From a virus: a stretch of 64,000 nt of DNA. Position numbers and translations under genes: made by a program. A model generated the notes under the pieces. That model saw only the letters and a program-made list of their open reading frames with translations. It had not been told where the DNA came from and searched no databases. This document shows, piece by piece, positions 1 to 64,000 of the stretch; positions within the stretch are counted from its first letter, which is position 1, and each line of letters starts with the position of its first letter. The stretch is from the IMG/VR virus record IMGVR_UViG_3300024319_000005, positions 35,223 through 99,222 of that record; one strand, written 5' to 3'.

Positions 1-3000
1 TTTCCATTAGAGTCTATCCGTACTTGTTCAGCTCCTGCTGTATATAAACGCATAGCATCAACACTATGTGTATATCTAATCTGTCCTGCAGTACTTGATG
101 CGGAATCCCCAAAGGCAACAATGCTAGATGCAGTAGCTCCCCCAATTCTTATTCTAACTAAAGCATCATCTGAAGTTCCTGTGCCTGAAGACCGAACTCT
201 AATAGAAGGATCAGTAACAGCTTGTACATCAAGAAGATGACCAGGGTTAGTAGTTCCTATACCTAAATAACCTGATGAATCAATACGCATCTTTTCAGAT
301 GTGCCTGAGTCAAATATTAGCTCACCTGCATCTGTATAAATACTTGCGCTAGTTGCTCCACTTTCTCTAAATCTTAGTCTTGGATTATCTGTTGAGTCTG
401 TATCATTAATAACTATTTCAGCACCATCTCCTGACACTACCAATAGTTTATCTGGATTTGTAATCCCTATACCTACGTTGCCTGTAGTGTATACTGCATC
501 GTTAGTGTCTGTACCATCTACGAACTTACCTCCACCTCCGCTACCATTAGCAGCAGCAGTTATTCTACCCTGTGCATCTACAGTAATATCAGCAGCAGTG
601 TAAGAACCTGCAGTTACCGCAGTATCATCAAGGTTTACTGTCAAAGTGGTAGATCCCCCAGCAGTAGATATTCCTGTACCCCCAGCTATGTCTACAGTAG
701 CATTATTTGTTATAAAAGTAGGAAGTCCAGTATCTCCTTGTAATCGCCAACTATAAGAACCAGCAGCATCTATCCAATCTGTACCAGTTGCGGTAGAAGA
801 TAATACTTGACCGCTTGTTCCTGGTGAATTGCTTGAGTCATAGTAACTACCTGTTATTCTAGCGTTACCTTGTACGTCTAATTTATGTATAGGGCTTGTA
901 GTTCCTATACCTAACTTTTCATCCTTCCAAGTAGATCTTTGGGTAAATTCTCGTTGTGTATACCCAGTGTCTATAGTTAATTGATCACTAGCTGTAACTG
1001 TATTGATTGAAACGTTGGCTTTGTCAGCAGAACTCCTGGAGTTGATCATTAAATCTGCAGTTACACTTCCATATATAGTTATACCTGCTAATACTTCAAA
1101 ACCAAATATAAAACCTGCGGTAGTTGTTTCCTTTGTCCATAAGAAAGGTTTAATAAACCTATTCCCATTATTGTCCTCTTTGTAATATATTTCCCATGCT
1201 AAATCTGGCAAAGTCCCAGATCTAAGAACAACGTCAACATCAATTACTTGAACCTGCTGTGCACTCTGAGCATAAAGTTTCCCAACAATTTGATAGTTCT
1301 TAGAAGCACCACTTGGGATAATAGTAACAACTTTTTGGTAATCTCCAGCTACAAAGTAAGAGCCTACTAAATTCCCACTATATGCTTGGTTAGCACTAAT
1401 AAAATTAGATCCAACATACTCTTGTCTTGGACCATTAAATAAAGTGCCACTATATTGAATGTCTCCAGTTACATCTAATTCGTAATCAGGACTTGTATTG
1501 TTTATTCCTACATGACCATCGTTTTGAATCCTCATCTTCTCATTACCACCAACGCCAATTCTAATAGGGTTTCCTTCCCCTTCATATAAAAGAACATCAC
1601 CAGACCTAGCGGATATATCAAAGTCAGAACCAGTAGTATCAGTAAGGCGTAATCCAGCAGTATCTGTATTCTGAATCTGTAACCCTTTACCACTATAGGA
1701 TAATGAAGGACTCATTGTCCCTATACCTACGTTGCCACCATTAAAATAAGAATTTCCAGTTGATGAGTCTAGATGTATAGTAGTTGTATTACTACTATTC
1801 CTAATATCCACATATCCATTATTTGAACCATCTTCGATAACCTTAAAAATTTCAGATGTATTTCCAGCGTTTTTTACAGAAATGCCCTCAACTTCTGTAG
1901 CACTTGTTTGGATGGTAAGTTTTGCGGTTGGAATAGTAGTTCCTACTCCGACATTTCCTGTAGTATATACTGCATCTGTAGTAGTTGTTCCATCTACAAA
2001 TTTATTATTTGGAATAGCATCTACTAAGTCTTTTAAAACTTTGCCTTGTGCTGCTGTTAATCCTTCTGTTGTAGATGTACTTGTTAAAGTATTGTTTAAT
2101 GTAATTGCATCTAAAAATGCAGACATATCAATAGTAAATGTACTTGCATCATCTCTTGTAAACGTAGCTACACCTGTTGAACTATTTAATGAACCACTAG
2201 TTAGTCTAGCTAGGTTTGTATCATCTAAATACAAAGATAAATCTATATCAGTATCAGTACCATTTTCATCTGTATATGTAAGGATGTTTGATGCAATAGC
2301 AATACTTGTTACAGTTTCTGGTATGTTTACTTGCGCTCCAGCTTGTATACTATTTAATTTAGATTTTTCTGTTGGTAAAAATACTCCAGCAGTACTTGTA
2401 GTAGCGGCTGGAATAATACCATTATTTCCATCGCTTGATAATACTGTCACGCTAGTTGTTCCAGTAGAAACTGCTATGTTTGTAGATACGTTTGATACTT
2501 TTGCAGTATTAGCAACGACATCAGTATTAGCTGATACCCTAGCTTCTGTATAATATAAATTAGTAGTACCTTCTAATAAATCATCTGTATCAGTTGGTGT
2601 ATTTAATATGTCTGTATACGTTAATTGCCTTCTGTCTGGAGCAGTAGTATTACCAATAAATACATGAAGTGAATCTAAGTTTGGAATATCATTTGCACGA
2701 CCAGCACCTTGAATAATTATTGTTCCATTATTATCGCTTCTAACTACTCTACCAATATTTTGAACAAACTGCGTTTCTGCACTTGGTCTAACATTAGTTA
2801 GTTGTCCTGCCGTATTACTAAGATACAATGTATCGTTTTCTGAATACGCACTTGTGTTAAAACTGCCAATTTCACCACCAATAATCATTACACCATTTGA
2901 GTTATGATTAATGCTAGAGGTTGTTACACCCATTGCAGGGTTTGTTCCAGTATTAACTGCTAATGCTATTAAGTCATTGTTTCCACTAACTCCACTAATG

Positions 3001-3362
3001 TATACTGCACTATTAGCTGGAATAGTTGAACCAGTTGTATTACGTACTTCAATTTCTATATGACTTGCTGCTACTGGTGATCCAGTTGGATCTGTGTATG
3101 TAAAAACACCAGTTGCATTATTATAATTTAATGATGAAGAATCAGATGTTAAACTGATTGCATTGCGTGATTTAGTGTCTGTATAATACTCATTAGTAGT
3201 TCCTTCTGCAATGTCATCTGTATCTAAAACAACAACTCCTGTTTGACCATTAACTGAATCAACATCTCCAACATTAGTTGTTACTGTACCATCTGCAAGT
3301 AAAAACTCTGAAGATGTACCGCCTATTACTTGAAATTTATCTGCTATATACTTCTTGCTCAT
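1..3362 (-). CDS. Large tail fibre / receptor-binding protein, runs off the left edge (absent from the ORF track)
   Basis: ATG at 3362 directly after the stop of 3363..7724. Manual translation MSKKYIADKFQVIGG... stays open to the window edge, with many GNVGIGTTxP and EKMRIDSSG repeats typical of Bacteroidota phage fibres. Confidence 0.85.
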   Translation of the reverse strand, partial: MSKKYIADKFQVIGGTSSEFLLADGTVTTNVGDVDSVNGQTGVVVLDTDDIAEGTTNEYYTDTKSRNAISLTSDSSSLNYNNATGVFTYTDPTGSPVAASHIEIEVRNTTGSTIPANSAVYISGVSGNNDLIALAVNTGTNPAMGVTTSSINHNSNGVMIIGGEIGSFNTSAYSENDTLYLSNTAGQLTNVRPSAETQFVQNIGRVVRSDNNGTIIIQGAGRANDIPNLDSLHVFIGNTTAPDRRQLTYTDILNTPTDTDDLLEGTTNLYYTEARVSANTDVVANTAKVSNVSTNIAVSTGTTSVTVLSSDGNNGIIPAATTSTAGVFLPTEKSKLNSIQAGAQVNIPETVTSIAIASNILTYTDENGTDTDIDLSLYLDDTNLARLTSGSLNSSTGVATFTRDDASTFTIDMSAFLDAITLNNTLTSTSTTEGLTAAQGKVLKDLVDAIPNNKFVDGTTTTDAVYTTGNVGVGTTIPTAKLTIQTSATEVEGISVKNAGNTSEIFKVIEDGSNNGYVDIRNSSNTTTIHLDSSTGNSYFNGGNVGIGTMSPSLSYSGKGLQIQNTDTAGLRLTDTTGSDFDISARSGDVLLYEGEGNPIRIGVGGNEKMRIQNDGHVGINNTSPDYELDVTGDIQYSGTLFNGPRQEYVGSNFISANQAYSGNLVGSYFVAGDYQKVVTIIPSGASKNYQIVGKLYAQSAQQVQVIDVDVVLRSGTLPDLAWEIYYKEDNNGNRFIKPFLWTKETTTAGFIFGFEVLAGITIYGSVTADLMINSRSSADKANVSINTVTASDQLTIDTGYTQREFTQRSTWKDEKLGIGTTSPIHKLDVQGNARITGSYYDSSNSPGTSGQVLSSTATGTDWIDAAGSYSWRLQGDTGLPTFITNNATVDIAGGTGISTAGGSTTLTVNLDDTAVTAGSYTAADITVDAQGRITAAANGSGGGGKFVDGTDTNDAVYTTGNVGIGITNPDKLLVVSGDGAEIVINDTDSTDNPRLRFRESGATSASIYTDAGELIFDSGTSEKMRIDSSGYLGIGTTNPGHLLDVQAVTDPSIRVRSSGTGTSDDALVRIRIGGATASSIVAFGDSASSTAGQIRYTHSVDAMRLYTAGAEQVRIDSNG

Positions 3363-6300
3363 TTAATAGTTGTTTTGTACTAAATTAATCCATGCATAGG
3401 TAGTGGCTCCTGTTTGCATACACATGTCTGCATAACTATTGTTTCCACTTGTTCTATATCTTATTGTTCCTACTTTACTTGCTGATGCTGTATCTGTGTC
3501 ATTGGCAATTTGAACTCCCCCATCTACTTGTAATTTAGAAGAAGGATTTGCAGTTCCTATTCCTACGCTACTAGTTGTACCGTCTATTCTTAACATTTCA
3601 GTACTGCCAATATTAAAAGTAATATCAGGCTCTACAAAACCATTAGCTTCAGTAGTAAAAACTGTTCCTCCAACGTTTGAAGATATTTCAACATAGTTAT
3701 TATCATCTGTTCCTATAGTAGCTGAACCACCTGAAACTTGTAACTTTGAATCAGGACTCTCAGTCCCTATACCTAAATTACCATTTGAATCAAATACTGC
3801 TATAGCAGTACCATTTTTGTGGTATCTTAAATCTCCTGCATTATTTGCATCTAATGTCCACTTACTAGTACCGTCTGCGCTCTCTATAGCTAACCCTTCT
3901 GCTATACCATCTACACTAGCTTTTACATGTAACTTAGAAGATGGGTTAGTAATACCAGATCCTATTTTTCCAGCAGCAGTAAAATTAGTAGATACAGCTC
4001 CTGACCCAGTAACATCTAAAGTTACAAGAGGATTAGTATTATTAATACCTACTTGACTACCTTTTATAGTCATTGTAGTATTTATAACTCCAGACTGTGC
4101 GGTATTAAAGTTTAATTGACCTCTTTCATTACCATCTGTGTATACACTTGTTACACTATTTATAGAAGAAAAAACTTCACTGCTTGCTGCAGAATTTAAA
4201 GCTTTAAACTCTATTAAACCGCTTGTAGTATTATTGCCAGTTACTCCACTGTCTGCTATTGTTATTTTAGGGTCAGCGTTAGTTGTAACTAATAAATCTC
4301 CTGTAGTTGTTTCTCCTGTAATTTCAAAATCCCCATCTACTCCTAAATTGTTTATTACAGTTACATCACCATTAGTATCTATTCTTAACAACTCATTACC
4401 GTGAGCATCAAGATTACCATCTTTTATAGATAGCCCACTAGCATCAGTTAATATTGTCCCTTGACCTCCTGATGTTGTATCAAAAGAAAGTATAGGACTT
4501 TGCCCATTAAGTGTTAATGAAGCTCCATCTGCAATATTAGAAATAGCTACTGTAGGCTTTATAGTAGTAGATGCATTATCTCCTACTGTTATTTCAGAGT
4601 TAGGGCTTGAAACTCCTACTCCTAAGTTTCCATCTGATGTTATACGTACACGCTCTGTAGGCGTGTCTGAGTCAGTTCCATTACCAAATACAAGGCTACC
4701 TGCTCCATCATTATATATTCTTGAATCTAAGCCACCTGCAGGTACAGATAAAATTAGTTCAGGAGTAGCTGATGTTATTTTAACAGAACCCTGTACTAAA
4801 GCATCTCCTACTACTTCTAATTTTTCACTAGGTGTAGTTGTTCCTATACCTACATTAGAAGTAGAATCATCTACTACTAAACCTGAGCCATTAGATCCTC
4901 CTACAGTATAAAAATTAACTGCCCCATCAGCATCTCCATCAGCATATAAACCACCATAAAAAGTACCATTAGAAGATTTAAAACTATAAACTTTATTCCA
5001 ATCTGCATTTGGACTTCCTGTAATAGTTACACGCCCTCCTCCAGTTACTGAAAATGATCCATTTTCATTATTTTCACCTATTTGTAAAGGGTATATTGGA
5101 ATACTAGTACCTATTCCTAGATTACCTTCGTTATTTATTCTTACAACTTCTCTATTCTGTGGAGAAACATTTCCTGTAGTATAAAATGCTAGTGCGCCTT
5201 TTGAGCCAAAAGCATTGTCTGATACTGAAGCAATTCTTGCCATAATATCATTAGTACTTCCTGGTGCAGTAGAGTTAGCTTTAAAATCAAGTGAGCCTGT
5301 AATATCTCCTTCAGACATAGCAAATAATCCTCCAGTAGCTCCTCCTGTTATTGTTACAGTTGAAGTTGTACTGTCGTTTACTATTTCTAATTCTGTTAGT
5401 GGGGTAATAGTTCCTATGCCAACATACCCTTGACCATTAATAGACATTTTCTCAGTTCTATCTGCAGGTAAAAAAGTATTATTATCTTGAGTAAAGAATC
5501 CTAGTCTAGGGTTTAAAGTAGCAGGGTCACTGTCAGTATTAATGTTTCTTATTTCTGAACCATACCACTCAACACCTGCACTATTTTTACTATTTAAAGT
5601 AATACCTACATACTCACCGTCAGCATCTGCTCCACTAGTAAAAGTTGCTATATTACCATTAGTTCCTGCGTTATCTACAGATAACTTTGATGTAGGAGAA
5701 GAAGTACCTACTCCTAAGTCTCCTTCTATAATAGCTCCATTTGTAGGAGCTGCAATATTATTATATCCAGTACCTACTCTTAAGTTACCTTCTATGTCTA
5801 GTTTAGAAGTAGGACTTGAATCTCCTATTCCTATATTATTGTTATTTTCAGTTACAACGCTGTCTTCAATTGTGTTTGAATCAGCCCATTTAGTTAATTT
5901 ACCTGCAGTACCAGTACCGTCTATTTTTTCATCTATTAAAATCTGTTGAGCATCTTGCTCATCCTTTAGTACTTTACCTTGACTAGCAGCTAAACTAATA
6001 GTGTTATCAGTTGAATCTAAACCATCATAAACATCTCTTTGTGCTATAGTAGTATCAACTGCATTACCATTATAAGTAGGTAAGCCATTTACATCTTCAC
6101 CAAAGTTATCTAAAACTGATTTATTAGCATGGGTGTGTGTACCTAATCCTATATAAGAAGTTACAGTACCATCAGCTAATAGTATTTCATCTACAGTTCC
6201 TCCATCTTTAATAAAGGCATTACTTTTTATATTGCCATCTACTTCTAAAGCTTCAGATGGACTTTGAGTTCCTACTCCTACATTACCTCCTAAAGGGTTT

Positions 6301-7724
6301 AATAGTAGTTCGTGGGAATTTGCATTAGTTACACTTTGAGATTGTAGCCAAGCTTTGTTAGAATTAAGTACTCCTACTTGTAATCCATAATAAGCAGGAT
6401 CAGTATCTGAATTACTTATAAATACACTACCTGTAGCAGCACCTAATGTAGGTATATCAGATGCATTACTTGATTCAACGTGTAGTTTTGTTTTTGGGTC
6501 TGTTAGTCCAACTCCTACTTTACCATCAAATGTAAGAGCTAAAGTATCATTAGTAGCTCCTGTTCTAAATTCTAATCCACCTATTGTGGAGTTATTAGCA
6601 ATAGTACTTACTCCTGGTCTACTAAAATACATATTAGCACCAGTGTTTTCTATACTTACATTACCTAAAGAGCCATTAACCTGAAAATCCCCAGCTACAT
6701 TTAAAGTTGTAGAAGGGGTAGTTGTATTAATACCAACATTACCAGTATTTGCTTGTACAGTAATCTTAGCATCTGTTAAATCAGCGTCTGTGTTATCTAA
6801 GTCAGAGTTATTGAGTATGTGTACATCACCAGTACCAAAGTTTCCTTTTGTGTCTAGTACTATACCTCCTTTTACTGCTCCATTTTGATCAATAAATCCA
6901 GTTAATCCTACTCCTGTAAACTCATTAGTGTCATTGTTTTGCCCTGCCACTATAGCAAAAGAATCTGTAGTAGTGTTATTATAAACTGTAGCTCTGTATC
7001 CAGGAGTGTCAGTACCAACTCCTAAGTAACCTGCTACATATGCATCCCCATCTAACTCAGTGTCTCCGCTAACTACTGCATCTCCTGATACTAGTAAGTC
7101 GTTAGTTACATCTAAACTATCTATATTTGCATGTCCAGTTACAGTTAACTCTTGAGAAATTACTTCTCCAGTTACATTTACATTTCCACCAACAAATAAG
7201 TCATTAGAGATTTTAGCATCGCCACCTACATCTAATTTTTTTGTAGGAGTTGTTACGTTTATACCTACGTTTCCGTTAGCGTAGTTTACAGCTATACTTG
7301 AAGGGGTAGCAGTAGATCCATCAGGGTTTTGCCATATACTACTATCAGAACTTTTTCTAATTAATGTAATATCATTGTTTGTTAACTCCCAGACAAAATC
7401 AGGAGTATTGCTATCTCCTAAAAATAAAAGGGCATTTACTTTTTGAGGCTCAGTTAAGTTAGCGTTAATCCAAGTTTCTACTTCTAGAATTTGTGGATCA
7501 TTTGTTACAGCAAAGGCTGATAAAGGTATTTCAATTTTTTCTACAGCATAGTCATTAGCAGTACCATAACCTAAAAACTCCATTGCTTTATCTACTAAAC
7601 CAATGAAACTTTGATTATAATTTGCTAAACCTCCTGTTGTTTCCTTAGACCCTCTAATATCTTTTCTTCCAAAGATTGTATTTTGAGACTTAAAGACTTT
7701 TATGAAAACCTTTTTAATATCCAT
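3363..7724 (-). CDS. Tail fibre protein (1453 aa)
   Basis: More than ten G(N/K)VG(I/V)GTxxPxxKLxV repeats; Gly/Thr/Asn-rich; lies in the structural arm. Confidence 0.85.
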   Translation of the reverse strand: MDIKKVFIKVFKSQNTIFGRKDIRGSKETTGGLANYNQSFIGLVDKAMEFLGYGTANDYAVEKIEIPLSAFAVTNDPQILEVETWINANLTEPQKVNALLFLGDSNTPDFVWELTNNDITLIRKSSDSSIWQNPDGSTATPSSIAVNYANGNVGINVTTPTKKLDVGGDAKISNDLFVGGNVNVTGEVISQELTVTGHANIDSLDVTNDLLVSGDAVVSGDTELDGDAYVAGYLGVGTDTPGYRATVYNNTTTDSFAIVAGQNNDTNEFTGVGLTGFIDQNGAVKGGIVLDTKGNFGTGDVHILNNSDLDNTDADLTDAKITVQANTGNVGINTTTPSTTLNVAGDFQVNGSLGNVSIENTGANMYFSRPGVSTIANNSTIGGLEFRTGATNDTLALTFDGKVGVGLTDPKTKLHVESSNASDIPTLGAATGSVFISNSDTDPAYYGLQVGVLNSNKAWLQSQSVTNANSHELLLNPLGGNVGVGTQSPSEALEVDGNIKSNAFIKDGGTVDEILLADGTVTSYIGLGTHTHANKSVLDNFGEDVNGLPTYNGNAVDTTIAQRDVYDGLDSTDNTISLAASQGKVLKDEQDAQQILIDEKIDGTGTAGKLTKWADSNTIEDSVVTENNNNIGIGDSSPTSKLDIEGNLRVGTGYNNIAAPTNGAIIEGDLGVGTSSPTSKLSVDNAGTNGNIATFTSGADADGEYVGITLNSKNSAGVEWYGSEIRNINTDSDPATLNPRLGFFTQDNNTFLPADRTEKMSINGQGYVGIGTITPLTELEIVNDSTTSTVTITGGATGGLFAMSEGDITGSLDFKANSTAPGSTNDIMARIASVSDNAFGSKGALAFYTTGNVSPQNREVVRINNEGNLGIGTSIPIYPLQIGENNENGSFSVTGGGRVTITGSPNADWNKVYSFKSSNGTFYGGLYADGDADGAVNFYTVGGSNGSGLVVDDSTSNVGIGTTTPSEKLEVVGDALVQGSVKITSATPELILSVPAGGLDSRIYNDGAGSLVFGNGTDSDTPTERVRITSDGNLGVGVSSPNSEITVGDNASTTIKPTVAISNIADGASLTLNGQSPILSFDTTSGGQGTILTDASGLSIKDGNLDAHGNELLRIDTNGDVTVINNLGVDGDFEITGETTTGDLLVTTNADPKITIADSGVTGNNTTSGLIEFKALNSAASSEVFSSINSVTSVYTDGNERGQLNFNTAQSGVINTTMTIKGSQVGINNTNPLVTLDVTGSGAVSTNFTAAGKIGSGITNPSSKLHVKASVDGIAEGLAIESADGTSKWTLDANNAGDLRYHKNGTAIAVFDSNGNLGIGTESPDSKLQVSGGSATIGTDDNNYVEISSNVGGTVFTTEANGFVEPDITFNIGSTEMLRIDGTTSSVGIGTANPSSKLQVDGGVQIANDTDTASASKVGTIRYRTSGNNSYADMCMQTGATTYAWINLVQNNY

Positions 7725-7772
7725 TCAGATAAACGTTTAAATCTAAGAAAAAATATATTGTAACTTTACATT

Positions 7773-7812
7773 AAAAAAATGCAAGCATATCCGATTAAAG
7801 ATACACTTGCAT
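7773..7812 (-). terminator. Intrinsic terminator after 7830..9278
   Basis: Minus strand ATGCAAGTGTATC-TTTAATCG-GATATGCTTGCAT followed by a T run. Confidence 0.75.
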
Positions 7813-7829
7813 TAATTATTTTATAAAGT

Positions 7830-9278
7830 CTAGAGTGCTCCTGTTACGACAGCATCTGTACTTGCAACCCAAACTCCAAGAACTGCATCAAAGTCAGTTT
7901 TGAAAGGTGTGTTTAAAGTAGCTCCATCTGCACTTACAGATATAACTGGGAAAAGATCAGCATTATCAGCAGTATATGCTGTTAGTACTGCGTCTACATC
8001 AGCAGTTGCATCCATAGCTGCAGGCATTAACATAACTAGTTGCTTAGGAGAAACTTCTTTTCTAGTAAGAGTTTCTTCAAAATCAACATAATCAAGAATA
8101 GCTGAAGTATATGGTGTGTTTTCAGCTACATAGTTGTAACCTTCAACAACATTAAATGAAGGATAATCTGTTGCTACAAAAAGATTGTGTACATTTCTTT
8201 GTGCACTTCTTCTGTTAGCCATATCCCAATTCATGTTTACAGCTTCTTCGTTACCAGCTTTAGTTGAACTAAATCCTTCTGATACTCTGAAACCGTCAGT
8301 TAAGTTTACAGTAATGTCAACTGTAGTCTTAGGGTTAGTATTTACTCCTAAAGGAATAGAATCTCTTTCTCCTAATACAATAAAAGCATCAACCTTAGCT
8401 GCAGCACCTGCAGTAGTAAGATCAATTACTTCAACAGTAGTAGCAATATCAATTGCTTCTGTAGCCTTACCTGCTGCTACGTCTTCAGCTTGAAGCTTAA
8501 GAAGTTTAGCAAGACCTGCAACCATTTCTGGTGTTATTGTTACTGAAGATGTAATACCTTTATAATCCATAAATGGAACAGAATCTCCTGCTGCAATACT
8601 ACCAATTGCTACTCCACCTGAAACTGTACCTGCAATATTTACTGCTAAAGCTACAAAAGGCTTCTTTCCTTTCATGTCTCCGTTCTCTCCTGAAAAAGTA
8701 AAAGAGCTACGGTTTAATTTATAAAGCATGTTTTGGATAACGTAATCCTTAGCATTAACTGTACCTAAAGCTGTAAAGTCAGGAGCAAGAATTTTACTTG
8801 TTACTGAGTTAGAGTTAAATCCGTGAGTCTTCTCTATCTGAGCAGAATCCATCTCAACTATAATACCGTATTCAGTACTATCAACAGGAGCTGGAAAATC
8901 AGAACAAGAAACTGCAGAATAAACTGCTGTTCTAGGTTTAGTAATAGTTAATGATCGTACATTATCTTTCTGAATATCATCAGAAGATACATATACTGGA
9001 TCTGCTACTTTCCAAGGATCTGCAAGAGCTAAGTTTGAGCTTGCAGGAGTTCCTTGCATTACTCTAATTGCTCTTACGTTACTTGCTACCTCACCACCAG
9101 CTAGAAAATTGTTAGCTGCTACTGTCCCATAAAAATCTGCGGAAGCAACTCCGAACTGACCGTCAGCCAAGTTTACATTGCTTGCACCTAGTACTGCTTG
9201 ATTTTTAGAAAAAGCTTGAGGTTTAGATACTAGAATTTCTTCTATATCACGCTTGTTACTTCTTTTAAATTGTGTCAT
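7830..9278 (-). CDS. Virion structural protein (possible auxiliary capsid protein)
   Basis: Ala/Val/Thr-rich 482 aa; third gene after MCP, as in the crAss-like capsid module. Positional inference. Confidence 0.55.
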   Translation of the reverse strand: MTQFKRSNKRDIEEILVSKPQAFSKNQAVLGASNVNLADGQFGVASADFYGTVAANNFLAGGEVASNVRAIRVMQGTPASSNLALADPWKVADPVYVSSDDIQKDNVRSLTITKPRTAVYSAVSCSDFPAPVDSTEYGIIVEMDSAQIEKTHGFNSNSVTSKILAPDFTALGTVNAKDYVIQNMLYKLNRSSFTFSGENGDMKGKKPFVALAVNIAGTVSGGVAIGSIAAGDSVPFMDYKGITSSVTITPEMVAGLAKLLKLQAEDVAAGKATEAIDIATTVEVIDLTTAGAAAKVDAFIVLGERDSIPLGVNTNPKTTVDITVNLTDGFRVSEGFSSTKAGNEEAVNMNWDMANRRSAQRNVHNLFVATDYPSFNVVEGYNYVAENTPYTSAILDYVDFEETLTRKEVSPKQLVMLMPAAMDATADVDAVLTAYTADNADLFPVISVSADGATLNTPFKTDFDAVLGVWVASTDAVVTGAL

Positions 9279-9299
9279 TTTAAAAATATTAATTTGAAA

Positions 9300-10046
9300 T
9301 TATAAATTAGAAACTATTTGATTTTGAGCTACTTGATAATCTGTAGTCTGCATAGCTTCCCATTCTCGAACAACAAAGTTAACTAGAACATCAATGAATG
9401 TTTCATCTATTTCTGGGTTAACAGCGTTGTCTGTTAAAGAATAACCATCTAAGCCTTTACTAGATTCTATACTATTATAGCCTCCTATAAATGCTCTTCT
9501 TGGTTGTTTAATATACTCAACATCAACTGTTGAGATTGTAAATTTGTTATTTGTATATAAATATATAGAAGAGCCTAAGCCTGTACTAGCCCTTGCAATA
9601 GTAAATGGAATTCTTTTCCACTTTCTAGAAGGCTTAGAAAATGCGTCTCCTAAAATAGTATTTAGTTGTGTGTGCTTATCTAAATTTAAGTTAATAGGTC
9701 CACAGTCAGTATTAATACTAACTCTAACTAAATGCCTGTACTTGTGCTCTAAAAAAGTAAATGGTATTTCAAATACACCATCTTTGTGAGCTAATGGAGT
9801 CAAAGGTGCTTGCTCTGGTTGCTTTACTAAAAGATTAGATATCATATCTATTCTCATTTGTGTAGCTTCAAAGCCCATACCTTGAGTAAGTGCAGTACCT
9901 GCAAAAGCAGCATCTACGTAGTTGTCTTGACTAATGTTAATCAATTCATCTATTATAGCAGGAGGTAAATCATATCTAGAATTAGAATCTAATTTTTCTA
10001 CCTTTGCTTTTACTAATACGTGTACTCTTTCAATTAATGCATCCAT
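9300..10046 (-). CDS. Virion structural protein, probable tail ring / head-tail adaptor
   Basis: Position after MCP; IIDELINISQ and VEYIKQPR patterns resemble crAss-like ring proteins. Confidence 0.55.
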   Translation of the reverse strand: MDALIERVHVLVKAKVEKLDSNSRYDLPPAIIDELINISQDNYVDAAFAGTALTQGMGFEATQMRIDMISNLLVKQPEQAPLTPLAHKDGVFEIPFTFLEHKYRHLVRVSINTDCGPINLNLDKHTQLNTILGDAFSKPSRKWKRIPFTIARASTGLGSSIYLYTNNKFTISTVDVEYIKQPRRAFIGGYNSIESSKGLDGYSLTDNAVNPEIDETFIDVLVNFVVREWEAMQTTDYQVAQNQIVSNL

Positions 10047-10047
10047 A

Positions 10048-11178
10048 TTATTCTACCCAAATGTTTTTAGATTTCACTTCGTCAAATAAAATTTTATACC
10101 AGTTTTGTGATTCACTCTTTTCTGAGTAGTTTTCATATTCTGATAACATAAAGTTTTTAAATGTTAAAGATGAAGTAAATTCTCCAACATTAGGATCTTG
10201 TATTTGTGAATGCCAAGTATATCTACCGTCTCTTGCAGTAATAACATTACCGTTAAGAGCTTGCTGTATCAAGTACTCAATATCTATTTTATAAGATTCT
10301 TCAGCAACTGACATTCTTTCTACTAAACTAGTCAACCTTTCGCTGTTAGCAAGTTGATGTCTGTTAGAGCTAGAAATATACTCAAGTAAAACTTCTTTTA
10401 CTTTATCATCTGTAGCTTTACCTTTTAGTATATTGTTTCCAACATTATCTTTAAGAATAATAGCTGCTTTGTATCTATCATAAGCTTCAAACTTACGCTT
10501 TAGAGTTTCATAGTTATATGCTGCTTCAGTTATAACTTCTCTCCTCTTAATCTTTCTTTCTTGTGCCTCATTTTCTTCTGAGATAAAAAATCTGTGACTA
10601 ACAGGATTAATGTCATCTATTGACTCTGCAATTCTATTGTGATTTTTTATAAGTTGCATTGACAACCTCCCTCGTGGGGTATCACTAGAAAATCTATTTG
10701 TTCTAGGATATAATACTAACTTAAAGTTCTGTAAGTATGTTGGAACTTCTGCATCTAAATGCGTTCCTTTTCCAGCACTTAATAAGGTAGAACCTTTCAT
10801 TTCTGAAGTATAAAAATCTGGATCTACTCCATCTCTTACTTCGTATTCTCTTTGTTTAGAAATTTTATCTTCTCCTACTAATGAGTCTAATAAAGAATCC
10901 CATAGTTTAGATAGACCAAATTCTACTTGCAACTCTGTTGCTTTTTTACCTTTAAAAGGATTTTCAACTAATTCATCTAGCCCAGTGATTAATCTACGTT
11001 TAGCGTAATCTGCTTTGAACTTATAAATATCGTGAACTTTTGAACCTCTTGATTGATTTAGTGGAGAACTATTTACTTCTTCACCTGTAACAGGATCAAA
11101 TGTTTTATACTGTCTTGTGTGTCTTCCTTGTACACTTGTTCCTTGTACAGGGTTAACGAATAATACATGATTTTTCAT
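10048..11178 (-). CDS. Conserved crAss-like capsid-module protein downstream of MCP
   Basis: 376 aa ORF; synteny with the crAss-like module. Confidence 0.55.
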   Translation of the reverse strand: MKNHVLFVNPVQGTSVQGRHTRQYKTFDPVTGEEVNSSPLNQSRGSKVHDIYKFKADYAKRRLITGLDELVENPFKGKKATELQVEFGLSKLWDSLLDSLVGEDKISKQREYEVRDGVDPDFYTSEMKGSTLLSAGKGTHLDAEVPTYLQNFKLVLYPRTNRFSSDTPRGRLSMQLIKNHNRIAESIDDINPVSHRFFISEENEAQERKIKRREVITEAAYNYETLKRKFEAYDRYKAAIILKDNVGNNILKGKATDDKVKEVLLEYISSSNRHQLANSERLTSLVERMSVAEESYKIDIEYLIQQALNGNVITARDGRYTWHSQIQDPNVGEFTSSLTFKNFMLSEYENYSEKSESQNWYKILFDEVKSKNIWVE

Positions 11179-11206
11179 ATCATTTTAACTTTTTCGTGGT
11201 TAAATT

Positions 11207-11245
11207 AAAAAAAATAGGTTCCTTTTTAATGTTGTCACCTACAAC
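11207..11245 (-). terminator. H-type pseudoknot plus U8 tract after MCP (candidate terminator)
   Basis: Minus strand GTTG-T-AGGT-GA-CAAC-ATTAAAAAGGA-ACCT-A-TTTTTTTT. Confidence 0.5.
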
Positions 11246-11294
11246 CAATCTCCAGTTTGATCATCTATATATAATCAAAAACAGATAGCGAATT

Positions 11295-12923
11295 TTAATA
11301 TGCTAGTGTAGGATCGAATTCTACTCTACCAATTCTTTCTGTATCCCATACACAAAGTCCACCAGACATTTCTCTGTACATACCCATTTTTTTGTTGTTT
11401 GAGTAAGCATTTGAACCGTCAGTAATAGCACCTGTTACAGGGTCATATATGTTAGAAACAGTGTAGTATGATTCTACTCCACCTTCTTGAACACATGTAA
11501 TGTTTGCATTGTTTGCTGCTGCAGCTTTTTGATCAGTTGCACCAAAATCAAAGATATCATAAGCGTATGACTCTAAAGTTCTATCAACTCCTGGAGCCAT
11601 TTCTGGGAATAAGTTTCTGTCATCTTTGATTGGGTCATGTTGTACTTGAATTACTAGACCATTTGTTAGTCTAATAGAAGTAAACTGTGATCCGTACTCT
11701 AATGCGTTCTGGTGAAATCTTGAATCAACATTACGGATAAATTTATCATCAACAGTAACGTATTGGAATTGAGAAGCTTCCTTAGCAATTAGTCTGTGGA
11801 AGAAATCAACACCTGCTTCACCTGTAGAAAGAATAATCAATCTATCAGAGAAATCACGTCTTGTGATAAATACAGACATTAAGTATTCAGAAAGATCTGA
11901 AAGAGTTAATGAACCGTTGTGTGAGTAGAAGTTACCATCTTTCACTAACTGTCTCCATCCTGGAGGAGTTTTGATTGGTCTTCCTGAATCATGATCTTGA
12001 GAAAACTGTAAACGACCCCATTCCATGCTGAATTCTAAATCTCTGTGGATTCTTTCTTCAAGGATTCCTTCCATCTTAGTAATATATGTTCCAGCCATTA
12101 CTTTCGTAGACTGTCCACCTTTACCTGTGTTTCCTAGATTCTTTAGTTCAGAGTAATACATGTACCCAACTCCTAGAGCTTCTCCAGTGTGAGTACCTGT
12201 TCCGTCTGAATAAGACATACCTGCAGAAGAACCTCCATCTCTACATCCCATTTCTAGTCTGATAAATTTGTCAGTTACCTCTACCTTTCTTGCAAATGCT
12301 CCTGTCACAGATGACAATTCAAACATTTGGTTAAAGATAGGTGCAGAATATTTTGTGTTAAGCTCTGTTGCTACTTGTGTAGTTGCATCAATAACTTTTC
12401 TACCTGGCATAATGTACTTAATGTCTACCCAAGAATTTGGATCTCCATCTTGTAACTCAACTACGTAGTGGTAGTTATTATCAGATACTCTTTTACCGTG
12501 TCCTACTATCTTTAGCATAGGAGCATCAGCACTTTCTGTTTTAAGAACAGTTGGCTCATGTACGTTCGGTGTATCAAGACCGATCATAAATGACATTCCT
12601 CCTCTTCCTGGCTTACTATCAAGAGGTACTAATACGTCTGTGATAGTAAATGAAGTCTCAGTTTCACTAATTAAAGCCCACTTATAATCATCAACCCCTG
12701 GTCGGAGTGTATGAACATTATTATTTCCTTTAGTCATATAAAGGAATTTTTTGTTTAATAGGTGTGTTCCTGGCTTAGATGAAAAAAGTTGCGCTCCTCT
12801 AACACCGAAGTTATGAGGTCCGTACTTTTTAAACATCTGCGCGTGTGAAAACGAGTCTTGAAATGAACCTCCTAGAGTTTCTCTTCTTGTAAACTCTAAT
12901 GCAGTTTTTCTAAATGTACTCAT
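11295..12923 (-). CDS. Major capsid protein (crAss-like)
   Basis: 542 aa, follows portal and an acidic scaffold-like gene; LEFSMEWG, TGEAG and V.HDP patterns fit crAss-like MCPs. Confidence 0.85.
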   Translation of the reverse strand: MSTFRKTALEFTRRETLGGSFQDSFSHAQMFKKYGPHNFGVRGAQLFSSKPGTHLLNKKFLYMTKGNNNVHTLRPGVDDYKWALISETETSFTITDVLVPLDSKPGRGGMSFMIGLDTPNVHEPTVLKTESADAPMLKIVGHGKRVSDNNYHYVVELQDGDPNSWVDIKYIMPGRKVIDATTQVATELNTKYSAPIFNQMFELSSVTGAFARKVEVTDKFIRLEMGCRDGGSSAGMSYSDGTGTHTGEALGVGYMYYSELKNLGNTGKGGQSTKVMAGTYITKMEGILEERIHRDLEFSMEWGRLQFSQDHDSGRPIKTPPGWRQLVKDGNFYSHNGSLTLSDLSEYLMSVFITRRDFSDRLIILSTGEAGVDFFHRLIAKEASQFQYVTVDDKFIRNVDSRFHQNALEYGSQFTSIRLTNGLVIQVQHDPIKDDRNLFPEMAPGVDRTLESYAYDIFDFGATDQKAAAANNANITCVQEGGVESYYTVSNIYDPVTGAITDGSNAYSNNKKMGMYREMSGGLCVWDTERIGRVEFDPTLAY

Positions 12924-12936
12924 TATAATTATTTAT

Positions 12937-13968
12937 TTAAGGATTAACAAATTGAACATCATCCATTAGGTTTTTGTTACGCTTAGTTCCAGAGCTTTTT
13001 CGTGACGAGGAGCTGTAATTCTGTCTAATAGAATTGTCTTTTAATTTTTCTACCTGTTTAGAGGCTGCAACTTTTGCAAACTCTGTAAGGTCAAATGTTT
13101 TAGTTTTAGCATCATAGTACTGACTTAATGTAATTAACTGTACTAATGATTCAGGATTAGTAAATGCTTCTGTAAATCTTTCTACATATGCATTACTTCT
13201 ATAGTTAGCTTTAATAGCCTCCTTTGTTCTTTTAGGAAATTTATTATTATCTATAGTATCATATAGACTAGTAGTAAATTCTCGTTGAGCTTCCTGTTGC
13301 TCCATCTCTTGTAACCTTTGTTGTTCCAAGATTTCATCAGGTGTAGTCTGAGATGCTTTTTGGTATTTAGAAGCTAGTTCTTTTAATGCCTTACCTTCTT
13401 CATCTCTTGATTCTAATAGGTCAATGTTAGACTCTATTAGATCATCATCAAGCCCTTGAGCTTTTAGATGGTTACTTACTATTTCTCTTGCACCTTCTAA
13501 AGAGTCAACTGATACTGGTTGGTTATATAAGTTTAAAAATCCAACTACATCTTGATCAGTAAGTTCGTGACCTTTATTCATAATATACTCCATTATCTGT
13601 TTACCTTTTTCATTGGTATTAGATAGTAAGTTATCTTTTACACTTTCAGGAATCTCTTCAAAAATTTCATCAAGTTTTTCAAATGTACCATCAAAGTCAT
13701 CTCTGTCTGTAATATAACCTTTGTCAAGTAAAGTTTTATAAGTACCTACTGCGGTAGGATCTTCTTCTACTTGTTCAGGAGCATCGTTAACATCAACTTC
13801 TTCTTCTTCTTGTACATTTTCTCCAGCAGGATCATACGTTGATTCTTGTACTGGGGTGGAATCCTCTCCTTCTGTTTCTACTTTATAGAAATCTGGATCA
13901 GATATAATTTCGACATTTTCATTGTCAAGTAGGTCATCCATAGCAGGGACCTCAAACGTTTTAGCCAT
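12937..13968 (-). CDS. Putative capsid scaffold protein
   Basis: Very acidic N-terminus, helical, between portal and MCP. Confidence 0.65.
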   Translation of the reverse strand: MAKTFEVPAMDDLLDNENVEIISDPDFYKVETEGEDSTPVQESTYDPAGENVQEEEEVDVNDAPEQVEEDPTAVGTYKTLLDKGYITDRDDFDGTFEKLDEIFEEIPESVKDNLLSNTNEKGKQIMEYIMNKGHELTDQDVVGFLNLYNQPVSVDSLEGAREIVSNHLKAQGLDDDLIESNIDLLESRDEEGKALKELASKYQKASQTTPDEILEQQRLQEMEQQEAQREFTTSLYDTIDNNKFPKRTKEAIKANYRSNAYVERFTEAFTNPESLVQLITLSQYYDAKTKTFDLTEFAKVAASKQVEKLKDNSIRQNYSSSSRKSSGTKRNKNLMDDVQFVNP

Positions 13969-13989
13969 AATTTTTCTTTTTATGTTCTA

Positions 13990-14020
13990 CAAATATACTA
14001 ACATATGTTGAAACTTCAAA
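13990..14020 (-). promoter_or_regulatory. Bacteroidota housekeeping-sigma promoter for scaffold/MCP
   Basis: Minus strand TTTG-N19-TATATTTG, an exact match to the -33 TTTG / -7 TAnnTTTG consensus, 22 nt upstream of ATG 13968. Confidence 0.85.
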
Positions 14021-14083
14021 ATGTAAATTAGATACTTTCTGAAGTTTCATACATAGTTATATTTAATTAAAAAATATTTAAAA

Positions 14084-16672
14084 TTAATTAGTTTCCGATT
14101 TAGATTTGGAAGTTGCAATCCTTTCTTTAGACTCAATGTCCTTTTCTTTTAGAACTTTTTCATTCTGAAGTTTAGATTCTTTAATATCCATATCTCTTTC
14201 TTTAATGTTTAATTCTCTAGTTTTAATGTCAGCGTCTTGCCCTAATTTAAGCACTTCCATATAATCAGGTACTCCATCATTATCAGCATCTTTATCTTCA
14301 GCTCTAGCTGTGTTATTCATGGCAGCTATCTTTTCACTAGATGCATTACGCATTCCCATTAACTGTACTTCATGAGCTTGTGAATCTTCAACTTGCTCTT
14401 TTTGCATTTGTGCCATTTTTTCTTGTGACTCCATACTAGCTTGTTGCTGTGCTTGCGCTCTTTCTTGTTGCTTTTGTACTTCTACTTGAATTAACTTATG
14501 AGTTTCTTCAGCTGATTGACCTGACGTAATTGATTTTAATAACGTAGATACTGCAGCCATTCCTTGTGGATTCTGCGAAAACGCTTGAGAGTTTTGCTTC
14601 ATATAGTTTTGATACTCAATATTGTTTCCAGTATTAGTAACAAATACCATTGTGTTTAGCATTTCTACAGATTTATGGCTTATCTTAAATAATTCTCTAG
14701 TTCCATCTTCAAGTAGATACTCTAATGAGTGTTCTTCTTCATCTTCAAGTAATACTCTTTCTGCAAAAGTTCTAAAGTTAATTAAATAATCATTAAATAC
14801 ATCTGCCCATATTTGAGAGTGTGCAAAAAACAAAGGCTCTGTAATATGGTGAGACTGTGCAATTGCTTGTCTATTATCAGCCACATTACTTCCTGAACTA
14901 AATGCTGCTTGTCTTTGTGGGCTAATACCCATCGCCATAGACATTTCTCTTTCTAGCAACTCTAGTAATTGTTGTAGTAGATATATTTCGTTAGCTGTTG
15001 ATAACATCATCCCATGCCCTCCAGGTGTTCTTTGGGGATTTGGTAAGCCAGACACTCCAACTTGCGACCCTGAGTAAAAGTTTTTACCTAAGTACCTTTG
15101 GTATACTAATGCAACCTTTAGTGGGTCATTTATTGTTTCTCCATCTACATCTTTACCTAGTGATTCTGGTATTTGGTCTATGTCTATGTTTTGTACATAC
15201 CCTTCGTATTTTGATAACTCTCTATTTTGTATATTTTTAATAAATAAATATTGCAAGTATAACGGCAATGCTCTTTCAAACATAGACACAGAAGCTGCGT
15301 TTCTAGCAGTTAATACTATACCTTTGGTAGACAATGAAAAATTAGAAAATGGATTTTCTAAATTAGTTACTTGATAAGGTACTTCTCTATACTTTACAAA
15401 TTTGTTAGAGTCTAATCTAGTTACTTCATACTTACGTGGAACCCATAACGGCTCTACTGAGTATTCTGAATCTTCATCCATCCACACAAACTTATGTGTC
15501 TTATGTCCAAATTTGTTTGTAAACTTAACTTTTTCTGCAGTTTTAGGTATATCAAAATCGTTTCTAACTAGTAATGTTACTTTTTCTCCTAATTCATTAA
15601 TATAAGACATAAAGTATACAGGCTTAAACGCTTTAAACTCAAATCGAGTTCTAGTTACTAACTGATCATCTCTATGTCCTGTTGTTTGATAAAGCCCATC
15701 AGTCTTTTCTCTTTTACCTCTAGCATCGTCATAAAAATCTTCTAGTATAGAATAGTCTTTTTCTGTGTTCTGTATATTCCTAGATCCTACCCCTAAACTA
15801 TTACGTTTATCTCTAATTGATGCATTGATAAAAGAATAATCTGCTATTTCTTCATCACTAAGTACGTCTATATATTCTTCTATAGCTTGTGCTGGTGTAA
15901 TAGTATCTATATGTGCAATCCAATCTCCTTTGTGTATTCTAGGTTCATTAGGTGATTTATGAAACTTAGTATTCATTGGGTTCCACACTTCTACCATAGG
16001 TGCTCCATGTTTCCAGCCAGAGTGAATAAAGCATCTATCATTTATAATAAGATCTGCTATTGTATCTAGCTCTTTGGCTTTAGTGTCTTGAGTAGCTTTA
16101 CAGAACTTAAGTGCATGTGAGTAAAATATTTCCCACTCAGAGCTAAAGTTTTTTGCATTAATATCTTCAGGCTGCTCTTGTGTAGTAAGCTCTTGGATCA
16201 TTTGATCTATCTCTGTAGGCTTCATTCCAGCCATCTTACCTTGCATTTCCTGTATCTTTATAGCTACCTTTTCCTCAACCGAGGCTGTAAGTGCAGCTAA
16301 AAGCTTTTCATTCTTATCTTTTATTGCTTTAGCAGATAAGATCATTACTTTAAAGTCTTCTACCCTCTTAAGCTTCTCTCCTTTTAATATGTTAACTAGG
16401 TTATGTAGTTTTGGATAAGATATTAAATCTTCTTCTACATTAAAGTCGGTATATACACCTAGTGGGTTACATATTTTCTTAGTTTCTTCTTTTATACTAC
16501 TAAGGTCACCGTTATATATTTGGTAATTTTTATGTAATCTATCATAGTCATCTACATAACTATCTTTATAGGGAACACAATATTCCATATAGTCTACATA
16601 CCAGTCTTTAGTTTTCTTAGAGTCTGGTACTTTTAAGTTTAACGGTATTTCCGTATTTTTAAATGCCTTCAT
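14084..16672 (-). CDS. Portal protein
   Basis: 862 aa; MAMGISPQRQA and QAIAQSHHITEPLFFAH portal-like motifs, Gln-rich coiled coil, C-terminal DADNDGVPD. Confidence 0.85.
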   Translation of the reverse strand: MKAFKNTEIPLNLKVPDSKKTKDWYVDYMEYCVPYKDSYVDDYDRLHKNYQIYNGDLSSIKEETKKICNPLGVYTDFNVEEDLISYPKLHNLVNILKGEKLKRVEDFKVMILSAKAIKDKNEKLLAALTASVEEKVAIKIQEMQGKMAGMKPTEIDQMIQELTTQEQPEDINAKNFSSEWEIFYSHALKFCKATQDTKAKELDTIADLIINDRCFIHSGWKHGAPMVEVWNPMNTKFHKSPNEPRIHKGDWIAHIDTITPAQAIEEYIDVLSDEEIADYSFINASIRDKRNSLGVGSRNIQNTEKDYSILEDFYDDARGKREKTDGLYQTTGHRDDQLVTRTRFEFKAFKPVYFMSYINELGEKVTLLVRNDFDIPKTAEKVKFTNKFGHKTHKFVWMDEDSEYSVEPLWVPRKYEVTRLDSNKFVKYREVPYQVTNLENPFSNFSLSTKGIVLTARNAASVSMFERALPLYLQYLFIKNIQNRELSKYEGYVQNIDIDQIPESLGKDVDGETINDPLKVALVYQRYLGKNFYSGSQVGVSGLPNPQRTPGGHGMMLSTANEIYLLQQLLELLEREMSMAMGISPQRQAAFSSGSNVADNRQAIAQSHHITEPLFFAHSQIWADVFNDYLINFRTFAERVLLEDEEEHSLEYLLEDGTRELFKISHKSVEMLNTMVFVTNTGNNIEYQNYMKQNSQAFSQNPQGMAAVSTLLKSITSGQSAEETHKLIQVEVQKQQERAQAQQQASMESQEKMAQMQKEQVEDSQAHEVQLMGMRNASSEKIAAMNNTARAEDKDADNDGVPDYMEVLKLGQDADIKTRELNIKERDMDIKESKLQNEKVLKEKDIESKERIATSKSKSETN

Positions 16673-18068
16673 TATTTATTATATAATTTGTGTTTAGGAG
16701 TAGCTCATATGATGCAAATGCATTTTTTAAAGATTGTACTATTACTCGTGTTGGATCTATAATACCTTCTTCTAATAAGTTACATGCCTTTTTGGTTAAA
16801 ACGTTAATTTCTTCTACAGTCTGTTCTAATTCAGCATTACTTTTAATTTGATATGCAGGTGCAAAGCCTATATCTTCGATTAGAGAGCCTTTTGCAGCCT
16901 CTGCTAGGGCTATACCTCCCCCCTTAACATATCCTCCCTCTATGGCAGCCTGTACGGCTCCTAGGGCATCTTCTATCCTATCGTATTCTTCCTGTCTGTT
17001 CTTTTCGGTTGCACCTCCTACATAAATAATAGCAGTAGAGCCTCTTAACTTATTTATTCTAATCTCAGCAAATCTTTTTTCGTGGTCTTCTATATACCCA
17101 TCAAACGTTGCTTCTACTTCCGCTATTCTTTTTTCTATACCTTCTTTACTTTCTGTAAAAATAGTAAATGCTACTGGAGTTATAATAATCTTATCAACCA
17201 ACCCTTGCTCATTACGTAGTGCTTCTATATCTCTATAATTCTCTACCATATTTCTACCCCAACCTGGAGCTTTAACTAAACAAGCTTTTAGTCCTTTAGT
17301 CATGTTACCGTAAACAGTAGATATAACTGCAGGAGAAAATCCTGGAGAAATAATTACTAATGGTGCATTTAATTTATTAGCGTGCTCTATAGCTTGTATG
17401 TATAAGGATGGATCAGACGATTTGTTTTCATCGATAACAACTAAAGCGTTTTCTAGGTTACAGTACCCATTACGTTGATTCTTAAACTTTTCAGAGATAT
17501 ACCCTGTGTTACCAATAAATTCTACACCACTTGCTACTTCGTAGTAAGTCTCAATAGACTCTTCATCTTCTTCTAGTGTTACTCTAGACTCTAGACCTAC
17601 TTGCTCGTATACTGTCTTTAGTATTTTTCCTACTTCTTTAGAGTTACCTGACGTAGATGCAATTGCCTCTAGTTCATCTAGTGTAGTAAGTTCTTTTGAG
17701 CTTTCTAGAACTTTATCTATTACTGTTGCTATTTCTGTTTGCAATGTAGTTACATACTCTCTTGTATTACTAGGGATTTCCCTATTAGCCATTGCTTTTA
17801 ATAATACTGACGTTGATGTAGTACCATCACCACATTCTTCTACTGTTTTCTGAGCTGAGTTAATTACTAACTGAGCACCTATATCTTCTATAGGGTTTCT
17901 TAACTTTATTTCTCTTGCTACTGATACTCCATCTTTAGTAAATCTAGAATATCCATTTCTGTTAATTAAAACGTATTTACCGTGAGCACCCATTGTTGAG
18001 GATACTACATCGGCAGCCTTAGACAAGCCTACTAATACTTCTTTTTTTGTGTCTATGATTCTGGTCAT
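16659..18068 (-). CDS. groEL: Phage chaperonin (GroEL-like, 469 aa)
   Basis: FTKDGVSVA, GDGTTST, VKAPGWG, RIEDALGA, GYVKGGGIAL and GIIDPTRV motifs. Confidence 0.95.
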   Translation of the reverse strand: MTRIIDTKKEVLVGLSKAADVVSSTMGAHGKYVLINRNGYSRFTKDGVSVAREIKLRNPIEDIGAQLVINSAQKTVEECGDGTTSTSVLLKAMANREIPSNTREYVTTLQTEIATVIDKVLESSKELTTLDELEAIASTSGNSKEVGKILKTVYEQVGLESRVTLEEDEESIETYYEVASGVEFIGNTGYISEKFKNQRNGYCNLENALVVIDENKSSDPSLYIQAIEHANKLNAPLVIISPGFSPAVISTVYGNMTKGLKACLVKAPGWGRNMVENYRDIEALRNEQGLVDKIIITPVAFTIFTESKEGIEKRIAEVEATFDGYIEDHEKRFAEIRINKLRGSTAIIYVGGATEKNRQEEYDRIEDALGAVQAAIEGGYVKGGGIALAEAAKGSLIEDIGFAPAYQIKSNAELEQTVEEINVLTKKACNLLEEGIIDPTRVIVQSLKNAFASYELLLNTNYIINNEGI

Positions 18069-20400
18069 GTATTGCGCTATTTGTTGATAAAAACTGTAAT
18101 CTGTTTGATTCTTTTTTTCTTCTGACTTGTGTCATAAAAGATTCTTGTTCTGATAAAAATGTAGGAACTAGTATTAACGATGATACTGCATCAAAGTTAC
18201 CATCTAGTGTAAACTGAGCAATTTGCCGTACTAAAAATATACAAGGTAGTGTTTCTATTAATTTAACTTCTCCGTTACCTCGTGTTACGTCAGTAAGTAA
18301 TAAGTCATTTGTATCATCTACCATTGTCATTTTACCTATAGCTCCTCTAGCACCTACCATATACCCAAACTGGGTTACTTTCTTTTCGTAGATACTGTCT
18401 CCTTTTGCATGCTGGGGTCTTAATGCTAGTAAATGTAACTTACTCTTTTTCTCAAAGTAAGACCTACAAAATTCCCCTCTGTTTGCTTCATATACTAACC
18501 CTCTAAATGGGTTACCATAGAATGCTAACAACTTTTCTAAATTCTGATAGTATTGTTTCTTACCTCCTTTAGGTTTACCTATGTAAGAACAAACTAGTTG
18601 GTTACCATCATGTGTAACACTGTACTTAGGATTTAAAAATCCATAGGTTACTCCTAACGATGCTCCGTCTTCTTGGTTATCTGATACATAAGGATCATGT
18701 ACAAAAAAATACATATCGTTAGGTACTGAACCTCTAACTTCTTGCGGTGGCTGGTACATCATTACTTCACCATCCATTCTTTCCATGTCTTTTCTAATTG
18801 GAAAATCATAAAAAGGATTAGGATTATGCACTATATCATAAGTTACTCCGTTAGGTTTAGCACTATCCCACCTTAACTCTATAGCTGTACCAATAGTTTG
18901 ATAGAGCTTTCTGTCCATTAATTGTCTCTCCCTTTCTACTGCTTCTTCATATGGTAGTAAATACTGTGCATCTGTAACCCACATGTGTGATGGTATATCA
19001 GGGTAGTTCATACAGTGCATTCTAAGTGTTTTGGGATTTGCAGACTGTGCTGCTTCCATATACTCACTTAACCAATGTTCTCGTGCTGCTTTTACATCTG
19101 TATTACCATTTCTATCCTTAAACTGTCTATAAGTCATGTATGCAGGAATAAAAAACCCTATATTACCAGTGTTCTCCCAAACGTCTTCATATTCTACTAT
19201 ATTAAATTGTGCAGGGTTAGTAAACATTTCTTTTGACTGCAATACTAACTCTACGTTTCCTGATGTACCTAGTAGATACTGTATCCCAAACTGTACACCA
19301 TTTCTTGTTACTGTTGCTTTATTAGAGTTCCATACTTCTATAACGTTATCACTTAATCCAACCTCCTCAAAGGTACTTACGTTATAACGACCTCCTGCTG
19401 CTGCTTCTGCTCCGTCTTTCTTGTTAGATGAATAAGATACATGAAACATTCTTGTACCTGTACCAAAACCACCTACCCAACTACCATTAATCTTTTGCTC
19501 ATATAAGTGTGCCCAACCACCAACTTGTTTGTTACCTGGCTTGATAGGACCATTCATATCTCTGTAGAATGGGTTAGGAGTCCAATCCGAACCACCTTGT
19601 TGCCCCCATACTCCTAGCCTTGGGTTAGTTGCAAACTCATTCATTGCATCTACAAGCTTCTGTATAAGTTCACCAGATTTATCTGTCTGCCCAGATCCTA
19701 TAGCTATTTCTATTTTTTGTACAACTTCTTTGTCATACTTTACTGCTCCATCAAAGCATATCTGATAAAGGTTAACTGCTATTGCAGAAAAAAAACTTTT
19801 ACCTGAACCCCTTGATCCAAATACAAACTGGTTACTAGCTGGGTTTTGAAACAAAGGTATTCCTAACGGTTCGTCAGTTACTCTTCTAAGGTTTTGTCTT
19901 GGGGGTAAGTATTTCTTTAACTTTCCTTTTTTGTTTATTACATTTAGTAATGCTTCTTTTAAGTCTGGATCCATGTCTTCAAACTCTGCAGTGTTAGGAA
20001 CTCCTTTTTCTACATAATCAAAATACAAACTATCAGAAGTATACTCATCATCATTCTTATATCCTGAAAACCCCCTTGCTTCCCAATGATGAAAAGCTTG
20101 TTCCCACTCTAAGTCTTGTATCTTTGGTGCAGTCTTCTTAGTTACTTTAGTAAACTTGTTAGTATCTACAATAATACCAAATTTACCATAAAAGTACAAA
20201 CAACCTGGCATATGCATCCATTTACCAAACTGCTGTGTCCATTTACCTTCTATACAGTATTTTTTTTCTTGTTGCCAATATTCTATGTATCTTGGGTCAC
20301 TAGGGTGAAATATTTTTATTTCATCTAAGTTAAATGCTTTTATATTATCTATTTTTACCCAATTAGGCTGACCACAAGTCCAATGTTTATATTCTGTCAT
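18019..20400 (-). CDS. terL: Terminase large subunit
   Basis: Walker A GSRGSGKS, Walker B STFEEVG, GTSG, nuclease motifs HDPY and NFDAVS; upstream of portal. Confidence 0.9.
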   Translation of the reverse strand: MTEYKHWTCGQPNWVKIDNIKAFNLDEIKIFHPSDPRYIEYWQQEKKYCIEGKWTQQFGKWMHMPGCLYFYGKFGIIVDTNKFTKVTKKTAPKIQDLEWEQAFHHWEARGFSGYKNDDEYTSDSLYFDYVEKGVPNTAEFEDMDPDLKEALLNVINKKGKLKKYLPPRQNLRRVTDEPLGIPLFQNPASNQFVFGSRGSGKSFFSAIAVNLYQICFDGAVKYDKEVVQKIEIAIGSGQTDKSGELIQKLVDAMNEFATNPRLGVWGQQGGSDWTPNPFYRDMNGPIKPGNKQVGGWAHLYEQKINGSWVGGFGTGTRMFHVSYSSNKKDGAEAAAGGRYNVSTFEEVGLSDNVIEVWNSNKATVTRNGVQFGIQYLLGTSGNVELVLQSKEMFTNPAQFNIVEYEDVWENTGNIGFFIPAYMTYRQFKDRNGNTDVKAAREHWLSEYMEAAQSANPKTLRMHCMNYPDIPSHMWVTDAQYLLPYEEAVERERQLMDRKLYQTIGTAIELRWDSAKPNGVTYDIVHNPNPFYDFPIRKDMERMDGEVMMYQPPQEVRGSVPNDMYFFVHDPYVSDNQEDGASLGVTYGFLNPKYSVTHDGNQLVCSYIGKPKGGKKQYYQNLEKLLAFYGNPFRGLVYEANRGEFCRSYFEKKSKLHLLALRPQHAKGDSIYEKKVTQFGYMVGARGAIGKMTMVDDTNDLLLTDVTRGNGEVKLIETLPCIFLVRQIAQFTLDGNFDAVSSLILVPTFLSEQESFMTQVRRKKESNRLQFLSTNSAIHDQNHRHKKRSISRLV

Positions 20401-20415
20401 ACGCTATTCTAGTTT

Positions 20416-20447
20416 AAAAAGAAGAGAGAGCTTCGGGCTCCCTCCCC
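20416..20447 (-). terminator. Intrinsic terminator just upstream of terL
   Basis: Minus strand GGGAGGGAGC-CCGAA-GCTCTCTCTT-CTTTTT. Confidence 0.65.
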
Positions 20448-20460
20448 AATTCACCTATTG

Positions 20461-20497
20461 GATTGTCTTTATTTACAAGGGTACAATCTTAAACCCT
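20461..20497 (-). ncRNA. H-type pseudoknot
   Basis: Minus strand AGGGT-TTAA-GATTGT-ACCCT-TGTAAATAAAG-ACAATC (5-bp and 6-bp perfect stems). Confidence 0.6.
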
Positions 20498-20516
20498 CTC
20501 TGCACAAAGTGTAATC

Positions 20517-20789
20517 TTAAGAGTACTTTCTTAACCACTCTTCTATATGCTCATGCCTAAGTGTTATAGGAGGATCTATTTGCTTTTTATTTTTAAAAAA
20601 CGCAGGTATGCCCTTACGTGTAAATACGTAACCTTGGTCTTCTAATCTACCTTTGTTCTCATTAAAGTTTTCTCTCTTGCCCATATCTTCTACTCCTAGT
20701 TGTATTCCTAGTATGTAAGCTATTTTTCCTATTTGTTCTTTAGCTGTTCTACATGGGCTACACCATTCCGCGCCTGCTATTACTATCAT
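20517..20789 (-). CDS. Thioredoxin/glutaredoxin-like protein
   Basis: WCSPC active site and GIP cis-Pro motif. Confidence 0.8.
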   Translation of the reverse strand: MIVIAGAEWCSPCRTAKEQIGKIAYILGIQLGVEDMGKRENFNENKGRLEDQGYVFTRKGIPAFFKNKKQIDPPITLRHEHIEEWLRKYS

Positions 20790-21166
20790 GAGTCTATTTC
20801 TTCTTTTAGTAAATCCATAAGTTGTTCCATTCTTTTTGCATAGTATGTTTCAAAAGATTCATCTATGTTATTGTTTTTGTATACTACGTATAAGGTATTT
20901 CTCATTCTTTTAGATAAAGTCTTACCAAACGTTGTATCTGATTTCATTTCATCTAACTCACTAAGCTCCTTTGCTGTAAAAACTTCTGGTTTCATTGTTA
21001 TATAACAGAAGTCACTCATTCCTAGTATTTCTCCTGCTACATTAGGCTCTAGTTCATCTGTATTAAACGATATATTTACTGTTCTATTTTTTAATCTTTG
21101 TACTTTTGTTATTTCTGCTGGTATAGTTACCATAAATTTATATTTATTAGATAAGCCCTCTTTCAC
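20786..21166 (-). CDS. Hypothetical protein
   Basis: ORF overlapping both neighbours. Confidence 0.7.
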   Translation of the reverse strand: MKEGLSNKYKFMVTIPAEITKVQRLKNRTVNISFNTDELEPNVAGEILGMSDFCYITMKPEVFTAKELSELDEMKSDTTFGKTLSKRMRNTLYVVYKNNNIDESFETYYAKRMEQLMDLLKEEIDS

Positions 21167-21716
21167 TAGCTGTAAGCTTTCTACCGCCCTTTAGTTGAGC
21201 TTCTGCTTTTTCTAACTGCCACATTTCTTCTAAGTCTTTTAATTCTTTAAACAAACTTGCTATGGTCTTAGATAAAGTTGCTACCTGCTTTATAGTTCCT
21301 GGTATAACTCTTACTTTATTAGTTTCATCTACAGTATCTAGAGTTAGAGTAGTACCATCTATAAACTTTTGGTATCTTTTAATCTGATCTTGGTGTTTCT
21401 TTACAGCTCTTTGTGCAAAGGTCATTGTTAGATCTGTATACTCGCCTCTTCCTACTATATATAAAGGAAAATCTATATTAAAATTAGGAAAGAACTTATC
21501 TTTTGCATTGTCTATCCTTACTTCCTCTGGTAATGAGTACTGAGGATTTATTTCCTCGTCATTCTCTTCCATTAGAATAATCATCCACATATATTTACTT
21601 GAAAGCTCTCCACCTTCGTCAGTAGCATGTAACTCTGAATAAGGCTTTATCATAACAAATTGAGGGTTAACTTCCCAACAATTTGTGTCAGGAGACCACG
21701 GTCTAATAGCTTGCAT
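21147..21716 (-). CDS. Hypothetical protein, candidate terminase small subunit
   Basis: 189 aa helical protein with C-terminal LKGG, upstream of terL. Function is positional inference. Confidence 0.4.
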   Translation of the reverse strand: MQAIRPWSPDTNCWEVNPQFVMIKPYSELHATDEGGELSSKYMWMIILMEENDEEINPQYSLPEEVRIDNAKDKFFPNFNIDFPLYIVGRGEYTDLTMTFAQRAVKKHQDQIKRYQKFIDGTTLTLDTVDETNKVRVIPGTIKQVATLSKTIASLFKELKDLEEMWQLEKAEAQLKGGRKLTASERGLI

Positions 21717-21906
21717 TAGTAAACCCTTTTATTTCTCCTGTATTCTTTTTATCTTTATCTGATAGTACTTCCCAGTTTTTATTTTTAGTAGAATTTACTA
21801 CACTTTTATAATTCCATCCCAAAAAAAAAGATTTAATTGTCTGTTTTGTATTTGCAATACTGTCTGTCTTCCACTCTATCTGATTAATTATCTCCTGTCT
21901 GTACAT
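21703..21906 (-). CDS. Hypothetical protein
   Basis: Short ORF overlapping both neighbours. Confidence 0.55.
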   Translation of the reverse strand: MYRQEIINQIEWKTDSIANTKQTIKSFFLGWNYKSVVNSTKNKNWEVLSDKDKKNTGEIKGFTNASY

Positions 21907-22171
21907 TTGATTGAAATTTTAAATGTTGAATTGTATTATCAGAAAAAGTCACTGTTATAGTACCATTTTTCTTATATACTCTACTGTTGCTTCTTGGTGT
22001 AAAACTAGCTGTTATTACATACCCTGTTTCTGTTTTAGGATACTCAGCTACCGTACACCCACATGAAGTCTTTACTGATTTTATTGTTAGAGGTCCTGTA
22101 TAGGTAAATACAACTGGTATTGGACTGCCTGATTGTACATCCCCTAAGTCTTGTATTGTTTTGTCCCACAT
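21884..22171 (-). CDS. DUF1573-like Ig-fold protein
   Basis: LTIKSVKTSCGCT signature. Confidence 0.8.
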   Translation of the reverse strand: MWDKTIQDLGDVQSGSPIPVVFTYTGPLTIKSVKTSCGCTVAEYPKTETGYVITASFTPRSNSRVYKKNGTITVTFSDNTIQHLKFQSNVQTGDN

Positions 22172-22172
22172 A

Positions 22173-22433
22173 TTAATAACATGATTTTTCGTAGGGGTAG
22201 TACTTTCTTTTAGGACATGGTTTAGATGAGAGTAACATCAAGTCTGTGTCGCATCCACATTCTAAACATGGTCCATTTTCAAAGCATTCCTTAGCCCCTG
22301 TCTTTTTTCTTAAATATTCTTTTCTGTTTATTGTCTTACCTGTTATATACCTAAAAGCGTAATGCAAACATCCTTGGATAAAATACAATACGTCTTTAGG
22401 GTTATACCAAGCGTGTTTTAGCTTGTCGTACAT
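22173..22433 (-). CDS. Small Cys-rich, putative Zn-binding protein
   Basis: CFENGPCLECGC...CP. Confidence 0.65.
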   Translation of the reverse strand: MYDKLKHAWYNPKDVLYFIQGCLHYAFRYITGKTINRKEYLRKKTGAKECFENGPCLECGCDTDLMLLSSKPCPKRKYYPYEKSCY

Positions 22434-22981
22434 GTAAATAGTAGTTGTGATAAAGGAACTAAAAAATAACCGTGATGAGGGTTAGTTGAATCTGTCGGCA
22501 TACCTTCAAGCCCTGACTCTGGGTGAATAAAGCTGTTAGTTAGATTTAATGTAGCTTCGTCTGCGTTACCTGAAGGCGTAATCTGTATCATTGCTTTGCC
22601 AATTATAATTTCATCTCCTGCTTTAATATCAATAGCATCTGTTTTTAAGTTAGATACTGCTACTGCTTTTTGACTAAACAACCAAGGATCAGATACTGTA
22701 GTCCATTTGCCATGCCCTGCATGTGTTGGAATCTCTATTAGCCTTAGTGGTGGTACAAAAACTCCATCTCTTTCTTCTGGCTCAGTCTTATAAGCTCTTA
22801 CTAGCAAAGAGTAGTTTACGCTATTTAATCCCTTATACATAGGGTCAATGTTTTTGATGTTGGCATTATATTCCTTAACATCTTGTATATCTTGGGTAGT
22901 AAATACTTGATCATCTACATAATCTCTTTGATCAGCTACTTCCCCTAGATGAAGACCATCTAGCATGTTGTTCTTTTTCAT
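22418..22981 (-). CDS. GroES-like co-chaperonin (extended, 187 aa)
   Basis: SLLVRAYKTEPEERDGVFVP resembles the RVLVK...GGIILP mobile-loop region; KAVAVS...IKAGDEIII resembles VVAVG...VKVGDKVLF. Confidence 0.6.
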   Translation of the reverse strand: MKKNNMLDGLHLGEVADQRDYVDDQVFTTQDIQDVKEYNANIKNIDPMYKGLNSVNYSLLVRAYKTEPEERDGVFVPPLRLIEIPTHAGHGKWTTVSDPWLFSQKAVAVSNLKTDAIDIKAGDEIIIGKAMIQITPSGNADEATLNLTNSFIHPESGLEGMPTDSTNPHHGYFLVPLSQLLFTCTTS

Positions 22982-23153
22982 TGTCTTTAAATTTTAAAAA
23001 TTTTTCTAATTTAATTACGTCAGCTACCCTGTTGGTTAGGTAATATCTGAGCGTTTTGTAAAAGTTACTATATACAACTTCTACTAATTCTTTAGAATAA
23101 CCAGTTTCCTTAGTCACCAAAGTAATAATTGTCTGTTGGTTGGTAAGTTTCAT
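22932..23153 (-). CDS. HU/IHF-like DNA-binding protein (short)
   Basis: IITLVTKETGYSKELVEVVYSNFYKTL...VIKLEKFLKF follows the HU helix-turn-helix and first strands. Confidence 0.7.
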   Translation of the reverse strand: MKLTNQQTIITLVTKETGYSKELVEVVYSNFYKTLRYYLTNRVADVIKLEKFLKFKDNEKEQHARWSSSRGSS

Positions 23154-23361
23154 AATTTTCTAATCTTGTATCTCCGTTCTCTACTATATTTATTACCATA
23201 CCATGGTAAAATTGTATATCCTGAAGAAAGTTTAAACCTAACTCTGTTTTTAAAGCTAAATAGTCATAATGATCCATAACTAATATTGTAGGTATTGCTT
23301 GATGGTCTAATTGATACTCTCTATATAAGTCATCAATTTCATCTCTTATACTTGTATTCAT
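23110..23361 (-). CDS. Hypothetical protein
   Basis: ORF overlapping both neighbours. Confidence 0.6.
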   Translation of the reverse strand: MNTSIRDEIDDLYREYQLDHQAIPTILVMDHYDYLALKTELGLNFLQDIQFYHGMVINIVENGDTRLENYETYQPTDNYYFGD

Positions 23362-23732
23362 TGTTTAATCTTTATTGGTAATGTTAATTTAATTTCTTTT
23401 TTTTGCGCTATTAAATGTACTAAAGGAGAAAATATTCTAGATAAAGTACCATCTTCACCTATGATTTGCTTTTTAATAAGTTGCTTTCTAACATTAGCTA
23501 TATGCTGCTTACTCATATACATTTCTTTACTTATCTCATCTAAAACACCTACTCCCTTACATTTAAACTCCGTACCTTTAGACATTAAATATGCTGTCAT
23601 GTCAAGTTGCTTGTCTGTTAGTATGTTTTGCGTTTCATTTAAAATAAGTAAGTAATACCTGTAAAATTGTAGCTCAGTAGTTTCTTTACTAGCTGTACTA
23701 CTAAGCGTTGGTTGTAATAAGTTTAATTCCAT
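23358..23732 (-). CDS. Winged-HTH DNA-binding protein, first gene of the late arm
   Basis: LTDKQLD...EISKEMYMSKQHIANVRKQLIKKQII. Confidence 0.65.
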   Translation of the reverse strand: MELNLLQPTLSSTASKETTELQFYRYYLLILNETQNILTDKQLDMTAYLMSKGTEFKCKGVGVLDEISKEMYMSKQHIANVRKQLIKKQIIGEDGTLSRIFSPLVHLIAQKKEIKLTLPIKIKQ

Positions 23733-23746
23733 AATCTTTTGTTTTG

Positions 23747-24067
23747 TTAGTTCCTAGGTATACCTATCCCCCTGGAAATTTTGTCTTTCTTGAGAGATAC
23801 TCTCGTAACTCCGTTATTAACCTGTAACTTCTACTCACTGTACGTCACCACTTACGTGGTTACACCCTTGAAGGTACGTCTATATCAACCCTTAGTATTA
23901 TTCCTTCCTAAGTTTTATATACAGGCAATTTTTGTTATTATCGGGGACATTTCAACCATTATGTTTCTCTGTTATCTCAAGAGCATAGTCTATAACCCAA
24001 CGTCTGAACTTGTGCTTTCTATAAGGATAGATGCTATTAACCAAGTTGTAATTAGTAGTTGAACTAA
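23747..24067 (-). ncRNA. Candidate ~320-nt structured leader or ncRNA
   Basis: Three nested long-range helices plus local hairpins between the promoter at 24078 and ATG 23732 (see findings). Confidence 0.5.
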
Positions 24068-24077
24068 TATAACAATG

Positions 24078-24109
24078 CAAATATAAAACGAATATCTGGA
24101 TTATCCTAA
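24078..24109 (-). promoter_or_regulatory. Bacteroidota sigma promoter for the late arm
   Basis: Minus strand TTAG-N20-TATATTTG (-7 exact, -33 with one mismatch). Confidence 0.7.
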
Positions 24110-24318
24110 TTTTTTAGCACTTATTTTTAAAAAACTTTTAATCGAAGGAGAGTACTTATAAATAAGGGGTTGGGTTCATTTGAGGGTAGTGCATTAGAGC
24201 TTAAATATAAATTACATTATTTAAAAAATGGAAATATGGCGTAAAAAGTTGCCTAAAATAAAAAATTTTTTTTTTTAAAAAAATGGATTTGCGTATAGAT
24301 AACCTCCGTCGATGTATA

Positions 24319-24342
24319 CAAACAATTACCCCAAACTAATTA
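24319..24342 (+). promoter_or_regulatory. Conserved 24-nt box, copy 1 (candidate vRNAP early promoter)
   Basis: CAAACAATTACCCCAAACTAATTA, 75 nt upstream of the first plus-strand gene. Confidence 0.55.
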
Positions 24343-24416
24343 TTGACAGAATTGTACCCCCAGGGTACGATTCATAATTTTTATCGAAAGCTTTCTGCTT
24401 TCAAAAATTTCGTACT

Positions 24417-24740
24417 ATGACTTTTAATGATTTGTTAGACACTCTTAACGTTAACTCTCTTTCTTTAACAATGCAGAAAGATTTAGACGGTATTGAGACT
24501 GGGTATGCTACTCAGTGGGATGCTTCTACTCGTACGAGAGTAGTTATGTCTCCTGAAGCCCTTGCAGGTGCTTCAGACCCTTCTGTTAACAACTTCGTTG
24601 TTATTCCTTCTTCATTAGTTTCTAAGGACAAGACTGTCCTTAACAAAGAGACTGGTGCTGAAGAAACTATTAAGGGACAACCTTATGTGAATAACTTCGT
24701 TATTCTCGGTGAGCCAACTATTACGTTTGGCAGACACTAG
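24417..24740 (+). CDS. Hypothetical early protein
   Basis: 107 aa with an A-rich translation start region; followed by a cUUCGg hairpin at 24754-24777. Confidence 0.8.
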   Translation: MTFNDLLDTLNVNSLSLTMQKDLDGIETGYATQWDASTRTRVVMSPEALAGASDPSVNNFVVIPSSLVSKDKTVLNKETGAEETIKGQPYVNNFVILGEPTITFGRH

Positions 24741-24785
24741 ACTTTGATACACTTCCTCTGAGCTTCGGCTCAGGGGATTAAAGCT

Positions 24786-24820
24786 TGACCTGAACATGTC
24801 GCAAACTGTTCTATTTTTTT
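24786..24820 (+). ncRNA. H-type pseudoknot plus U tract
   Basis: TGAC-CT-GAACA-T-GTCG-CAAAC-TGTTC-TATTTTTTT. Confidence 0.6.
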
Positions 24821-24821
24821 G

Positions 24822-24922
24822 TAGTACATTGGAGATAATACATACGACGGTATGAATCCATAGCATAACTGGGGTCGAAAATGATAAGTCAACGATGTAC
24901 TTATTGATGCGCCAATGTACTA
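24822..24922 (+). ncRNA. Candidate ~100-nt structured RNA
   Basis: 11-bp perfect closing stem TAGTACATTGG/CCAATGTACTA with internal hairpins. Confidence 0.5.
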
Positions 24923-25019
24923 TTTTTACCTAACGGTAAAAACTTGTCACTTTTAAAAAGTGTTATGACATCGTAGTTATAATTACGTTACGGTACATTT
25001 ACTAATCTTTAAATAATTC

Positions 25020-25190
25020 ATGATTATGATGCATTTGGATACTGTTATTAAACTAGACAGTTTACAAGACCTTTGGACTATTGACACTAATGCTCAGTTT
25101 GAGACTATGAGTGGTATAGATACTGAGGGTACTTACATAGTCTTTTATAAGATAGGTAAGCAATACTACAGTGTAAGACTAAACTCTTAA
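25020..25190 (+). CDS. Small hypothetical protein (56 aa, not in track)
   Basis: MIMMHLDTVIKLDSLQDLW...YYSVRLNS*; a pseudoknot follows the stop. Confidence 0.6.
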   Translation: MIMMHLDTVIKLDSLQDLWTIDTNAQFETMSGIDTEGTYIVFYKIGKQYYSVRLNS

Positions 25191-25196
25191 TAAGCT

Positions 25197-25231
25197 TGAC
25201 CTGAGTATGTCGCAAAAGACTCAATTTTTTT
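25197..25231 (+). ncRNA. H-type pseudoknot plus U tract (paralog of 24786)
   Basis: TGAC-C-TGAGT-AT-GTCG-CAAAAG-ACTCA-ATTTTTTT; stem 2 covaries with the 24786 copy. Confidence 0.6.
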
Positions 25232-25254
25232 CTTAACCTTTAGAACATTACGTT

Positions 25255-25326
25255 ATGGAATACACAATAGAAGAACTCATTGCAGAGGTACAAGCTTTAA
25301 CTGATTACTTAACTTGGCTAGATTAG
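25255..25326 (+). CDS. Acidic micro-protein (23 aa)
   Basis: MEYTIEELIAEVQALTDYLTWLD*; could form an amphipathic helix. Confidence 0.4.
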   Translation: MEYTIEELIAEVQALTDYLTWLD

Positions 25327-25365
25327 CCAGGTTAAACAGTTGGTTAAATACCTTTAGAAAGAGTC

Positions 25366-25443
25366 ATGATATCGTAGTTTTTGGTTAACATCTTAACCAG
25401 GAATCATGACATCGAAGTTTCCTGACTCCTGACTCCTGACTCC
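25366..25443 (+). repeat. ATGAYATCGWAGTT direct repeats and (CCTGACT)3 tandem
   Basis: Copies at 25366 and 25406 (third at 24965) flank the hairpin TGGTTAA-CATC-TTAACCA; 7-mer x3 at 25421-25441. Confidence 0.7.
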
Positions 25444-25628
25444 TTATTCTTTTACTTGCTAAATTATATAATTATGTTACACCTAAAAATTGTATTCTTT
25501 TTCTATCTTATACTATCTATATGCTGCTTTACTACAATATTCGTAGGAGATTTACCTTATATAAGCCTTACCGCTACAATAGGACTAACCGTAGTCACTG
25601 TTACCGTAGGTCAATGCATCCAACGATG

Positions 25629-25652
25629 CAAACAACCTCCCCAATCTAATTA
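25629..25652 (+). promoter_or_regulatory. Conserved 24-nt box, copy 2
   Basis: CAAACAACCTCCCCAATCTAATTA. Confidence 0.55.
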
Positions 25653-25811
25653 ATGGGGTTCGTCCTTGAATAATTCTACTGGATTTACGTAGAATTTTTA
25701 ATTTTTGTTGGTAAATAGGTTACGTTGGGATTAGTACCAACCATACCTTTTACCCTCTTTTTGACACTTACTTATAATCACATTCCTAATGAATAATTAA
25801 ATTCTTTTAAA

Positions 25812-25970
25812 ATGAAAGACTTTCTATCAATCCTATATTTAGTTATAGCTCTATCAATACTTCTTATTGGTTCTTTAACTATTATACTTATACTTTCAGA
25901 TTATCCAGAGATGATATTTGCTAGTATAGCTGTATATTTTACTTTCAACTATTTAGTAGACAAGGTCTAA
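25812..25970 (+). CDS. Small membrane protein (52 aa, not in track)
   Basis: MKDFLSILYLVIALSILLIGSLTIILILSDYPEMIFASIAVYFTFNYLVDKV*; two hydrophobic segments. Confidence 0.6.
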   Translation: MKDFLSILYLVIALSILLIGSLTIILILSDYPEMIFASIAVYFTFNYLVDKV

Positions 25971-26020
25971 GTTCTAACCTAGTAATAGAACGTAATTATA
26001 ATATCAAAATATATTTTCAA

Positions 26021-26521
26021 ATGAAATACTTTATAACAATACTTACATTATTATCTATTACTAATTTCACTTATTCTCAAGACTATAGTTATGTAGATAA
26101 ACTATCTAACACTAACTATACTGAGTGGAATGGTCAAGTAGGACATACTAGTATAGAAAAACCTGTACGAGCTGTAATAGAATACCAAGGCAATTACAAT
26201 TTTATATTTAACTTAGTATTAAGTTTAGAAACTAAAGACAAAGGGTTTTTTACTTTACCTTTTAAAGCTACACATAGCACTGCTTTTGATGGCGAAAGTG
26301 GAACAGTTATCCTTAAATTAAAGGATTTTGGTAGTCCAGCTTTGTTTATAAAAATACAAATACCAAACAAGCATGGCTTTCAATGTATAGTACATTACTT
26401 ATACATTAAATCTTTTATAAATGATGTACCTCTTAGAATAGTAATAAAAGATCAAAAGATTATAGACATAATAGATACTCTTACTTCTTCAATAAATAAA
26501 CAAGAGTATTATGGTATATAA
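26021..26521 (+). CDS. Secreted hypothetical protein
   Basis: Signal peptide MKYFITILTLLSITNFTYS|Q. Confidence 0.7.
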   Translation: MKYFITILTLLSITNFTYSQDYSYVDKLSNTNYTEWNGQVGHTSIEKPVRAVIEYQGNYNFIFNLVLSLETKDKGFFTLPFKATHSTAFDGESGTVILKLKDFGSPALFIKIQIPNKHGFQCIVHYLYIKSFINDVPLRIVIKDQKIIDIIDTLTSSINKQEYYGI

Positions 26522-26669
26522 AGGATGGCAGATAGAAGAAGATGATTGGTTCAAAGACAATTATGTTGCTTGGGATTTAAATGATTGTGATAATCACAAT
26601 ATACTGCACAGTATTTCTCTAGAATCTATTAAAATAGAAATAGATGAGTACATTGACGATTATAATTAA
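26511..26669 (+). CDS. Small acidic protein (52 aa, not in track)
   Basis: MVYKGWQIEEDDWFKDNYVAWDLNDCD...EIDEYIDDYN*. Confidence 0.6.
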   Translation: MVYKGWQIEEDDWFKDNYVAWDLNDCDNHNILHSISLESIKIEIDEYIDDYN

Positions 26670-26687
26670 TGCCTTGAAATAACAGGC

Positions 26688-26716
26688 GAGTTTGGCAACT
26701 ACTCTAAATAAGTTGC
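26688..26716 (+). ncRNA. H-type pseudoknot
   Basis: GAGT-TTG-GCAACT-ACTC-TAAATA-AGTTGC. Confidence 0.6.
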
Positions 26717-26788
26717 ATTTACCTCAGTACAACATAGCTTAAGTAATCGTTAAGTAATATTGTTGTACTGGGTATTTTAAACAACAGT

Positions 26789-26926
26789 ATAGCGTCTCTT
26801 TTATGAGTGAGGTTAGATAGATAGGTAAGGTAACTATGTTACGTGAGCATGGAGTAGGATTGCAATTAAGCAATAAACTGAAATACGCTTTACTTACTAA
26901 TGAGAGTTCGAGTCTCTTGCGCTATA
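26789..26926 (+). ncRNA. tRNA-like RNA (acceptor stem and T-arm, enlarged core)
   Basis: ATAGCGT/GCGCTAT+A acceptor stem stacked on GAGAG-TTCGAGT-CTCTT T-arm; followed by a T tract. Confidence 0.65.
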
Positions 26927-26967
26927 TTTTTTTATTTCCTAACATCATTATTAAATTTATATAAAAA

Positions 26968-27342
26968 ATGAAACTTATTGACTATATCGTAATACTTTAC
27001 ATTATAATTTTTCTAACTTATGTACCATACAAATCTTACTGTATGTATTTAGATAATTTACCAACTAAGAGTTCTGTAGAATATTCATATACAGAACAAG
27101 CAAAAGTGTACATAGGAAAAGATAAATTAGAGCTTGAAGTTACATATTGTAACGACAATACTGAAATAAACTCTATGAAATCTGAAATAATAGGTGACTA
27201 CGTATTTGTAGGGTCATATGAAGATATGGAATCTATTATTAATTTATGTTTAGAGAACCAACCTATCGATAATACTGTTACATATCTTAGAGATTACTAT
27301 AAAAATATAGTAATAACATCATTAAATAACATTAAAATATAA
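26968..27342 (+). CDS. Hypothetical membrane-anchored protein
   Basis: N-terminal hydrophobic helix. Confidence 0.7.
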   Translation: MKLIDYIVILYIIIFLTYVPYKSYCMYLDNLPTKSSVEYSYTEQAKVYIGKDKLELEVTYCNDNTEINSMKSEIIGDYVFVGSYEDMESIINLCLENQPIDNTVTYLRDYYKNIVITSLNNIKI

Positions 27343-27347
27343 CAAAA

Positions 27348-27896
27348 ATGAGTAAACTATTTAATTTTAAAGCAACAGTATGGGAAACAGTAGTTGTACC
27401 TGAACATTTAGAAGATAAAATTGCAACTTTAATTTCTAATGGTATTATACAATCTAGAGAAGAGCTAGAAAACTATCTAAAATCAGTAGGTGAAACTGCT
27501 GAGGTTTACTTTGAATCTTCATTTAATGATAGTCCGTTACCACCTTCATTTACACAAATGAGTGTAGCGCAAAATAGTGGTGACCCTACAATAGAAGTTC
27601 TTCACGATAATAAAATCATCTGGGATAATACTTTACCACTTACTACAGATAGTTATAAAATATGTATACTTACAAAAACAATTAAAGGATTGTCAGAAGA
27701 AAGTATATATGGTACTGAAGAGCAAGCACTAGAGTCAGCATACAAAGATGTAATGAATCCAGTGTATTTTAGAGCTCCTAATAGCAATGATACTCTATCA
27801 AATTACATAGATGAATACTACGAGTATGTATCTACAACGTTAGACAATCTAACTGATTACAATATATCTGTTAGATACTTAAACATTAACCTTTAA
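27348..27896 (+). CDS. Hypothetical protein
   Basis: ORF with A-rich start context. Confidence 0.7.
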   Translation: MSKLFNFKATVWETVVVPEHLEDKIATLISNGIIQSREELENYLKSVGETAEVYFESSFNDSPLPPSFTQMSVAQNSGDPTIEVLHDNKIIWDNTLPLTTDSYKICILTKTIKGLSEESIYGTEEQALESAYKDVMNPVYFRAPNSNDTLSNYIDEYYEYVSTTLDNLTDYNISVRYLNINL

Positions 27897-27909
27897 AATT
27901 TATATACAA

Positions 27910-28170
27910 ATGGATAGAAATAATTTTCATACTAAGACTGACTTAACTTATGATTGGATAATAAAGTCAAAGATAGCTACTGAGCAAGAAATTAGATTAG
28001 TTACTTCTATAATAGGTTATAATTTAGATTCTTTAAATGATATTATATTTGCTAGAACAGCTTATAAAGATATGACACAACATCCAGCAGGAGAAATACA
28101 GTCTGTAACAGAAGATCAAATATCTTCTCTATCTGAACCTATTAATAACATAGAATTTATAGCATGGTAA
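27910..28170 (+). CDS. Hypothetical protein
   Basis: ORF overlapping the kinase start. Confidence 0.7.
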   Translation: MDRNNFHTKTDLTYDWIIKSKIATEQEIRLVTSIIGYNLDSLNDIIFARTAYKDMTQHPAGEIQSVTEDQISSLSEPINNIEFIAW

Positions 28171-28769
28171 ATATAAAACACAATCTTATCGGAATCTCTG
28201 GCAAAATCAGCTCAGGAAAAGATTTAGCAGGTAAGATATTAAACGATCTTTCAGGAAATATTTTTGAAAACAAAAAATTTGCAGATAAACTTAAAGATAT
28301 AGTTTGCTTACTTATTGGATGTACTAGAGAGCAATTAGAAGATAGAGAGTTTAAAGAAAAAGAACTCGGTGAAGAGTGGAGGCAATATTTTAATGACGAT
28401 TATGATTTAGTTTATGAAAAAGAAAGCACATTTTCTTCATTATTAACACCTCGTAAACTTCTACAACTTTTAGGTACTGAATGTGGTAGACAAATTATCC
28501 ATCCTAACATTTGGGTAAATGCTTTGTTTGCTGATTATACTCCTTTAACATCTTGGCTAGTAACAGATGTTAGATTCCCTAACGAATGCCAAGCTATTAA
28601 AAATAGAGGTGGTATTGTTATAAAAATAAATAGAGACTTTGATGTAGTAGACAACCATTCATCGGAAACAGCTCTAGACAATTACAATGGATTTGATTTT
28701 GTTGTAGATAACAATGGAAGTATAGATGACCTTACTAATAACTTAATAAAAATAATTAACAATGATTAA
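28164..28769 (+). CDS. Deoxynucleoside monophosphate kinase
   Basis: IGISGKISSGKD, FADKLK, PRKLLQLLGTECGR, TDVRFPNE, HSSE. Confidence 0.92.
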   Translation: MVNIKHNLIGISGKISSGKDLAGKILNDLSGNIFENKKFADKLKDIVCLLIGCTREQLEDREFKEKELGEEWRQYFNDDYDLVYEKESTFSSLLTPRKLLQLLGTECGRQIIHPNIWVNALFADYTPLTSWLVTDVRFPNECQAIKNRGGIVIKINRDFDVVDNHSSETALDNYNGFDFVVDNNGSIDDLTNNLIKIINND

Positions 28770-29031
28770 TTTCAAAAAGTATGATGTAGAAAATCCACAA
28801 GTGTGGTCACAGTTCAAAAGATTTGCATTTGAAGCTAAAGAAAAAGGCTTTAATAATTACTCTGCAAAAGGTATATTTGAATTGATTAGATGGCATACAG
28901 GAGTAAAAGGTACAGGTAATTATAAGTTATGTAATAACTATACACCTGATTATGCTAGAAAGATGATGAGAGAACACCCTGAGTTTGAGGGTTTCTTTAG
29001 GGTTAAACAACTTAAAGCTAAAAGATCGTGA
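28762..29031 (+). CDS. Conserved phage hypothetical protein
   Basis: YSAKGIFELIRW...LCNNYTPDYAR pattern. Confidence 0.7.
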   Translation: MINFKKYDVENPQVWSQFKRFAFEAKEKGFNNYSAKGIFELIRWHTGVKGTGNYKLCNNYTPDYARKMMREHPEFEGFFRVKQLKAKRS

Positions 29032-29873
29032 AGATAGTACCTTGGGTTAACAAAACGATAACACCTAAACCAAACGGTAGGAGCAGTGATTTTATTTCTG
29101 CTTCCTACATTTGGGGATGTAACGGTGGTTGTAAAAACTATTGTTATGTCTATCGTAATCAGAAGCAAACAGTAAATGTTGCTACCAATTTAGATCAAAT
29201 TGAAGCGGCTGTTACCAAACTAGCAAATAAATTGCCTTTGCACAAGCCACCTAATCAAATATCACAGAATGGTTTGTATTATCTTGATATTGGGTGTAAT
29301 TCTGATGTAGCACTATACAGTAAAAGAATTGAATTAGAAAGAATACTTAAATTTTATGACAATAATTTAAAACTTAACACTACTTTTGCTACTAAATACT
29401 CTAAATTACTGACACTAGATGTAAATCATTTTAATAAAAAACCTAGAGTTCGTGTATCATTGATGCCTGAACGACTAGCTACTGTATTAGAAAGTGGTTG
29501 TACATCAGTACCTGAACGTATTACTGACATAAAAAGATTACAAAGTCTTGGTTGGGAAGTACAGATTAATTTTAGTCCAGTTGTATTATATAATAACTGG
29601 CAAAGAGACTACAATGAGTTGTTTAAGATTATAGCTAATCAAGATATAGATGTACCTTGTGAAGTTATTATGTTAACAGGATCTGTAGCACCAAATATTC
29701 CTGAGTTTGAGCATAATTACTTGTTAAGTAATGAATTTCAAGAAGAAAAAATAACAAAATATGGTTCTAAAGCTAAAAGATATAACTATCATATGAAAAA
29801 AGGAGCTATAGAAAACTTTAAAACTATTTATTCAAAGTATTGGGATGTAAAAAACATCAGATACATTTTTTAA
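29028..29873 (+). CDS. Spore-photoproduct-lyase-like radical SAM protein
   Basis: GCNGGCKNYCYV, DIGCNSD, TFATKY, RVRVSLMP, INFSPVV. Confidence 0.85.
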   Translation: MKIVPWVNKTITPKPNGRSSDFISASYIWGCNGGCKNYCYVYRNQKQTVNVATNLDQIEAAVTKLANKLPLHKPPNQISQNGLYYLDIGCNSDVALYSKRIELERILKFYDNNLKLNTTFATKYSKLLTLDVNHFNKKPRVRVSLMPERLATVLESGCTSVPERITDIKRLQSLGWEVQINFSPVVLYNNWQRDYNELFKIIANQDIDVPCEVIMLTGSVAPNIPEFEHNYLLSNEFQEEKITKYGSKAKRYNYHMKKGAIENFKTIYSKYWDVKNIRYIF

Positions 29874-29918
29874 TTTAAAAAATATTAATTAATCTTAAAC
29901 TTTAAAAATTACCACATT

Positions 29919-30125
29919 ATGAAAATATCTATATTGAAAGAATTAAATCAATATGTAAACGATTTGATAAAAGATAAAGTACTAACAAAAGAAAATTTTG
30001 ATGATTGGCATTATATCGCATTTAATCATTTAGATCCATTTGGAGCGGTTCAAATATGCAATAAGTACGAAATATACGGCAAAGAAGTTATTTCTTCGAT
30101 ACAAGACAATTTTCACAAATATTAA
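29919..30125 (+). CDS. Hypothetical protein
   Basis: ORF with A-rich start context. Confidence 0.6.
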   Translation: MKISILKELNQYVNDLIKDKVLTKENFDDWHYIAFNHLDPFGAVQICNKYEIYGKEVISSIQDNFHKY

Positions 30126-30252
30126 AATATTAAAATGTCTTTACTTTAGCTATAGGCTAAACTGGGAGTCCATCATAAAGGTACAAAGAATTTTTGATAT
30201 AACCATTTGGAACGTGGCTTTGCATTTACCTTGCATCATTGTACAGTTGATG

Positions 30253-30276
30253 CAAACCACACCCCCAATCTAATTA
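30253..30276 (+). promoter_or_regulatory. Conserved 24-nt box, copy 3
   Basis: CAAACCACACCCCCAATCTAATTA. Confidence 0.55.
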
Positions 30277-30277
30277 C

Positions 30278-30310
30278 AGGTTATCTCTGACCTTAAACAG
30301 AGTCGTTTTT
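30278..30310 (+). ncRNA. H-type pseudoknot
   Basis: AGGT-TAT-CTCTG-ACCT-TAAA-CAGAG-TCGTTTTT. Confidence 0.6.
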
Positions 30311-30330
30311 AATTTAAATATTATATTATT

Positions 30331-30588
30331 ATGAATAATCGTACAAAAGAAGAGTTGTGGTCTTGTAAATCTAAAGACTCATTTAGAAAAATGGTAAGTA
30401 GATTAGAAAACAAATTTAGAAGTAGAAAAGACCTACTAGCTAGATTACATAATATTACAGATAATATCTATATGGTTAAGCAGCTTGGATATAATGTATG
30501 TGGTGTCTACTCTGAAAAAGAGTTAATCCAAAGATTACAAGGAGTAACAACTTCTTTTGATCTAAAAAGCCCTCTAACTGAGGCATAA
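30331..30588 (+). CDS. Hypothetical protein
   Basis: ORF with A/T-rich start context. Confidence 0.6.
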   Translation: MNNRTKEELWSCKSKDSFRKMVSRLENKFRSRKDLLARLHNITDNIYMVKQLGYNVCGVYSEKELIQRLQGVTTSFDLKSPLTEA

Positions 30589-30625
30589 TATTAAAACCTT
30601 TTATTAATAATTAAAATTTTTACAA

Positions 30626-31042
30626 ATGTATTTAGAAATCGTAAACAAGGGAGAAATTAAAACTTCCGAAAAAATTAACAAAAATTACAGAACTGTCTCA
30701 GTAAGAGAAAATCAAATGTCTCAATTTACTAAGCCTGACGGAACACAAGGTATTGCTAAAGGAGTAGCAAAAACAGGTACAATAGTAGTTTGGGAAAATA
30801 GATGGGATGATGGATTCAATGACTTAGGTTATGATGAAACTGTTGGTTCTTATCTAATGGGTAGTGTAGTAAGACGTAAAGTATTACCTTATGCACTTCC
30901 TGATGGACAAGTAGTAAACTCATATAAGACTGTTGTTTTAGGTGATACTACTGACCCTTCTTTTGAGCTTAATATTGAACGTGCATTTAAACGTGCAAAT
31001 CATGAAATTATGGAAGAAACTGCTATGCCAGTAATGTCATAA
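30626..31042 (+). CDS. Putative OB-fold / ssDNA-binding protein
   Basis: Beta-strand pattern, own terminator, upstream of polA. Function inferred. Confidence 0.4.
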   Translation: MYLEIVNKGEIKTSEKINKNYRTVSVRENQMSQFTKPDGTQGIAKGVAKTGTIVVWENRWDDGFNDLGYDETVGSYLMGSVVRRKVLPYALPDGQVVNSYKTVVLGDTTDPSFELNIERAFKRANHEIMEETAMPVMS

Positions 31043-31062
31043 AATGTTTATAATGTAATTTA

Positions 31063-31104
31063 AATAGTTCTGCTGTATTAATTTATAGCAGAGCTATTAT
31101 TTTT
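31063..31104 (+). terminator. Intrinsic terminator
   Basis: AATAGTTCTGCTGTA / TATAGCAGAGCTATT stem plus T run. Confidence 0.75.
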
Positions 31105-31121
31105 AACATAAAAACATTCTA

Positions 31122-33344
31122 ATGAAATTTATAGGTAAATACATAGTAGAGGGTATAAAAAATACTACAATATCTGAATGTTTAGCTTATTGTAAATCTA
31201 AAACTATACTAGGTATAGATATTGAGACAACACCAAAATATAAACAAGGTACGTTTGATGAAACAATATACCGTGGTGGTTTAGATCCTTATCTTACTGA
31301 GATAGTTATGTTGCAGATAGGTGACTTAGATATGCAATACATCATAGATGTCAGAGATTTTAGTAAAGAAGAGTTACAACCATTAATAGATTTTATACAT
31401 TGGAATGAAGATGTTACATTTATAGGTCAGAATTTAAAGTTTGAAGGTAAGCACCTAAGACACAATTATGACATTAGGCTTAAACGAGTTTATGATACAA
31501 TGTTAGCAGAAATTAGTTTGTATAACGGTCTTAACATTGGTTTATCAATGGAAGCTATGTCTAAAAAATATCTAAATTATAAATCTTCTAACTCTTTTGA
31601 TTTGTTTAATCAAATAAAAGTTAAAAGTATATCTAGTATTAATGAGCATAGTGACTATAGTATTACTCCTTTTGAGTTAGAAGAGTTAAATATTATAGAC
31701 AAATCTATAAGATTAGGTTTTTTAAAAATAGAAGACAATCCATTTACATATGAACAATGCAAATATGGTGCTGAAGATATTGTAATACCTTTTCAAATTA
31801 GAGAAGAACAATTAAAAGGTCATGATTTGTTAGGTTTTCATTTTTGTAATGAATCTAACATAAACTTTGAGTCTACATATACGCAAGTAGTAGCTGATAT
31901 GGAGTTAAATGGTATGCCTTTTAATGTAGAAAAATGGAAAGAGTTACATGCGAAGAATAAAAAAATTTATTATAATAGATTAGACATACTAAATAAATAT
32001 GTTGTTTCTAATTATCCTAAGTTTGGACAAACATCATTGTTTAATCCATTAGGTGATTGTATAATAGATTGGAGTAGTCCTTCTCAAGTAATAGCATTCT
32101 TTAGAAGTTTAGGTATCTGCGATAAAGAGAAATCTAAACAAACTAAACGTATGGAGTGGTCTGTAGGAGCTAAAGCAGTTCTTGCTACTTCACCGTTTAA
32201 AAAGAATTATCTTACTGATACTGACATTGAAATTGAGTGTTTAAATAGCTTAAAAATGGCTTATTTGTTAGTCAGAAAGTCTCAAATGAATATTACTACA
32301 TATGGTTTAGATTTTCTAAAGTATGTACATCCTATTACTGGTAGATTGCATCCTAATTATAGGCAACATCTTATTAGTTCTCGTACAGCAACTACTAAAC
32401 CAAATCTTTTAGCAATACCTGGGTCTCATAGAGATGCATTTCATGCTGGAGATAAATGTTTAGTAGTTAATGACTATAGTTCTCAAGAATCTGTAGTTAT
32501 TGCAGCATTGTCGCAGGATGAGTCTTTATTAGATTTCTTTAACAATGGTCACGAGTTATTTGGATCTGATTTTCACAGTTATACTGCTCAATTAGTAGGT
32601 GAAGTTAGTGATCCTGACTTTAAAATTTATCCTGATAGTCATGATAAGTATGAAAAGTGGATGAAAGGTGTAAGACAAAATACAAAAAGTATTAATTTTG
32701 GTCTTGCCTATGGTATTACAGCTATTAGTTTATCTAAACAGCTCGGTATATCAAAAGAAGAAGCAGAAGAATTAGTAAAAGATTACTTTTCTGCTTTTCC
32801 TAAGCTAGAAAGCTTTATTAAAAATTCTATGGACAACGCTTTAAATGATGGTTACGTTATATTTGAACCTAATTTAAAAGCTATATATATACAAGATGGT
32901 TATAAAGACATAAAAGAGAAAGAAGAATACTGTAGGTCATTTTTCTTTAACGATATGTACAAAGCTTTATTACCTTCACAGAGAGAACTGTATAAAACAA
33001 AACTGTACAAAGATAAACCACATATTAAAGAATATTATACTGATATTGGTTTGTTTAAATCTAAATTAGGTAACAGAGGTTGTAATTTAAAAATACAAGG
33101 TACCTCTGCCAAACAATCAAAGTTAGCTCAGATCAGATGTAGAATTCATTCTATAGAACATCCAGAGCTTGACTGGGATATCTTATTGTTATTACACGAT
33201 GAAATAGCTAGTGAGACTACTTGGGATAATGCAGATACAGTTAAAGACTTACAAAATACTTATATGGTGCAAGCAGCTAATTTCTTTTGTCCTGATCTAT
33301 CATTTAGAACATCAGGAGAAACATCTTACGTTTGGGAGCATTAG
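31122..33344 (+). CDS. polA: DNA polymerase family A with 3'-5' exonuclease
   Basis: Exo motifs DIET, QNLKFE, YGAED; motif A DYSSQE, motif B KSINFGLAYG, motif C LHDE. Confidence 0.95.
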   Translation: MKFIGKYIVEGIKNTTISECLAYCKSKTILGIDIETTPKYKQGTFDETIYRGGLDPYLTEIVMLQIGDLDMQYIIDVRDFSKEELQPLIDFIHWNEDVTFIGQNLKFEGKHLRHNYDIRLKRVYDTMLAEISLYNGLNIGLSMEAMSKKYLNYKSSNSFDLFNQIKVKSISSINEHSDYSITPFELEELNIIDKSIRLGFLKIEDNPFTYEQCKYGAEDIVIPFQIREEQLKGHDLLGFHFCNESNINFESTYTQVVADMELNGMPFNVEKWKELHAKNKKIYYNRLDILNKYVVSNYPKFGQTSLFNPLGDCIIDWSSPSQVIAFFRSLGICDKEKSKQTKRMEWSVGAKAVLATSPFKKNYLTDTDIEIECLNSLKMAYLLVRKSQMNITTYGLDFLKYVHPITGRLHPNYRQHLISSRTATTKPNLLAIPGSHRDAFHAGDKCLVVNDYSSQESVVIAALSQDESLLDFFNNGHELFGSDFHSYTAQLVGEVSDPDFKIYPDSHDKYEKWMKGVRQNTKSINFGLAYGITAISLSKQLGISKEEAEELVKDYFSAFPKLESFIKNSMDNALNDGYVIFEPNLKAIYIQDGYKDIKEKEEYCRSFFFNDMYKALLPSQRELYKTKLYKDKPHIKEYYTDIGLFKSKLGNRGCNLKIQGTSAKQSKLAQIRCRIHSIEHPELDWDILLLLHDEIASETTWDNADTVKDLQNTYMVQAANFFCPDLSFRTSGETSYVWEH

Positions 33345-33380
33345 TTTTGGAACAATTTAATTAATCATCAAAAAATAGAA

Positions 33381-34061
33381 ATGATGAGCAATAGTAATTT
33401 TAAATTTGAAAAAATAGAAAATTTTGTTTGGGCAAACCAGTCCTGCAGCTATAATGTTATTTTTTCATTAGGTAATAGTACAGCGTATTCTGATATGTTT
33501 AGACATAATCTACGTGATATTCCATATTCTTATAATGGAACTTATGAAAGCAAAAATACTAAACGAGAAATAATTTTAACAACAAAAGACTCTGCTTGTT
33601 TTTCTATGTTGTTTAATAGTATTGATTCAACTGAATTTGAGGATTTTGTAACTAAAATTGAGTATAAAATATTACAAGTAAAAAGACTTTCTGATAAAGT
33701 TGTAAAAACTTATATTAAACAGATGTGTAAAGTATTTGGATATAAAGCTAGATTTAAAAAAGACTATATAGTTTTATATAATTGTAAAAATAAGTATTTA
33801 ACATTAGCTTTGTTAAGTATGTTGCGTATGGTTTATGAATACTACAGATCTAATACAAGAACAGAACAAGTAGCGTTTATAAAATCTGCTAAAAAGTGGA
33901 AAACATTTGAAGATATGTTAACGCAGTACAAAACTATACAGCCTGATGATTCTTACGGTACTGGACATGCTCCAGCATGTGAAAAAGTAGTTGTAAAATC
34001 TTTATCTGAGTTTATAAAATGTACTGAATATATAAGCAGTGTAAATGAATTATTTTATTAA
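33381..34061 (+). CDS. Hypothetical protein
   Basis: 226 aa ORF. Confidence 0.7.
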   Translation: MMSNSNFKFEKIENFVWANQSCSYNVIFSLGNSTAYSDMFRHNLRDIPYSYNGTYESKNTKREIILTTKDSACFSMLFNSIDSTEFEDFVTKIEYKILQVKRLSDKVVKTYIKQMCKVFGYKARFKKDYIVLYNCKNKYLTLALLSMLRMVYEYYRSNTRTEQVAFIKSAKKWKTFEDMLTQYKTIQPDDSYGTGHAPACEKVVVKSLSEFIKCTEYISSVNELFY

Positions 34062-34081
34062 ACTTTATTAAATAAATAAAT

Positions 34082-34723
34082 ATGAAAGTATACGTAATAG
34101 GTGGAGCTTTAAGTTACGCCAATATAGTAGATGAACCTAATATAGTTAATAATCCTGAAGATGCTGATGTAGCAATACTAACAGGTGGAGAAGATGTAAA
34201 TCCTGAACTTTACAATGAAATAGCACATTACACAACAAGCTTTAATACTAGTAGAGATGCTTATGAAATTTCTGAAGTAAATAAATGCTTAAAATTAGGA
34301 TTACCTATTATAGGTGTTTGTAGGGGTAGTCAATTAACTACAGTTATAAACGAAGGTAAATTAATACAAAATGTGGCAGGTCAACCTTATATTCATAAAG
34401 TAGTAGATGTACATTTAAATAAAGCTTATGAAGTAACTAGTACTCATCATCAAATGATGTTTCCTTTTAACTTAAATAGGACTAAGTATAAAGTTTTGGC
34501 TTTTGCTAAAAACTTAACTCATACATTTGAAGGACTACCTAAAGGCTTTAATAAGCCAGAAATAGAACCAGAGATTGTATATTATCCAGAAACTAATATG
34601 TTAGCAATTCAATCACATCCCGAGCATCTTGATGTAGGGAGTGAATTAAGAAATGTTTCTAACTATTATGTTTCAGCTTTAATTAAAAATGAGTTAAAGA
34701 ATAAATATACCATTGTTAATTAA
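34082..34723 (+). CDS. Class I glutamine amidotransferase / peptidase C26
   Basis: LTGGEDVNP, GVCRGSQ, STHHQ, QSHPE. Confidence 0.92.
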   Translation: MKVYVIGGALSYANIVDEPNIVNNPEDADVAILTGGEDVNPELYNEIAHYTTSFNTSRDAYEISEVNKCLKLGLPIIGVCRGSQLTTVINEGKLIQNVAGQPYIHKVVDVHLNKAYEVTSTHHQMMFPFNLNRTKYKVLAFAKNLTHTFEGLPKGFNKPEIEPEIVYYPETNMLAIQSHPEHLDVGSELRNVSNYYVSALIKNELKNKYTIVN

Positions 34724-35828
34724 AAATAATATTATCGCAAAGAAAAAGAATATTAGAGACACAAGACAGTCTGAAGCAGTAAAAGCTTTTAAGAGAGGAG
34801 GCATACTTTTAGCTTCTCCTAGATTTGGAAAAACTAAAGTGTGTCTCGAAACTCTTAAAGGTAAGAACATTTTAATTATTATTCCAAACAATGATTTAAA
34901 GATTGGTTGGAAAAATGAAATTGAAAAGTGGAAATTTAAAGGTACTTATAAGATTCTAAACAAATCTAGTATTAAAAAAATTACCAATGACTACGATGCA
35001 ATCCTTATAGATGAAATAGATACTTTAAGCCCTGCTAATATAAAAGGGTTAAAGAAATACAAAAAGATCTTATATGGTTGCACAGGTAGTTTAGGTGAAA
35101 AGTCACAGGAAGCATTATCTAAAGAGTTAGGTATGAACATTGTATATGAGTATTCTATAGAACAAGCAGTTACTGAAGGTGTAATTGCAGACTACAGAAT
35201 ATATGTACACCCTGTTGATTTAGATAAGACAGACAACTATGTAGAAATAGGAAAGTGGACTACCACAGAAGAAAAGTCTTATGAATACTGGACTAAAAAA
35301 CTTAAAGAAGTATCTGCTAAAATTGCAAACTCATATAACAATCCATATAACTCTTTTAATATGAGACAACTTATTCAAGATAGAATGAGGTTAGGATTAA
35401 TGAGATCACAATATATTAGTAGATATTTATCTAAATTAAAAAAAGCTAAAGAAATAGTTGATAGTTTAGATAGATGTATTATCTTTACATCTAGAACAGA
35501 TAGAGCTGATTATCTTGGTAATGGTTATCATAGTAAATCAAAAGATGTTTTAGATAAGTTTTTATCAGGAAAATTAAGTAATATAGCAGTATGCAAATAT
35601 CTTAGTAGAGGATTTACAGATCCTACATTAAAGAAAGCAGTTATACACCACTTAACAAGTTCTCAAGAAGATGCAATTCAGAAGATTCTCAGGACTATGA
35701 ATTTAGATCCTGAAGGCAATGTAGCAGAGATTCATGTGTGTACTTATAGAAATACAAAAGACACAGATTGGACTACTAATGCATTAAAACTATTTAATCA
35801 AGATAAAGTTATATGGCTTGATAAATAG
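34713..35828 (+). CDS. SF2 helicase (start uncertain)
   Basis: SPRFGKT, LIDEID, GCTGS, LSRGF, QKILR. Confidence 0.85.
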   Translation: MLIKNNIIAKKKNIRDTRQSEAVKAFKRGGILLASPRFGKTKVCLETLKGKNILIIIPNNDLKIGWKNEIEKWKFKGTYKILNKSSIKKITNDYDAILIDEIDTLSPANIKGLKKYKKILYGCTGSLGEKSQEALSKELGMNIVYEYSIEQAVTEGVIADYRIYVHPVDLDKTDNYVEIGKWTTTEEKSYEYWTKKLKEVSAKIANSYNNPYNSFNMRQLIQDRMRLGLMRSQYISRYLSKLKKAKEIVDSLDRCIIFTSRTDRADYLGNGYHSKSKDVLDKFLSGKLSNIAVCKYLSRGFTDPTLKKAVIHHLTSSQEDAIQKILRTMNLDPEGNVAEIHVCTYRNTKDTDWTTNALKLFNQDKVIWLDK

Positions 35829-35855
35829 TATTACGTAACCCTTAAAAGCAAAATT

Positions 35856-36359
35856 ATGAATTTAAACGCTGATTTAGAAATTAAGTTTTTAGAATGTGGT
35901 ATAGATATTGATGTAGGCTATAGTACTTTGCTTGGTGTACATTTCGACTTAAATGTAGAAACGTTTACATCTCAGCAGACTTTAATAAAGTTAGATCAAT
36001 GTAACCTTATTAATAAAAACTATAAGACAGGTCTATATGAAATAAATGTAGACATATTCAAAGAGCCAAATTTAGATTGGCTAGATGATTACAGAGGATT
36101 GTTTAGAGGTATCAGTCCTGGGTCGATGGGAGATCGACAAGGTGTTGCTAAAAAAATGAAAAAGTTCATGAAGACTAGCAAATATACACCAGAAGAAATA
36201 CTAGCGGCAACTAGCTGGTATATTAATAATACTGATCCTAGATATGTTATGAGAGCACATTACTTTATTGATAAGAATGGTAGTTCTACTTTAGGAGCAA
36301 CATTAGAAGAAGCCGATTTTGGCGAATTAACAGATGATCTATTTAATAATACATTATAG
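35856..36359 (+). CDS. Replication-module hypothetical protein
   Basis: Directly upstream of the DnaB-like helicase; possible initiator or loader (inference). Confidence 0.6.
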   Translation: MNLNADLEIKFLECGIDIDVGYSTLLGVHFDLNVETFTSQQTLIKLDQCNLINKNYKTGLYEINVDIFKEPNLDWLDDYRGLFRGISPGSMGDRQGVAKKMKKFMKTSKYTPEEILAATSWYINNTDPRYVMRAHYFIDKNGSSTLGATLEEADFGELTDDLFNNTL

Positions 36360-36400
36360 ACTAACTTTAGATTGGAAGGAAAATTAGACATTAATATATT

Positions 36401-37444
36401 ATGGAAAGAATTAATCAGTTACAGGAGATTCATGTAAAGAAAAAAGATGGTATAAAAAATTATATACCTTTTGCTTTTCCTAAGATGTCATCCATGATTC
36501 CAGGTATTATAAAAGGTACTCCTTATATAATATCTGCAGGTACTGGTGTCGGTAAGACCCAGTTAACAAAATACTTAGCTGTCATTAACTCTATAGAGTA
36601 CGCTATAGAAAATAATGTAGATCTAAAAATATTATACTTTGCACTTGAAGAATCAATAGAAGAGTTTACAGATTCTCTGTTAACTTATCTTATACAAAAA
36701 GATTCAGGTGTACAGTATTCAGTATTAGATTTACAAGGTATTAGTGATAACGAAGTAGATTTTAATATAGTAAGAAAAAGTCAAGCTAAACTTGAACAGT
36801 TTTTAGACTATCTTGAAATTGTAGATTTTATATACAATCCTACTGGAATATTTAAGTATGTATATAACTACGCAGAAGCTAGAGGAACCCATGTTAAAGT
36901 AAACAAAGAAGGTGAAGAATATTATGACCATTATGTGCCAAATAACCCTGATGAGCACATTATTATAATATGTGATCACGTTAGTTTACTTAATACAGAA
37001 AAAGGTAACTCACAAATGCAGACTATTTTAAAATATTCTGTAGATTACTCTAGAAAAATGTTTACTAAAAAATTCAATTACTCATCAGTTATTGTACAAC
37101 AACAAGCAAACGTAGGTGAAGATATTGCCCATGCTAAAGCAAATGCTTTAGAGCCAAGGCTAAACAATCTTGCAGATGCTAAGTCAACAAAGAATGATGC
37201 ACTAATTGTATTAGGGGTCTTTGATCCTTTTAGACACGATAGTATAGTTGTAAAAAATAATTTTAGAAACATTAACTTAAAAAAATGGGCTTTTGATCAT
37301 GGTACAGATGCTCTTAGATCTATTAACATTATGAAAAACCGTTATGGTAATTCTAATAAGGTCATACTTTTTAAGTTTAATGGTGCTACAAATAATTTTA
37401 TTGAACTTACTAACGAAGATAGAGAAAAGTACAAATTTATTTAA
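36401..37444 (+). CDS. dnaB: DnaB-like replicative helicase
   Basis: AGTGVGKT, YFALEES, IICDHV, VQQQ, IMKNRYG. Confidence 0.9.
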   Translation: MERINQLQEIHVKKKDGIKNYIPFAFPKMSSMIPGIIKGTPYIISAGTGVGKTQLTKYLAVINSIEYAIENNVDLKILYFALEESIEEFTDSLLTYLIQKDSGVQYSVLDLQGISDNEVDFNIVRKSQAKLEQFLDYLEIVDFIYNPTGIFKYVYNYAEARGTHVKVNKEGEEYYDHYVPNNPDEHIIIICDHVSLLNTEKGNSQMQTILKYSVDYSRKMFTKKFNYSSVIVQQQANVGEDIAHAKANALEPRLNNLADAKSTKNDALIVLGVFDPFRHDSIVVKNNFRNINLKKWAFDHGTDALRSINIMKNRYGNSNKVILFKFNGATNNFIELTNEDREKYKFI

Positions 37445-37459
37445 TTTAACAACAAACTT

Positions 37460-38137
37460 ATGACAAAAATCAAAAGTATTTGTGTAGACACATTAACGGC
37501 TATACAAGAACGTCAGTATGCAGCAGACAAGAAAAAGCCAGGTCACGATCAGTGGTTTGACTACGGAGTGACTATTGCTAATTTTGTAAATGAGCTAGGT
37601 AATCTTGGGTTTGAGATTGTCTTAGTACTAGGAGAACCTGGTACAGGAAAAAGCTCAGGTATGAGAACATTAGATCCAGGTACTAATATCTGGTATAATG
37701 CTGACAAGAAAAATCCTACTTGGATTGGTGGTAGAGAAGAGTATGGTAAGAAATTTAAACCTACTCCAAGACTACATCAACTTCCAAACACTTATGCTGA
37801 CATTATTAACCATCTTAAAGCTGGTATAGAAGCTGATATGTTTGATGATGAGAAAGTAGCATTTGTTAGTGGTCATACAGAAACTTACAAATCTGGTTTA
37901 GAAACTAGAGTAAGACTAAAAACCCTAGGTAAATTAGCAAACAAAATGCAGATTGAAGGTAATTTAGAACATGTACTATACTCTGTAGTTAAAAAGAATG
38001 ATTCTACAGGTGATGCAGAATTTTTACTAGAAACTCAAAACAACGGTAGTAATACTGCACGTAGTTCTCAAGGTATGCTTGAAGGAGTAATACCTAACGA
38101 TTACAAACTAATTCTAGAAGCAATTAGAAATTATTAA
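37460..38137 (+). CDS. AAA_24/Sak4-like P-loop ATPase with rearranged motif order
   Basis: GEPGTGKS, SICVD, VSGHTE, KTLGK, IEG, NNGSNTARS, IPND. Confidence 0.85.
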   Translation: MTKIKSICVDTLTAIQERQYAADKKKPGHDQWFDYGVTIANFVNELGNLGFEIVLVLGEPGTGKSSGMRTLDPGTNIWYNADKKNPTWIGGREEYGKKFKPTPRLHQLPNTYADIINHLKAGIEADMFDDEKVAFVSGHTETYKSGLETRVRLKTLGKLANKMQIEGNLEHVLYSVVKKNDSTGDAEFLLETQNNGSNTARSSQGMLEGVIPNDYKLILEAIRNY

Positions 38138-38160
38138 TTAATATTTAAATTTAGAAAAAT

Positions 38161-39006
38161 ATGATAGAAGGAATAAACACTTCAACAGCCTCAAGTGGAG
38201 GCTCTTTTGACTTATACACAGGGTTAGGTCAAGTAACAATTAAAAAAGTAAATCCAACTTCAGAAGAGTTTGAAGCAATTACAGGGTATGCTAGAAATAT
38301 TAATTATAATCCTATTGGCGAAAACAATCTTATGCCAGTAAGAATCTTAGTACACAATGAAGACGCAGGTTTTCAATTAGTAGACTTTTTACTTGGTAAT
38401 ACTCCAGTAGTATCTAGTACAGGTAAAACTCAATACATTAGTACCAAAGGTAACTTTACATATGGCGCAAGTGAAGATGCGATAACTTCTAACCCTAATA
38501 TGTCTTGGTTTGGTGAAATAGCAAGACCAGCATTTGTAGGTGAAGAAAATATTATTTCATTTTTCAAGCAAGGTCTTGGTATTGATAAAGATACTGAGTT
38601 TTTAAATGAAATTATTAACAAAGCACAGTATAACCCAGCAAGTGTATATTCGGGAAATGCTGATAGTTTAAATTTCTTAGCTAACATTTTTACACAAAAT
38701 CAAATGTCAGTTATTGTACCTTTTGGTGTAAAAGAAACTGTAAACTCAGAAGGACAAAATAGAAATTACCAACAAGTAGTAACTAAAGGTAATTGCTTTT
38801 TCCACATGAGCAGTATGAATTATGCTAAGAAGACTTACCAGAAAATGCTTGCAAGACAAATTGAAGCTGGTTACCCTATTAAATTAGCAACTACAGTAGA
38901 TTTTGAAGTATATACTCCAGAAGCTCCAAAAGTAGGACCAACATTAGGGTCTGTAGATGTAACACCATCATCAGTAGGGCAAGACTTTTCTAATATTCCA
39001 TTTTAA
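38161..39006 (+). CDS. Putative ssDNA-binding protein
   Basis: Follows the Sak4-like ATPase; C-terminal DFSNIPF tail; LYTG...VNPT pattern. Confidence 0.6.
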   Translation: MIEGINTSTASSGGSFDLYTGLGQVTIKKVNPTSEEFEAITGYARNINYNPIGENNLMPVRILVHNEDAGFQLVDFLLGNTPVVSSTGKTQYISTKGNFTYGASEDAITSNPNMSWFGEIARPAFVGEENIISFFKQGLGIDKDTEFLNEIINKAQYNPASVYSGNADSLNFLANIFTQNQMSVIVPFGVKETVNSEGQNRNYQQVVTKGNCFFHMSSMNYAKKTYQKMLARQIEAGYPIKLATTVDFEVYTPEAPKVGPTLGSVDVTPSSVGQDFSNIPF

Positions 39007-39017
39007 TTAATTAACAT

Positions 39018-39052
39018 ATAAGAGAGAGGGGTAACTCCCTTTCTCTTATTTT
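39018..39052 (+). terminator. Intrinsic terminator
   Basis: ATAAGAGAGAGGG / CCCTTTCTCTTAT stem plus TTT. Confidence 0.8.
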
Positions 39053-39065
39053 AAAAAACTTATTT

Positions 39066-39581
39066 ATGACAACAATTTTTATGTTAATTTTAATAATAGT
39101 TGTAATTCTAGCAATTACTCGTATTTTTATGAGTAGGAAAATAACAAACCCAGAAGAACCAATAGTACCTTCTGATTGGACTGGAGATACACCTTTATTT
39201 GAAGGAGTCCCTATAGTAAAGAAAATGCCTACTCAAAGGTATATGCCTATTACTAAAAAAACTATAGTTTTAAAATGTGGACTTACACCTTCTGAATTTG
39301 AAAAAGCTTTTATAGACGGAGACGTAAGAAATAGTAATGCAACAGTTATTAAATGCATTGCTATTGAAATTAAAAATATAGTTTTAGACTATAGAAGTAA
39401 AGCAATAGAACCTATTTATTTAATGTGTACTAAAAAAGATTTAGCTGCAAAATTAGGAGTTAGCACTACTAGTTTAAATAAATACTTTAAAGGTGATACG
39501 CTTAGTTTAAATTCAGAAATAGAAAAATTATTAGAATACGATGATCAATGGAATATCTTTAAACTTAGACTCCCTACTTAG
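39066..39581 (+). CDS. Membrane-anchored protein with C-terminal XRE-like HTH
   Basis: N-terminal TM segment; TKKDLAAKLGVSTTSLNKYFKG. Confidence 0.65.
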   Translation: MTTIFMLILIIVVILAITRIFMSRKITNPEEPIVPSDWTGDTPLFEGVPIVKKMPTQRYMPITKKTIVLKCGLTPSEFEKAFIDGDVRNSNATVIKCIAIEIKNIVLDYRSKAIEPIYLMCTKKDLAAKLGVSTTSLNKYFKGDTLSLNSEIEKLLEYDDQWNIFKLRLPT

Positions 39582-40479
39582 GAAGTACCAAGAAGATATA
39601 TTTGCTCAATACTTAGGAGAATATCCTAATCTTTCTAAAAGATACAAAAGTTTATTGAGATCAGGTGATCATAAATCAGGATGTAGGTTAAATTACCACC
39701 AAGGTATATTGTTTTTTATAGACAATGCTACTTATAATGGTAAATTAGCATTTACTGCATTTGATATAATAAAAATAAGAGAAGGACTTACTGGTGTACA
39801 AGAACTAATTGATACAGTTGTAAACACCTTTAAACCTTCCCTTGTTACTCATACAACAGAGAAAGAACAAAACATTAGTATTTTTACTAAAGATGTTCCT
39901 TTTACTGATAGTAATAATTTATTATCTCATTTACAATTAACTCCACATATTTTAAACTCTGATCCTGAAATACATTTAGTAAAAGCGTACTGGACTAATA
40001 CAAAAAGTGACAATGAAATTTTAAAAAATAGATTTCATGATCCTAATGTAATACCCACTTTAGCTTATAAGTTCCCTAATGGAGCTGTAAAATTGTATTT
40101 TAGAGGTCAAGAGTTTAAATGGTGGAGTAATTGTACTGATGAAATATTTAACAGTTGTTACTTACCTGAGTTTAATGATTCACACATTGTTGTTACTAGC
40201 AGTAAGTTAGATGCTCTTATACTATATAAAGTATTTGGAGTACAAACTATTGCAAAACAACAAGAGTACGGCAGTCTAAATTTAGATATTAGTAATTTTA
40301 AATCTAGATATGTGCTGTATGATAATGATAGAACTGGTATGGTTGAAGGAGGCAAATTAGCTTCTTCTTTAAACGCAGTACAGTTATTTTTACCAAAAGG
40401 TAATGATACTGCAGATTTAATTATAAAAGATTTTATAACACTAAAAACATTTACAAATGATATATTATGTAAAATATAG
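39541..40479 (+). CDS. dnaG: DNA primase (Toprim)
   Basis: YKSLLRSGDH, VVTSSKLDAL, LYDNDRTG, NDTAD. Confidence 0.8.
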   Translation: MINGISLNLDSLLRKYQEDIFAQYLGEYPNLSKRYKSLLRSGDHKSGCRLNYHQGILFFIDNATYNGKLAFTAFDIIKIREGLTGVQELIDTVVNTFKPSLVTHTTEKEQNISIFTKDVPFTDSNNLLSHLQLTPHILNSDPEIHLVKAYWTNTKSDNEILKNRFHDPNVIPTLAYKFPNGAVKLYFRGQEFKWWSNCTDEIFNSCYLPEFNDSHIVVTSSKLDALILYKVFGVQTIAKQQEYGSLNLDISNFKSRYVLYDNDRTGMVEGGKLASSLNAVQLFLPKGNDTADLIIKDFITLKTFTNDILCKI

Positions 40480-40795
40480 AGATAAGTATGCTTCTGTTAC
40501 TAATTTAAGAGGCGATATTGAAGATTATTTAGAAAGAAGAGATTGGAATTTAGATATTTATTGTGAATTACGTAAAAAGTCAATTAGTTTACAAAAAGAA
40601 GACTTAGATGGTCCTGAAATTTATACAAGAGAAATAGACAGACCAAATTTTGAGATACAAGTCCCTGTAAATATAGATAATTTAAACTTAGTCAATGGCG
40701 ATGATTTTGAGTTAACTAGAGATGATGCAAGGATTACAATATTAAAATTAAACAATTATTTAAAAACTATAACAAATTTCGTATGTGTAAAGTAG
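40457..40795 (+). CDS. Hypothetical protein
   Basis: ORF overlapping both neighbours. Confidence 0.65.
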   Translation: MIYYVKYRDKYASVTNLRGDIEDYLERRDWNLDIYCELRKKSISLQKEDLDGPEIYTREIDRPNFEIQVPVNIDNLNLVNGDDFELTRDDARITILKLNNYLKTITNFVCVK

Positions 40796-41487
40796 GACTA
40801 ATTTACCCTAATTTAAATTATCAAGGAAAGTATGAAGTTAATGGTGCTTATGTAGATTATTTTTCTAAGTTTGGAGAAATTGTACCTATAACACCTGAAT
40901 GTCCATACGTAGAAGACCTAGATGTCTTAGTTTTGACTGGAGGTGCTGATATTAATCCTATTAGATATGGTGATTTTCCGAAAGAATCAGGAGCACCTAA
41001 TCTAGAATATGATTATTTTGAACAAGTAATGCTAAGTTTGTATATAGATGCTAATATTCCTATTGTAGGTATATGTAGAGGTATGCAAGCTTTGTTTGTA
41101 CATTACGGTGGTAAATTAAATCAACATGAAGATTTACCAACAAGTACATCTAAAGGTAATTATCTTACCCAGCATTTAAATATGGGGAGTAGAGGTAAAA
41201 TTGTAGAACACTTAAAGCTAACACCTAGCTTTAACCACTTGAAGAAACTAAAGAAAGTTAATCTAGGAATTAATTCTTTACATCATCAGACTGCAAATTT
41301 AAAAACTATGCCTAAAGAGATAGTTCCTATTGGTTATTCTGAAGAGAATAAAAACTTAGAGCTATTTACAGTAAAGAATAAAAACATTTTAGCTTTTCAA
41401 GGACATGTTGAAGAGTTAAGCAATACAAAATTATTTGATCATTTAATAAAAAATACTATCAATGGAAAATTGGCTAATTGGAACTGA
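40783..41487 (+). CDS. Peptidase C26 / PuuD-like class I GATase
   Basis: LTGGADINP, GICRGMQ, NSLHHQ, FQGHVE. Confidence 0.92.
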   Translation: MCKVGLIYPNLNYQGKYEVNGAYVDYFSKFGEIVPITPECPYVEDLDVLVLTGGADINPIRYGDFPKESGAPNLEYDYFEQVMLSLYIDANIPIVGICRGMQALFVHYGGKLNQHEDLPTSTSKGNYLTQHLNMGSRGKIVEHLKLTPSFNHLKKLKKVNLGINSLHHQTANLKTMPKEIVPIGYSEENKNLELFTVKNKNILAFQGHVEELSNTKLFDHLIKNTINGKLANWN

Positions 41488-42304
41488 TTATGAATTTGGA
41501 ATCTCTAAAAATGGAGAACCTATTTCAATCGTAGGGAAAATAGGAGGTACAAAAAACGAACCTCTAGATATTGGGAATGGATGTGCAAGACAAGAAGATA
41601 ATGTAAATGCAGAGGTAACACAACCCCCTGTTAATAATTTTAAAGATTTTGTTAAGTACATTGAATATGGACTAACGACTATTAAGTCAATGGTTCCTAG
41701 TCACGACCTTAACTTTAATTCATTAGAGATATACTCCGATGAAGAATTAAACACGTATGAAGCGCAAGTATTTGGCTGTGAAAGCAGTTTTGATGTCTAC
41801 GCTAGAGGATTAAGCAAGCCAGCAGTGGCTACTAACCCTAATTTAAGAAGTGCTGGTTTTCATATACACTTTGGTAATGACAAAATAGCTAATAACAATC
41901 AAGAAATGGAAAAGCTTGTAAAGTTATTTGATAAATATGTTACTATACCATCTATGTTAATAGACCCTGAAAAAGGTCGTAGAGAACTTTATGGTAGAGC
42001 AGGTGAATTTAGAATGAAATCATACGGTTTAGAATGTAGACAACTTGGTTCATTCTTTTTATCTGATTTTAGACTTATTGAATGGGTATGGGAAGGAGTT
42101 CAAAAATGTATTACTCAGTATGAGCTTGGAGAAGATTTAAATTTAGATTCTATGTTTAATAGAAATGATATAAATGATTCTTGTATTGCTGAAGATATTA
42201 TTAATGGATATGATTTACAAGCTGCTAAAGAGTTTTGTGACGCTAATAATATTAATTATTTAAAAAAAGAAATATGCAAAGAGCTTATGTCTATGGTAGC
42301 TTAA
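41462..42304 (+). CDS. phiEco32-like COOH-NH2 ligase (type 2)
   Basis: IGTDYEF, QEDNVNAE, FGCE, RSAGFHIHFG, RRELYGRAGEFR, GLECR. Confidence 0.9.
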   Translation: MENWLIGTDYEFGISKNGEPISIVGKIGGTKNEPLDIGNGCARQEDNVNAEVTQPPVNNFKDFVKYIEYGLTTIKSMVPSHDLNFNSLEIYSDEELNTYEAQVFGCESSFDVYARGLSKPAVATNPNLRSAGFHIHFGNDKIANNNQEMEKLVKLFDKYVTIPSMLIDPEKGRRELYGRAGEFRMKSYGLECRQLGSFFLSDFRLIEWVWEGVQKCITQYELGEDLNLDSMFNRNDINDSCIAEDIINGYDLQAAKEFCDANNINYLKKEICKELMSMVA

Positions 42305-42612
42305 GAAAAGGACACTATAATTTTAAAAGCTTTTCAGGTATTTCTTATATTAAAACAACTAAACTAAAAGGATGGGATTTATTTTCATTAGGCTCTTATC
42401 CTGGAATAAAACCAGGTAAGGGTACTTTAGTTGTTGATTTAGTAGAAATGGATAATGAAACTTATAAACAAGTCTTAAAAATGGAATTAGGAGCAGGCTA
42501 TTCAGAAATAGATATTACTATTGATGGAATATCAGGTAAATTTTTCCCTTATAATTATAATTTAACAGAGTTAGTACCATCAGGAGATTGGTCTGACTAT
42601 AAAAAATATTAA
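42274..42612 (+). CDS. Gamma-glutamylcyclotransferase (AIG2-like)
   Basis: YVYGSLRKG, LGSYPG, GDW. Confidence 0.9.
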   Translation: MQRAYVYGSLRKGHYNFKSFSGISYIKTTKLKGWDLFSLGSYPGIKPGKGTLVVDLVEMDNETYKQVLKMELGAGYSEIDITIDGISGKFFPYNYNLTELVPSGDWSDYKKY

Positions 42613-42613
42613 A

Positions 42614-43981
42614 ATGTGTGGAATTAGTGGAGCTATAGGCTCTAAAATAGACATGGAAAAAGTTAAACTATTAGGTTTACTTAATGAAGATCGAGGCGGT
42701 GACGCTGTAGGTATTTATGCTAATAAAACAGTATCAAAAACAATTAAAAGTTATTATCATCTATTACAACAAGATGACTTTCCTAAAAAAGCAAAGGGGA
42801 TAGCCTTAAATCACTCTAGAAAAAGCTCTAGTGGAGGTAATAACATATTAAATGCACAGCCATTAATGGTAGATAATGATGTATTTGTATTAAATGGTAC
42901 TGTAAAAAATATAAATACTTTAGAAAGAATTACAGGAATAGAAGAAGAGCAGTTAGATAATGATACAGCTTATTTGTTTAGGTTAATGAGAGCTGGTAAC
43001 ACTGAATGGTTAAAATACTATACAGGTGGAGCTACTTTTGTATACAGACATAAAACTAAAACTACGTTTTGGGTCGGTGCTGCTAATGGAAAAGTAGAAA
43101 GACCTTTAAGTTTTTGTTATGTAAATGGTACTATGTATTTTTCATCTTTAGAACGAGATTTAAAATTAGTATCAGGAAATAATAAGATTACTCATTTTAA
43201 AGTAAATACATTAATTACTGTAGATAATGAAGGTAATATTGTATTAGAAGAACCTATTGATAGAACTATACCTCATATTGAGCTTAGTAATTTACAAAAG
43301 AAACTTCTTGCTTGTCCTTATAATGAAAGCTATTCTACTTTAGAGTCTTTAAACGCTGGTAATAATGTAGTAATATTTTGTGGAGGTGCTTATTATTTAA
43401 ATAATGAGTTTTATACAGGTAAAGCTAAACTTGATAAGCATTCTAAACTTATTAAAACTACTATGCAAGACTCTATGGCAACTTATTTCTTTAAAAATGG
43501 CATATTAGTAAAAGACAATTTCTTTAAAAGTGGGTATAATAACAGTCATTTAGCATTGTATTCTAATACAGGTTATGACGAACCTACAATTGAAGATAGA
43601 ATTGTATCTAATGCTCATACTATTGGGTTAAGTGATTCAGATTATGGATTAATACAAGATTCTATGAGTTCAGAAATGTTATATTATAGTGCAGATTTAC
43701 ATAGTCATTTTTACAATGGAGCTTTAGCTGATGGAATTATTAGTCCTATTGGTTCTTCAACTCATTACCATTTTAGTAATGGTCATTTTGTAAAGATGTC
43801 TTATTACTCTCCAGAAGAATTTATGGACAAAGTAGAAGATCTACATAATGATATAGATAATTTACTATATGAATTTGATTTAGAAGATTTAGATGTCGAA
43901 GGAGCATCAATATTTGAAACTTTAAAACAATACAAACAATATGTTAAGAATAGTAACGAAGAGTGGAAGAGTATTACTTAA
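42614..43981 (+). CDS. Class II (Ntn) glutamine amidotransferase
   Basis: MCGISG, RGGDAVG, HSRKSS, NAQP, NGTVKN, ERPL. Confidence 0.88.
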   Translation: MCGISGAIGSKIDMEKVKLLGLLNEDRGGDAVGIYANKTVSKTIKSYYHLLQQDDFPKKAKGIALNHSRKSSSGGNNILNAQPLMVDNDVFVLNGTVKNINTLERITGIEEEQLDNDTAYLFRLMRAGNTEWLKYYTGGATFVYRHKTKTTFWVGAANGKVERPLSFCYVNGTMYFSSLERDLKLVSGNNKITHFKVNTLITVDNEGNIVLEEPIDRTIPHIELSNLQKKLLACPYNESYSTLESLNAGNNVVIFCGGAYYLNNEFYTGKAKLDKHSKLIKTTMQDSMATYFFKNGILVKDNFFKSGYNNSHLALYSNTGYDEPTIEDRIVSNAHTIGLSDSDYGLIQDSMSSEMLYYSADLHSHFYNGALADGIISPIGSSTHYHFSNGHFVKMSYYSPEEFMDKVEDLHNDIDNLLYEFDLEDLDVEGASIFETLKQYKQYVKNSNEEWKSIT

Positions 43982-45383
43982 AAGTGCTTGTACTCTAATT
44001 AATAATGAATGGTATGAAGTAGGTAACCGTAATAAATTTGAAAGTGGTGAAGTATATCAAATTGGAGCAAAGTTTAATTTTGCTAATGAACTATACTGGA
44101 ACGCTAATAAGAAAAGATATTACAGACTTACTGAAAATATAGCATATGGGTATAGCAAAACTTTTAATAATTTATGCCATTTTAAAAAGACAAAGTATAC
44201 AGTTAAAATAGATAGGTATAAAGAGTTGTTTCTAGAAGATTATAGAGATTTTCCTACTATGAACTATAATGGTAGATTTAACATTTTTATGGAAGGTGAA
44301 CCATCTGCTTATGTAGTAAGTTATGATGATTACAATACAAGGCTGTATGGTGCTGATGATAACATAATGTTTGATAAAGCTTGGGCAGCATACCAAATAA
44401 AAACTCAAGTAGCTGCCGCAGAAGAAAATGTACCTAAAGTTAACATAGTGCCAGAACTATTTGATTATAGTTTTGGAGTAGAGTTTGAAACTTCTTCAGG
44501 ATCATTACACAGTACTATGTTAGAAGATTCTTTCTTAATACCTGTAAAAGATGGTAGTATTGATGGCTATGAGTATATTAGTGTGCCTATGCAAAATGAA
44601 TTAGACACTTTAAAAACTCAATGCCACTATTTATCTAGACAATGTAATGTAAATAAAAAGACAAGTACTCATATACACTTAGGTAACTTACCTAGAACTA
44701 AAGAGTTTGCACTTTCTTTTTACATACTTATGTATAGATTTCAAAATGAGATCAATGCAATGTTTCCACCACTTAAAAAGTTACTTAGATCTTTAGATGA
44801 TCACGGTAACAAAGAAGCAAAGGATTACTGTAAGTTTCTACCTGAGTTAAATTTAATGTATGGTAGGCATTATATAGATAGAAATGGAGAAATTGACCAA
44901 GATGAGTTAGATGAAGGATACAGAGATCTTTGGACTTTCTGGAATGATGGAGAAGCTCCTAGTGAAAATTTCAACCCACAAAATAGAACACACCGCAAAG
45001 CTCATTTAGCTAAATGGAACTATGTAAATAGGTATTCTATTGTGAATATGAACAATTATTTTTTTACTAATTCTAGAACTATTGAGTTTAGATACCATGA
45101 AGGTACATTAAACTTTGGTAAAGTTAGTAATTGGATTTTATTGAACATAGCGTTTGTAAAATTTGCTGAAAATCATGCAAAAGAAATACTTAGTAGTAAT
45201 ACTAAGATTACATTTAAGGATATTTTATCCGAACTAGGTAATAAAAGCCTAGAAACACATTTAAGTGATTATATTTACGAAAGAAAAACTGAAATGAGTA
45301 GACATTACTCTGCACAGAATCCTTTTTATCAAATATATGACTTAGATAAAACAAAAGAATGCACATGGCAAAATCTGAAGTAG
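43941..45383 (+). CDS. Amidoligase (Amidoligase_2-type) with N-terminal extension
   Basis: FGVEFET, DGSI, YEYIS, STHIH, TIEFRYHEGT. Confidence 0.88.
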   Translation: MLRIVTKSGRVLLKSACTLINNEWYEVGNRNKFESGEVYQIGAKFNFANELYWNANKKRYYRLTENIAYGYSKTFNNLCHFKKTKYTVKIDRYKELFLEDYRDFPTMNYNGRFNIFMEGEPSAYVVSYDDYNTRLYGADDNIMFDKAWAAYQIKTQVAAAEENVPKVNIVPELFDYSFGVEFETSSGSLHSTMLEDSFLIPVKDGSIDGYEYISVPMQNELDTLKTQCHYLSRQCNVNKKTSTHIHLGNLPRTKEFALSFYILMYRFQNEINAMFPPLKKLLRSLDDHGNKEAKDYCKFLPELNLMYGRHYIDRNGEIDQDELDEGYRDLWTFWNDGEAPSENFNPQNRTHRKAHLAKWNYVNRYSIVNMNNYFFTNSRTIEFRYHEGTLNFGKVSNWILLNIAFVKFAENHAKEILSSNTKITFKDILSELGNKSLETHLSDYIYERKTEMSRHYSAQNPFYQIYDLDKTKECTWQNLK

Positions 45384-45823
45384 CAGCCAAAAGAGGTAGA
45401 GTAAATAGGAGAAAAGGACACGATTATGAAAGACTAATTGTGAGAGTACTTAAAGATTTAGGCTGGACTAAAGCAATGTCTACAAGAGCATGTAGTAAAC
45501 TACTTGACGATTGTAAAATAGATATTGCACCTAATGGTCCAGTTACTGATAATTTAGATTTTCTAATACAATGTAAAGCAGGGTATATAAAGCAAAGACC
45601 CAAAGCTGATGTTGAATTTAGAAAAATGCTTGAAGGTTTGAGCGAGTATTTTCCTTCCGATCATACAATATTTAAAGCAAAAAAGTTTTTAATGCACAAG
45701 TTTGGCAGAAAAGATGAAGAACATCTTGTCACAATGACATTTAAAGACTGGGTTGCAATAATGCAAGAGTTAGTCTCATTAAGAGAAAAACATGTGGAGC
45801 AAGAAAAACCAGATAACAATTAA
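45359..45823 (+). CDS. PD-(D/E)xK nuclease / Hjc-like resolvase
   Basis: RRKGHDYER, IDI, IQCK. Confidence 0.8.
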   Translation: MHMAKSEVAAKRGRVNRRKGHDYERLIVRVLKDLGWTKAMSTRACSKLLDDCKIDIAPNGPVTDNLDFLIQCKAGYIKQRPKADVEFRKMLEGLSEYFPSDHTIFKAKKFLMHKFGRKDEEHLVTMTFKDWVAIMQELVSLREKHVEQEKPDNN

Positions 45824-46451
45824 ACCAGGCATTCAATATCAAAACAAAAGCTTACAATACCTATACCCTAGTATTAGATTAACTAACAAAAGCATTTATG
45901 CTTACTTGTTAAATAATTTTGAAATACTAGGGGTAGGTGTAGGCGATTTGGCATACGATATTAAATCTACTTTAGACGATACTTTTTATATCCTTGTTGA
46001 TGTTTATGGAGTCTATAAAAATGGATCCTACATACAAGAAGATTACTATAGAAGAAAGTTTGAAACAGGATTAGCTATGATTAAACAAAAAAAAGGGTTT
46101 GTAACAGACTATACTTTTAAAGATAATCAACATATGATAGTAATAAATTTACCATACTCTAATATGAAGATTGATTTTTTACAAGGTAACTATAGTTGTA
46201 TTTACCCAGAGCCTCAAGAAATTGATTTATTATTTCCAAAAAGTAGAATGCTAAAAAAGATTGAAGTTAGAAATCAAGATAATTTAGTACTGCATAAAGA
46301 CGTACAAGCTAGACCTAAGTTTAGGGAGCTGTTACGCAATGAATTTGGATTTACTGAAGATGTTGAAAGAGATGTCGAATTTGATTTACCACCTTTATTT
46401 AAAGAAGAGGTGTTTAATCACCATTTATTAACAGAATTAATGACATTCTAA
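45792..46451 (+). CDS. Hypothetical protein
   Basis: 219 aa ORF with FLQGNYS.IY pattern. Confidence 0.7.
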   Translation: MWSKKNQITIKPGIQYQNKSLQYLYPSIRLTNKSIYAYLLNNFEILGVGVGDLAYDIKSTLDDTFYILVDVYGVYKNGSYIQEDYYRRKFETGLAMIKQKKGFVTDYTFKDNQHMIVINLPYSNMKIDFLQGNYSCIYPEPQEIDLLFPKSRMLKKIEVRNQDNLVLHKDVQARPKFRELLRNEFGFTEDVERDVEFDLPPLFKEEVFNHHLLTELMTF

Positions 46452-47419
46452 TGAACCAAAATATAATGCCTAATAAAGAAAAGCTAATACTAACTGGTAA
46501 GCATGGAAGACCTTCTACTATAGAAGCTTTTAAAGATTGCCAGTTAGGAGAATTAGTACAGCGTAGGCAGTTTACAAAGAAAAATGGAAAGTTTGTTAAG
46601 TACTATAGAGTATTTGATCAGCTAAACAAAATTAATTACAGAAAGCATAAAACAAATAGAATAAATGCAAAAGATTCTATAGTTCTTAGGTGGGGTACAC
46701 AAGAACCTTTTGATACTAATAACAAATCAATAGTTTACAATAAGATACCTGGTCTACAAAATGCAACTAATAAAGGCTTATCTAGAGTCTTAATGCATAA
46801 AGCAGGAGTTAGAGTACCTACAATTATTACACCTAAAAATATAACAGAAGATCATCTACCTATTATTAGTAGACCTTTTGTACATAGTAAAGGTAAAAAC
46901 TTTATAGTATTAAATACTATTAAAGAATTCAATGCACATTATAGTCCTGCAACTCATTACTATGCAGAGTTTATAGATAAGCAGTTAGAATTTAGAGCTC
47001 ATGTTGGTCATGGTAAAGTACTAAGGCTAATGGCAAAGCAAAATCCTAACAATGGTAACTTAGCTTGGAATATTGCCGCCAATAGAGGAGGTAATGTAGC
47101 AGAAGATGTAGGAGGGTTTAAAGTTATTCGTTGGAATAACGCAGAACCTTATTTAGATGTGCTAAAACAATCAGTACATGCAGTTGAAGCTTTAGGATTA
47201 GACTGCGGTGGGGTAGATGTAATGTTTAAAGATGGTAAAGCTTATGTTCTTGAAGTAAATACAGCTCCTACTTTAAACTCATGTCCTACAACAGCTAAAC
47301 GATGGGGCATGTATTGGAATTGGTTATTTAATTCTGAGTCTAGAAGAGATCATTATGATTGGAGAATATGGCAAAAAGCTAAATCTTTCTTTTTTAAAAA
47401 CGAACAATTAATAAATTAA
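46451..47419 (+). CDS. ATP-grasp ligase (RimK-like)
   Basis: LRWG, ATNK, GVRVP, EFRAHV, ALGLDCGGVDV, VLEVNTAP. Confidence 0.9.
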   Translation: MNQNIMPNKEKLILTGKHGRPSTIEAFKDCQLGELVQRRQFTKKNGKFVKYYRVFDQLNKINYRKHKTNRINAKDSIVLRWGTQEPFDTNNKSIVYNKIPGLQNATNKGLSRVLMHKAGVRVPTIITPKNITEDHLPIISRPFVHSKGKNFIVLNTIKEFNAHYSPATHYYAEFIDKQLEFRAHVGHGKVLRLMAKQNPNNGNLAWNIAANRGGNVAEDVGGFKVIRWNNAEPYLDVLKQSVHAVEALGLDCGGVDVMFKDGKAYVLEVNTAPTLNSCPTTAKRWGMYWNWLFNSESRRDHYDWRIWQKAKSFFFKNEQLIN

Positions 47420-47420
47420 T

Positions 47421-47825
47421 ATGATTTCAGAAATAGAATTAGAAGAAAAAATGAGTAATACTTCTAAAATTGCTTTAGATAACGTAATAATAGCAGAATT
47501 TGAAAAATTAAATACTAAAAAATTTGTAAATTCAGGTATTTTAAACTATCTTTACGTTAATAATAATAATTATGAAGTATGGTGTGAACCACATGAACTA
47601 TCTTATGATAAAGATTGGAATTGGCTAATGAAAGTAGTGGATAAGATAAACACTATGGATAATTATAAATTTTCTGTTAATATTCATTATCATTTTACTA
47701 CAATAACAAATAACTTTACTTTAATGGATATAGTAGATGAAGGTATAGACCACGACACAAAGACTAGTTGTTACAGAGCAGTAGTAGAATTTATTAAAAA
47801 ATACAATAATAAAAATAATGGCTAA
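47421..47825 (+). CDS. Conserved phage hypothetical protein
   Basis: YDKDWNWLMKVVDKI...YRAVVEFIK. Confidence 0.75.
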   Translation: MISEIELEEKMSNTSKIALDNVIIAEFEKLNTKKFVNSGILNYLYVNNNNYEVWCEPHELSYDKDWNWLMKVVDKINTMDNYKFSVNIHYHFTTITNNFTLMDIVDEGIDHDTKTSCYRAVVEFIKKYNNKNNG

Positions 47826-48036
47826 AAATAAAACACGTAAACAAAGTACTGGTAGAGTAACCAATACTTTTAATAGTTTAAAGTCTGATAATATAGTTCT
47901 TACAAGAGATCTATACATAGCTGCTGGTATAATTGACAAGCAACAAGCTGAAATTAAAAGCAAAGATGATCAGATAGTAAGACTAAAGAAAAGACTTCAA
48001 ATTGCAAATATAGAAGATTTAGGAGAAGATGAGTAA
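47818..48036 (+). CDS. Hypothetical coiled-coil protein
   Basis: ORF overlapping both neighbours. Confidence 0.65.
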   Translation: MAKNKTRKQSTGRVTNTFNSLKSDNIVLTRDLYIAAGIIDKQQAEIKSKDDQIVRLKKRLQIANIEDLGEDE

Positions 48037-48511
48037 GCTAATATTAACTGTTGGTATTCCTGGTAGTGGCAAATCTACTTGGAGCCAGCAGTACATTCGA
48101 GAAAATCCTAATACTGTTAGAGTAAATTCTGACAGATTAAGAGAAATGTTATTTGCCTATAATCCTGCTAAAATAAAAGAATATTGGAAAAATAGTAATT
48201 TACAAGATACAGAATCAATTGTAAGAAAAGTTGTAAGAAACATAACAACTAATCTACTTAATAAAAATATTAATGTAATTGTAGATGCTATGAATTTAGA
48301 TGAAGCTGTAATTACTAAATTTATTAATATAGCTAAATTAAACCAATCTTCTGTAGTAATTAAAGAATTTAATACCCCACTAGATACATGTGTAAGAAGA
48401 GATCAGCAAAGAGAAAGATATGTGGGTAAAATTTATATAACTAAAAAACAAGAGCAATTTACAAAATTAAAAAATACTGAATTTTACATTGCTCTTCCTA
48501 AATTAATTTAA
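48029..48511 (+). CDS. Polynucleotide-kinase-like P-loop kinase (kinase domain only)
   Basis: GIPGSGKST, VNSDRLR, VIVDAMN, CVRRD. Confidence 0.88.
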   Translation: MSKLILTVGIPGSGKSTWSQQYIRENPNTVRVNSDRLREMLFAYNPAKIKEYWKNSNLQDTESIVRKVVRNITTNLLNKNINVIVDAMNLDEAVITKFINIAKLNQSSVVIKEFNTPLDTCVRRDQQRERYVGKIYITKKQEQFTKLKNTEFYIALPKLI

Positions 48512-48526
48512 AAACAAATAAACTTA

Positions 48527-49438
48527 ATGAGATATTCAATATTACCAGTAGAACATATAGATATTTGGGACAGATATAAATCTGCAGAAGCTCAGAGATG
48601 GGATGCCCAAGAAGTTGATCTTAGTAAAGATAAATTTGATCGACTGTCTGATAGAGAACAAGATGTATTAAAACAAATACTAGCGTTCTTTGTAGTTAGT
48701 GATGGTATTGTAAATGAAAATTTAGCAGATAACGTATGTCCAGAGATAAATATACCTGAAGCTACTTTCTTTTATGATTATCAAAGATATAATGAAAATG
48801 TGCATAATGAAACATACGGTCTACTTATTGATTCTTATATTAAAGATCCAGTAGAAAGAGACAAAATGTTTTCTCCTATAGAACATATGGAAACAGTAAA
48901 GAAAAAAGCTCAATGGGCTTTAGATTGGATTGGAGAAGACTCTAGTTTAGAAGAAAAAATAATATCTTTTGCATGTGTAGAAGGTTTAGCTTTTCAAGTA
49001 TTATTTTCTTATGTATTTTATTTTAGAGATAAAGAGTTTATGCAAGGTTTATGCCAAGCTAATGAGCTAATCCTAAAAGATGAGCAAAGTCACTATGAAT
49101 TTGCAGTACATATGTATAAAAATCATTTAAAAAAAATAGACGCTGATACAATTAAAAAGATAATTATGTCTTGTTATGATGTAGAAGTTACTTTTATTAA
49201 AGAAACTTTAGGCGTAGGATTACCAGGATTATCTCCTGAAATGATGAATCAGTTTTTACAATTTGTAACTGATAGAGTGTTAGTTGATTTTGGATTACCT
49301 AGAGAGTTTAATGTTACACAACCTCTTGCTTATATGGATAAAGTACTTATGGAAACTAGAAGTAATTTCTTTGAAGCTAAGTCAGGTACATATACTCAGG
49401 TTACAAGGTCAGAGACTAAATTTGATGAAGATTTTTAA
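48527..49438 (+). CDS. nrdB: Ribonucleotide reductase class Ia beta subunit
   Basis: SDGIVNENL, ENVHNETY, VEG, DEQSH, NFFE. Confidence 0.95.
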   Translation: MRYSILPVEHIDIWDRYKSAEAQRWDAQEVDLSKDKFDRLSDREQDVLKQILAFFVVSDGIVNENLADNVCPEINIPEATFFYDYQRYNENVHNETYGLLIDSYIKDPVERDKMFSPIEHMETVKKKAQWALDWIGEDSSLEEKIISFACVEGLAFQVLFSYVFYFRDKEFMQGLCQANELILKDEQSHYEFAVHMYKNHLKKIDADTIKKIIMSCYDVEVTFIKETLGVGLPGLSPEMMNQFLQFVTDRVLVDFGLPREFNVTQPLAYMDKVLMETRSNFFEAKSGTYTQVTRSETKFDEDF

Positions 49439-49454
49439 ACTAAAAATATAAAAT

Positions 49455-50045
49455 ATGGCAAATTATTGTTATAACTCACTTAATATACTTGATGCAGATA
49501 GAACAAGCATTAATTTTATTACTAATTGGTTAAATAAATATAGAGAATTTAATACTATGAAAGAATGGTACGATGAATTATTATCTGTACAAAATAAAAT
49601 AGACGAACCTTGTACTAGATGGTTTGAATTTGAGTATTCAATTGATGTAAATTCTGATAATTCTCAAGAATTATACATTTCAGGAGACACAGCTTGGGCT
49701 CCTACTGAAAAATTAGCATTAGCCATCTCTAAAGAATTTAACTGCTGTGTAAATTTAGTATATGAAGAGTCAGGTAATGACATAGGTGGAGATATAATTT
49801 ACGAAAATGGAGAAATAAGACCTTTATATCAAGGTACTTATCATGGATATAGACTTTGGGATGAAGGTGTAGATTATTTATACAGAGAGATAGATAATTA
49901 CTTTGATGACGGCTCAGAGCCTACAGAAGCTGTAGAATTTTTAGAAGATATTGTATCAAGAGGAGGAGTAAAAGTAAGTGATACTGATCTTGTTAAAATA
50001 TTTACACATATAAAAGATAAGATAGATGAAAATAACAAAAAGTAA
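49455..50045 (+). CDS. DUF1281/YubB-like protein
   Basis: MANYCYNSL, DTAWAP, YEESG. Confidence 0.7.
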   Translation: MANYCYNSLNILDADRTSINFITNWLNKYREFNTMKEWYDELLSVQNKIDEPCTRWFEFEYSIDVNSDNSQELYISGDTAWAPTEKLALAISKEFNCCVNLVYEESGNDIGGDIIYENGEIRPLYQGTYHGYRLWDEGVDYLYREIDNYFDDGSEPTEAVEFLEDIVSRGGVKVSDTDLVKIFTHIKDKIDENNKK

Positions 50046-52101
50046 TAGTACAAAACAATCTTTTAACCCTAATAAAATACTAAAAAGAGTCCAAGATCAA
50101 AGTAAAAATCTTAATGTAAATCCAACTATAGTAGCACAAAAAGTAATTGCAGGAGTGATGGATGATATGGAAACAAAAGATATTGATGCTCTTATTGCAA
50201 CTACTGCTGTAAATTTAATTTTAGAAGATCCAGATTATAGTTATCTGGCTTCTAGAATTTTAATTACTAGACATGCTAAAATTATTGGTGTAGAACCAGT
50301 AGAAACTGACTTTTTATTTGATTATAAAGGATTTAAAAGCTATTTATATAAGTACTCTAAGAGAGACGATTTAGGTTTCCCTATAGAGTTACCTCATATG
50401 TCTTACAAAAGGGTCACTAAGGCTCTTAAAATGGACTCTGAGTTCTATAATGCTTTGTGTAATCACGAGATTTCTATGGCTACACCTATATCTGTAAATG
50501 CAGGTAGAGATTCTGGTGCAATGATTTCTTGTAACTTAACAACTTTAGTGGAAGATTCTAGCGAAGGTATTTTAAAAACATTAGAAGATATATCACAAAG
50601 CTCTAGAGATGGTGCAGGAATAGGTTTACATATACATAGTCTAAGATCTAAACATTCTTTAGTTTCTTCTTTTAAAGGAAAAGCAGGCGGAGTTGTAAGA
50701 TTTTTAGATATGGTACAAAGTCATATGAGATTCTTTAAACAAGGTAACAGATCAGGTAGTGCTGCTGCTTATCTTGGTGTATGGCATAGAGATGTAGAAG
50801 AGTTTTTAGAATTAAGATTGCACGCAGGAGAGCAAAGAATGAGAACTCCAGATTTATTTACAGCAATATGTTTACCAGATCTTTTCTGGGAGAAATATAT
50901 TAATGATGATGAAGATTGGTATTTGTTTTGTCCTCATGAGGTACAGAAGGCTGGCTTTGAAAACTTATATAAGTTTCATGGCTCTGCTTTTACAGAGCAA
51001 TACAATAAGCTTGTAAATGCAGGATTAGGTTTTAAAGTAAAAACTTCTGATATTTTATACAAAATACAAAAGAGTATGGCTGAAGCAGGTCTACCTTATG
51101 TAATGAATTGGTGTAATGCAAATAAAAATCATCCTCAAAGTCATTTAGGAACTTGTACAGGAAGTAACTTATGTATTGAAATATATCAAATGTCAAGACC
51201 TAATTATACAGCTCAGTGTGCTTTATCTAGTATACCTCTGCATAATTTAGAGCTTGATGACTTTGAAGAGCTAGGTAGAAGAGCTAAGTTAGTTACTAGA
51301 GCTTTAAATAGCGTAATAGAAAACAATAACTGGTCAACAGAGGGTGCTGCTAGTGCAGGTAAAGAGCAACGAGCTATTGCAGTAGGTATAGCAGGATTAG
51401 CTGACTATATGGCTAAACACAAGATTGACTTTACAGGATCAGAAGCACAAAGGTTTAATAGAAAAATGGTAGAGACAATTTACAATTCTTCATTAGAAGA
51501 AAGTTGTAGGTTAGGTAATGAAGGTATCTATAAACCAGTATTTCCTAAGATTTATAAAGATGGTAGAGTAAATTCTACGTTTGTAGCATTAATGCCAACA
51601 GCTAGTTCTGCTACATTAGTAGGTTGTTATGAATCTTTTGAACCAGTCCAAGCAAATATTTTCCAAAGAAGAATAGATGCAGGTGAGTTTACTATTGTTA
51701 ACAAGTATATGATTAAAGAGTTACAAGAACGTGGTATGTGGAATTTAGATACTAGAAATCAAATACTAGCAAACAATGGCTCTGTACAATCTTTAATTAT
51801 TGATGATGACTTTAAACAAAGATACAAGACTATATGGGAGCACTCTCAAAAGTCTTTAATTAATCTTGCTGGTATTAGACAAGAGTTTGTAGATCAAGGA
51901 CAGTCAATGAATTTGTATTTTCAAGATGCTACAACTGGTAAAATAGGTGCAGCATTAAAATATGGTTGGAATTTAGGATTACCTACAGGTAGTTATTATA
52001 CTAAAACACAATCAAAGATTGATGCTCCTGTTAGTCTAGTACAGACTAAATCAGAAGTTAGTCCAGGGTGGGAAATATCCTGCTATGGGTGTGAAGCATA
52101 G
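50026..52101 (+). CDS. nrdA: Ribonucleotide reductase class Ia alpha subunit
   Basis: ATP cone, ATP..NAG, ISC, SNLCIE, LMPTASS, DQGQSMN, YY, C-terminal CYGC. Confidence 0.96.
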   Translation: MKITKSNSTKQSFNPNKILKRVQDQSKNLNVNPTIVAQKVIAGVMDDMETKDIDALIATTAVNLILEDPDYSYLASRILITRHAKIIGVEPVETDFLFDYKGFKSYLYKYSKRDDLGFPIELPHMSYKRVTKALKMDSEFYNALCNHEISMATPISVNAGRDSGAMISCNLTTLVEDSSEGILKTLEDISQSSRDGAGIGLHIHSLRSKHSLVSSFKGKAGGVVRFLDMVQSHMRFFKQGNRSGSAAAYLGVWHRDVEEFLELRLHAGEQRMRTPDLFTAICLPDLFWEKYINDDEDWYLFCPHEVQKAGFENLYKFHGSAFTEQYNKLVNAGLGFKVKTSDILYKIQKSMAEAGLPYVMNWCNANKNHPQSHLGTCTGSNLCIEIYQMSRPNYTAQCALSSIPLHNLELDDFEELGRRAKLVTRALNSVIENNNWSTEGAASAGKEQRAIAVGIAGLADYMAKHKIDFTGSEAQRFNRKMVETIYNSSLEESCRLGNEGIYKPVFPKIYKDGRVNSTFVALMPTASSATLVGCYESFEPVQANIFQRRIDAGEFTIVNKYMIKELQERGMWNLDTRNQILANNGSVQSLIIDDDFKQRYKTIWEHSQKSLINLAGIRQEFVDQGQSMNLYFQDATTGKIGAALKYGWNLGLPTGSYYTKTQSKIDAPVSLVQTKSEVSPGWEISCYGCEA

Positions 52102-52107
52102 AGTAAA

Positions 52108-52141
52108 GCCCTAGTAACATAATAGTTGCTAGGGTATTTTT
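52108..52141 (+). terminator. Intrinsic terminator
   Basis: GCCCTAGTAAC / GTTGCTAGGGT stem plus T run. Confidence 0.8.
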
Positions 52142-52159
52142 AAATAAAATTAAATTAAA

Positions 52160-52426
52160 ATGAAAATATTATTTGAAGGTACAGAAGAACAAATAAAGTT
52201 ATTAGAGTCAGAATTTGAGATGCTTATAATAGAGCATGGAGATGAAGAATTACCTACTATAAGAAAAGATTACCAAACTAAAAATCTTTGGTCCGTAAAA
52301 GATGTACAATCTAAGTTTAACTGTACAGATGAAGCTGCATTATTAATTTTAGAAAATGCATTAACCAATGAAGCTACTATGGAACAGATTTGGTATGCAA
52401 TAGAATCTTATAGTGACGTTAATTAA
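52160..52426 (+). CDS. Hypothetical protein
   Basis: ORF with A-rich start context. Confidence 0.7.
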   Translation: MKILFEGTEEQIKLLESEFEMLIIEHGDEELPTIRKDYQTKNLWSVKDVQSKFNCTDEAALLILENALTNEATMEQIWYAIESYSDVN

Positions 52427-52444
52427 ATTTTAAAAATAAAATAT

Positions 52445-52624
52445 ATGAGAGAAGATAATAAAATATTAAATACTTTAGCTGAAACAATGTTTTCTACGTT
52501 AAATAGGCAAAGAGTAACTATTGATGAAATAGAATTTATTATAAATAATACTAGAGAAAATGGGTATAAAAACTTTAAAGTTGCTTTAGAGAGTATTGCT
52601 TTATTAATTCAAGAAAATAATTAA
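52445..52624 (+). CDS. Small hypothetical protein (59 aa, not in track)
   Basis: MREDNKILNTLAETMFSTL... fills the gap between neighbours. Confidence 0.6.
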   Translation: MREDNKILNTLAETMFSTLNRQRVTIDEIEFIINNTRENGYKNFKVALESIALLIQENN

Positions 52625-52626
52625 AA

Positions 52627-52812
52627 ATGGATTTAAATAAAATAAAAAACATTGAAGTAGATGGAATAGACACAGCAGACTATCCAGATTTTTGTGATGC
52701 TTATATAGCTGCTGCAGAGTACAATGGTAAAGAACTAACTGACGAACAGTTAGATGTTTTAAATAATAATAGTAATTTTGTATATTCTTGTGTTGTTGAT
52801 TTAATTTGGTAA
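52627..52812 (+). CDS. Conserved acidic phage protein
   Basis: DGIDTADYPDFCDAYI. Confidence 0.75.
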   Translation: MDLNKIKNIEVDGIDTADYPDFCDAYIAAAEYNGKELTDEQLDVLNNNSNFVYSCVVDLIW

Positions 52813-52827
52813 TTAAAATTAAAGTAT

Positions 52828-53058
52828 ATGAAAACTAAAAAAGAAGTTAACACAAGAATTAGACAAGCAAGAGAAGTAGATGACTTAGATTTAGTTGTAA
52901 TGTTAGAACACTATCATCAATTAAGATTTAATTGGATACCACAAGTTAAAGAAAGATTTTTAGAGCCTAATAATAATGGAGATTTTACACCACATCAATG
53001 CCAACTAAAAGAAAGTGCAGTTAAAAGTTGGATAAAGAATTATAAAACAATAAAATAA
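52828..53058 (+). CDS. Hypothetical protein
   Basis: ORF with A-rich start context. Confidence 0.65.
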   Translation: MKTKKEVNTRIRQAREVDDLDLVVMLEHYHQLRFNWIPQVKERFLEPNNNGDFTPHQCQLKESAVKSWIKNYKTIK

Positions 53059-53064
53059 AATATT

Positions 53065-53577
53065 ATGAAAAAGTTATTTATAGCATTACTATTTTTACTA
53101 CCCATACTGTGCAATGCTCAATTAAACAAAAATATATGGAAAGTATCTGCAATTCAATTTTTTGCTGGGGCGACTGATGGAGCTAATCAAGCATATCTAT
53201 TTCATTATAACAATAGCGGTAAATTTGAAAAGTGGGGTATAGCTCCTAACGAAGTAGCTTGGAAAAACAAATGGGCAACAGACATTAATGGTAATGTAAT
53301 TGTAGGACAAGAAAGGTTTTGGCTTTCTAGTAGCTCTTTAGTTTTTTTGACTGACTTTCATCACGCAACTAGATTTGTAAAACATAGACTTAATGAAACA
53401 TCTTTATTGTATTACGCTACAGGACATAGGACTAAAAAGTTTTATTGGAGTAATGGTAATAAAGAATCTAGAAAAATAAAAAAGAAAGAGTGGTATTGGT
53501 ATGTGGCAGATATAGCAATATCTTTTACTGTTAGGTCTATTGGATTTTATATTACTTATGATGTAATTTTTAAATAA
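53065..53577 (+). CDS. Secreted or membrane hypothetical protein
   Basis: Signal peptide MKKLFIALLFLLPILCNA|Q, hydrophobic C-terminus, WKNKW and TDFHH motifs. Confidence 0.7.
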   Translation: MKKLFIALLFLLPILCNAQLNKNIWKVSAIQFFAGATDGANQAYLFHYNNSGKFEKWGIAPNEVAWKNKWATDINGNVIVGQERFWLSSSSLVFLTDFHHATRFVKHRLNETSLLYYATGHRTKKFYWSNGNKESRKIKKKEWYWYVADIAISFTVRSIGFYITYDVIFK

Positions 53578-53687
53578 TTAAAAATGGGATCTATAGCAAT
53601 AATAATAACTATAATACTTTTTTTTAGTTTATTTTTTGATGAAAGTGAAGAAGTAATTTAATTAAAATATTTAAAAATATAAAATAA

Positions 53688-53948
53688 ATGATACCTCAAC
53701 AATTAGAAGACAGTTTAGATATGATACAAGAGTGTATAGACTGTGAAATGTTAATGTACTATGAAATAGAAACATATAATCAACTCCATGGTACTTTTTA
53801 TGATGCACAAACATTAATAGATGAATACAGACAGAAATACGGTATTAAATCTTTTACAGAGAAACAATATAGGGAAGCTTATGGCGTTGTATTTGTGGGA
53901 GATGAAAGGCATACGGATAACACATTACGAGTTACAAAACATCTGTAA
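53688..53948 (+). CDS. Hypothetical protein
   Basis: ORF with A-rich start context. Confidence 0.65.
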   Translation: MIPQQLEDSLDMIQECIDCEMLMYYEIETYNQLHGTFYDAQTLIDEYRQKYGIKSFTEKQYREAYGVVFVGDERHTDNTLRVTKHL

Positions 53949-54047
53949 ATATCCTTATTTTGTAGAATACTTAATAAGTTATATATATTGGAAATACAAA
54001 ATAATTGATATAACATTTAAGAATAAAAGGTTTTTAGTATAAATAAC

Positions 54048-54081
54048 AGACCCCCTACCAAAATTAATCAGTAGGGGGTCT
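54048..54081. terminator. Hairpin between the convergent arms (probably a bidirectional terminator)
   Basis: AGACCCCCTAC / GTAGGGGGTCT, 11-bp perfect stem. Confidence 0.8.
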
Positions 54082-54128
54082 TTACAAATATGAGTGGAAC
54101 TTTTTTTTATCAGCTTGAAGAGTCTTGC

Positions 54129-57100
54129 CTAATCGTTTGTACTCCACAAACTATACTTTAGTGGTCCTTGCTTTAACCATCTGTTAGCGTACTTAGGATC
54201 TTTACTAGCCATTATACCTTTTACTCCAGGTATTAGCTTCATAAAAGCTCTTTGATTCTTTTTCCATCCCTTATAGTTACCTGATTCTATTTCATCAGTG
54301 TCCCATATCTTGATAGTATCAATTATGTTTTGTACTTGTCCTGTTGCAACCATTGGGTTTTTTAGAATCTCTGTAGTTTCTACAAGTCCAATGTGAGTAG
54401 GAGATAGTGCAGTTAACTCTAGAAATACTCTGTTAAATAAATACAGTGTATATGGTGCTATACCTTCTTCTTCATCTTCAAATAAATTATTAAATATAGA
54501 TGCTGCTGCAATCATAGCAAAAGTCATCGTAAATTCTATAAGGAATTTTTTAACTGCTACTTGATCTTCTGCAGGTAATTCAGGATATGCTTCTAGCATA
54601 TACTTAATCATATTTATGTTTTCCTGATTCCAAGAAGAAGCAAAGAAAGCAGCAGTAGATCTCCAGTACCCAACATCTTTTTTGTCTAACTCATAGTTAT
54701 ATGATTTACCTCTAAATCGTTTAGATAAACCTTTTATAATCCAAGACTTGTGTGTTAGTAATAAACTTGCCCAAGCATTCTGCTGTGCTGCAGTTTTATC
54801 TGTAGGATTCATACCCCCTTCAAATACTGCAACTTGATTACCAATTAAAGCTCCCATATAAGCCATATTAGCTTGGTGCTTTGCTTTAGTACTACCTATT
54901 TTTTTACCATTTAACAGTAACTCATGTAGCGGAGTAGCATTTTTATAATTAGGATTTCCTGGTTTTATTATTTCATTTTTATATAATCGGTAATGATCTA
55001 AAGCTGCTAAAGTTACACTAGACTTTACACTATAAGCACCTAGTTCAAATCCAGCCATTGTAGGATTGTCTGCTAGTAGTCTAGTAAACTTGTTTTTGTT
55101 TAAGTTATCAAATATTTGTTCAGTACTTCCGTAAATACCTAAATCTTGTAGTATTACATTTAGTTTAGATTTCTTTCTTTTATTACCAATCTCACCTACA
55201 GCTTCTAAATATAACTTAGGTAATGTCTTTGCTGCAAACTTTTGTGACTTAGTAGAACTATGCTCTTGTAAATAACTATCTAGTTTTGCAAAAGTTTTAG
55301 CAGAAATATATCCTGCTGCTTGTGTAAAAAATGATGCTGCTAAGTTATTCTGTGTTACATAGCTTTTAAACTTGTCAACTATTTTAGAAAGACTATAACC
55401 ATTAATTTCTATTAGCTCTGATTTAGTTTCCCCATAGACAAACATATCTAACATGGTCCTCATCTTTGCAAAATCGTTAGTTGCTGTACCTTTTTTAAGG
55501 TTACCATCTTTACTTAACTCACTTCTACCAAAAGCTCCTAGTATATTCTCAAATACAAAAGAAGATTTTTTCATCTGCTTGTTATTTTCTGACATCTTTT
55601 TAAACGCCATTATACTTTTAATAGCATCGTTAGTTATCATACTTGGATCTTCTAATCTTGCAGTATAGTATACAGGTACTATTCTTTCTGATGAACCATC
55701 TGGTCTACTCCCAATTGCTTTAATAAAACCTACATCATCATTAGTATTAGCTTTTATTGAATCTTTAGCTGCAGCAAATAAACTACCTATAGTGCTATCA
55801 TTAGAACGCATAGCTATATCTAAAGTAGATGCAGTCATCTGAGGTGCTAGACCTTTATACTTTTTACCTACATCTCTGTACATACTAGTCATAGTGTTTT
55901 CTACTATAGTAGCAAACTCTTGTTGCTTACTAGTTAAATACTTAAACTCTTGATCTGTAGGTCTAACAAAGTACCCTGTAGCATTTTTACCTTTTTTATG
56001 GTATAAGAAATCAGTATTAGTAATGCCTAATCTTTCTGCGTTATCTAAGAAATCTCTACTAAAGTCCATAACTTCCATGTTAACTTTTTTAAATAGAGTA
56101 GTTATCATATAAGATAATATTCTAGCAATAGGGTTTGCAGAATCTGCTCCTGACATAAACCATTTATTAAGAAGACTAGAGTCTACAGATATTTGAGAAA
56201 ATTCTTTTCTTAAAGCGTCTACATCTTCTTTGCTAACACCTTCTAGACTATTTAGTGCTGTATCTATACTAAATCTATCCCTCATACTTTCCATAGTAAA
56301 GAACAAAGTGTTTAGTTCTTCTATTGATTTGTGTAAAGGGTGGTTAGGAGCTAACATACCTTTTATTTGAGTAACATAAGGTTTGTAGTAAGCAAAGAAG
56401 GTATCTAAATCGTTTACTTGCTCTGCAGTTAGACTTTCTTGATTTTCTAATTTCTCTAAAGCCTCTTTAGTCTGAGTAGCTAATGTTTGTATAAATGCTA
56501 TAAATGCTGGATCTTCTGTTGTTTGATCTTTATTAGCATTGTTTATTGCAGTTAACATAGAAGTAACTTGTCCTGCTGCAACCTTTTTATTTTTTCTTTT
56601 TAATAAAGCATCTTGGTATTGTGTAATCTTTACTAACATCCTATCTAACAATGTATCTGAACTATCGAAGAATACATCTCCTGTAGGTACATTATTAAAA
56701 GCATTCTTATCTGCTTTGTTTACAAACTTAGCTATTTGATTAGCTATATTTTTGTGCGTAGGATTAAACATTTCTTTAATCTTAGCAATAATAGCATTAA
56801 TAACACCTCTAAAACCTTTAGGGTATGTGTTATTATTAATAGCTTGTCCTACATACTTTCCAAAGATTTCTCTTCTTACTTTAGTATCTACCTCTTCTTG
56901 TGTTAATCCAAACCTACTATACTTACTACTATAGTGTTCAGCATGTTCTTTATACAGTTCAGTCTTATCAATATTTGCTAGAGCCTTATCTACCATATCT
57001 TGATTAGTAAAGAAATCTACAGCCATGTGTCCAGCTTCCTCTGTAAGAGTCTGTGCATTATTACCTTTGTCAGATAGTGCAATAATTCTGTTAGCAGTAT

Positions 57101-57674
57101 CTGCTAGTCCTACAACTCCTTGTAATCCTGAATTTCTATATCCTATGTTAGTAAGATAAGAATCCATATGCTGTACACTAACTCCTACACTATGAAAGAA
57201 ATTAGATACTTTATCCATAGCCGTTCCATAACTAGGAGAAGTTTCTTTTTTAAATTCACTCTTTATAGTAGTTGGTCCAGGTTTAGTTACATATACTTTA
57301 CCATTAGACTCACCAGAAACATTAAATGTTTCTTTTATAGCTTTAAGATCTTCAGAATTACTGTCTACCTTTTTACTATGTTCACTTACTCTAACACCAT
57401 CTACTTTATTAAATAGTTTAGTTACAGTACTATAATCTGATAATACTTTTCTAGGGTATAGACTAGACCCATCAGAAAACCTATCGTTAGTTACAATAGG
57501 CTCTCCTTGATCATTTAAATCTATATCTTTCTTAGAATAAGCATGTTTAAAAATCTGATCTGCTTCATGAGAATTACTAGTTAAACTAGAAATCTTATTA
57601 TACAGTTTAGATTCAGTTCCTTCTGGAGTAAGGTAAGTTTTCTTACCATCCACCATTTTAATTTGACAACTCAT
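54129..57674 (-). CDS. Large virion cargo / ejection protein
   Basis: 1181 aa, helical, adjacent to the vRNAP; degenerate zincin motif TLTEEAGH; hydrophobic C-terminal stretch. Confidence 0.65.
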   Translation of the reverse strand: MSCQIKMVDGKKTYLTPEGTESKLYNKISSLTSNSHEADQIFKHAYSKKDIDLNDQGEPIVTNDRFSDGSSLYPRKVLSDYSTVTKLFNKVDGVRVSEHSKKVDSNSEDLKAIKETFNVSGESNGKVYVTKPGPTTIKSEFKKETSPSYGTAMDKVSNFFHSVGVSVQHMDSYLTNIGYRNSGLQGVVGLADTANRIIALSDKGNNAQTLTEEAGHMAVDFFTNQDMVDKALANIDKTELYKEHAEHYSSKYSRFGLTQEEVDTKVRREIFGKYVGQAINNNTYPKGFRGVINAIIAKIKEMFNPTHKNIANQIAKFVNKADKNAFNNVPTGDVFFDSSDTLLDRMLVKITQYQDALLKRKNKKVAAGQVTSMLTAINNANKDQTTEDPAFIAFIQTLATQTKEALEKLENQESLTAEQVNDLDTFFAYYKPYVTQIKGMLAPNHPLHKSIEELNTLFFTMESMRDRFSIDTALNSLEGVSKEDVDALRKEFSQISVDSSLLNKWFMSGADSANPIARILSYMITTLFKKVNMEVMDFSRDFLDNAERLGITNTDFLYHKKGKNATGYFVRPTDQEFKYLTSKQQEFATIVENTMTSMYRDVGKKYKGLAPQMTASTLDIAMRSNDSTIGSLFAAAKDSIKANTNDDVGFIKAIGSRPDGSSERIVPVYYTARLEDPSMITNDAIKSIMAFKKMSENNKQMKKSSFVFENILGAFGRSELSKDGNLKKGTATNDFAKMRTMLDMFVYGETKSELIEINGYSLSKIVDKFKSYVTQNNLAASFFTQAAGYISAKTFAKLDSYLQEHSSTKSQKFAAKTLPKLYLEAVGEIGNKRKKSKLNVILQDLGIYGSTEQIFDNLNKNKFTRLLADNPTMAGFELGAYSVKSSVTLAALDHYRLYKNEIIKPGNPNYKNATPLHELLLNGKKIGSTKAKHQANMAYMGALIGNQVAVFEGGMNPTDKTAAQQNAWASLLLTHKSWIIKGLSKRFRGKSYNYELDKKDVGYWRSTAAFFASSWNQENINMIKYMLEAYPELPAEDQVAVKKFLIEFTMTFAMIAAASIFNNLFEDEEEGIAPYTLYLFNRVFLELTALSPTHIGLVETTEILKNPMVATGQVQNIIDTIKIWDTDEIESGNYKGWKKNQRAFMKLIPGVKGIMASKDPKYANRWLKQGPLKYSLWSTND

Positions 57675-57708
57675 ATTTGTATTTTGTTATTTAATTAAAT
57701 AAATATTA

Positions 57709-60700
57709 TTATGATTTAGAGCAATCTTCTGCGTTAGACGTATCTTCATTAAAGGCTTCTCCAGGATTTACGTGCTCTACATCAAAGTAAGAATCATAGT
57801 CTTGAAAACCTGACACCTGTGAATCTTCTAAAGAAGCTATAGATTCTTTAGTCTCTTGCACACTTGACTGTCCTTTACTACTTGCCTTAGTTCCTATAAA
57901 AGTATGTAGGTTTGCGTCTTTACTTTGATACATAGGAAATTCAATTCCTCTACCTCCACTAAAAGTTTTTGTATCTGCTACTACATATACTCCATTACCA
58001 TTGTGAATCAATGGGTAAGTTACACGTTTACTAGTTTGTTTATTATTTATAATATCATCAAAAAATACTTGTTTACTAGCATAAGCATAGTCTGGTAAAA
58101 ACCCCTCACTATCTTGCATTGCTCTTTTTTCTGCATCATCCATTATAACTCGTTGTGTACCAGTTTCAGTTTTTACTATATTACCTCGTAACATATAAGT
58201 AAATTCTGGAGCATACTTTCTTACTATATCTAACGCTGAATCACTACCACTTAGTTCCCCAAAACTCGTTTTATATTTAGATCTTAGCTTTAAAGGCATA
58301 ATACTCCAGAACGATCCTGGTAATATTTCAAACCCTTGCTTTAGCATTTGATAATCTGCAAGTAATTCTGCAAATCTTCTAGTTTCAGAATTCTCATACA
58401 TCTCAGACCACATATCCATAAGCATAGTAGTAGTAGTTGGATCTGCATTTCCTAAACTAAATGAATACATTTTATCTGTACCTCTTTTTACTAATCTCTT
58501 TTTAATACGTTTAGTAAAATCATTGTGCTTACCTCCTTCTACTATTTTTTTATACTCTGCTTCTAGATCAGGAATAGTATTCTTAAAGTAATTAGGGTCT
58601 TGCATTTCCATAGATTTAACAACTAGCCTTGTATTTAACCTTGAATATAACGCTCTTAAAGATTTTTCATTTAAAGGCTTATTTGTCACCTTTTTCATTT
58701 GTTCTATAGCGTTCCTAAAATACTTGTGATCATAAGGTAAAATACCATCTAAATGTTTTTTACCTTCAACTAACCCTTGCTCTATTTTATTAATAACCCA
58801 AGGTGCTATTTTCTGTACTGTTACATGTTTAAACTTATTCTCTTGCATTTTAGCATTGAACTTATCGTACTTTTCTTTATTTAAATAAGTCTGAGCATAA
58901 GATGGAGAAACTCCAGTATCTGCTAATTTAGTAATTGCTAATACATCAGATATTTCAGAAGCCATTGCCATTAAAGCAAAAGTAGATTCTAGATTTCTTT
59001 TACCATCTTTAAAATCTTTTATTACATCCATATCAAAAGTTGGAGTATAACTGTCAGGTAAGTTCTTTGCAATGAAACCGTAATCTTGAGCTAATATTTC
59101 CATAACTTCTTGTCTGCTTTTACCTTGAGCTTTTCTAGCAAACTCTTTAACTGCAGGTTGATTAACTATAAACAAAGCTTCATTCATACTTCTACCTAAA
59201 CTTAGTAATACATTAAGTACAGGTAAAGTTACTTGGTTTATATTTAACTGAGCAGCTAAAGGATCTTTTACATTATCTACTGCTTGTGCTAGAGGTTCTG
59301 CTCTATTTCTAGATACTTTTTTACCTTCAGTATCTTCTGTTGCAGATAAACTCTTAATCCTTTCAGACATCTCACCATTTTCTATAAACCTAACTCCAGT
59401 TTTTAACCCCATCTGTACTAATGGAGCTCCAGTGTTAAAGTTAGCAGATATACCAATATTGTTTGCTCCTGTAAGAGTATTCTCTAAAGCATTAGCATTA
59501 GCAGATACTCCTAAGAAAGCTTCTTTATCGTACTTTGGATTTGTTTCTGCTAATTTAGCTTTATGTTCATCTCTAAAACTTTGTAGCTGTTGGTATCCTC
59601 CAGGATTTAATCCTTCAAGTGGAGTAGCGTGCTTAAATTTAATCATAAGATCTAATATAGTGTTATCTATACTTTCAATCTTGTTTCCATTTGCGTCTAC
59701 TTCATATTGGAATCCAAATAGTTTATCAATATCATAATCAAAACCAGAAATATCTGGAGATTCTGCAGGCATTATAATACCATTAGCCATACTTTCTGGT
59801 AGTATACCTATAGGTCTAATTACAAACATAGAGTATTTATCCTCAGTAGGTATTCTATACATAAGCATTTCTTTAAATCCTTCTGGAATTAAATCTAATG
59901 GGATTCTCTCACCAAAGTTATCTTTTAAAAGAGCATCCATAGATGGGTGCATACCTTCAGGTATCCAAGCTTCAAATATTACTTTTGTAATATTACCATC
60001 TTTATCTTTTTCTATAATTACTTCTGGCATATTTTTCTTAGACAAACCATATGAAGATACGTTATACATTGAGTTACCATTTACTTTCTGTATTGTAACG
60101 TTGTTACGTACTATAGAAGATAGTACAGGCTCTATAATACTTAACAACTGAGGATCATCTATACTTAATTCATTTTCTTTAATTGCTTCTTGTATCTCTA
60201 AAGGAAATTTATCTAAGTGAGTTAAAATAGTTTTTCTTAATGATTCTTTATCTTTAAATATTTCTTTTACTTTGTTACTTGCAGCATTAGTCTTTGCTTG
60301 TAAAGCTTCTTGGTATTGCTTCTTTTCTTCTGCCATACCTTGAACATCATTAGCTATTAGCTTAGTTAATTGTATAGCTAACTTCTGCACTTCATTTGGA
60401 CTAATGTGCGGAGTAGTATCAAGTTGTGCTTTCCAATTAGTCATATCCATAGTTCCTCTACCATCCATAAGACCAATCTTAAACACAGAGTGAGGAGCAT
60501 ATAAATCTATATACTTTGGATTAGTTTCTGATTGGATAGATGCAACTCTACCTTCAAAATCAAAATCAAACTTTCCTTTACCTGTAATAGTCCATCCAAA
60601 CTTTTTTAATATATCCTTCATCATTTGATTAGTAGCTGCAAACGTAGGGTCTAATACTATTTCAGAATCTTTCTTCTGTATAGGATTTAATAATCCAGAT

Positions 60701-63700
60701 GCATTTTCATGTAGCCCAAAGTAATGTGGCTTATAGATTACGTGCTTATGCTTTTTTATTAGAGTCATAAACTCTTCTTTTGTTTGTGGCATGTCTAACA
60801 CTCCCATACCTGCTAAACGTACTATAGAAGCAAAAGGATCTATCATAGATTGACCATCTTGTACTGTAGCATAGTATTTATATATAGGGTTACCACTTTT
60901 GTCTGTACCTACTTGTTTTTTCTTTCCTATACCTAAACCTAAAGCTTGTAAGTCTTTACTTACTTCTACGTCTAAGCCAGGTAATGTAGTAACACCAGGC
61001 GTATCATTATAAGACTCTACATGTATTCTTGTAATAGGCTTACCCCCTACTTGCATTGCAGATTTACTAAGAAATTCTCCTGGAGAATATACTTGCTTAA
61101 ATCTTTTTACAAAGTCAGTAGCTAACGTACTATCAATACTTTTAAAGTTAGCAGGATCTCCTGTGTAAAGTAAAGTGTACTTAGCTTGTGTTTCTAAAGT
61201 TTGAGCTACAAATAATTTTAATTCTAAATCACTATAAGTATCTTTAATATCTGCTTCTTTTAGTTCTTTCTTTAGATTTGCAGTTAAGTTAGCTATTTCG
61301 TTCTTTACACTACTTGCAGCTTTACCAGTACCATCATCTTTAATTAAGTATCTTCCAGATTTGTTTTTATTATAATTATCACTACCACTTACAGTAGTAT
61401 CTTTCATTCTAATACTCTCTTGCTCAAATATATTAATTAAATTTTCTTCTACTACTTCTAAAGACTCAGCAATATTATTTCCTTTAGGTACTTCAATAGC
61501 AATCATAGTATGACCATCTCCCATTACAGGAGTTGGAATTGCTCTAGCATTTTTCTTAGATGTAAAGTTAAAGAATAAAGCTAATGATGTTTGTAAGTAT
61601 TCTTTCTTTGTCATTTGATCATAATCAGAAGACAAACCCTCAGTCTTAATACTATCTATTTCATATAGAGTTGCTTCTGCTAAAGCTTTTGCACCTCCTA
61701 ATTGATCTAATACTTTACACATAGGGTCATTAGAATATCTGTCAGCATATCCATTTTCATTTTTAATTAACCTTGACTGCTCCATATAAATAGAAGAGGT
61801 ATATCTATGTGCATATTTTAATTTACCATTTACTCTATATGCTGATTGATAGTAATTAGGTAGTAATATTACAAGCCTATCTAAGAATGCGTTTACATTC
61901 TCAAAATTAAATTTAGTATCTTTCCCTCCTTTCCCTGTTTTTCTACCAAGTATAAGACCATTTAACTTATCAACTTGTTCTGTATTAACAATTATACCTG
62001 CTTTAGCAAGTGTAGCTTTTAATTCTTCACCTTCTAATAACTTATATGGATCTGAACCATAACCAACACTTTCAACTAAATCTATTAACTGCTGCCTCAT
62101 AATACTATGCATAGTGTTGTTATTAGCATTAAGAGCTTTTAACTCTTTCTTATCATTAACCATAACTAAAATAGGATTTACTTTCCTTTTCTGTGCTAGT
62201 CTAAAGAATGTAGCTTGTAGCTTAGGCTCACCTACTAATTCACTGTATACTTGCTCTAATACCTCTACTTTATTACTATAGTATTTTGATTCTGGATGTG
62301 GATTTAATCTTTCCATCATATCAGCTTCACTAATACTACCATGGGTAACTTGTAAAAACTTATTATAGATATTTAAAAAATCTTCTTTTACATCAAACCC
62401 AAAAGAATCTATCTCACCAGAGTTAGAATCTACGTTTTGCAGTATGTGCATTGCATCTTCTGATAATGATGTAGTTGGATTTTCTTCTGCTTTCATCCAA
62501 GACTGAGTTTGTCTACCACTAATATCTCTACTAGCAGAACCTTCAGTAACATTGTCAGCTTCTTGAGCATCCGCAGTAGCTTCATTTATTTCTTTAATAA
62601 TAGTACTTAACCTTACTCCTCTTTCTTTTAGCCTTGCTTGCATAGCTATTAAGAAATCATTTTTATGGTTATTATAAGCATCAGCTATTACTTGATAATC
62701 TGCATCGTATGTTACTAGATCTTGTAATACTTTCTCCATATTAGTGTCAGAAAGAGCTTTAACTAAGGTTGTGTCATTTCTCTTTGCCCAACCTCTAATA
62801 CCATCTACTAAAGTTATTACAGAATCTTTTAGTCTTTTTGCTTTAGACGTTCCTGCAGGTGCTCCTGCCATTAAAGCATCTTTTAAAGTACTAATACTAT
62901 ATAGTGCAGTTCCTTCAGTCATTGCTGGGTGTGCAGCTACAGTACCTAAACCTAAAGATAGTTTATAGTTAAGAGTATCTAAATCATTAATGTTATCAGT
63001 AAATAAACCTCTAGTCATGTGATATACTTTCTTAAAGAAATTATATATCTGAGCACCTAATCTTTTTAGTATATTACCATTAGATAAACCTGCTAGTCTA
63101 TTTATTTCAAAAGTCTCGTATTGCTCTGCTAAAAATTCTAAGATTCTAGTAGTAGGATCTAAAGCTGCATCTTGAGATTGTTTACTTATATTTTTATTTG
63201 TCGTACTCTTAGGAGTAGCAGTCGTTAAACTTGTATTAAACGCTTCTTGAGTAATCTTATTATTAGGGTTAGCTTTGTTATAAGCTTTAAGTCCTGCTCT
63301 TAATACTTGCTCTCTTTGTTTAGGAGTTAATACTACTTCAGTAAGTACATGCATAGCCTCGTGATAAACAGTACTACTGTTAGCACCTTCTCTAATACGT
63401 ACTAAAGCTTTAGTAAATACACCCCATGCATTAGTACCCCCTATATTATTTAAATCTTTTACTAAAGATATAGGGAAATTAGGAAACCTAGATTTAAACC
63501 AATCTAAAGTTTCTTTAGTTACTACATTACCTTTACCTTTATCTAATGTACTTAAATCCCTTCGACCTTTTCTTTTTTGTGTTGTTGGTTGACCAAGACT
63601 TAAAAAGTTTTTAGCCTCAACACCTAACTGACTTAATACAGAATCTATTTCCTTCTGAGAAATAGCAAGGCCACTCATTTTACCAGGTACTCCTTCAAAA

Positions 63701-64000
63701 TTACCAGTTAAAAAGAATTTTACAGACCCATCTGGTTTTGTTACCTTTATTATTTCAGAACCATTTTCATTGTTTTTAATTGTTTGATTTATAATTCCTC
63801 CTTTTATTGTTTTTTGCTCTAAAGTGTACTTGCCTTTAACTTTAGTAAAAGTAACAACCTCACTAGCTTGTTTTGTTGGTTGTATTTCTGAAAAGTATTT
63901 GTCAGTATTAATTACTTTGCTAGAATCTACACTGCTTACAGTTTTATCTATATTGCTTTTCCAAGAATCTAATCCTTTAGTATTATCACCTCTTTTAGTA
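57709..64000 (-). CDS. Virion RNA polymerase (crAss / phi14:2 gp66 type), 5'-truncated by the window
   Basis: Catalytic GFDYDIDK (59725-59739), YRIPT, QDGQ, N-terminal zincin YHEAMH. The frame stays open from 63678 to the window end, so the true start lies outside. Confidence 0.9.
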   Translation of the reverse strand, partial: TKRGDNTKGLDSWKSNIDKTVSSVDSSKVINTDKYFSEIQPTKQASEVVTFTKVKGKYTLEQKTIKGGIINQTIKNNENGSEIIKVTKPDGSVKFFLTGNFEGVPGKMSGLAISQKEIDSVLSQLGVEAKNFLSLGQPTTQKRKGRRDLSTLDKGKGNVVTKETLDWFKSRFPNFPISLVKDLNNIGGTNAWGVFTKALVRIREGANSSTVYHEAMHVLTEVVLTPKQREQVLRAGLKAYNKANPNNKITQEAFNTSLTTATPKSTTNKNISKQSQDAALDPTTRILEFLAEQYETFEINRLAGLSNGNILKRLGAQIYNFFKKVYHMTRGLFTDNINDLDTLNYKLSLGLGTVAAHPAMTEGTALYSISTLKDALMAGAPAGTSKAKRLKDSVITLVDGIRGWAKRNDTTLVKALSDTNMEKVLQDLVTYDADYQVIADAYNNHKNDFLIAMQARLKERGVRLSTIIKEINEATADAQEADNVTEGSASRDISGRQTQSWMKAEENPTTSLSEDAMHILQNVDSNSGEIDSFGFDVKEDFLNIYNKFLQVTHGSISEADMMERLNPHPESKYYSNKVEVLEQVYSELVGEPKLQATFFRLAQKRKVNPILVMVNDKKELKALNANNNTMHSIMRQQLIDLVESVGYGSDPYKLLEGEELKATLAKAGIIVNTEQVDKLNGLILGRKTGKGGKDTKFNFENVNAFLDRLVILLPNYYQSAYRVNGKLKYAHRYTSSIYMEQSRLIKNENGYADRYSNDPMCKVLDQLGGAKALAEATLYEIDSIKTEGLSSDYDQMTKKEYLQTSLALFFNFTSKKNARAIPTPVMGDGHTMIAIEVPKGNNIAESLEVVEENLINIFEQESIRMKDTTVSGSDNYNKNKSGRYLIKDDGTGKAASSVKNEIANLTANLKKELKEADIKDTYSDLELKLFVAQTLETQAKYTLLYTGDPANFKSIDSTLATDFVKRFKQVYSPGEFLSKSAMQVGGKPITRIHVESYNDTPGVTTLPGLDVEVSKDLQALGLGIGKKKQVGTDKSGNPIYKYYATVQDGQSMIDPFASIVRLAGMGVLDMPQTKEEFMTLIKKHKHVIYKPHYFGLHENASGLLNPIQKKDSEIVLDPTFAATNQMMKDILKKFGWTITGKGKFDFDFEGRVASIQSETNPKYIDLYAPHSVFKIGLMDGRGTMDMTNWKAQLDTTPHISPNEVQKLAIQLTKLIANDVQGMAEEKKQYQEALQAKTNAASNKVKEIFKDKESLRKTILTHLDKFPLEIQEAIKENELSIDDPQLLSIIEPVLSSIVRNNVTIQKVNGNSMYNVSSYGLSKKNMPEVIIEKDKDGNITKVIFEAWIPEGMHPSMDALLKDNFGERIPLDLIPEGFKEMLMYRIPTEDKYSMFVIRPIGILPESMANGIIMPAESPDISGFDYDIDKLFGFQYEVDANGNKIESIDNTILDLMIKFKHATPLEGLNPGGYQQLQSFRDEHKAKLAETNPKYDKEAFLGVSANANALENTLTGANNIGISANFNTGAPLVQMGLKTGVRFIENGEMSERIKSLSATEDTEGKKVSRNRAEPLAQAVDNVKDPLAAQLNINQVTLPVLNVLLSLGRSMNEALFIVNQPAVKEFARKAQGKSRQEVMEILAQDYGFIAKNLPDSYTPTFDMDVIKDFKDGKRNLESTFALMAMASEISDVLAITKLADTGVSPSYAQTYLNKEKYDKFNAKMQENKFKHVTVQKIAPWVINKIEQGLVEGKKHLDGILPYDHKYFRNAIEQMKKVTNKPLNEKSLRALYSRLNTRLVVKSMEMQDPNYFKNTIPDLEAEYKKIVEGGKHNDFTKRIKKRLVKRGTDKMYSFSLGNADPTTTTMLMDMWSEMYENSETRRFAELLADYQMLKQGFEILPGSFWSIMPLKLRSKYKTSFGELSGSDSALDIVRKYAPEFTYMLRGNIVKTETGTQRVIMDDAEKRAMQDSEGFLPDYAYASKQVFFDDIINNKQTSKRVTYPLIHNGNGVYVVADTKTFSGGRGIEFPMYQSKDANLHTFIGTKASSKGQSSVQETKESIASLEDSQVSGFQDYDSYFDVEHVNPGEAFNEDTSNAEDCSKS

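What the first reader, a model, noticed from the sequence alone, without database searches (positions are those of the whole stretch)
11207..30310. Six intergenic H-type pseudoknots, always in the transcribed sense
Seen: compact pseudoknots at 11207-11245(-), 20461-20497(-), 24786-24820(+), 25197-25231(+), 26688-26716(+) and 30278-30310(+). Each has 4-6 bp stems, a 0-2 nt middle loop and an A-rich loop 3, and four are followed by U tracts. The 24786 and 25197 copies share AAGCTTGACCTGA..ATGTCGCAAA, and their stem 2 covaries (GAAC/GTTC versus GAGT/ACTC). Orientation flips with the arm. Inference: pseudoknot-type terminators or exonuclease blocks. The AGGT..ACCT-TAAA copy also resembles the fold of type III antitoxin (ToxI) RNAs, so an anti-defence decoy role is possible but weaker. 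Similar elements may already be known from Bacteroidota hosts; I cannot check.
Basis: partly seen in the sequence, partly recalled or inferred. Interest (0 to 1): 0.75.

Follow-up and report, generated by a model that had tools for sequence, protein, structure and literature searches.

The report
Small RNA folds between phage genes
Of six proposed RNA pseudoknots in a marine crAss-like phage, four loci are real, evolutionarily maintained small RNA structures not in Rfam, but they are not one class of "pseudoknot terminators", and the count of six is no more than chance gives.

Summary
The window is part of a 99-kb marine crAss-like phage. Its closest cultured relative is Cellulophaga phage phi14:2.

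**Observation.** All six sequences exist as described. But the loosely defined motif is equally common in sense, antisense and shuffled intergenic DNA (27, 29 and 23.7±3.1). It is also not clearly sense-specific in 80 related loci (46 sense, 35 antisense, 16–32 shuffled).

**Comparison with four related phages sorts the sites.**
- **Site 2** (20461–20497, − strand) keeps both helices through three compensated pairs. It lies in the 116-nt leader of the large terminase gene, just before a canonical terminator. I found no recognisable promoter in that leader.
- **Sites 3 and 4** are copies of a 40-nt element. Helix 2 covaries at two pairs; helix 1 never varies. Copy 1 sits in a 70-nt cassette that is identical between phages whose flanking genes differ.
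- **Site 5** has one compensated pair in helix 1.
- **Site 6** keeps helix 1 while helix 2 is wholly replaced in a relative.
- **Site 1** loses helix 1 pairs in two lineages. It is most simply a weak hairpin plus U8 after the capsid gene.

**Interpretation.** U-tracts are not conserved at sites 3 and 6 and are absent at sites 2 and 5. There is no Rfam match and no ToxI-like feature. The best reading is a mixed set of small cis-acting UTR structures, with a terminase-leader attenuator as the most interesting one. Their functions are unproven.

The parts
20461..20498 (-). Site 2: H-type pseudoknot (G)AGGGT/ACCCT(T) + ATTGT/ACAAT, with an 11-nt A-rich loop 3. It starts 18 nt after the stop codon of the 90-aa ORF (20517-20789).
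   Evidence: G001 has GATAGT/ACTATC + GTTGT/ACAAC at the same place, which is three compensated pairs with a 1-nt register shift. L092 loses only the inner pair of S1. A pseudoknot of this quality arises in 10 of 4000 shuffles of the G001 segment. The MFE nested alternative (CUUUGU/AUAAAG) is broken by uncompensated changes in L092.
20449..20459 (-). Conserved single-stranded block AATAGGTGAAT between the pseudoknot and the terminator.
   Evidence: It is identical in G001 although the flanks have diverged, and has one change in L092. The pattern search found the whole arrangement only in G001.
20421..20447 (-). Canonical intrinsic terminator (11-pair stem, CCGAA loop, U-tract). It ends 20 nt before the TerL start codon at 20400.
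   Evidence: Top hit of the terminator scan. The stem is rebuilt with different sequence in L092 and G001. No Bacteroidota-type -7 box (TAnnTTTG) lies in this spacer. A 111-nt fold of the leader has z = -2.9.
24750..24820 (+). Mosaic cassette after the first + arm ORF (24417-24740). It holds a UUCG-capped 9-bp hairpin (24755-24776) and then D6 copy 1, which is site 3 (24781-24820): TGAC/GTCG, GAACA/TGTTC, T7.
   Evidence: A 56-nt core of the block (24750-24805) is identical in L005 and L007, whose upstream gene is different. Downstream sequence differs in L092, L005 and L007. Strain junctions seen in RNA-library contigs fall at 24750 and 24819. The T-run is absent in L092 and L005.
25192..25231 (+). 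D6 copy 2, which is site 4: TGAC/GTCG, TGAGT/ACTCA, T7. It starts 1 nt after the double stop codon TAATAA of ORF 25020-25190.
   Evidence: Repeat family D6. Nearly identical in L092, whose only change is a T-run one base shorter (T6). Helix 2 has two pairs changed on both sides relative to copy 1; helix 1 is invariant.
26688..26716 (+). Site 5: GAGT/ACTC + GCAAC/GTTGC, loop 3 TAAATAA. It starts 18 nt after the stop of ORF 26511-26669 and lies about 70 nt upstream of a tRNA-like element.
   Evidence: The aligned 45 nt have only two substitutions in L092, and they are the two partners of one S1 pair (G-C to A-T). At the edge of a deletion in L092, the last base of the S2 3' strand becomes T, giving a G-U pair. 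S2 is the MFE hairpin. A pseudoknot of this quality arises in 1 of 4000 shuffles.
30278..30310 (+). Site 6: AGGT/ACCT + CTCTG/CAGAG, loop 3 TAAA, then TCGTTTTT. It starts 1 nt after a D2 box and ends 28 nt before the start codon of ORF 30331-30588.
   Evidence: G001 has AGGT-tcca-ATACGT-ACCT-agtaa-ACGTAT, ending 27 nt before the homologous gene. S1 is kept and S2 is wholly replaced. Such a pseudoknot arises in 5 of 4000 shuffles of the G001 segment. No U-tract follows in G001. I found no homologue of site 6 in L092.
11207..11245 (-). Site 1: a weak hairpin (T)AGGT/ACCT(A) with a 17-nt loop, followed by T8, after the major capsid gene. The proposed helix 1 is not supported.
   Evidence: GTTGT becomes GTTAT in G001 and L002 (an A.C mismatch) and GTTGC in L092 (a C.A mismatch), while ACAAC stays constant. 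Loop 1 is 0 nt. The T-run is kept in all relatives.

Best explanation
The six sites are a mixed set, not one device. Four loci (site 2, the site 3/4 repeat, site 5 and site 6) are small cis-acting RNA structures maintained by selection in the short untranslated spacers of a marine crAss-like phage. A pseudoknot is the fold that best fits the comparative data at sites 2 and 5. It is compatible with the data at sites 3/4 and 6.

**Roles inferred from position (not shown).**
- **Site 2** forms a leader with its conserved flank AAUAGGUGAAU and the canonical terminator that follows. This leader lies between the upstream small-gene operon and the large terminase gene. The nearest upstream host-type -7 box on that strand is at 24078-24085. 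I found no recognisable promoter after the terminator, so terminase transcripts would have to read through it. The pseudoknot is then most likely the part of an attenuator or antitermination switch that a phage or host factor acts on.
- **The D6 element** (sites 3 and 4) ends the first two small genes of the + arm. It probably serves as their 3'-end structure, giving termination and/or protection from 3' exonucleases. Copy 1 and its upstream hairpin also act as a conserved joint at which related phages exchange flanking genes.
- **Sites 5 and 6** are small UTR structures of unknown role. Site 6 travels with the downstream gene at a fixed 27-28 nt from its start codon, so it looks more like a 5' leader element than a terminator.
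- **Site 1** is a weak hairpin with a U8 tract after the capsid gene, and its pseudoknot is a chance drawing.
For: **Phage identity and gene map:**

**Conservation of pairing.**
- Site 2: with 10 of 4000 shuffles matching.
- D6. Two pairs are changed on both sides. The cells-paired, cells-changed and covariation measures were each reached by 1 of 500 shuffles; the count of pairs with a change on both sides was reached by 117 of 500. Slid controls give 22-43% paired against 92% observed.
- Site 5. The only two substitutions in 45 nt are the two partners of one pair.
- Site 6: with 5 of 4000 shuffles matching.

**Leader architecture of site 2.** The terminator is the top scan hit. TAnnTTTG boxes on the - strand occur only at 24078-24085 and 13990-13997 in this part of the genome. 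High-depth RNA-library contigs of three runs end at 13969-13977, which supports the use of such boxes.

**Cassette behaviour of 24750-24820:**

**Link of site 6 to the downstream gene.** Homology with G001 starts at 30314, and the upstream genes show no detectable DNA similarity.

**Transcription.** Contig depth in four metatranscriptome libraries is strongly non-uniform.

**Not a described family.** There is no Rfam match at the gathering score or at E up to 10.
Against: - Only three informative lineages exist (the window with the TARA contigs, L092, and G001), so each covariation case rests on one or two events.
- Helix 1 of D6 and helix 1 of site 6 never vary. The pseudoknot, as opposed to a hairpin with a conserved loop and flank, is therefore unproven there.
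- The helices are short. Stacking sums are only about -3 to -7 kcal/mol after two initiation terms, similar to the nested MFEs.
- Thresholds for the shuffle tests were set after seeing the sites.
- No 3' or 5' ends could be mapped, because the RNA runs are held only as contigs.
- 'No promoter before TerL' rests on the absence of known motifs only.
- More distant TerL relatives, including phi14:2, have no leader at all. Whatever site 2 does is therefore dispensable for the wider group.
Confidence: 0.5

Rival explanations
1. One reading: the six sites form one class of pseudoknot-type intrinsic terminators or 3' exonuclease blocks used on both arms of the phage.
For: All six lie 1-49 nt after a stop codon, in the sense strand. 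Four are followed by U-tracts. With the G-C filter and a T-run requirement, there are 4 loci in sense, 0 in antisense and 0.18 in shuffles. The S2 hairpins alone have 10-17-nt loops and are too weak to act as ordinary terminators, so extra pairing would help. Contig depth falls 1.7- to 7-fold across 24780-24820 in three RNA libraries (weak).
Against: U-tracts are not conserved after site 3 (L092, L005) or site 6 (G001), and sites 2 and 5 have none. Site 2 precedes a separate canonical terminator. Helix 1 of site 1 is broken in relatives. There is no sense-specific excess in 80 related loci: 46 against 35 overall, and 7 against 5 with a T-run. Depth rises across site 6 in three of four runs.
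Confidence: 0.2
2. There are only simple hairpins plus chance. Each site is an ordinary hairpin (S1 or S2), and the second helix is a coincidental 4-bp complement that never forms.
For: The generic motif is as frequent in antisense and shuffled sequence and in other natural sequence. Helices of 4-5 bp are marginal. S1 of D6 and S1 of site 6 are invariant and so untested. Site 1 fails.
Against: At site 2 both helices change with compensation, and the nested alternative does not survive in L092. At site 5 the helix that is not the MFE hairpin carries the compensated pair. The flank and loop of D6 are invariant at 23 of 23 positions between copies that differ at 7 of the remaining 17.
Confidence: 0.18
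3. The elements are DNA-level signals. They could be structured (hairpin) promoters for the virion RNA polymerase, as in phage N4, or recombination joints, rather than RNA elements. This applies mainly to the + arm elements (D6, site 6 with its D2 box).
For: D2, D3 and D6 are confined to the start of the + arm, where no host-type -7 box occurs. Site 6 starts 1 nt after a D2 box. RNA contig depth rises 5- to 90-fold just after the first D2 box and rises across site 6 in three of four runs. The phi14:2 virion polymerase transcribes denatured DNA, and no linear early-promoter motif was found for it (bioRxiv 10.1101/2020.03.07.982082). Strain junctions lie exactly at the edges of the D6 cassette.
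Against: D6 copies follow stop codons directly and are followed by U-tracts in most copies. Compensated pairing is equally expected for RNA. There are no mapped 5' ends. Site 2 and site 1 lie on the host-transcribed late arm.
Confidence: 0.1
4. The elements are ToxI-like type III antitoxin mimics or anti-defence decoy RNAs.
For: Only the general shape supports this: a small pseudoknot with an A-rich loop.
Against: There is no tandem array of about 36-nt units. Only chance-level Rfam matches appear at E up to 10, and none to an antitoxin family. No neighbouring ORF has any Pfam domain, so no ToxN/AbiQ-type nuclease domain was found.
Confidence: 0.02

Closest known systems
Transcription attenuators and riboswitch-type leaders built from a small H-type pseudoknot followed by an intrinsic terminator (e.g. 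the preQ1-I class), and processive antitermination RNAs such as HK022 put (from general knowledge)
   Same: Site 2 has a compact pseudoknot with an A-rich loop 3 and conserved unpaired nucleotides. A canonical terminator follows directly, in the leader of a gene that has no promoter of its own that I could find.
   Different: No covariance model in Rfam matches. No conserved antiterminator pairing was found: the ACCCU/AGGG alternative is not kept in G001. The ligand or factor is unknown. The element is confined to a very small clade.
Canonical Rho-independent terminators of Bacteroidota and their phages
   Same: The position after genes in the sense strand, and a U-tract after sites 1, 3, 4 and 6. 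Canonical examples exist in this phage (20447-20421). RNIE predicts many in Bacteroides thetaiotaomicron (PMC3152330).
   Different: The hairpins at sites 1, 3 and 4 have 4-5-bp stems and 10-17-nt loops and fail the consensus scan. The U-tracts are not conserved between relatives.
Conserved boundary sequences at module junctions of mosaic phage genomes (from general knowledge)
   Same: The 24750-24820 cassette has an identical 56-nt core in phages whose genes on either side differ, and strain junctions fall at its edges.
   Different: Here the joint is itself a structured element with compensated pairing and a second copy 411 nt away.
Abundant early non-coding RNAs of Cellulophaga phage phi14:2 (intergenic g004-g006; bioRxiv 10.1101/2020.03.07.982082)
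   Same: A marine crAss-like phage with long, highly transcribed intergenic regions at the start of the early arm. Here too the spacers at 24063-26967 are long, structured and well covered in RNA libraries.
   Different: I did not compare the intergenic sequences. TerL is only 28.7% identical, and the structures of the phi14:2 RNAs are not described.
ToxI-type (type III) antitoxin RNAs
   Same: A small pseudoknot fold.
   Different: There are no tandem repeats, no adjacent toxin gene and no model match.

Membership tests
H-type RNA pseudoknot (structural class) | Two helices in which the 3' strand of helix 2 pairs with the loop of helix 1, both supported by compensated substitutions | tested here: met
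   Met at site 2 only: both helices are compensated in G001. At site 5, helix 1 is compensated and helix 2 is the stable MFE hairpin.
H-type RNA pseudoknot (structural class) | The same test for sites 3/4 and 6 | tested here: inconclusive
   Helix 2 covaries or is replaced, but helix 1 never varies, so it is neither supported nor contradicted.
H-type RNA pseudoknot (structural class) | The same test for site 1 | tested here: not met
   Helix 1 has uncompensated mismatches in G001/L002 and in L092. Loop 1 is 0 nt.
Intrinsic (Rho-independent) terminator | A stable G+C-rich hairpin with a short loop, directly followed by a U-tract | tested here: not met
   The scan finds only 20447-20421 (beside site 2) and the S2 hairpin of site 6. 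Sites 1, 3, 4 and 5 are not found. Their hairpins fold at -3.7 to -6.1 kcal/mol with z near 0.
Intrinsic (Rho-independent) terminator | The U-tract is conserved in relatives | tested here: not met
   It is kept at sites 1 and 4. It is lost at site 3 in L092 and L005 and at site 6 in G001. It is absent at sites 2 and 5.
Intrinsic (Rho-independent) terminator | RNA 3' ends at the U-tract | not testable with these tools
   The RNA runs are held only as contigs, which cannot show ends.
Type III antitoxin RNA (ToxI-like) | A tandem array of about 36-nt repeats next to a ToxN-family endoribonuclease gene, and a covariance-model match | tested here: not met
   There is no tandem array. No Rfam match to an antitoxin family appears at E up to 10. 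The neighbouring ORFs have no Pfam domain.
Known pseudoknot riboswitches (preQ1, SAM-II/V, fluoride, guanidine-III and others in Rfam 15) | A match to the family covariance model | tested here: not met
   cmscan at the gathering score on the whole window, and at E up to 10 on each site, gave no riboswitch family.
Recoding signals (-1 frameshift or stop-codon readthrough stimulators) | A slippery heptamer or leaky stop 5-9 nt upstream, and an extended frame downstream | tested here: not met
   Read directly from the sequence. Site 4 follows a double stop TAATAA. Readthrough at site 6 would add 12 codons. There is no X XXY YYZ heptamer at the right spacing. At site 2 the spacer is 18 nt.

The most novel reading that the evidence does not exclude
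The site 2 pseudoknot, its invariant AAUAGGUGAAU flank and the terminator form a new factor- or ligand-responsive attenuator. It would gate read-through into the packaging and structural genes of a crAss-like phage. The other A-rich-loop pseudoknots (D6, sites 5 and 6) would be triplex-stabilised RNA end-protection modules that are exchanged between phages as cassettes.
Probability: 0.15. Interest if true: 0.7.

Novelty: new member of a known kind. Interest (0 to 1): 0.4.

Why it matters
How crAss-like phages switch between early, middle and late transcription is poorly known. For phi14:2, no early promoter motif was found, and abundant early non-coding RNAs have no assigned role.

This work yields a short list of small, comparatively supported RNA structures. 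The most useful is a pseudoknot plus terminator in the terminase leader. It also yields a conserved structured cassette at gene-exchange joints. These give concrete, cheap targets for 3'/5'-end mapping and mutate-and-rescue tests.

It also shows that counting hand-drawn 4-bp pseudoknots in AT-rich intergenic DNA is not evidence by itself.

Tried and rejected
- **Rfam.** I searched the whole window at the gathering score and each site at E up to 10. Only chance-level hits appeared. ARAGORN found no tRNA.
- **preQ1-type riboswitch at site 2.** There is no model match, and the candidate antiterminator pairing is not kept in G001.
- **Frameshift or readthrough signal.** The spacing and reading frames do not fit.
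- **Host-type promoter inside the elements.** There is no TAnnTTTG box, and no convincing -35/-10 pair is conserved in G001.
- **ToxI mimic.** Rejected.
- **More distant relatives for covariation.** I fetched 80 TerL loci at 35-56% identity, but they have no spacer before TerL, and neither does phi14:2. A pattern search for the site 2 arrangement found only G001. MCP, TerL and DNA-polymerase searches in IMG/VR found only G001 and L002.
- **RNA libraries.** Four metatranscriptomes hold the phage, but only as contigs. Transcript ends could not be read, and gaps in cover mean nothing.
- **MAFFT alignments of site 2.** They put the 1-nt register shift in the wrong place. I therefore read the pairs directly and by script instead of with the count of structure pairs.
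- **Literature.** Three full-text searches found no paper describing pseudoknot-type terminators or these motifs in Bacteroidota or Crassvirales. This is a limited search.
- **TAGGTGA.** It is shared by site 1 and the site 2 flank, with 2 intergenic copies against about 1 expected. This is not significant.

Full report
**Context.** The window is bases 35223-99222 of a 99,222-nt IMG/VR virus record. It encodes crAss-type proteins:
- major head protein (11295-12923, − strand);
- portal (14084-16672, −);
- large terminase TerL (18019-20400, −);
- DNA polymerase (31122-33344, +);
- ribonucleotide reductase.

Genes run on the − strand up to 23732, on the + strand from 24417 to 53948, and on the − strand again from 54129. 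Near-identical DNA is held in seawater metagenomes, including TARA contigs. The closest cultured phage is Cellulophaga phage phi14:2, with TerL 28.7% identical. A flavobacterial host is an inference from that.

**1. The observation.** U-tracts follow sites 1, 3, 4 and 6. Sites 3 and 4 are two copies of a 40-nt repeat 411 nt apart, with none expected by chance.

The count of six carries no weight, however:
This gave 27 loci in sense, 29 in antisense and 23.7±3.1 in dinucleotide shuffles.
- A filter for at least four G-C pairs, which I chose after seeing the sites, gives 7 in sense, 3 in antisense and 1.5±1.2 in shuffles.
- The same filtered motif occurs at 1.0-1.5 per kb across whole loci of relatives and on strands with no ORF (mostly antisense to genes). 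That equals the 1.65 per kb in sense intergenic DNA here.
- In 247 intergenic spacers from 80 related crAss-like TerL loci, the counts are 46 in sense, 35 in antisense and 16-32 in shuffles. With a T-run they are 7, 5 and about 1.

Nested folds of the six short elements are ordinary, with z-scores from -1.1 to +0.4.

**2. Relatives.** Informative relatives are few:
- G001 (78,947 nt, about 75-80% identical; loci L003, L008-L010, L094-L096);
- L002, which is like G001;
- L092, a 69.4-kb contig about 92% identical;
- two TARA contigs about 97% identical (L091, L093);
- two fragments that carry the D6 element (L005, L007).

**Site 1.** The spacer after the capsid gene is 93% conserved. Among its few changes, GTTGT becomes GTTAT in G001 and L002, and GTTGC in L092. 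The partner ACAAC stays fixed, so each change creates a mismatch. Loop 1 would be 0 nt. AGGT/ACCT and the T8 tract are invariant. I read this as a weak hairpin plus U-tract, not a pseudoknot.

**Site 2.** In G001 the primary sequence of the element has diverged strongly, yet the same fold is there. GATAGT/ACTATC replaces (G)AGGGT/ACCCT(T), and GTTGT/ACAAC replaces ATTGT/ACAAT. That is three compensated pairs, with equal loop lengths and a 1-nt register shift relative to the flanks.
- L092 loses only the innermost S1 pair.
- A pseudoknot of that quality arises in 10 of 4000 shuffles of the 60-nt G001 segment.
- The nested alternative that RNAfold prefers in the window (CUUUGU/AUAAAG) suffers two uncompensated changes in L092.
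- Unpaired blocks are conserved: GTGCAG, TGTAAAT in loop 3, and AATAGGTGAAT.
- Thirteen nucleotides downstream lies the best canonical terminator of the region (20447-20421). Its stem is rebuilt with other bases in L092 and G001.
- The TerL start codon follows 20 nt later.
- The only Bacteroidota-type −7 boxes (TAnnTTTG) in − strand spacers of this part of the genome are TATATTTG at 24078-24085 and at 13990-13997.
- High-depth contigs from three RNA libraries end at 13969-13977, just downstream of the second box.

TerL therefore seems to lie in the unit that starts at 24085 and to be reached only by reading through this terminator. That step is inferred, not shown. In G001 a tRNA gene sits directly after the U-tract, again with no room for a promoter. 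More distant relatives and phi14:2 have no spacer before TerL. The arrangement was found only in G001 by a pattern scan of IMG/VR.

**Sites 3 and 4 (the D6 element).** Across six copies, helix 2 has two pairs changed on both sides, in register: A-U to G-C and C-G to U-A. Helix 1 (UGAC/GUCG) never varies. The flank AAGCTTGACCTGA and the loop ATGTCGCAAA are invariant apart from one loop change in L092.

Copy 1 follows a UUCG-capped 9-bp hairpin. A 56-nt core of the block (24750-24805) is identical in L005 and L007, whose upstream gene is different. The sequence after it differs in L092, L005 and L007. Contigs from RNA libraries show strain junctions at exactly 24750 and 24819. One contig joins 24819 to 26779.

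L005 carries the copy-2 type of helix 2 at the copy-1 position, so the two types are exchanged as units. The T-run after copy 1 is missing in L092 and L005.

**Site 5.** In the aligned 45 nt, L092 differs from the window at two positions only. They are the two partners of one helix 1 pair (G-C to A-U). At the edge of a deletion that removes the following long hairpin in L092, the last base of the helix 2 3' strand becomes T, giving a G-U pair. Helix 2 is the MFE hairpin.

**Site 6.** G001 has AGGT-tcca-ATACGT-ACCT-agtaa-ACGTAT. Helix 1 and its geometry are kept, and helix 2 is replaced outright. Such a fold arises in 5 of 4000 shuffles. Homology with G001 covers only the downstream gene. The element ends 28 nt (window) and 27 nt (G001) before that gene's start codon, while the upstream genes show no detectable DNA similarity. 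No U-tract follows in G001.

**3. Transcription evidence.** Four metatranscriptome libraries hold the phage, and contig depth is far from flat:
- the capsid block 11000-13970 is 10-20 times deeper than the portal and terminase region;
- depth jumps 5- to 90-fold just after 24340.

The region is therefore transcribed. Contigs cannot show ends, and mixed strains confound the steps. As weak hints:
- depth falls 1.7- to 7-fold across 24780-24820;
- depth rises across site 6 in three of four runs;
- depth shows no consistent step at site 2.

**4. What it is.** Four loci are selected small RNA structures; ssDNA remains a conceivable alternative.
- A pseudoknot is well supported at site 2.
- It is reasonably supported at site 5.
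- It is compatible but unproven at D6 and site 6.
- It is contradicted at site 1.

The helices are short and marginal at 37 °C. A cold-water host would stabilise them, which is an inference.

The sites do not share one function:
- U-tracts are inconsistent across relatives.
- One element precedes a separate terminator.
- One travels with the gene downstream of it.
- One is a mobile joint between exchanged genes.

My preferred mechanistic readings are:
- an attenuator or antitermination leader for TerL (site 2);
- an early-gene 3'-end and recombination cassette (D6);
- UTR elements of unknown role (sites 5 and 6).

These readings are inferred from position and conservation only.

**5. Comparison with known systems.** No Rfam family matches. 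The ToxI idea fails every defining feature that could be tested. Recoding signals do not fit.

Canonical terminators exist in this phage and are predicted in Bacteroides thetaiotaomicron (PMC3152330), so there is no need to posit a special terminator type. The phi14:2 study reports abundant early intergenic RNAs of unknown function and no linear early-promoter motif. This keeps open a DNA-level reading, a structured promoter for the virion polymerase, for the + arm elements.

**6. Verdict.** These are new, narrow-clade members of a known kind (cis-acting structured UTR RNAs). Interest is moderate. The terminase-leader pseudoknot plus terminator is the part most worth an experiment.

Noticed in passing
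window 24315-24342, 25625-25652, 30249-30276 (+): Three copies of a 28-nt box (GATGCAAAC..CCCCAAtCTAATTA), found only at the start of the + arm. Each is followed within 1-20 nt by a hairpin and a T-run. RNA-library contig depth jumps 5- to 90-fold just after the first box. G001 has a similar box plus hairpin before its first + arm gene (L095 3687-3740). This may be a promoter.
   Followed up: partly
window 24963-24978, 25364-25379, 25404-25419 (+); then 25426-25446: Box TCATGAyATCGwAGTT in three copies. L092 has three tandem copies where the window has two. TGACTCC repeated three times follows. This may be an operator or promoter array.
   Followed up: partly
window 26789-26926 (+): A tRNA-like element with acceptor stem ATAGCGT/GCGCTAT and a T-arm with loop TTCGAGT, about 138 nt long. 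It is strongly conserved in L092, with T-arm changes that keep the pairing. ARAGORN and Rfam do not recognise it. A T7 run follows, and RNA contig depth drops after it. G001 has a shorter tRNA-like minihelix at about L095 4400-4452.
   Followed up: partly
window 13990-13997 and 24078-24085 (-): Two TATATTTG boxes of the Bacteroidota -7 type in − strand spacers. High-depth contigs of three RNA libraries end at 13969-13977, consistent with a strong late promoter for the capsid-gene unit.
   Followed up: partly
L010 1501-4893 (G001 TerL); L003 about 1445-1530: The relative's terminase gene carries an intein (Hint and LAGLIDADG-type Pfam domains on protein P0003; the match spans 3393 nt against 2382 nt here). 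A tRNA gene is inserted between the site 2 terminator and TerL.
   Followed up: no
window 26717-26786 (+): A long imperfect hairpin (CCTCAGTACAACA...TGTTGTACTGGG) followed by TATTTT. It is deleted in L092. One RNA-library contig joins 24819 directly to 26779, so some strains lack 24820-26778.
   Followed up: no
window 11234-11240 and 20451-20457 (-): TAGGTGA, complementary to the 3' end of 16S rRNA (from general knowledge), occurs in intergenic DNA only at site 1 and beside site 2. Both copies are conserved in G001. Two copies against about one expected is not significant.
   Followed up: partly
window 25256-25327 (+): A 23-codon ORF (MEYTIEELIAEVQALTDYLTWLD) starts 25 nt after the site 4 T-run. 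It is conserved in L092 with one synonymous and one conservative change. It may be a real micro-gene.
   Followed up: no

Follow-up and report, generated by a model that had tools for sequence, protein, structure and literature searches.

Introduction

Few known viruses are as abundant as crAss-like phages, which start infection with an injected RNA polymerase. The polymerase of Cellulophaga phage phi14:2, which is of the crAss type, makes rifampicin-resistant early transcripts, and gp66 transcribed denatured phi14:2 DNA in vitro (bioRxiv 10.1101/2020.03.07.982082). The authors found no common motif upstream of the early 5' ends (bioRxiv 10.1101/2020.03.07.982082). The middle promoters of phi14:2 are of the host type, TAnnTTTG. 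No consensus promoter for a gp66-like virion RNA polymerase (RNAP) is defined in the literature searched.

In the early promoters P1-P3 of coliphage N4, inverted repeats surround a GC-rich heptamer whose centre is at -11. These promoters extrude a hairpin from the template strand, and the injected virion polymerase that reads them is T7-like (review PMC4496689). Thermus phage P23-45 has gp96, a two-barrel virion RNAP fused to the tape measure, and a conserved linear promoter motif that is AT-rich. Its pre-early starts cluster at one genome end with the motif upstream of them, as mapped by cappable-seq and ChIP-seq (PMC10770324). The promoter-early stem-loop (PeSL) cassettes of T4-type phages carry sigma70-type promoters, dozens per genome (PMC2839356). 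We compared these systems with a repeated box in the early arm of an uncultured marine crAss-like phage, using a 64,000-nt stretch of its 99,222-bp genome (hereafter the window).

Results

Three 24-base boxes in the window share the G-free consensus CAAAC-N-A-NNN-CCCCA-NN-CTAATTA. A sequence-only reading of this DNA had placed them on the plus strand at 24319, 25629 and 30253, aligned without gaps and identical at 19 of 24 positions, and both positions and identity were exactly as quoted. A degenerate pattern allowing up to three mismatches matched the window three times against 0.01 expected from shuffles, and no fourth copy was found in a scan of the whole genome. All three boxes fall within the initial 6.2 kb of the plus-strand early arm, so the claim that they are confined to its start was borne out. 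Box 1 (24319..24342, plus strand; exact match, sequence-model score 30.7 bits) stands at the head of the arm, 74 nt 5' of the first early gene. Box 2 (25629..25652, plus strand) is 159 nt 5' of the next gene and coincides with the final codons and the stop of a 59-codon open reading frame (ORF), and the earlier description of all copies as intergenic fails for it. Box 3 (30253..30276, plus strand) precedes the conserved replication module, 54 nt 5' of its first gene. No inverted repeat occurs within the conserved box, which as a whole is asymmetric and keeps a single orientation throughout.

The close relative L135 retains all three boxes in the same places (2495, 3874 and 9133 for boxes 1, 2 and 3). 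The partial relative L134 has box 3 at 817, the sole box that its contig reaches, and the farther relative L118 has kept only box 1, at 3692, the box being absent from the L118 junction equivalent to box 3. No further copies were detected in 423 kb of related loci, and a search of IMG/VR returned only the known L118 copy and four unrelated chance matches. L118 thus manages with one box, so that the arm does not depend on boxes 2 and 3, and this speaks against a promoter reading. Between the window and L135, 1 of 54 block positions had changed as opposed to 7 of 18 spacer positions (Fisher p = 1.5e-4). Synonymous divergence in the neighbouring genes (pS 0.27-0.70) is of similar magnitude to the spacer rate. 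The pattern points to recognition of the sequence by a protein and not to base pairing. Comparative power is small, with four genomes carrying the box.

The sequence-only reading had also described a shared layout of about 110 nt before copies 2 and 3. Both CTTTAC and GGAG do occur there, but the layout does not hold as a conserved unit. Before copy 2, these 110 nt are the 3' half of the conserved 59-codon membrane-protein ORF (25474..25653, plus strand), which encodes two hydrophobic helices, has 86% amino acid identity to L135 3719-3898 and, with a pN/pS of 0.27 against L135, resembles the neighbouring genes; no database homologue of it was found. The DNA before box 2 thus appeared structured because it is coding sequence: L135 substitutions break the predicted helices there yet fit the reading frame. 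If this ORF is real, box 2 is certainly also in RNA, which again counts against a promoter. Before copy 3, a relative with a 98% identical polymerase keeps only about 45 nt. In the alignment, L134 and L135 homology begins with this block (30205..30252, plus strand), which travels with box 3, and farther upstream both relatives have unrelated sequence instead. Before copy 1, the noted TTTA..GGAGA..CTTATAAATAAG is present, but GGAGA is lost in L135, and the proposed pairing of GGAG with the C-run of the box is thereby left with a partner that is not kept.

The TGCATC/GATGCA hairpins said to abut boxes 2 and 3 do exist. Hairpin A2 (25615..25630, plus strand) abuts box 2 inside the 59-codon ORF, and hairpin A3 (30231..30255, plus strand; 8-bp stem) abuts box 3. 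Folded as DNA they reach -5.2 and -6.3 kcal/mol, respectively, but the values elsewhere are -1.4 (box 1), -1.7 (L135 box 2) and -0.6 kcal/mol (L118), and as RNA the L118 sequence gives no fold. Of 7 copies, 4 thus have a weak box-abutting hairpin or none. The L135 change in hairpin A2, TGC to TGT, is a synonymous change of a Cys codon; the A3 stem is identical in L134 and L135, hence there is no covariation to test. On the plus strand, the stem substitutions that were seen produce G.T pairs, which correspond to A.C mismatches on the template. The proposed upstream stems are either coding or unconserved.

The most consistent companion of the box is a hairpin just downstream, which is strong at box 1 only. 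Hairpin B1 (24349..24373, plus strand) begins 6 nt past box 1 and has an 11-bp stem and a 3-nt loop (z = -4.15 in the window and -4.22 in L135). Three substitutions in its 3' arm in L135 all preserve pairing by U-A/U.G exchange, and the corresponding site in L118 carries a hairpin with another sequence. Since the hairpin has persisted in L118, where its sequence is fully replaced, and in L135 despite three changes of the G.U type, B1 acts on the plus-sense RNA. Hairpin B2 (25672..25696, plus strand), after box 2, has an 8-bp stem with a T-run behind it; z is -1.2 in the window and -3.0 in L135. Its L135 counterpart carries an 18-nt loop insertion (27-nt loop) and a C-to-T change that leaves a G.U pair. 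Hairpin B3 (30285..30302, plus strand) is weak, with a 5-bp stem and then a T-run (z = -0.5 in the window, -0.8 in L135). Each window box is followed by a hairpin and T-run that resemble a terminator, with B1 and B3 flagged as terminator-like, and this too is an observation against a promoter. The T-run is absent in L118 and weak or not kept at L135 box 3. P23-45 has a conserved 26-nt motif at the terminators of its virion RNAP as well, which bears on the promoter reading in the same direction (PMC10770324).

The first early gene (24417..24740, plus strand; 107 aa) is 93% identical to its L135 counterpart and 29% identical to that of L118, and no other gene of the variable early region is common to the window and L118. 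The distance from box 1 to this gene is 54-75 nt in all three lineages. No plus-strand gene lies upstream of box 1, so there is nothing there in need of termination. The 230 nt before box 1 show ordinary conservation only and no excess folding (z = 0.0). An A/T tract (24256..24283) lies about 35 nt upstream of box 1, and similar tracts are found upstream of the L118 box and of a look-alike in phi14:2. Boxes 2 and 3 are at two module borders. Box 2 is just 5' of a drop in identity between the window and L135, from 86-93% in the three upstream ORFs to 34-54% in the downstream genes; box 3 is at the swap border with L134 and L135 and at the point where L118 homology resumes.

Host-type signals were absent from these positions. 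We found no -7 box TAnnTTTG between genes on the plus strand of 24086-31121, and no host Bacteroidota sigma-A promoter (-33 TTTG / -7 TAnnTTTG) in or beside boxes 1 and 2. The near-match TACAGTTG before box 3 has lost its TA in L135. The head of the late operon bears the host-type box TATATTTG at 24085 on the minus strand.

A giant homologue of the crAss-type RNA polymerase, the candidate reader of the boxes, is encoded at 57709..64000 on the minus strand by an ORF that runs off the window end. By tblastn it has 25-27% identity to crAss-like proteins annotated as putative RNA polymerase (E 1e-19 to 1e-21), and it contains a DYDID motif at residue 1421. No direct sequence match to solved PDB structures was obtained.

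Discussion

With moderate confidence, we read the boxes as early promoters that are linear and phage-specific, probably serve the injected crAss-type polymerase and are each followed by a leader hairpin. Of the earlier proposal that the boxes are early promoters, this keeps the part that fits their position, orientation, copy number and conservation and the presence of an encoded crAss-type giant polymerase, and it drops the folded mechanism. The promoter function itself, the place where transcription starts and the polymerase involved are inferred. The three short blocks, CAAAC, CCCCA and the AT-rich CTAATTA, would be read as sequence at fixed spacing with the spacers free, most likely by the injected polymerase. 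Transcription would start at, or a few bases past, CTAATTA, so that the hairpin would be transcribed first and the message would begin with it at its 5' end. Each copy would head a unit of its own, namely the small leader module, a variable cassette block and the replication module. More tentatively, the tripartite G-free box may be the native promoter of the two-barrel virion RNAP of the crAss type, linear, with CTAATTA as melting element and not a DNA hairpin, and a degenerate form of it may mark the same spot in phi14:2.

Part of the evidence could be read at the RNA level. The G-free box is predicted to be unpaired between hairpins A and B, box 2 falls within the mRNA of the 59-codon ORF, hairpin B evolves in the manner of an RNA, and about 45 nt 5' of box 3 equal the box in degree of conservation. 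The box would then be an unpaired C/A-rich signal of early transcripts, to which a protein, the ribosome or a partner RNA would bind, with the real promoter further upstream, for example in those 45 nt or in the 230 nt before box 1. We consider this unlikely: L118 lacks hairpin A, which is marginal at box 1, the 230 nt have neither excess folding nor more than ordinary conservation, the 45 nt retain no host-type promoter given the TA loss in TACAGTTG, and no Rfam family matched the box elements. The terminator-like hairpins B1 and B3 and the T-run after B2, together with the location of boxes 2 and 3 at module ends (box 2 right at a stop codon), would also suit a sequence-specific stop or pause signal that closes early units for the injected polymerase, for which the 26-nt motif of P23-45 provides a precedent (PMC10770324). 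Such a function appears improbable with box 1 placed 5' of the first early gene in three lineages and no plus-strand gene before it, with T-runs not kept in L118 or at L135 box 3 and a 27-nt loop in L135 B2, and with a separate and better terminator-like pair, T1/T2, already following the first two genes.

We are slightly more doubtful still that the box is a DNA site for a factor other than a polymerase. It might serve as an operator, bound by a regulator of the phage or by an IHF-like protein, or as a linker at which strains recombine to swap early cassettes. TAATTA is a palindrome, strain homology breaks at the element before box 3, gene identity falls after box 2, and such borders behave as the PeSL cassettes of T4-type phages do (PMC2839356). 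The box as a whole is nonetheless asymmetric and always in one orientation, cassette borders are expected at promoters too, and we identified no candidate binding protein. The mechanism of the sequence-only reading, an N4-like promoter formed by the box and about 110 nt of folded multi-stem single-stranded DNA, is very improbable. It could draw on the stability of hairpins A2 and A3 as DNA and on the activity of gp66 on denatured phi14:2 DNA in vitro, but the comparative data contradict it: the upstream stems are coding at copy 2 and unconserved beyond about 45 nt at copy 3, the GGAG partner is lost in L135, hairpin A is weak or missing at most copies, the stem substitutions leave A.C mismatches on the template strand, and the conserved box lacks an inverted repeat. 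Its second suggestion, a family of structured non-coding RNAs over the same span, fares no better, with upstream sequence coding or unconserved, no Rfam match and folding z values of only -2.1 and -2.5. Alternatively, the true promoters could lie in other repeated motifs of the region, ATGAYATCGWAGTT or the T1/T2 elements.

If the linear promoter reading is right, the box is a promoter for an enzyme class that has none defined in the literature searched, where the sole study is that of phi14:2. A short sequence with defined conserved and free positions would serve as template for in vitro initiation assays and for structures of promoter complexes, and the box would help to annotate early transcription units in uncultured marine relatives. 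Since the surrounding hairpins are outside the conserved signal here, an N4-style hairpin mechanism is not to be assumed for the crAss-type polymerase.

The locus resembles N4 P1-P3 in having three copies of one orientation near the start of the early region of a podovirus that injects a giant RNA polymerase, and in both phages the signal is phage-specific and unlike host promoters. It differs in that the box is G-free, linear and without inverted repeat, that the flanking hairpins are not conserved as DNA, and that the polymerase is of the two-barrel crAss type with DYDID whereas the N4 enzyme is a T7-like single-subunit one. P23-45, whose two-barrel virion RNAP is a related one, has a promoter motif and a separate 26-nt terminator motif, much as the window has the box family and the separate terminator-like family T1/T2. 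The sequences and hosts are unrelated, however, and the P23-45 motifs were mapped experimentally whereas the boxes were defined by sequence comparison.

phi14:2 shares the genome layout and polymerase type (bioRxiv 10.1101/2020.03.07.982082; Nature 2021). Its early arm also opens with long non-coding stretches, which in phi14:2 give abundant early RNAs, and at its head is the single look-alike of the box, ACAAT-N2-3-CCCC, located after an A/T tract and before a hairpin with a 3-nt loop. This look-alike shares the first two blocks only, the whole-region alignment is not significant, and the phi14:2 authors reported no common early motif. The PeSL elements are promoter-plus-hairpin repeats at the borders of variable small-gene cassettes, in which related strains diverge; such borders here coincide with boxes 2 and 3, but this phage has three boxes only, without sigma70-type or host-type elements. 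T7-type promoters belong to an unrelated polymerase family and have unrelated sequence, but their logic is alike, with an upstream specificity region, an AT-rich melting element just before the start and a structured 5' leader.

Results

The three 24-nt boxes lie on the plus strand exactly where the sequence-only reading had placed them (24319, 25629 and 30253; boxes 1 to 3), agree at 19 of 24 positions, as it had claimed, and contain no G. The window spans bases 35223-99222 of a single 99,222-bp phage contig; with up to four mismatches allowed, neither it nor the remaining 35 kb contained a fourth copy (0.01 matches expected from shuffled sequences). The DNA polymerase gene, which lies 850 nt beyond box 3, led to these relatives: L134, a Tara scaffold (98% polymerase identity), L135, a 69-kb ENA contig (96%), and L118 (the same locus as L136), a 79-kb IMG/VR contig (77%). 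L135 carries all three boxes in orthologous places, L134, which begins just upstream of box 3, carries that box, and L118 carries the orthologue of box 1 and no other copy in the whole contig. The box comparisons cover these four genomes and yield the consensus CAAAC-N-A-NNN-CCC(C)(A)-NN-CTAAT(T/C)A. In 423 kb of loci, a sequence model of the seven distinct copies matched no others. An IMG/VR scan with the 14-mer core returned chance matches only, none with the upstream block, and tighter pattern scans of IMG/VR added no other lineage: some returned nothing, others the L118 copy already known and four unrelated matches. No box occurs in the more distant DNA-polymerase relatives (L119-L133 and L137-L154), whose genes are packed in the region before the polymerase. 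A search with the first early protein retrieved nothing outside that protein's cluster except the L118 contig. A candidate box in another crAss-like phage genome, CTGCTCCCNAACTA, has CCC-N-AACTA in common with box 1.

Between the window boxes and their L135 orthologues, one of 54 positions had changed in the conserved blocks (18 positions per box), compared with seven of 18 in the spacers, the free bases between blocks (six per box; Fisher p = 1.5e-4). Spacer bases change at about the rate seen for synonymous divergence in nearby genes (pS 0.27-0.70); the spacers are thus free to drift, and the blocks are held. No covariation between box positions was seen, and no reading frame through the boxes is common to all three. 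Judged from these substitutions, the evolution of the box has the look of a nucleic-acid motif read by a protein. A mini-ORF of ATG plus seven codons, lying inside boxes 2 and 3, was considered and rejected: box 1 lacks that frame, and the variable positions show no codon phase.

Box 1 stands 54-75 nt upstream of the first early gene in all three lineages, with nothing coding upstream of it on the same strand. Only this gene (29% identity) and those that follow box 3 (60-77%) are common to the window and L118, and everything between differs. Identity to L135 is 86-93% for the three ORFs that precede box 2 and 34-54% for the three that follow it. Box 1 thus stands at the head of the arm, box 2 where a conserved leader module ends and box 3 where the conserved replication module begins. 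No host-type -7 box was found between genes on the plus strand of this 7-kb stretch. On the minus strand, the -7 box TATATTTG at 24085 heads the late operon and is of the TAnnTTTG type that it has in common with phi14:2 middle promoters, as read from the phi14:2 sequence. The late-operon leader behind it (23730-24090, minus) is 87-100%, mostly 97-100%, identical to L135, a conservation far above that of neighbouring coding sequence.

The sequence-only reading had taken the boxes as parts of N4-like promoters read as folded multi-stem DNA, about 110 nt plus the box. The stretch before box 2 is the 3' half of an uncalled 59-codon ORF (25474-25653, plus strand) with two hydrophobic helices and a basic tail. 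Its amino-acid identity to L135 is 86%, and pN/pS against L135 is 0.27 in its frame (neighbouring genes 0.18-0.54) and 1.19 in one other frame. The L135 substitutions disrupt the RNA helices predicted for this stretch, and the sole "wobble" change in the TGCATC/GATGCA hairpin at box 2 is a synonymous Cys codon change. This ORF is a prediction that found no homologue in databases; on the substitution pattern, coding fits the stretch better than structure, and the predicted product is probably a small early membrane protein. Nor does the layout said to recur before box 3 extend to relatives: homology among the window, L134 and L135 begins only about 45 nt upstream of the box, and farther out the relatives have another gene and unrelated sequence in which neither CTTTAC nor GGAG occurs. 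The GGAGA noted before box 1 is lost in L135. The hairpin abutting the box upstream, folded as DNA, reaches -5.2 and -6.3 kcal/mol at boxes 2 and 3 of the window, -1.4 kcal/mol at box 1 and -1.7 kcal/mol at L135 box 2, and is essentially absent in L118. Rfam scans gave no match. Together, the coding at copy 2, the lack of conservation at copy 3, the loss of GGAGA and these energies indicate that the folded multi-stem element is not a conserved feature, which disfavours an N4-style template-strand hairpin.

Downstream, each box is followed by a hairpin that begins within 1-22 nt. The one after box 1 (B1, 24349-24373, 11 bp) is strongly non-random (z about -4.2 in the window and L135), and at the corresponding position L118 has a hairpin (z -2.4) that differs in sequence. 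All three B1 substitutions between the window and L135 are U-A/U.G switches; such predicted pairings suit a plus-sense RNA, and the opposite strand would have A.C mismatches in their place. The hairpins after boxes 2 and 3 are weaker, and that of L135 box 2 has an 18-nt insertion in its loop. The hairpins of the window are followed by T-runs, which L118 and L135 box 3 do not keep. Both the window and L118 have an A/T tract about 35 nt ahead of box 1. A sigma70-like TTGACA-17-TACGAT right after box 1 was rejected because its -10 element is lost in L135. After box 2, about 70 nt of non-coding sequence (25700-25770, plus) are the same in the window and L135 save one mismatch at the very end; the stretch holds a GTTGGTA/TACCAAC hairpin, and the neighbouring genes show a synonymous divergence of 0.3-0.7.

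Other elements were observed in the early arm. A 40-nt element occurs twice (24781-24820 and 25192-25231, plus), immediately behind the stop codons of early genes one and two. Both copies combine a conserved 25-nt head with a covarying stem and a T7 run; both are kept in L135 (2958 and 3392) and neither in L118. They are candidate early terminators. A predicted three-way-junction RNA of about 100 nt (window 24820-24925, plus; L118 4721-4823) is 76% identical between the two amid unrelated flanks and is absent from L135; compensatory double changes occur in 6 of its 29 predicted pairs, and it has no Rfam match. Abundant early non-coding RNAs are reported for phi14:2 (bioRxiv 10.1101/2020.03.07.982082), and the predicted RNA may be their counterpart. 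A 14-nt motif, ATGAYATCGWAGTT, occurs at 24965, 25366 and 25406 (plus), before the second early gene and the 59-codon ORF, and in L135 as three tandem copies about 38 nt apart (3565, 3602 and 3643); its CGTAGTT core resembles phi14:2 host-type middle promoters. In L118, a 1.4-kb non-coding stretch after the first early gene (4092-5489) contains segments with tRNA-like T-arm and acceptor ends; in the analogous region of the window (26789-26926) ARAGORN calls no such segments.

Discussion

We give roughly even chances to the hypothesis that the boxes are linear, phage-specific early promoters, a reading based on sequence comparison. It is favoured because it accounts for all three positions of the box. 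A terminator would explain two of the three, and such a role has a parallel in the conserved 26-nt motif at vRNAP terminators of phage P23-45 (PMC10770324), which keeps this alternative alive; the pair of 40-nt elements after the first two genes fits that role better, and we consider a terminator distinctly improbable. That the box acts within the RNA is also unlikely, since each copy would then need an unseen promoter upstream. In a linear early promoter, CTAATTA would be the AT-rich melting element and transcription would start at or just after it, the first G residues standing 2-9 nt beyond the box, and the hairpin that follows would become the 5' leader. No promoter for a crAss-type virion polymerase was defined in the literature searched, and the word "promoter" is absent from a 2023 review of the order.

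By annotation, the layout is the same as that of the crAss-like Cellulophaga phage phi14:2: a minus-strand virion-gene block (window start to about 24080), a plus-strand arm with replication and nucleotide-metabolism genes (24417 to about 53600), and a minus-strand block with two giant genes. Megablast of the region against the phage collection gave no match; in DNA sequence, this phage and phi14:2 are not close. Judged from the sequence, its host probably belongs to the Bacteroidota. The giant ORF at 57709-64000 is 25-27% identical to "putative RNA polymerase" genes of crAss-like phages (E 1e-19 to 1e-21), and its product has no direct sequence match in PDB; a DYDID motif at residue 1421 is of the same position class as the DFDID catalytic motif of phi14:2 gp66. 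The pattern ACAAT-N2-3-CCCC, equivalent to the first two blocks of box 1 and picked after the sequence was seen, has a single match in the entire phi14:2 genome (0.42 expected), on the plus strand at 98002 of NC_021806 (within 97947-98050), as ACAAT-N3-CCCCC followed by A-CTC. This look-alike heads the early arm, with g111 about 95 nt further on, an A/T tract 32 nt upstream and a 7-bp, 3-nt-loop hairpin 9 nt downstream. Local alignment of the two head regions was not significant, and we treat a related signal in phi14:2 as a lead only. Early transcription in phi14:2 is rifampicin-resistant (bioRxiv 10.1101/2020.03.07.982082), and by this analogy the reader of the box would most plausibly be the injected polymerase, for which the two-barrel virion polymerase of P23-45, with its linear promoter motif (PMC10770324), offers a precedent.

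Follow-up and report, generated by a model that had tools for sequence, protein, structure and literature searches.

We describe a 138-nt RNA gene of an uncultured virus in which the upper half of a tRNA is combined with a long branched arm. Judging from its sequence conservation, this element is probably a stand-alone small RNA that mimics the top half of a tRNA, is processed by the host and acts in trans on a tRNA-recognising factor. Because the branched arm, which varies between lineages, replaces the anticodon arm, the element would be unable to decode. It represents a new RNA family, to which the species 1 RNA (RNAC) of phage T4 is closest in layout.

The window, i.e. the whole stretch of 64,000 nucleotides that was analysed, comprises bases 35223-99222 of a 99,222-bp IMG/VR virus record whose completeness is estimated at 89%. 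The genome of this phage has a G+C content of ~31%, and PHROG matches place the large terminase, portal and major head protein on its minus strand, and a family-A DNA polymerase, helicases and ribonucleotide reductase on its plus strand. As the best matches of the DNA polymerase among GenBank phages are crAss-like (IAS virus, crAss001, cr112_1 and others, at ~25% identity), the phage is an uncultured, distant crAss-like virus. The element is located ~2 kb into the early arm, in a region that is highly variable among relatives, where it occupies a 298-nt gap between two ORFs (26511-26669 and 26968-27342) with which it is co-oriented. Both ORFs are small and early, and neither has an assigned function. 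A search near the element for a tRNA-related phage enzyme that could be its partner found none. The features of the locus are as follows:

26671..26715, plus strand: conserved non-coding block, directly after the stop codon of the upstream ORF
26716..26788, plus strand: lineage-specific leader of 73 nt, with a 10-bp hairpin (26725-26734 / 26761-26770)
26789..26926, plus strand: whole tRNA-shaped RNA gene, 138 nt, numbered 1-138 (covariance models R1, 168 bits, and R2, 163 bits)
26789..26795, plus strand: 5' strand of the acceptor stem, nt 1-7, pairing with 26919-26925
26796..26811, plus strand: D-like mini-hairpin, CUC (8-10)/GAG (21-23), with a 9-10-nt loop containing a conserved G-N-G
26812..26831, plus strand: 5' strand of the long arm, nt 24-28, a 5-nt bulge (29-33) and nt 34-43, pairing with 26887-26901
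26834..26852, plus strand: hairpin 1, 7 bp, loop ACGUG
26853..26879, plus strand: hairpin 2, a 3-bp base and a 5-bp inner stem
26887..26901, plus strand: 3' strand of the long arm, nt 99-113, partner of 26812-26831
26902..26918, plus strand: T-arm, nt 114-130, a 5-bp stem with the 7-nt T-loop UUCGAGU
26919..26926, plus strand: 3' strand of the acceptor stem, nt 131-137, and discriminator A, nt 138; CCA not encoded
26927..26933, plus strand: U7 tract right after the discriminator, likely a terminator or 3' trailer

A sequence-only reading of the window had pointed to a tRNA-like acceptor stem and T-arm, and both are present. The 7-bp acceptor stem AUAGCGU/GCGCUAU, followed by A as the discriminator, consists of six Watson-Crick pairs and one U.G pair, and the T-arm GAGAG-UUCGAGU-CUCUU is directly stacked upon it. 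The same reading correctly noted that CCA is not encoded and that a G3:U70 pair is missing, the pair at this position being A3-U70. It also described a long helix capped by two hairpins, and the minimum-energy fold reproduces this helix and its hairpins together with the acceptor stem and the T-arm. Its proposal of a CTC/GAG hairpin followed by a D-loop-like TGAGG survives in part: the hairpin stands, whereas UGAGG is mostly stem and not D-loop, because CUC(8-10) finds a more consistent partner across homologs in GAG(21-23) (100% of cells paired) than in GAG(17-19) (86.7%, failing in two copies). The minimum-energy registers 8-10/17-19 and 30-32/109-111 were set aside, as they are less consistent among homologs than 8-10/21-23 and 24-28/109-113. 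In the revised fold, the base of the long arm is formed by 24-28/109-113 (G24-G28 with C109-U113), which is followed by the 5-nt bulge and then by the helix 34-43/99-108. The result is a four-way junction with zero linker nucleotides, where a tRNA instead has positions 8-9, 26 and a variable loop. The anticodon arm is replaced by a bulged helix of 15 bp with two end hairpins that have 4-6-nt loops, and in the four close copies of the element this long arm ends in a three-way junction with the two hairpins. A hammerhead-like three-way junction in the interior was considered and rejected, since the junction strand lengths of 2, 0 and 7 nt do not fit. Of the pairs in the window copy, 8 are G.U; on the opposite strand they would become A.C mismatches, and the fold is therefore specific to the plus strand. 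An L-shaped elbow is no more than plausible for this model, since the junction is linker-free and the D-like loop carries G-N-G rather than GG.

Taken from a single sequence, the tRNA-like pattern is not significant. In 200 Markov-simulated genomes we searched for a TTCRANY loop on a 5-bp stem, followed by a 7-mer with its complement 60-260 nt upstream, and a T-arm with a 7-bp acceptor stem arose by chance in 37% of genomes when any number of G.U pairs was allowed and in 15% when at most one was allowed; since 15-37% of simulated genomes of the same composition hold one, its occurrence is no evidence by itself. The folding energy is likewise unremarkable (z = -1.0 for the window copy; z range -1.0 to -2.7 across the sequences folded). 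Both results are what would be expected if the element resembled a tRNA by chance, were a pseudogene left by the decay of a tRNA gene, or acted at the DNA level, for instance as an attP site that copies the 3' end of a host tRNA. The case that the element is real instead rests on conservation with covariation in four further copies.

Five copies of the element are known, from four lineages in all: the window copy and the following:

L005:2512-2649: homolog, in a locus with ~97% nucleotide identity to the window
L006:2824-2957: homolog, in a locus with ~79-88% nucleotide identity to the window
L008:5317-5462, record G001: most diverged homolog, 146 nt, R1 score 32 bits, E about 1e-6 to 1e-7
L009/L012:1067-1203, viral record G002: homolog found with a degenerate pattern of invariant features

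The L005 and L006 copies came from a metagenome scan seeded with relatives of the downstream ORF. The covariance model R1 was constructed from the window, L005 and L006 copies, and it then detected L008 in G001, the sole IMG/VR contig obtained from polymerase-seeded searches, whose DNA polymerase is 77% identical to that of the window. A further match to the degenerate pattern, L011 from a bacterial MAG, was rejected as chance, since it seems to be part of a coding sequence, a T-stem is missing and R2 does not recognise it. No homologs were returned by blastn searches of GenBank phages with the element region and the G001 copy as queries, by scans of IMG/VR for exact matches to the 3' end and to two interior blocks, or by protein-seeded locus searches of IMG/VR with the downstream ORF. 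In all three viral records, the element is present once per record. The discriminator A73 and a U at position -1 are found in 5/5 copies, as is a U-tract of 5-8 T that begins 0-4 nt past the discriminator. In agreement with the earlier statement that a tag ORF is lacking, no reading frame is kept among the copies: an overlapping 42-aa ORF (26836-26964) is cut short in L006 by a stop that follows 13 codons, L008 has an unrelated interior, and no ORF is conserved.

Covariation among homologs had been suggested as a check on the fold, and compensatory changes are found in the acceptor stem, the T-stem and the long helix. In the model-fitted alignment of the five copies, 99.5% of the 206 pair cells of the revised structure are standard pairs, and 13 pairs change on both sides, whereas displacing the 3' partners by 1-3 columns leaves 0-4 such pairs; in 500 column shuffles, the observed pairing and covariation values were never reached. 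Since a model-fitted alignment leans towards its model, the count was repeated on an independent MAFFT alignment, which gave 100% pairing and 7 double-change pairs in the acceptor, D-like and T helices, where it contains no gaps. These counts describe only five sequences, which represent four lineages, with L008 and G002 contributing the majority of the double changes; as only L008 is deeply diverged, these changes rest mostly on one or two lineages.

The acceptor stem is paired in 100% of cells across the copies. In L008 it reads AUACUCU/GGAGUAU, so that pairs 4, 5 and 6 are changed from G-C/C-G/G-C to C-G/U-A/C-G with full compensation, and the pairs A1-U72, U2-A71 and A3-U70 and the U7.G66 wobble are invariant in all copies. 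The T-stem is GAGAG/CUCUU in the window, AGAGG/CCUCU in G002 and UGUGG/CCACA in L008, with 4/5 pairs double-changed, and it carries in every copy the T-loop UUCRAGU closed by an invariant G-C pair (the equivalent of G53-C61); in L006, G57 of this loop is replaced by A57, which is still within the tRNA consensus. The helix 34-43/99-108 is likewise paired in 100% of cells; 4 of its pairs show changes on both sides and 3 on a single side. This 10-bp distal helix reads UAGGUAAGGU/GCUUUACUUA in the window and UAAUAAUAAC/GUUAUUAUUA in L008, which is without the 5-nt bulge of the long arm. The letters of the D-like stem are identical in 5/5 copies and never vary, and thus this stem is consistent with the copies but unproven by covariation. 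Hairpin 1 is kept in the four close copies with one-sided G.U/A-U changes only. In L006 the inner stem of hairpin 2, AUUGC/GCAAU, is swapped for ACAGUA/UGCUGU, a region that still forms a hairpin, and the substitutions outside hairpin 2 either preserve pairing (G.U to G-C, A-U to G.U, U.G to U-A and U-A to U.G) or lie in loops. The interior hairpins of L008 differ, and its 71-nt interior is unrelated to the other copies. The motif CTCTTT-N5-8-GAGGTT, expected 0.03 times per 64-kb window, occurs twice inside this G001 copy, the second time within the unrelated interior. By comparison of the copies, the fold is shown to be under selection on the plus strand.

The element also stands out from the genes that surround it. 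In G002, a record of 24.6 kb, the sole nucleotide similarity to the genome of the window is a stretch of 165 nt with 88.5% identity that consists of the element with 10 nt upstream and 16 nt downstream. At the protein level, the similarity within this fragment peaks at 44%, over a 68-aa segment. G002 encodes homologs of both flanking ORFs, with 34% and 38% protein identity over most of their length, and these two lie downstream of the RNA, so that the gene order differs from that in the window. The unit conserved in G002 includes the end of the leader with U(-1) as well as the U-tract, and contains no recognisable promoter. The G001 record has the nearer polymerase yet the most diverged copy of the RNA. 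The RNA thus behaves as a self-contained unit, and it would be either very strongly selected or exchanged between phages. The element is shown to be better conserved than its neighbouring genes and to be a single-copy feature among co-oriented early genes.

The sequence upstream of the RNA behaves differently in its two parts. The non-coding block at 26671-26715 is 95.6% identical to L006, as compared to 79-83% for the flanking coding DNA, and in L006 it sits 4 nt from the RNA. The 73-nt leader that separates block and RNA in the window is missing from L006, and similarity to G002 begins at 26779, so that only its last ~10 nt, including the U at -1, are in common; the leader (26716-26788) is probably outside the RNA. 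No promoter for the element was identified upstream. A dedicated promoter derived from the repeated 28-nt early boxes was considered and rejected, as the lookalike that precedes the G001 copy agrees with each box at fewer than 19 of 28 positions.

Together with the compensatory changes seen in three helices across lineages, the status of the element as the only nucleotide-level conservation with G002 argues against a chance resemblance, a pseudogene or an attP site. In addition, the 24-nt 3' end is absent from all species-representative prokaryotic genomes searched, no integrase was found among the phage ORFs scanned, and the G.U pairs give a structure that is specific to one strand. This explanation is extremely unlikely, and as far as comparative data go it is largely refuted by the covariation.

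We also considered whether the element could be an unconventional decoding tRNA, from which an intron of ~60-70 nt is removed or in which a distal hairpin serves as the anticodon arm. ARAGORN called 0 genes in default, intron and tmRNA modes, both for the window and for the complete genome of 99 kb, which is thus also free of other detected tRNA genes. Rfam gave no match at its gathering threshold, and its hits at E <= 10 were noise, with no tRNA, tmRNA or YrlA among them. At standard thresholds, then, neither program calls the element an ordinary or intron-containing tRNA; such a call is what the sequence-only reading had named as counting against it. Of the other outcome that it had named, a lack of both expression and conservation, the part on conservation is contradicted by the four further copies with their covariation. 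When ARAGORN is relaxed to an 80% threshold with introns, it does draw a tRNA-Lys(CUU) with a 69-nt intron on the window copy, but the relaxed calls on the five copies are Lys CUU, Leu UAG, Lys UUU, Lys UUU and Phe GAA, and their boundaries and intron positions disagree as well. The element contains no anticodon-type hairpin, that is, none with a conserved 7-nt loop, U33 and a purine at 37, and the long helix covaries over its full 10 bp, which extends beyond any 5-bp anticodon stem. The known bacterial tRNA introns are self-splicing group I introns that are much longer than the insert of the element. A decoding role is therefore very unlikely.

The comparison with canonical tRNA (RF00005) shows which part of the molecule is retained. 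The element shares with tRNA the 7-bp acceptor stem, the 5-bp T-stem, the UUCRAGU loop with its invariant closing G-C pair, the discriminator base and the U at -1. Unlike tRNA, it has no anticodon arm (5-bp stem, 7-nt loop, U33 and purine 37), no linkers at 8-9 and 26 and no variable loop, and its D-like stem, which starts at nt 8, is 3 bp long and carries G-N-G rather than G18 G19 in its loop. The models are nevertheless close enough to tRNA that R1 weakly matches genuine T4 tRNAs (17.6, 16.8 and 10.7 bits).

The earlier likening of this layout to the tRNA-like domain of tmRNA holds, as both have ends that form an acceptor stem, a T-arm, a reduced D region and a long helix in place of the anticodon stem. 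This shared topology is the main argument for viewing the element as a minimal tmRNA-like ribosome-rescue RNA, or alternatively as a YrlA-like Y-RNA module. However, tmRNA (SsrA) is distinguished by the alanine identity pair G3:U70, a tag ORF and pseudoknots, whereas the element has A3-U70 in 5/5 copies, no conserved frame, and an interior that is replaced in L008. tmRNAs are also about 350 nt or more in length, as compared to ~138 nt, and the tmRNA mode of ARAGORN reported nothing on the copies even at a 70% threshold, in line with the absence of Rfam matches at E <= 10. In YrlA RNAs the two ends form the Ro (Rsr)-binding helix and the tRNA-like module is distal, so the topology is opposite to that of the element, whose ends form the acceptor stem. 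We give a rescue RNA or a Y-RNA module almost no credence. More generally, YrlA, mascRNA, plant mitochondrial t-elements and the C4 RNA of P1/P7 all use a non-decoding tRNA-like module to engage the tRNA-processing machinery; none of them has sequence in common with the element, and mascRNA and the t-elements are, unlike it, eukaryotic or organellar.

The RNA that the element resembles most is T4 RNAC (rnaC; AF158101 70908-71046). Both are small phage RNAs that hardly differ in length (139 vs 138 nt), in both cases the ends close an acceptor-like stem of 7 positions on a canonical T-arm at 114-130, both have a long-hairpin interior instead of an anticodon arm, and in neither is CCA encoded. 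In our fold of RNAC (L007:1909-2047, minus strand), the T-arm occupies 114-130 and the ends pair as 2-8/131-137. The two RNAs differ in that RNAC is a late RNA within a tRNA gene cluster, whereas the element lies in the early arm of a genome with no detectable tRNA genes, and in that RNAC has two U.U mismatches in its acceptor-like stem and has neither the CUC/GAG D-like hairpin nor the linker-free four-way junction. Searches of L007 with R1 and R2 did not match rnaC (1909-2047), and Rfam has no family for T4 RNAC. As no sequence or model homology is detectable, the kinship to RNAC is one of design and not of membership. RNAD, another non-decoding tRNA-shaped RNA of T4, is not known to have been given a function. 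For RNAC, too, the literature still names no function (PMC3014915; PMC9697503; PMC12685909).

The features retained in the element suggest how a stand-alone RNA could be produced. RNase P and the CCA-adding enzyme read the 12-bp coaxial stack of acceptor and T stems, the T-loop, U(-1) and A73, and the 12-bp stack, U(-1) and A73 are present in all copies. We propose that the element is transcribed together with the early genes, that RNase P cuts between the invariant U(-1) and A(+1) and so frees its 5' end, and that its 3' end forms at or near the U-tract and is then trimmed to A73. Addition of CCA by the host enzyme would yield a stable tRNA-shaped RNA of ~141 nt. In trans, this mature RNA may occupy, or be acted on by, a factor that reads the acceptor, T-arm or elbow; this candidate factor could be a synthetase, EF-Tu, an enzyme that modifies or repairs tRNAs, or a tRNA-targeting defence nuclease. 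Since the anticodon arm is absent and the distal arm is variable, the selected function should lie in the invariant shell, which would comprise the identity of the acceptor end, the two junction wobble pairs, the D-like hairpin and the T-loop.

The main rival to this explanation is that the shell acts only in cis, as a punctuation or terminator module through which RNase P, 3'-processing enzymes and the U-tract cut and end the early transcript and protect the upstream mRNA, and that the excised RNA has no function. Such a module would resemble the t-elements, which are tRNA-like processing modules (PMC1920247). The location of the element fits this reading, as it is intergenic, co-oriented with the early genes and followed in each copy by a U-tract, and the absence of a recognisable promoter from the unit conserved in G002 fits as well. 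The shell is kept in L008 while the interior is wholly different, which a shell that is only a processing signal would explain equally well. Furthermore, the 3' end TATATTTT resembles TAnnTTTG, the -7 box of Bacteroidota promoters, and the next gene starts 28-44 nt downstream. Against a role confined to cis, a processing signal does not need a branched interior of 60-70 nt, and this interior (hairpin 1 and the junction strands) is nearly identical where the flanking proteins are only 34-38% identical. The consensus terminator scan did not call the site of the element; the helix that adjoins its U-tract is the acceptor stem, which closes a 123-nt interior. That the sequence of the element is kept while neighbours and gene order change suggests a self-contained gene. 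We regard the cis-only role as possible, if on the whole unlikely, and favour the stand-alone RNA that acts in trans.

What the trans-acting RNA does can be stated only tentatively. One specific version, which we put forward as speculative and quite unlikely in its details, is that the CCA-ended RNA acts as a sponge for, or a surrogate substrate of, a host factor that recognises tRNAs by their acceptor, T-arm or elbow alone. This factor would be, for example, an enzyme of anti-phage defence that acts on tRNA acceptor ends by damaging or modifying them, or a synthetase or EF-Tu, in which case the RNA would be aminoacylated but non-decoding. The sequence-only reading had proposed that the element could be a decoy for tRNA-targeting nucleases of the host or could bind ribosomes or synthetases. 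Phage-encoded tRNAs are known to act against host defences that target tRNAs.

The element provides a second, independent example of the T4 RNAC-like design, in which the top half of a tRNA is combined with a variable arm, and it comes from a very different group of phages, the environmental crAss-like phages. Standard tRNA and Rfam scans miss such tRNA-shaped RNAs entirely. Because its structure is supported by covariation and its conservation is far above that of the neighbouring genes, the design appears to have been selected for a purpose. The invariant consensus for testing processing, charging and partners consists of A1-U72, U2-A71, A3-U70, U7.G66 and A73, together with the CUC/GAG hairpin with its G-N-G loop and the UUCRAGU T-loop. 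If the sponge reading is true, it would also suggest a function for the analogous RNAC of T4.

ARAGORN identified no standard tRNA genes across the whole 99,222-bp crAss-like genome (G000, roughly 89% complete), and the tRNA-shaped RNA is its sole tRNA-like gene. An ATG-initiated ORF of 42 amino acids (window 26836-26964) runs through the RNA's 3' two-thirds. It was rejected as a gene because its counterpart in L006, a metagenome locus carrying a close copy of the RNA, contains a stop after 13 codons, and because the ORF is absent from L008, the locus in viral record G001 that holds the most diverged copy.

Several non-coding elements are located in the early region around the RNA.

Non-coding elements (window coordinates)
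24315-24342, 25625-25652 and 30249-30276: 28-nt box, three copies in early intergenic regions, GATGCAAACAACCTCCCCAATCTAATTA and variants
24781-24820 and 25192-25231: 40-nt repeat, two copies, AAGCTTGACCTGA...TTTTTTT
26671-26715: 45-nt non-coding block, directly past the stop codon of the upstream ORF

The 45-nt block contains two hairpins (GCCT/AGGC and GCAACT/AGTTGC) and shares 95.6% identity with L006, a value above that of the flanking coding DNA. Its spacing from the RNA is 4 nt in L006; in the window the two are separated by a 73-nt insert that itself bears a hairpin. Each 40-nt repeat ends in a run of seven T residues and follows one of two consecutive early genes; these repeats look like terminators. 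The 28-nt boxes may be early promoters. They occur at homologous places in L006 and in L005, a second metagenome locus with a close RNA copy (25-28 of 28 positions matching), and a weaker ortholog is found in G001 (L008:3688). None of the three window copies of the box lies directly upstream of the RNA.

The window also encodes a set of enzymes reminiscent of a peptide-ligase pathway or of one for DNA-base hypermodification; no link between this gene set and the RNA was found.

Enzyme gene set (window coordinates)
29028-29873, 34082-34723, 40783-41487, 41462-42304, 42614-45383, 46451-47419 and 48029-48511: SPL-like radical SAM enzyme, two C26/class-I glutamine amidotransferases, phiEco32-type COOH-NH2 ligase, Ntn-type amidotransferase, amidoligase, ATP-grasp enzyme and AAA_33 P-loop kinase

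In the single G001 RNA, the D-like motif of the 5' mini-hairpin (CTCTTT-N-GAGGTT) is present twice, at the 5' end (L008:5324-5341) and within the interior arm (L008:5373-5389), which suggests a duplication inside the RNA or else a protein-binding hairpin that is repeated. The surrounding ~1.4 kb (L008:4092-5489), which extends from the first early gene to the gene after the RNA, contains no plus-strand ORFs of at least 40 amino acids. This interval may house further structured RNAs; the covariance model built from the window, L005 and L006 copies (R1) has a second, weak match there (L008:4704-4817, 11 bits) that lacks a T-arm.

The 3' end and trailer of the RNA (window 26919-26934) read TATATTTT in every copy, namely those of the window, L005, L006, L008 and L009 (a locus in viral record G002). 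The -7 promoter box of Bacteroidota is TAnnTTTG, which this sequence resembles, and the gene after the RNA starts 28-44 nt downstream. Because of this likeness and spacing, the 3' end and trailer may play a double role, serving as both a U-tract and a promoter element.
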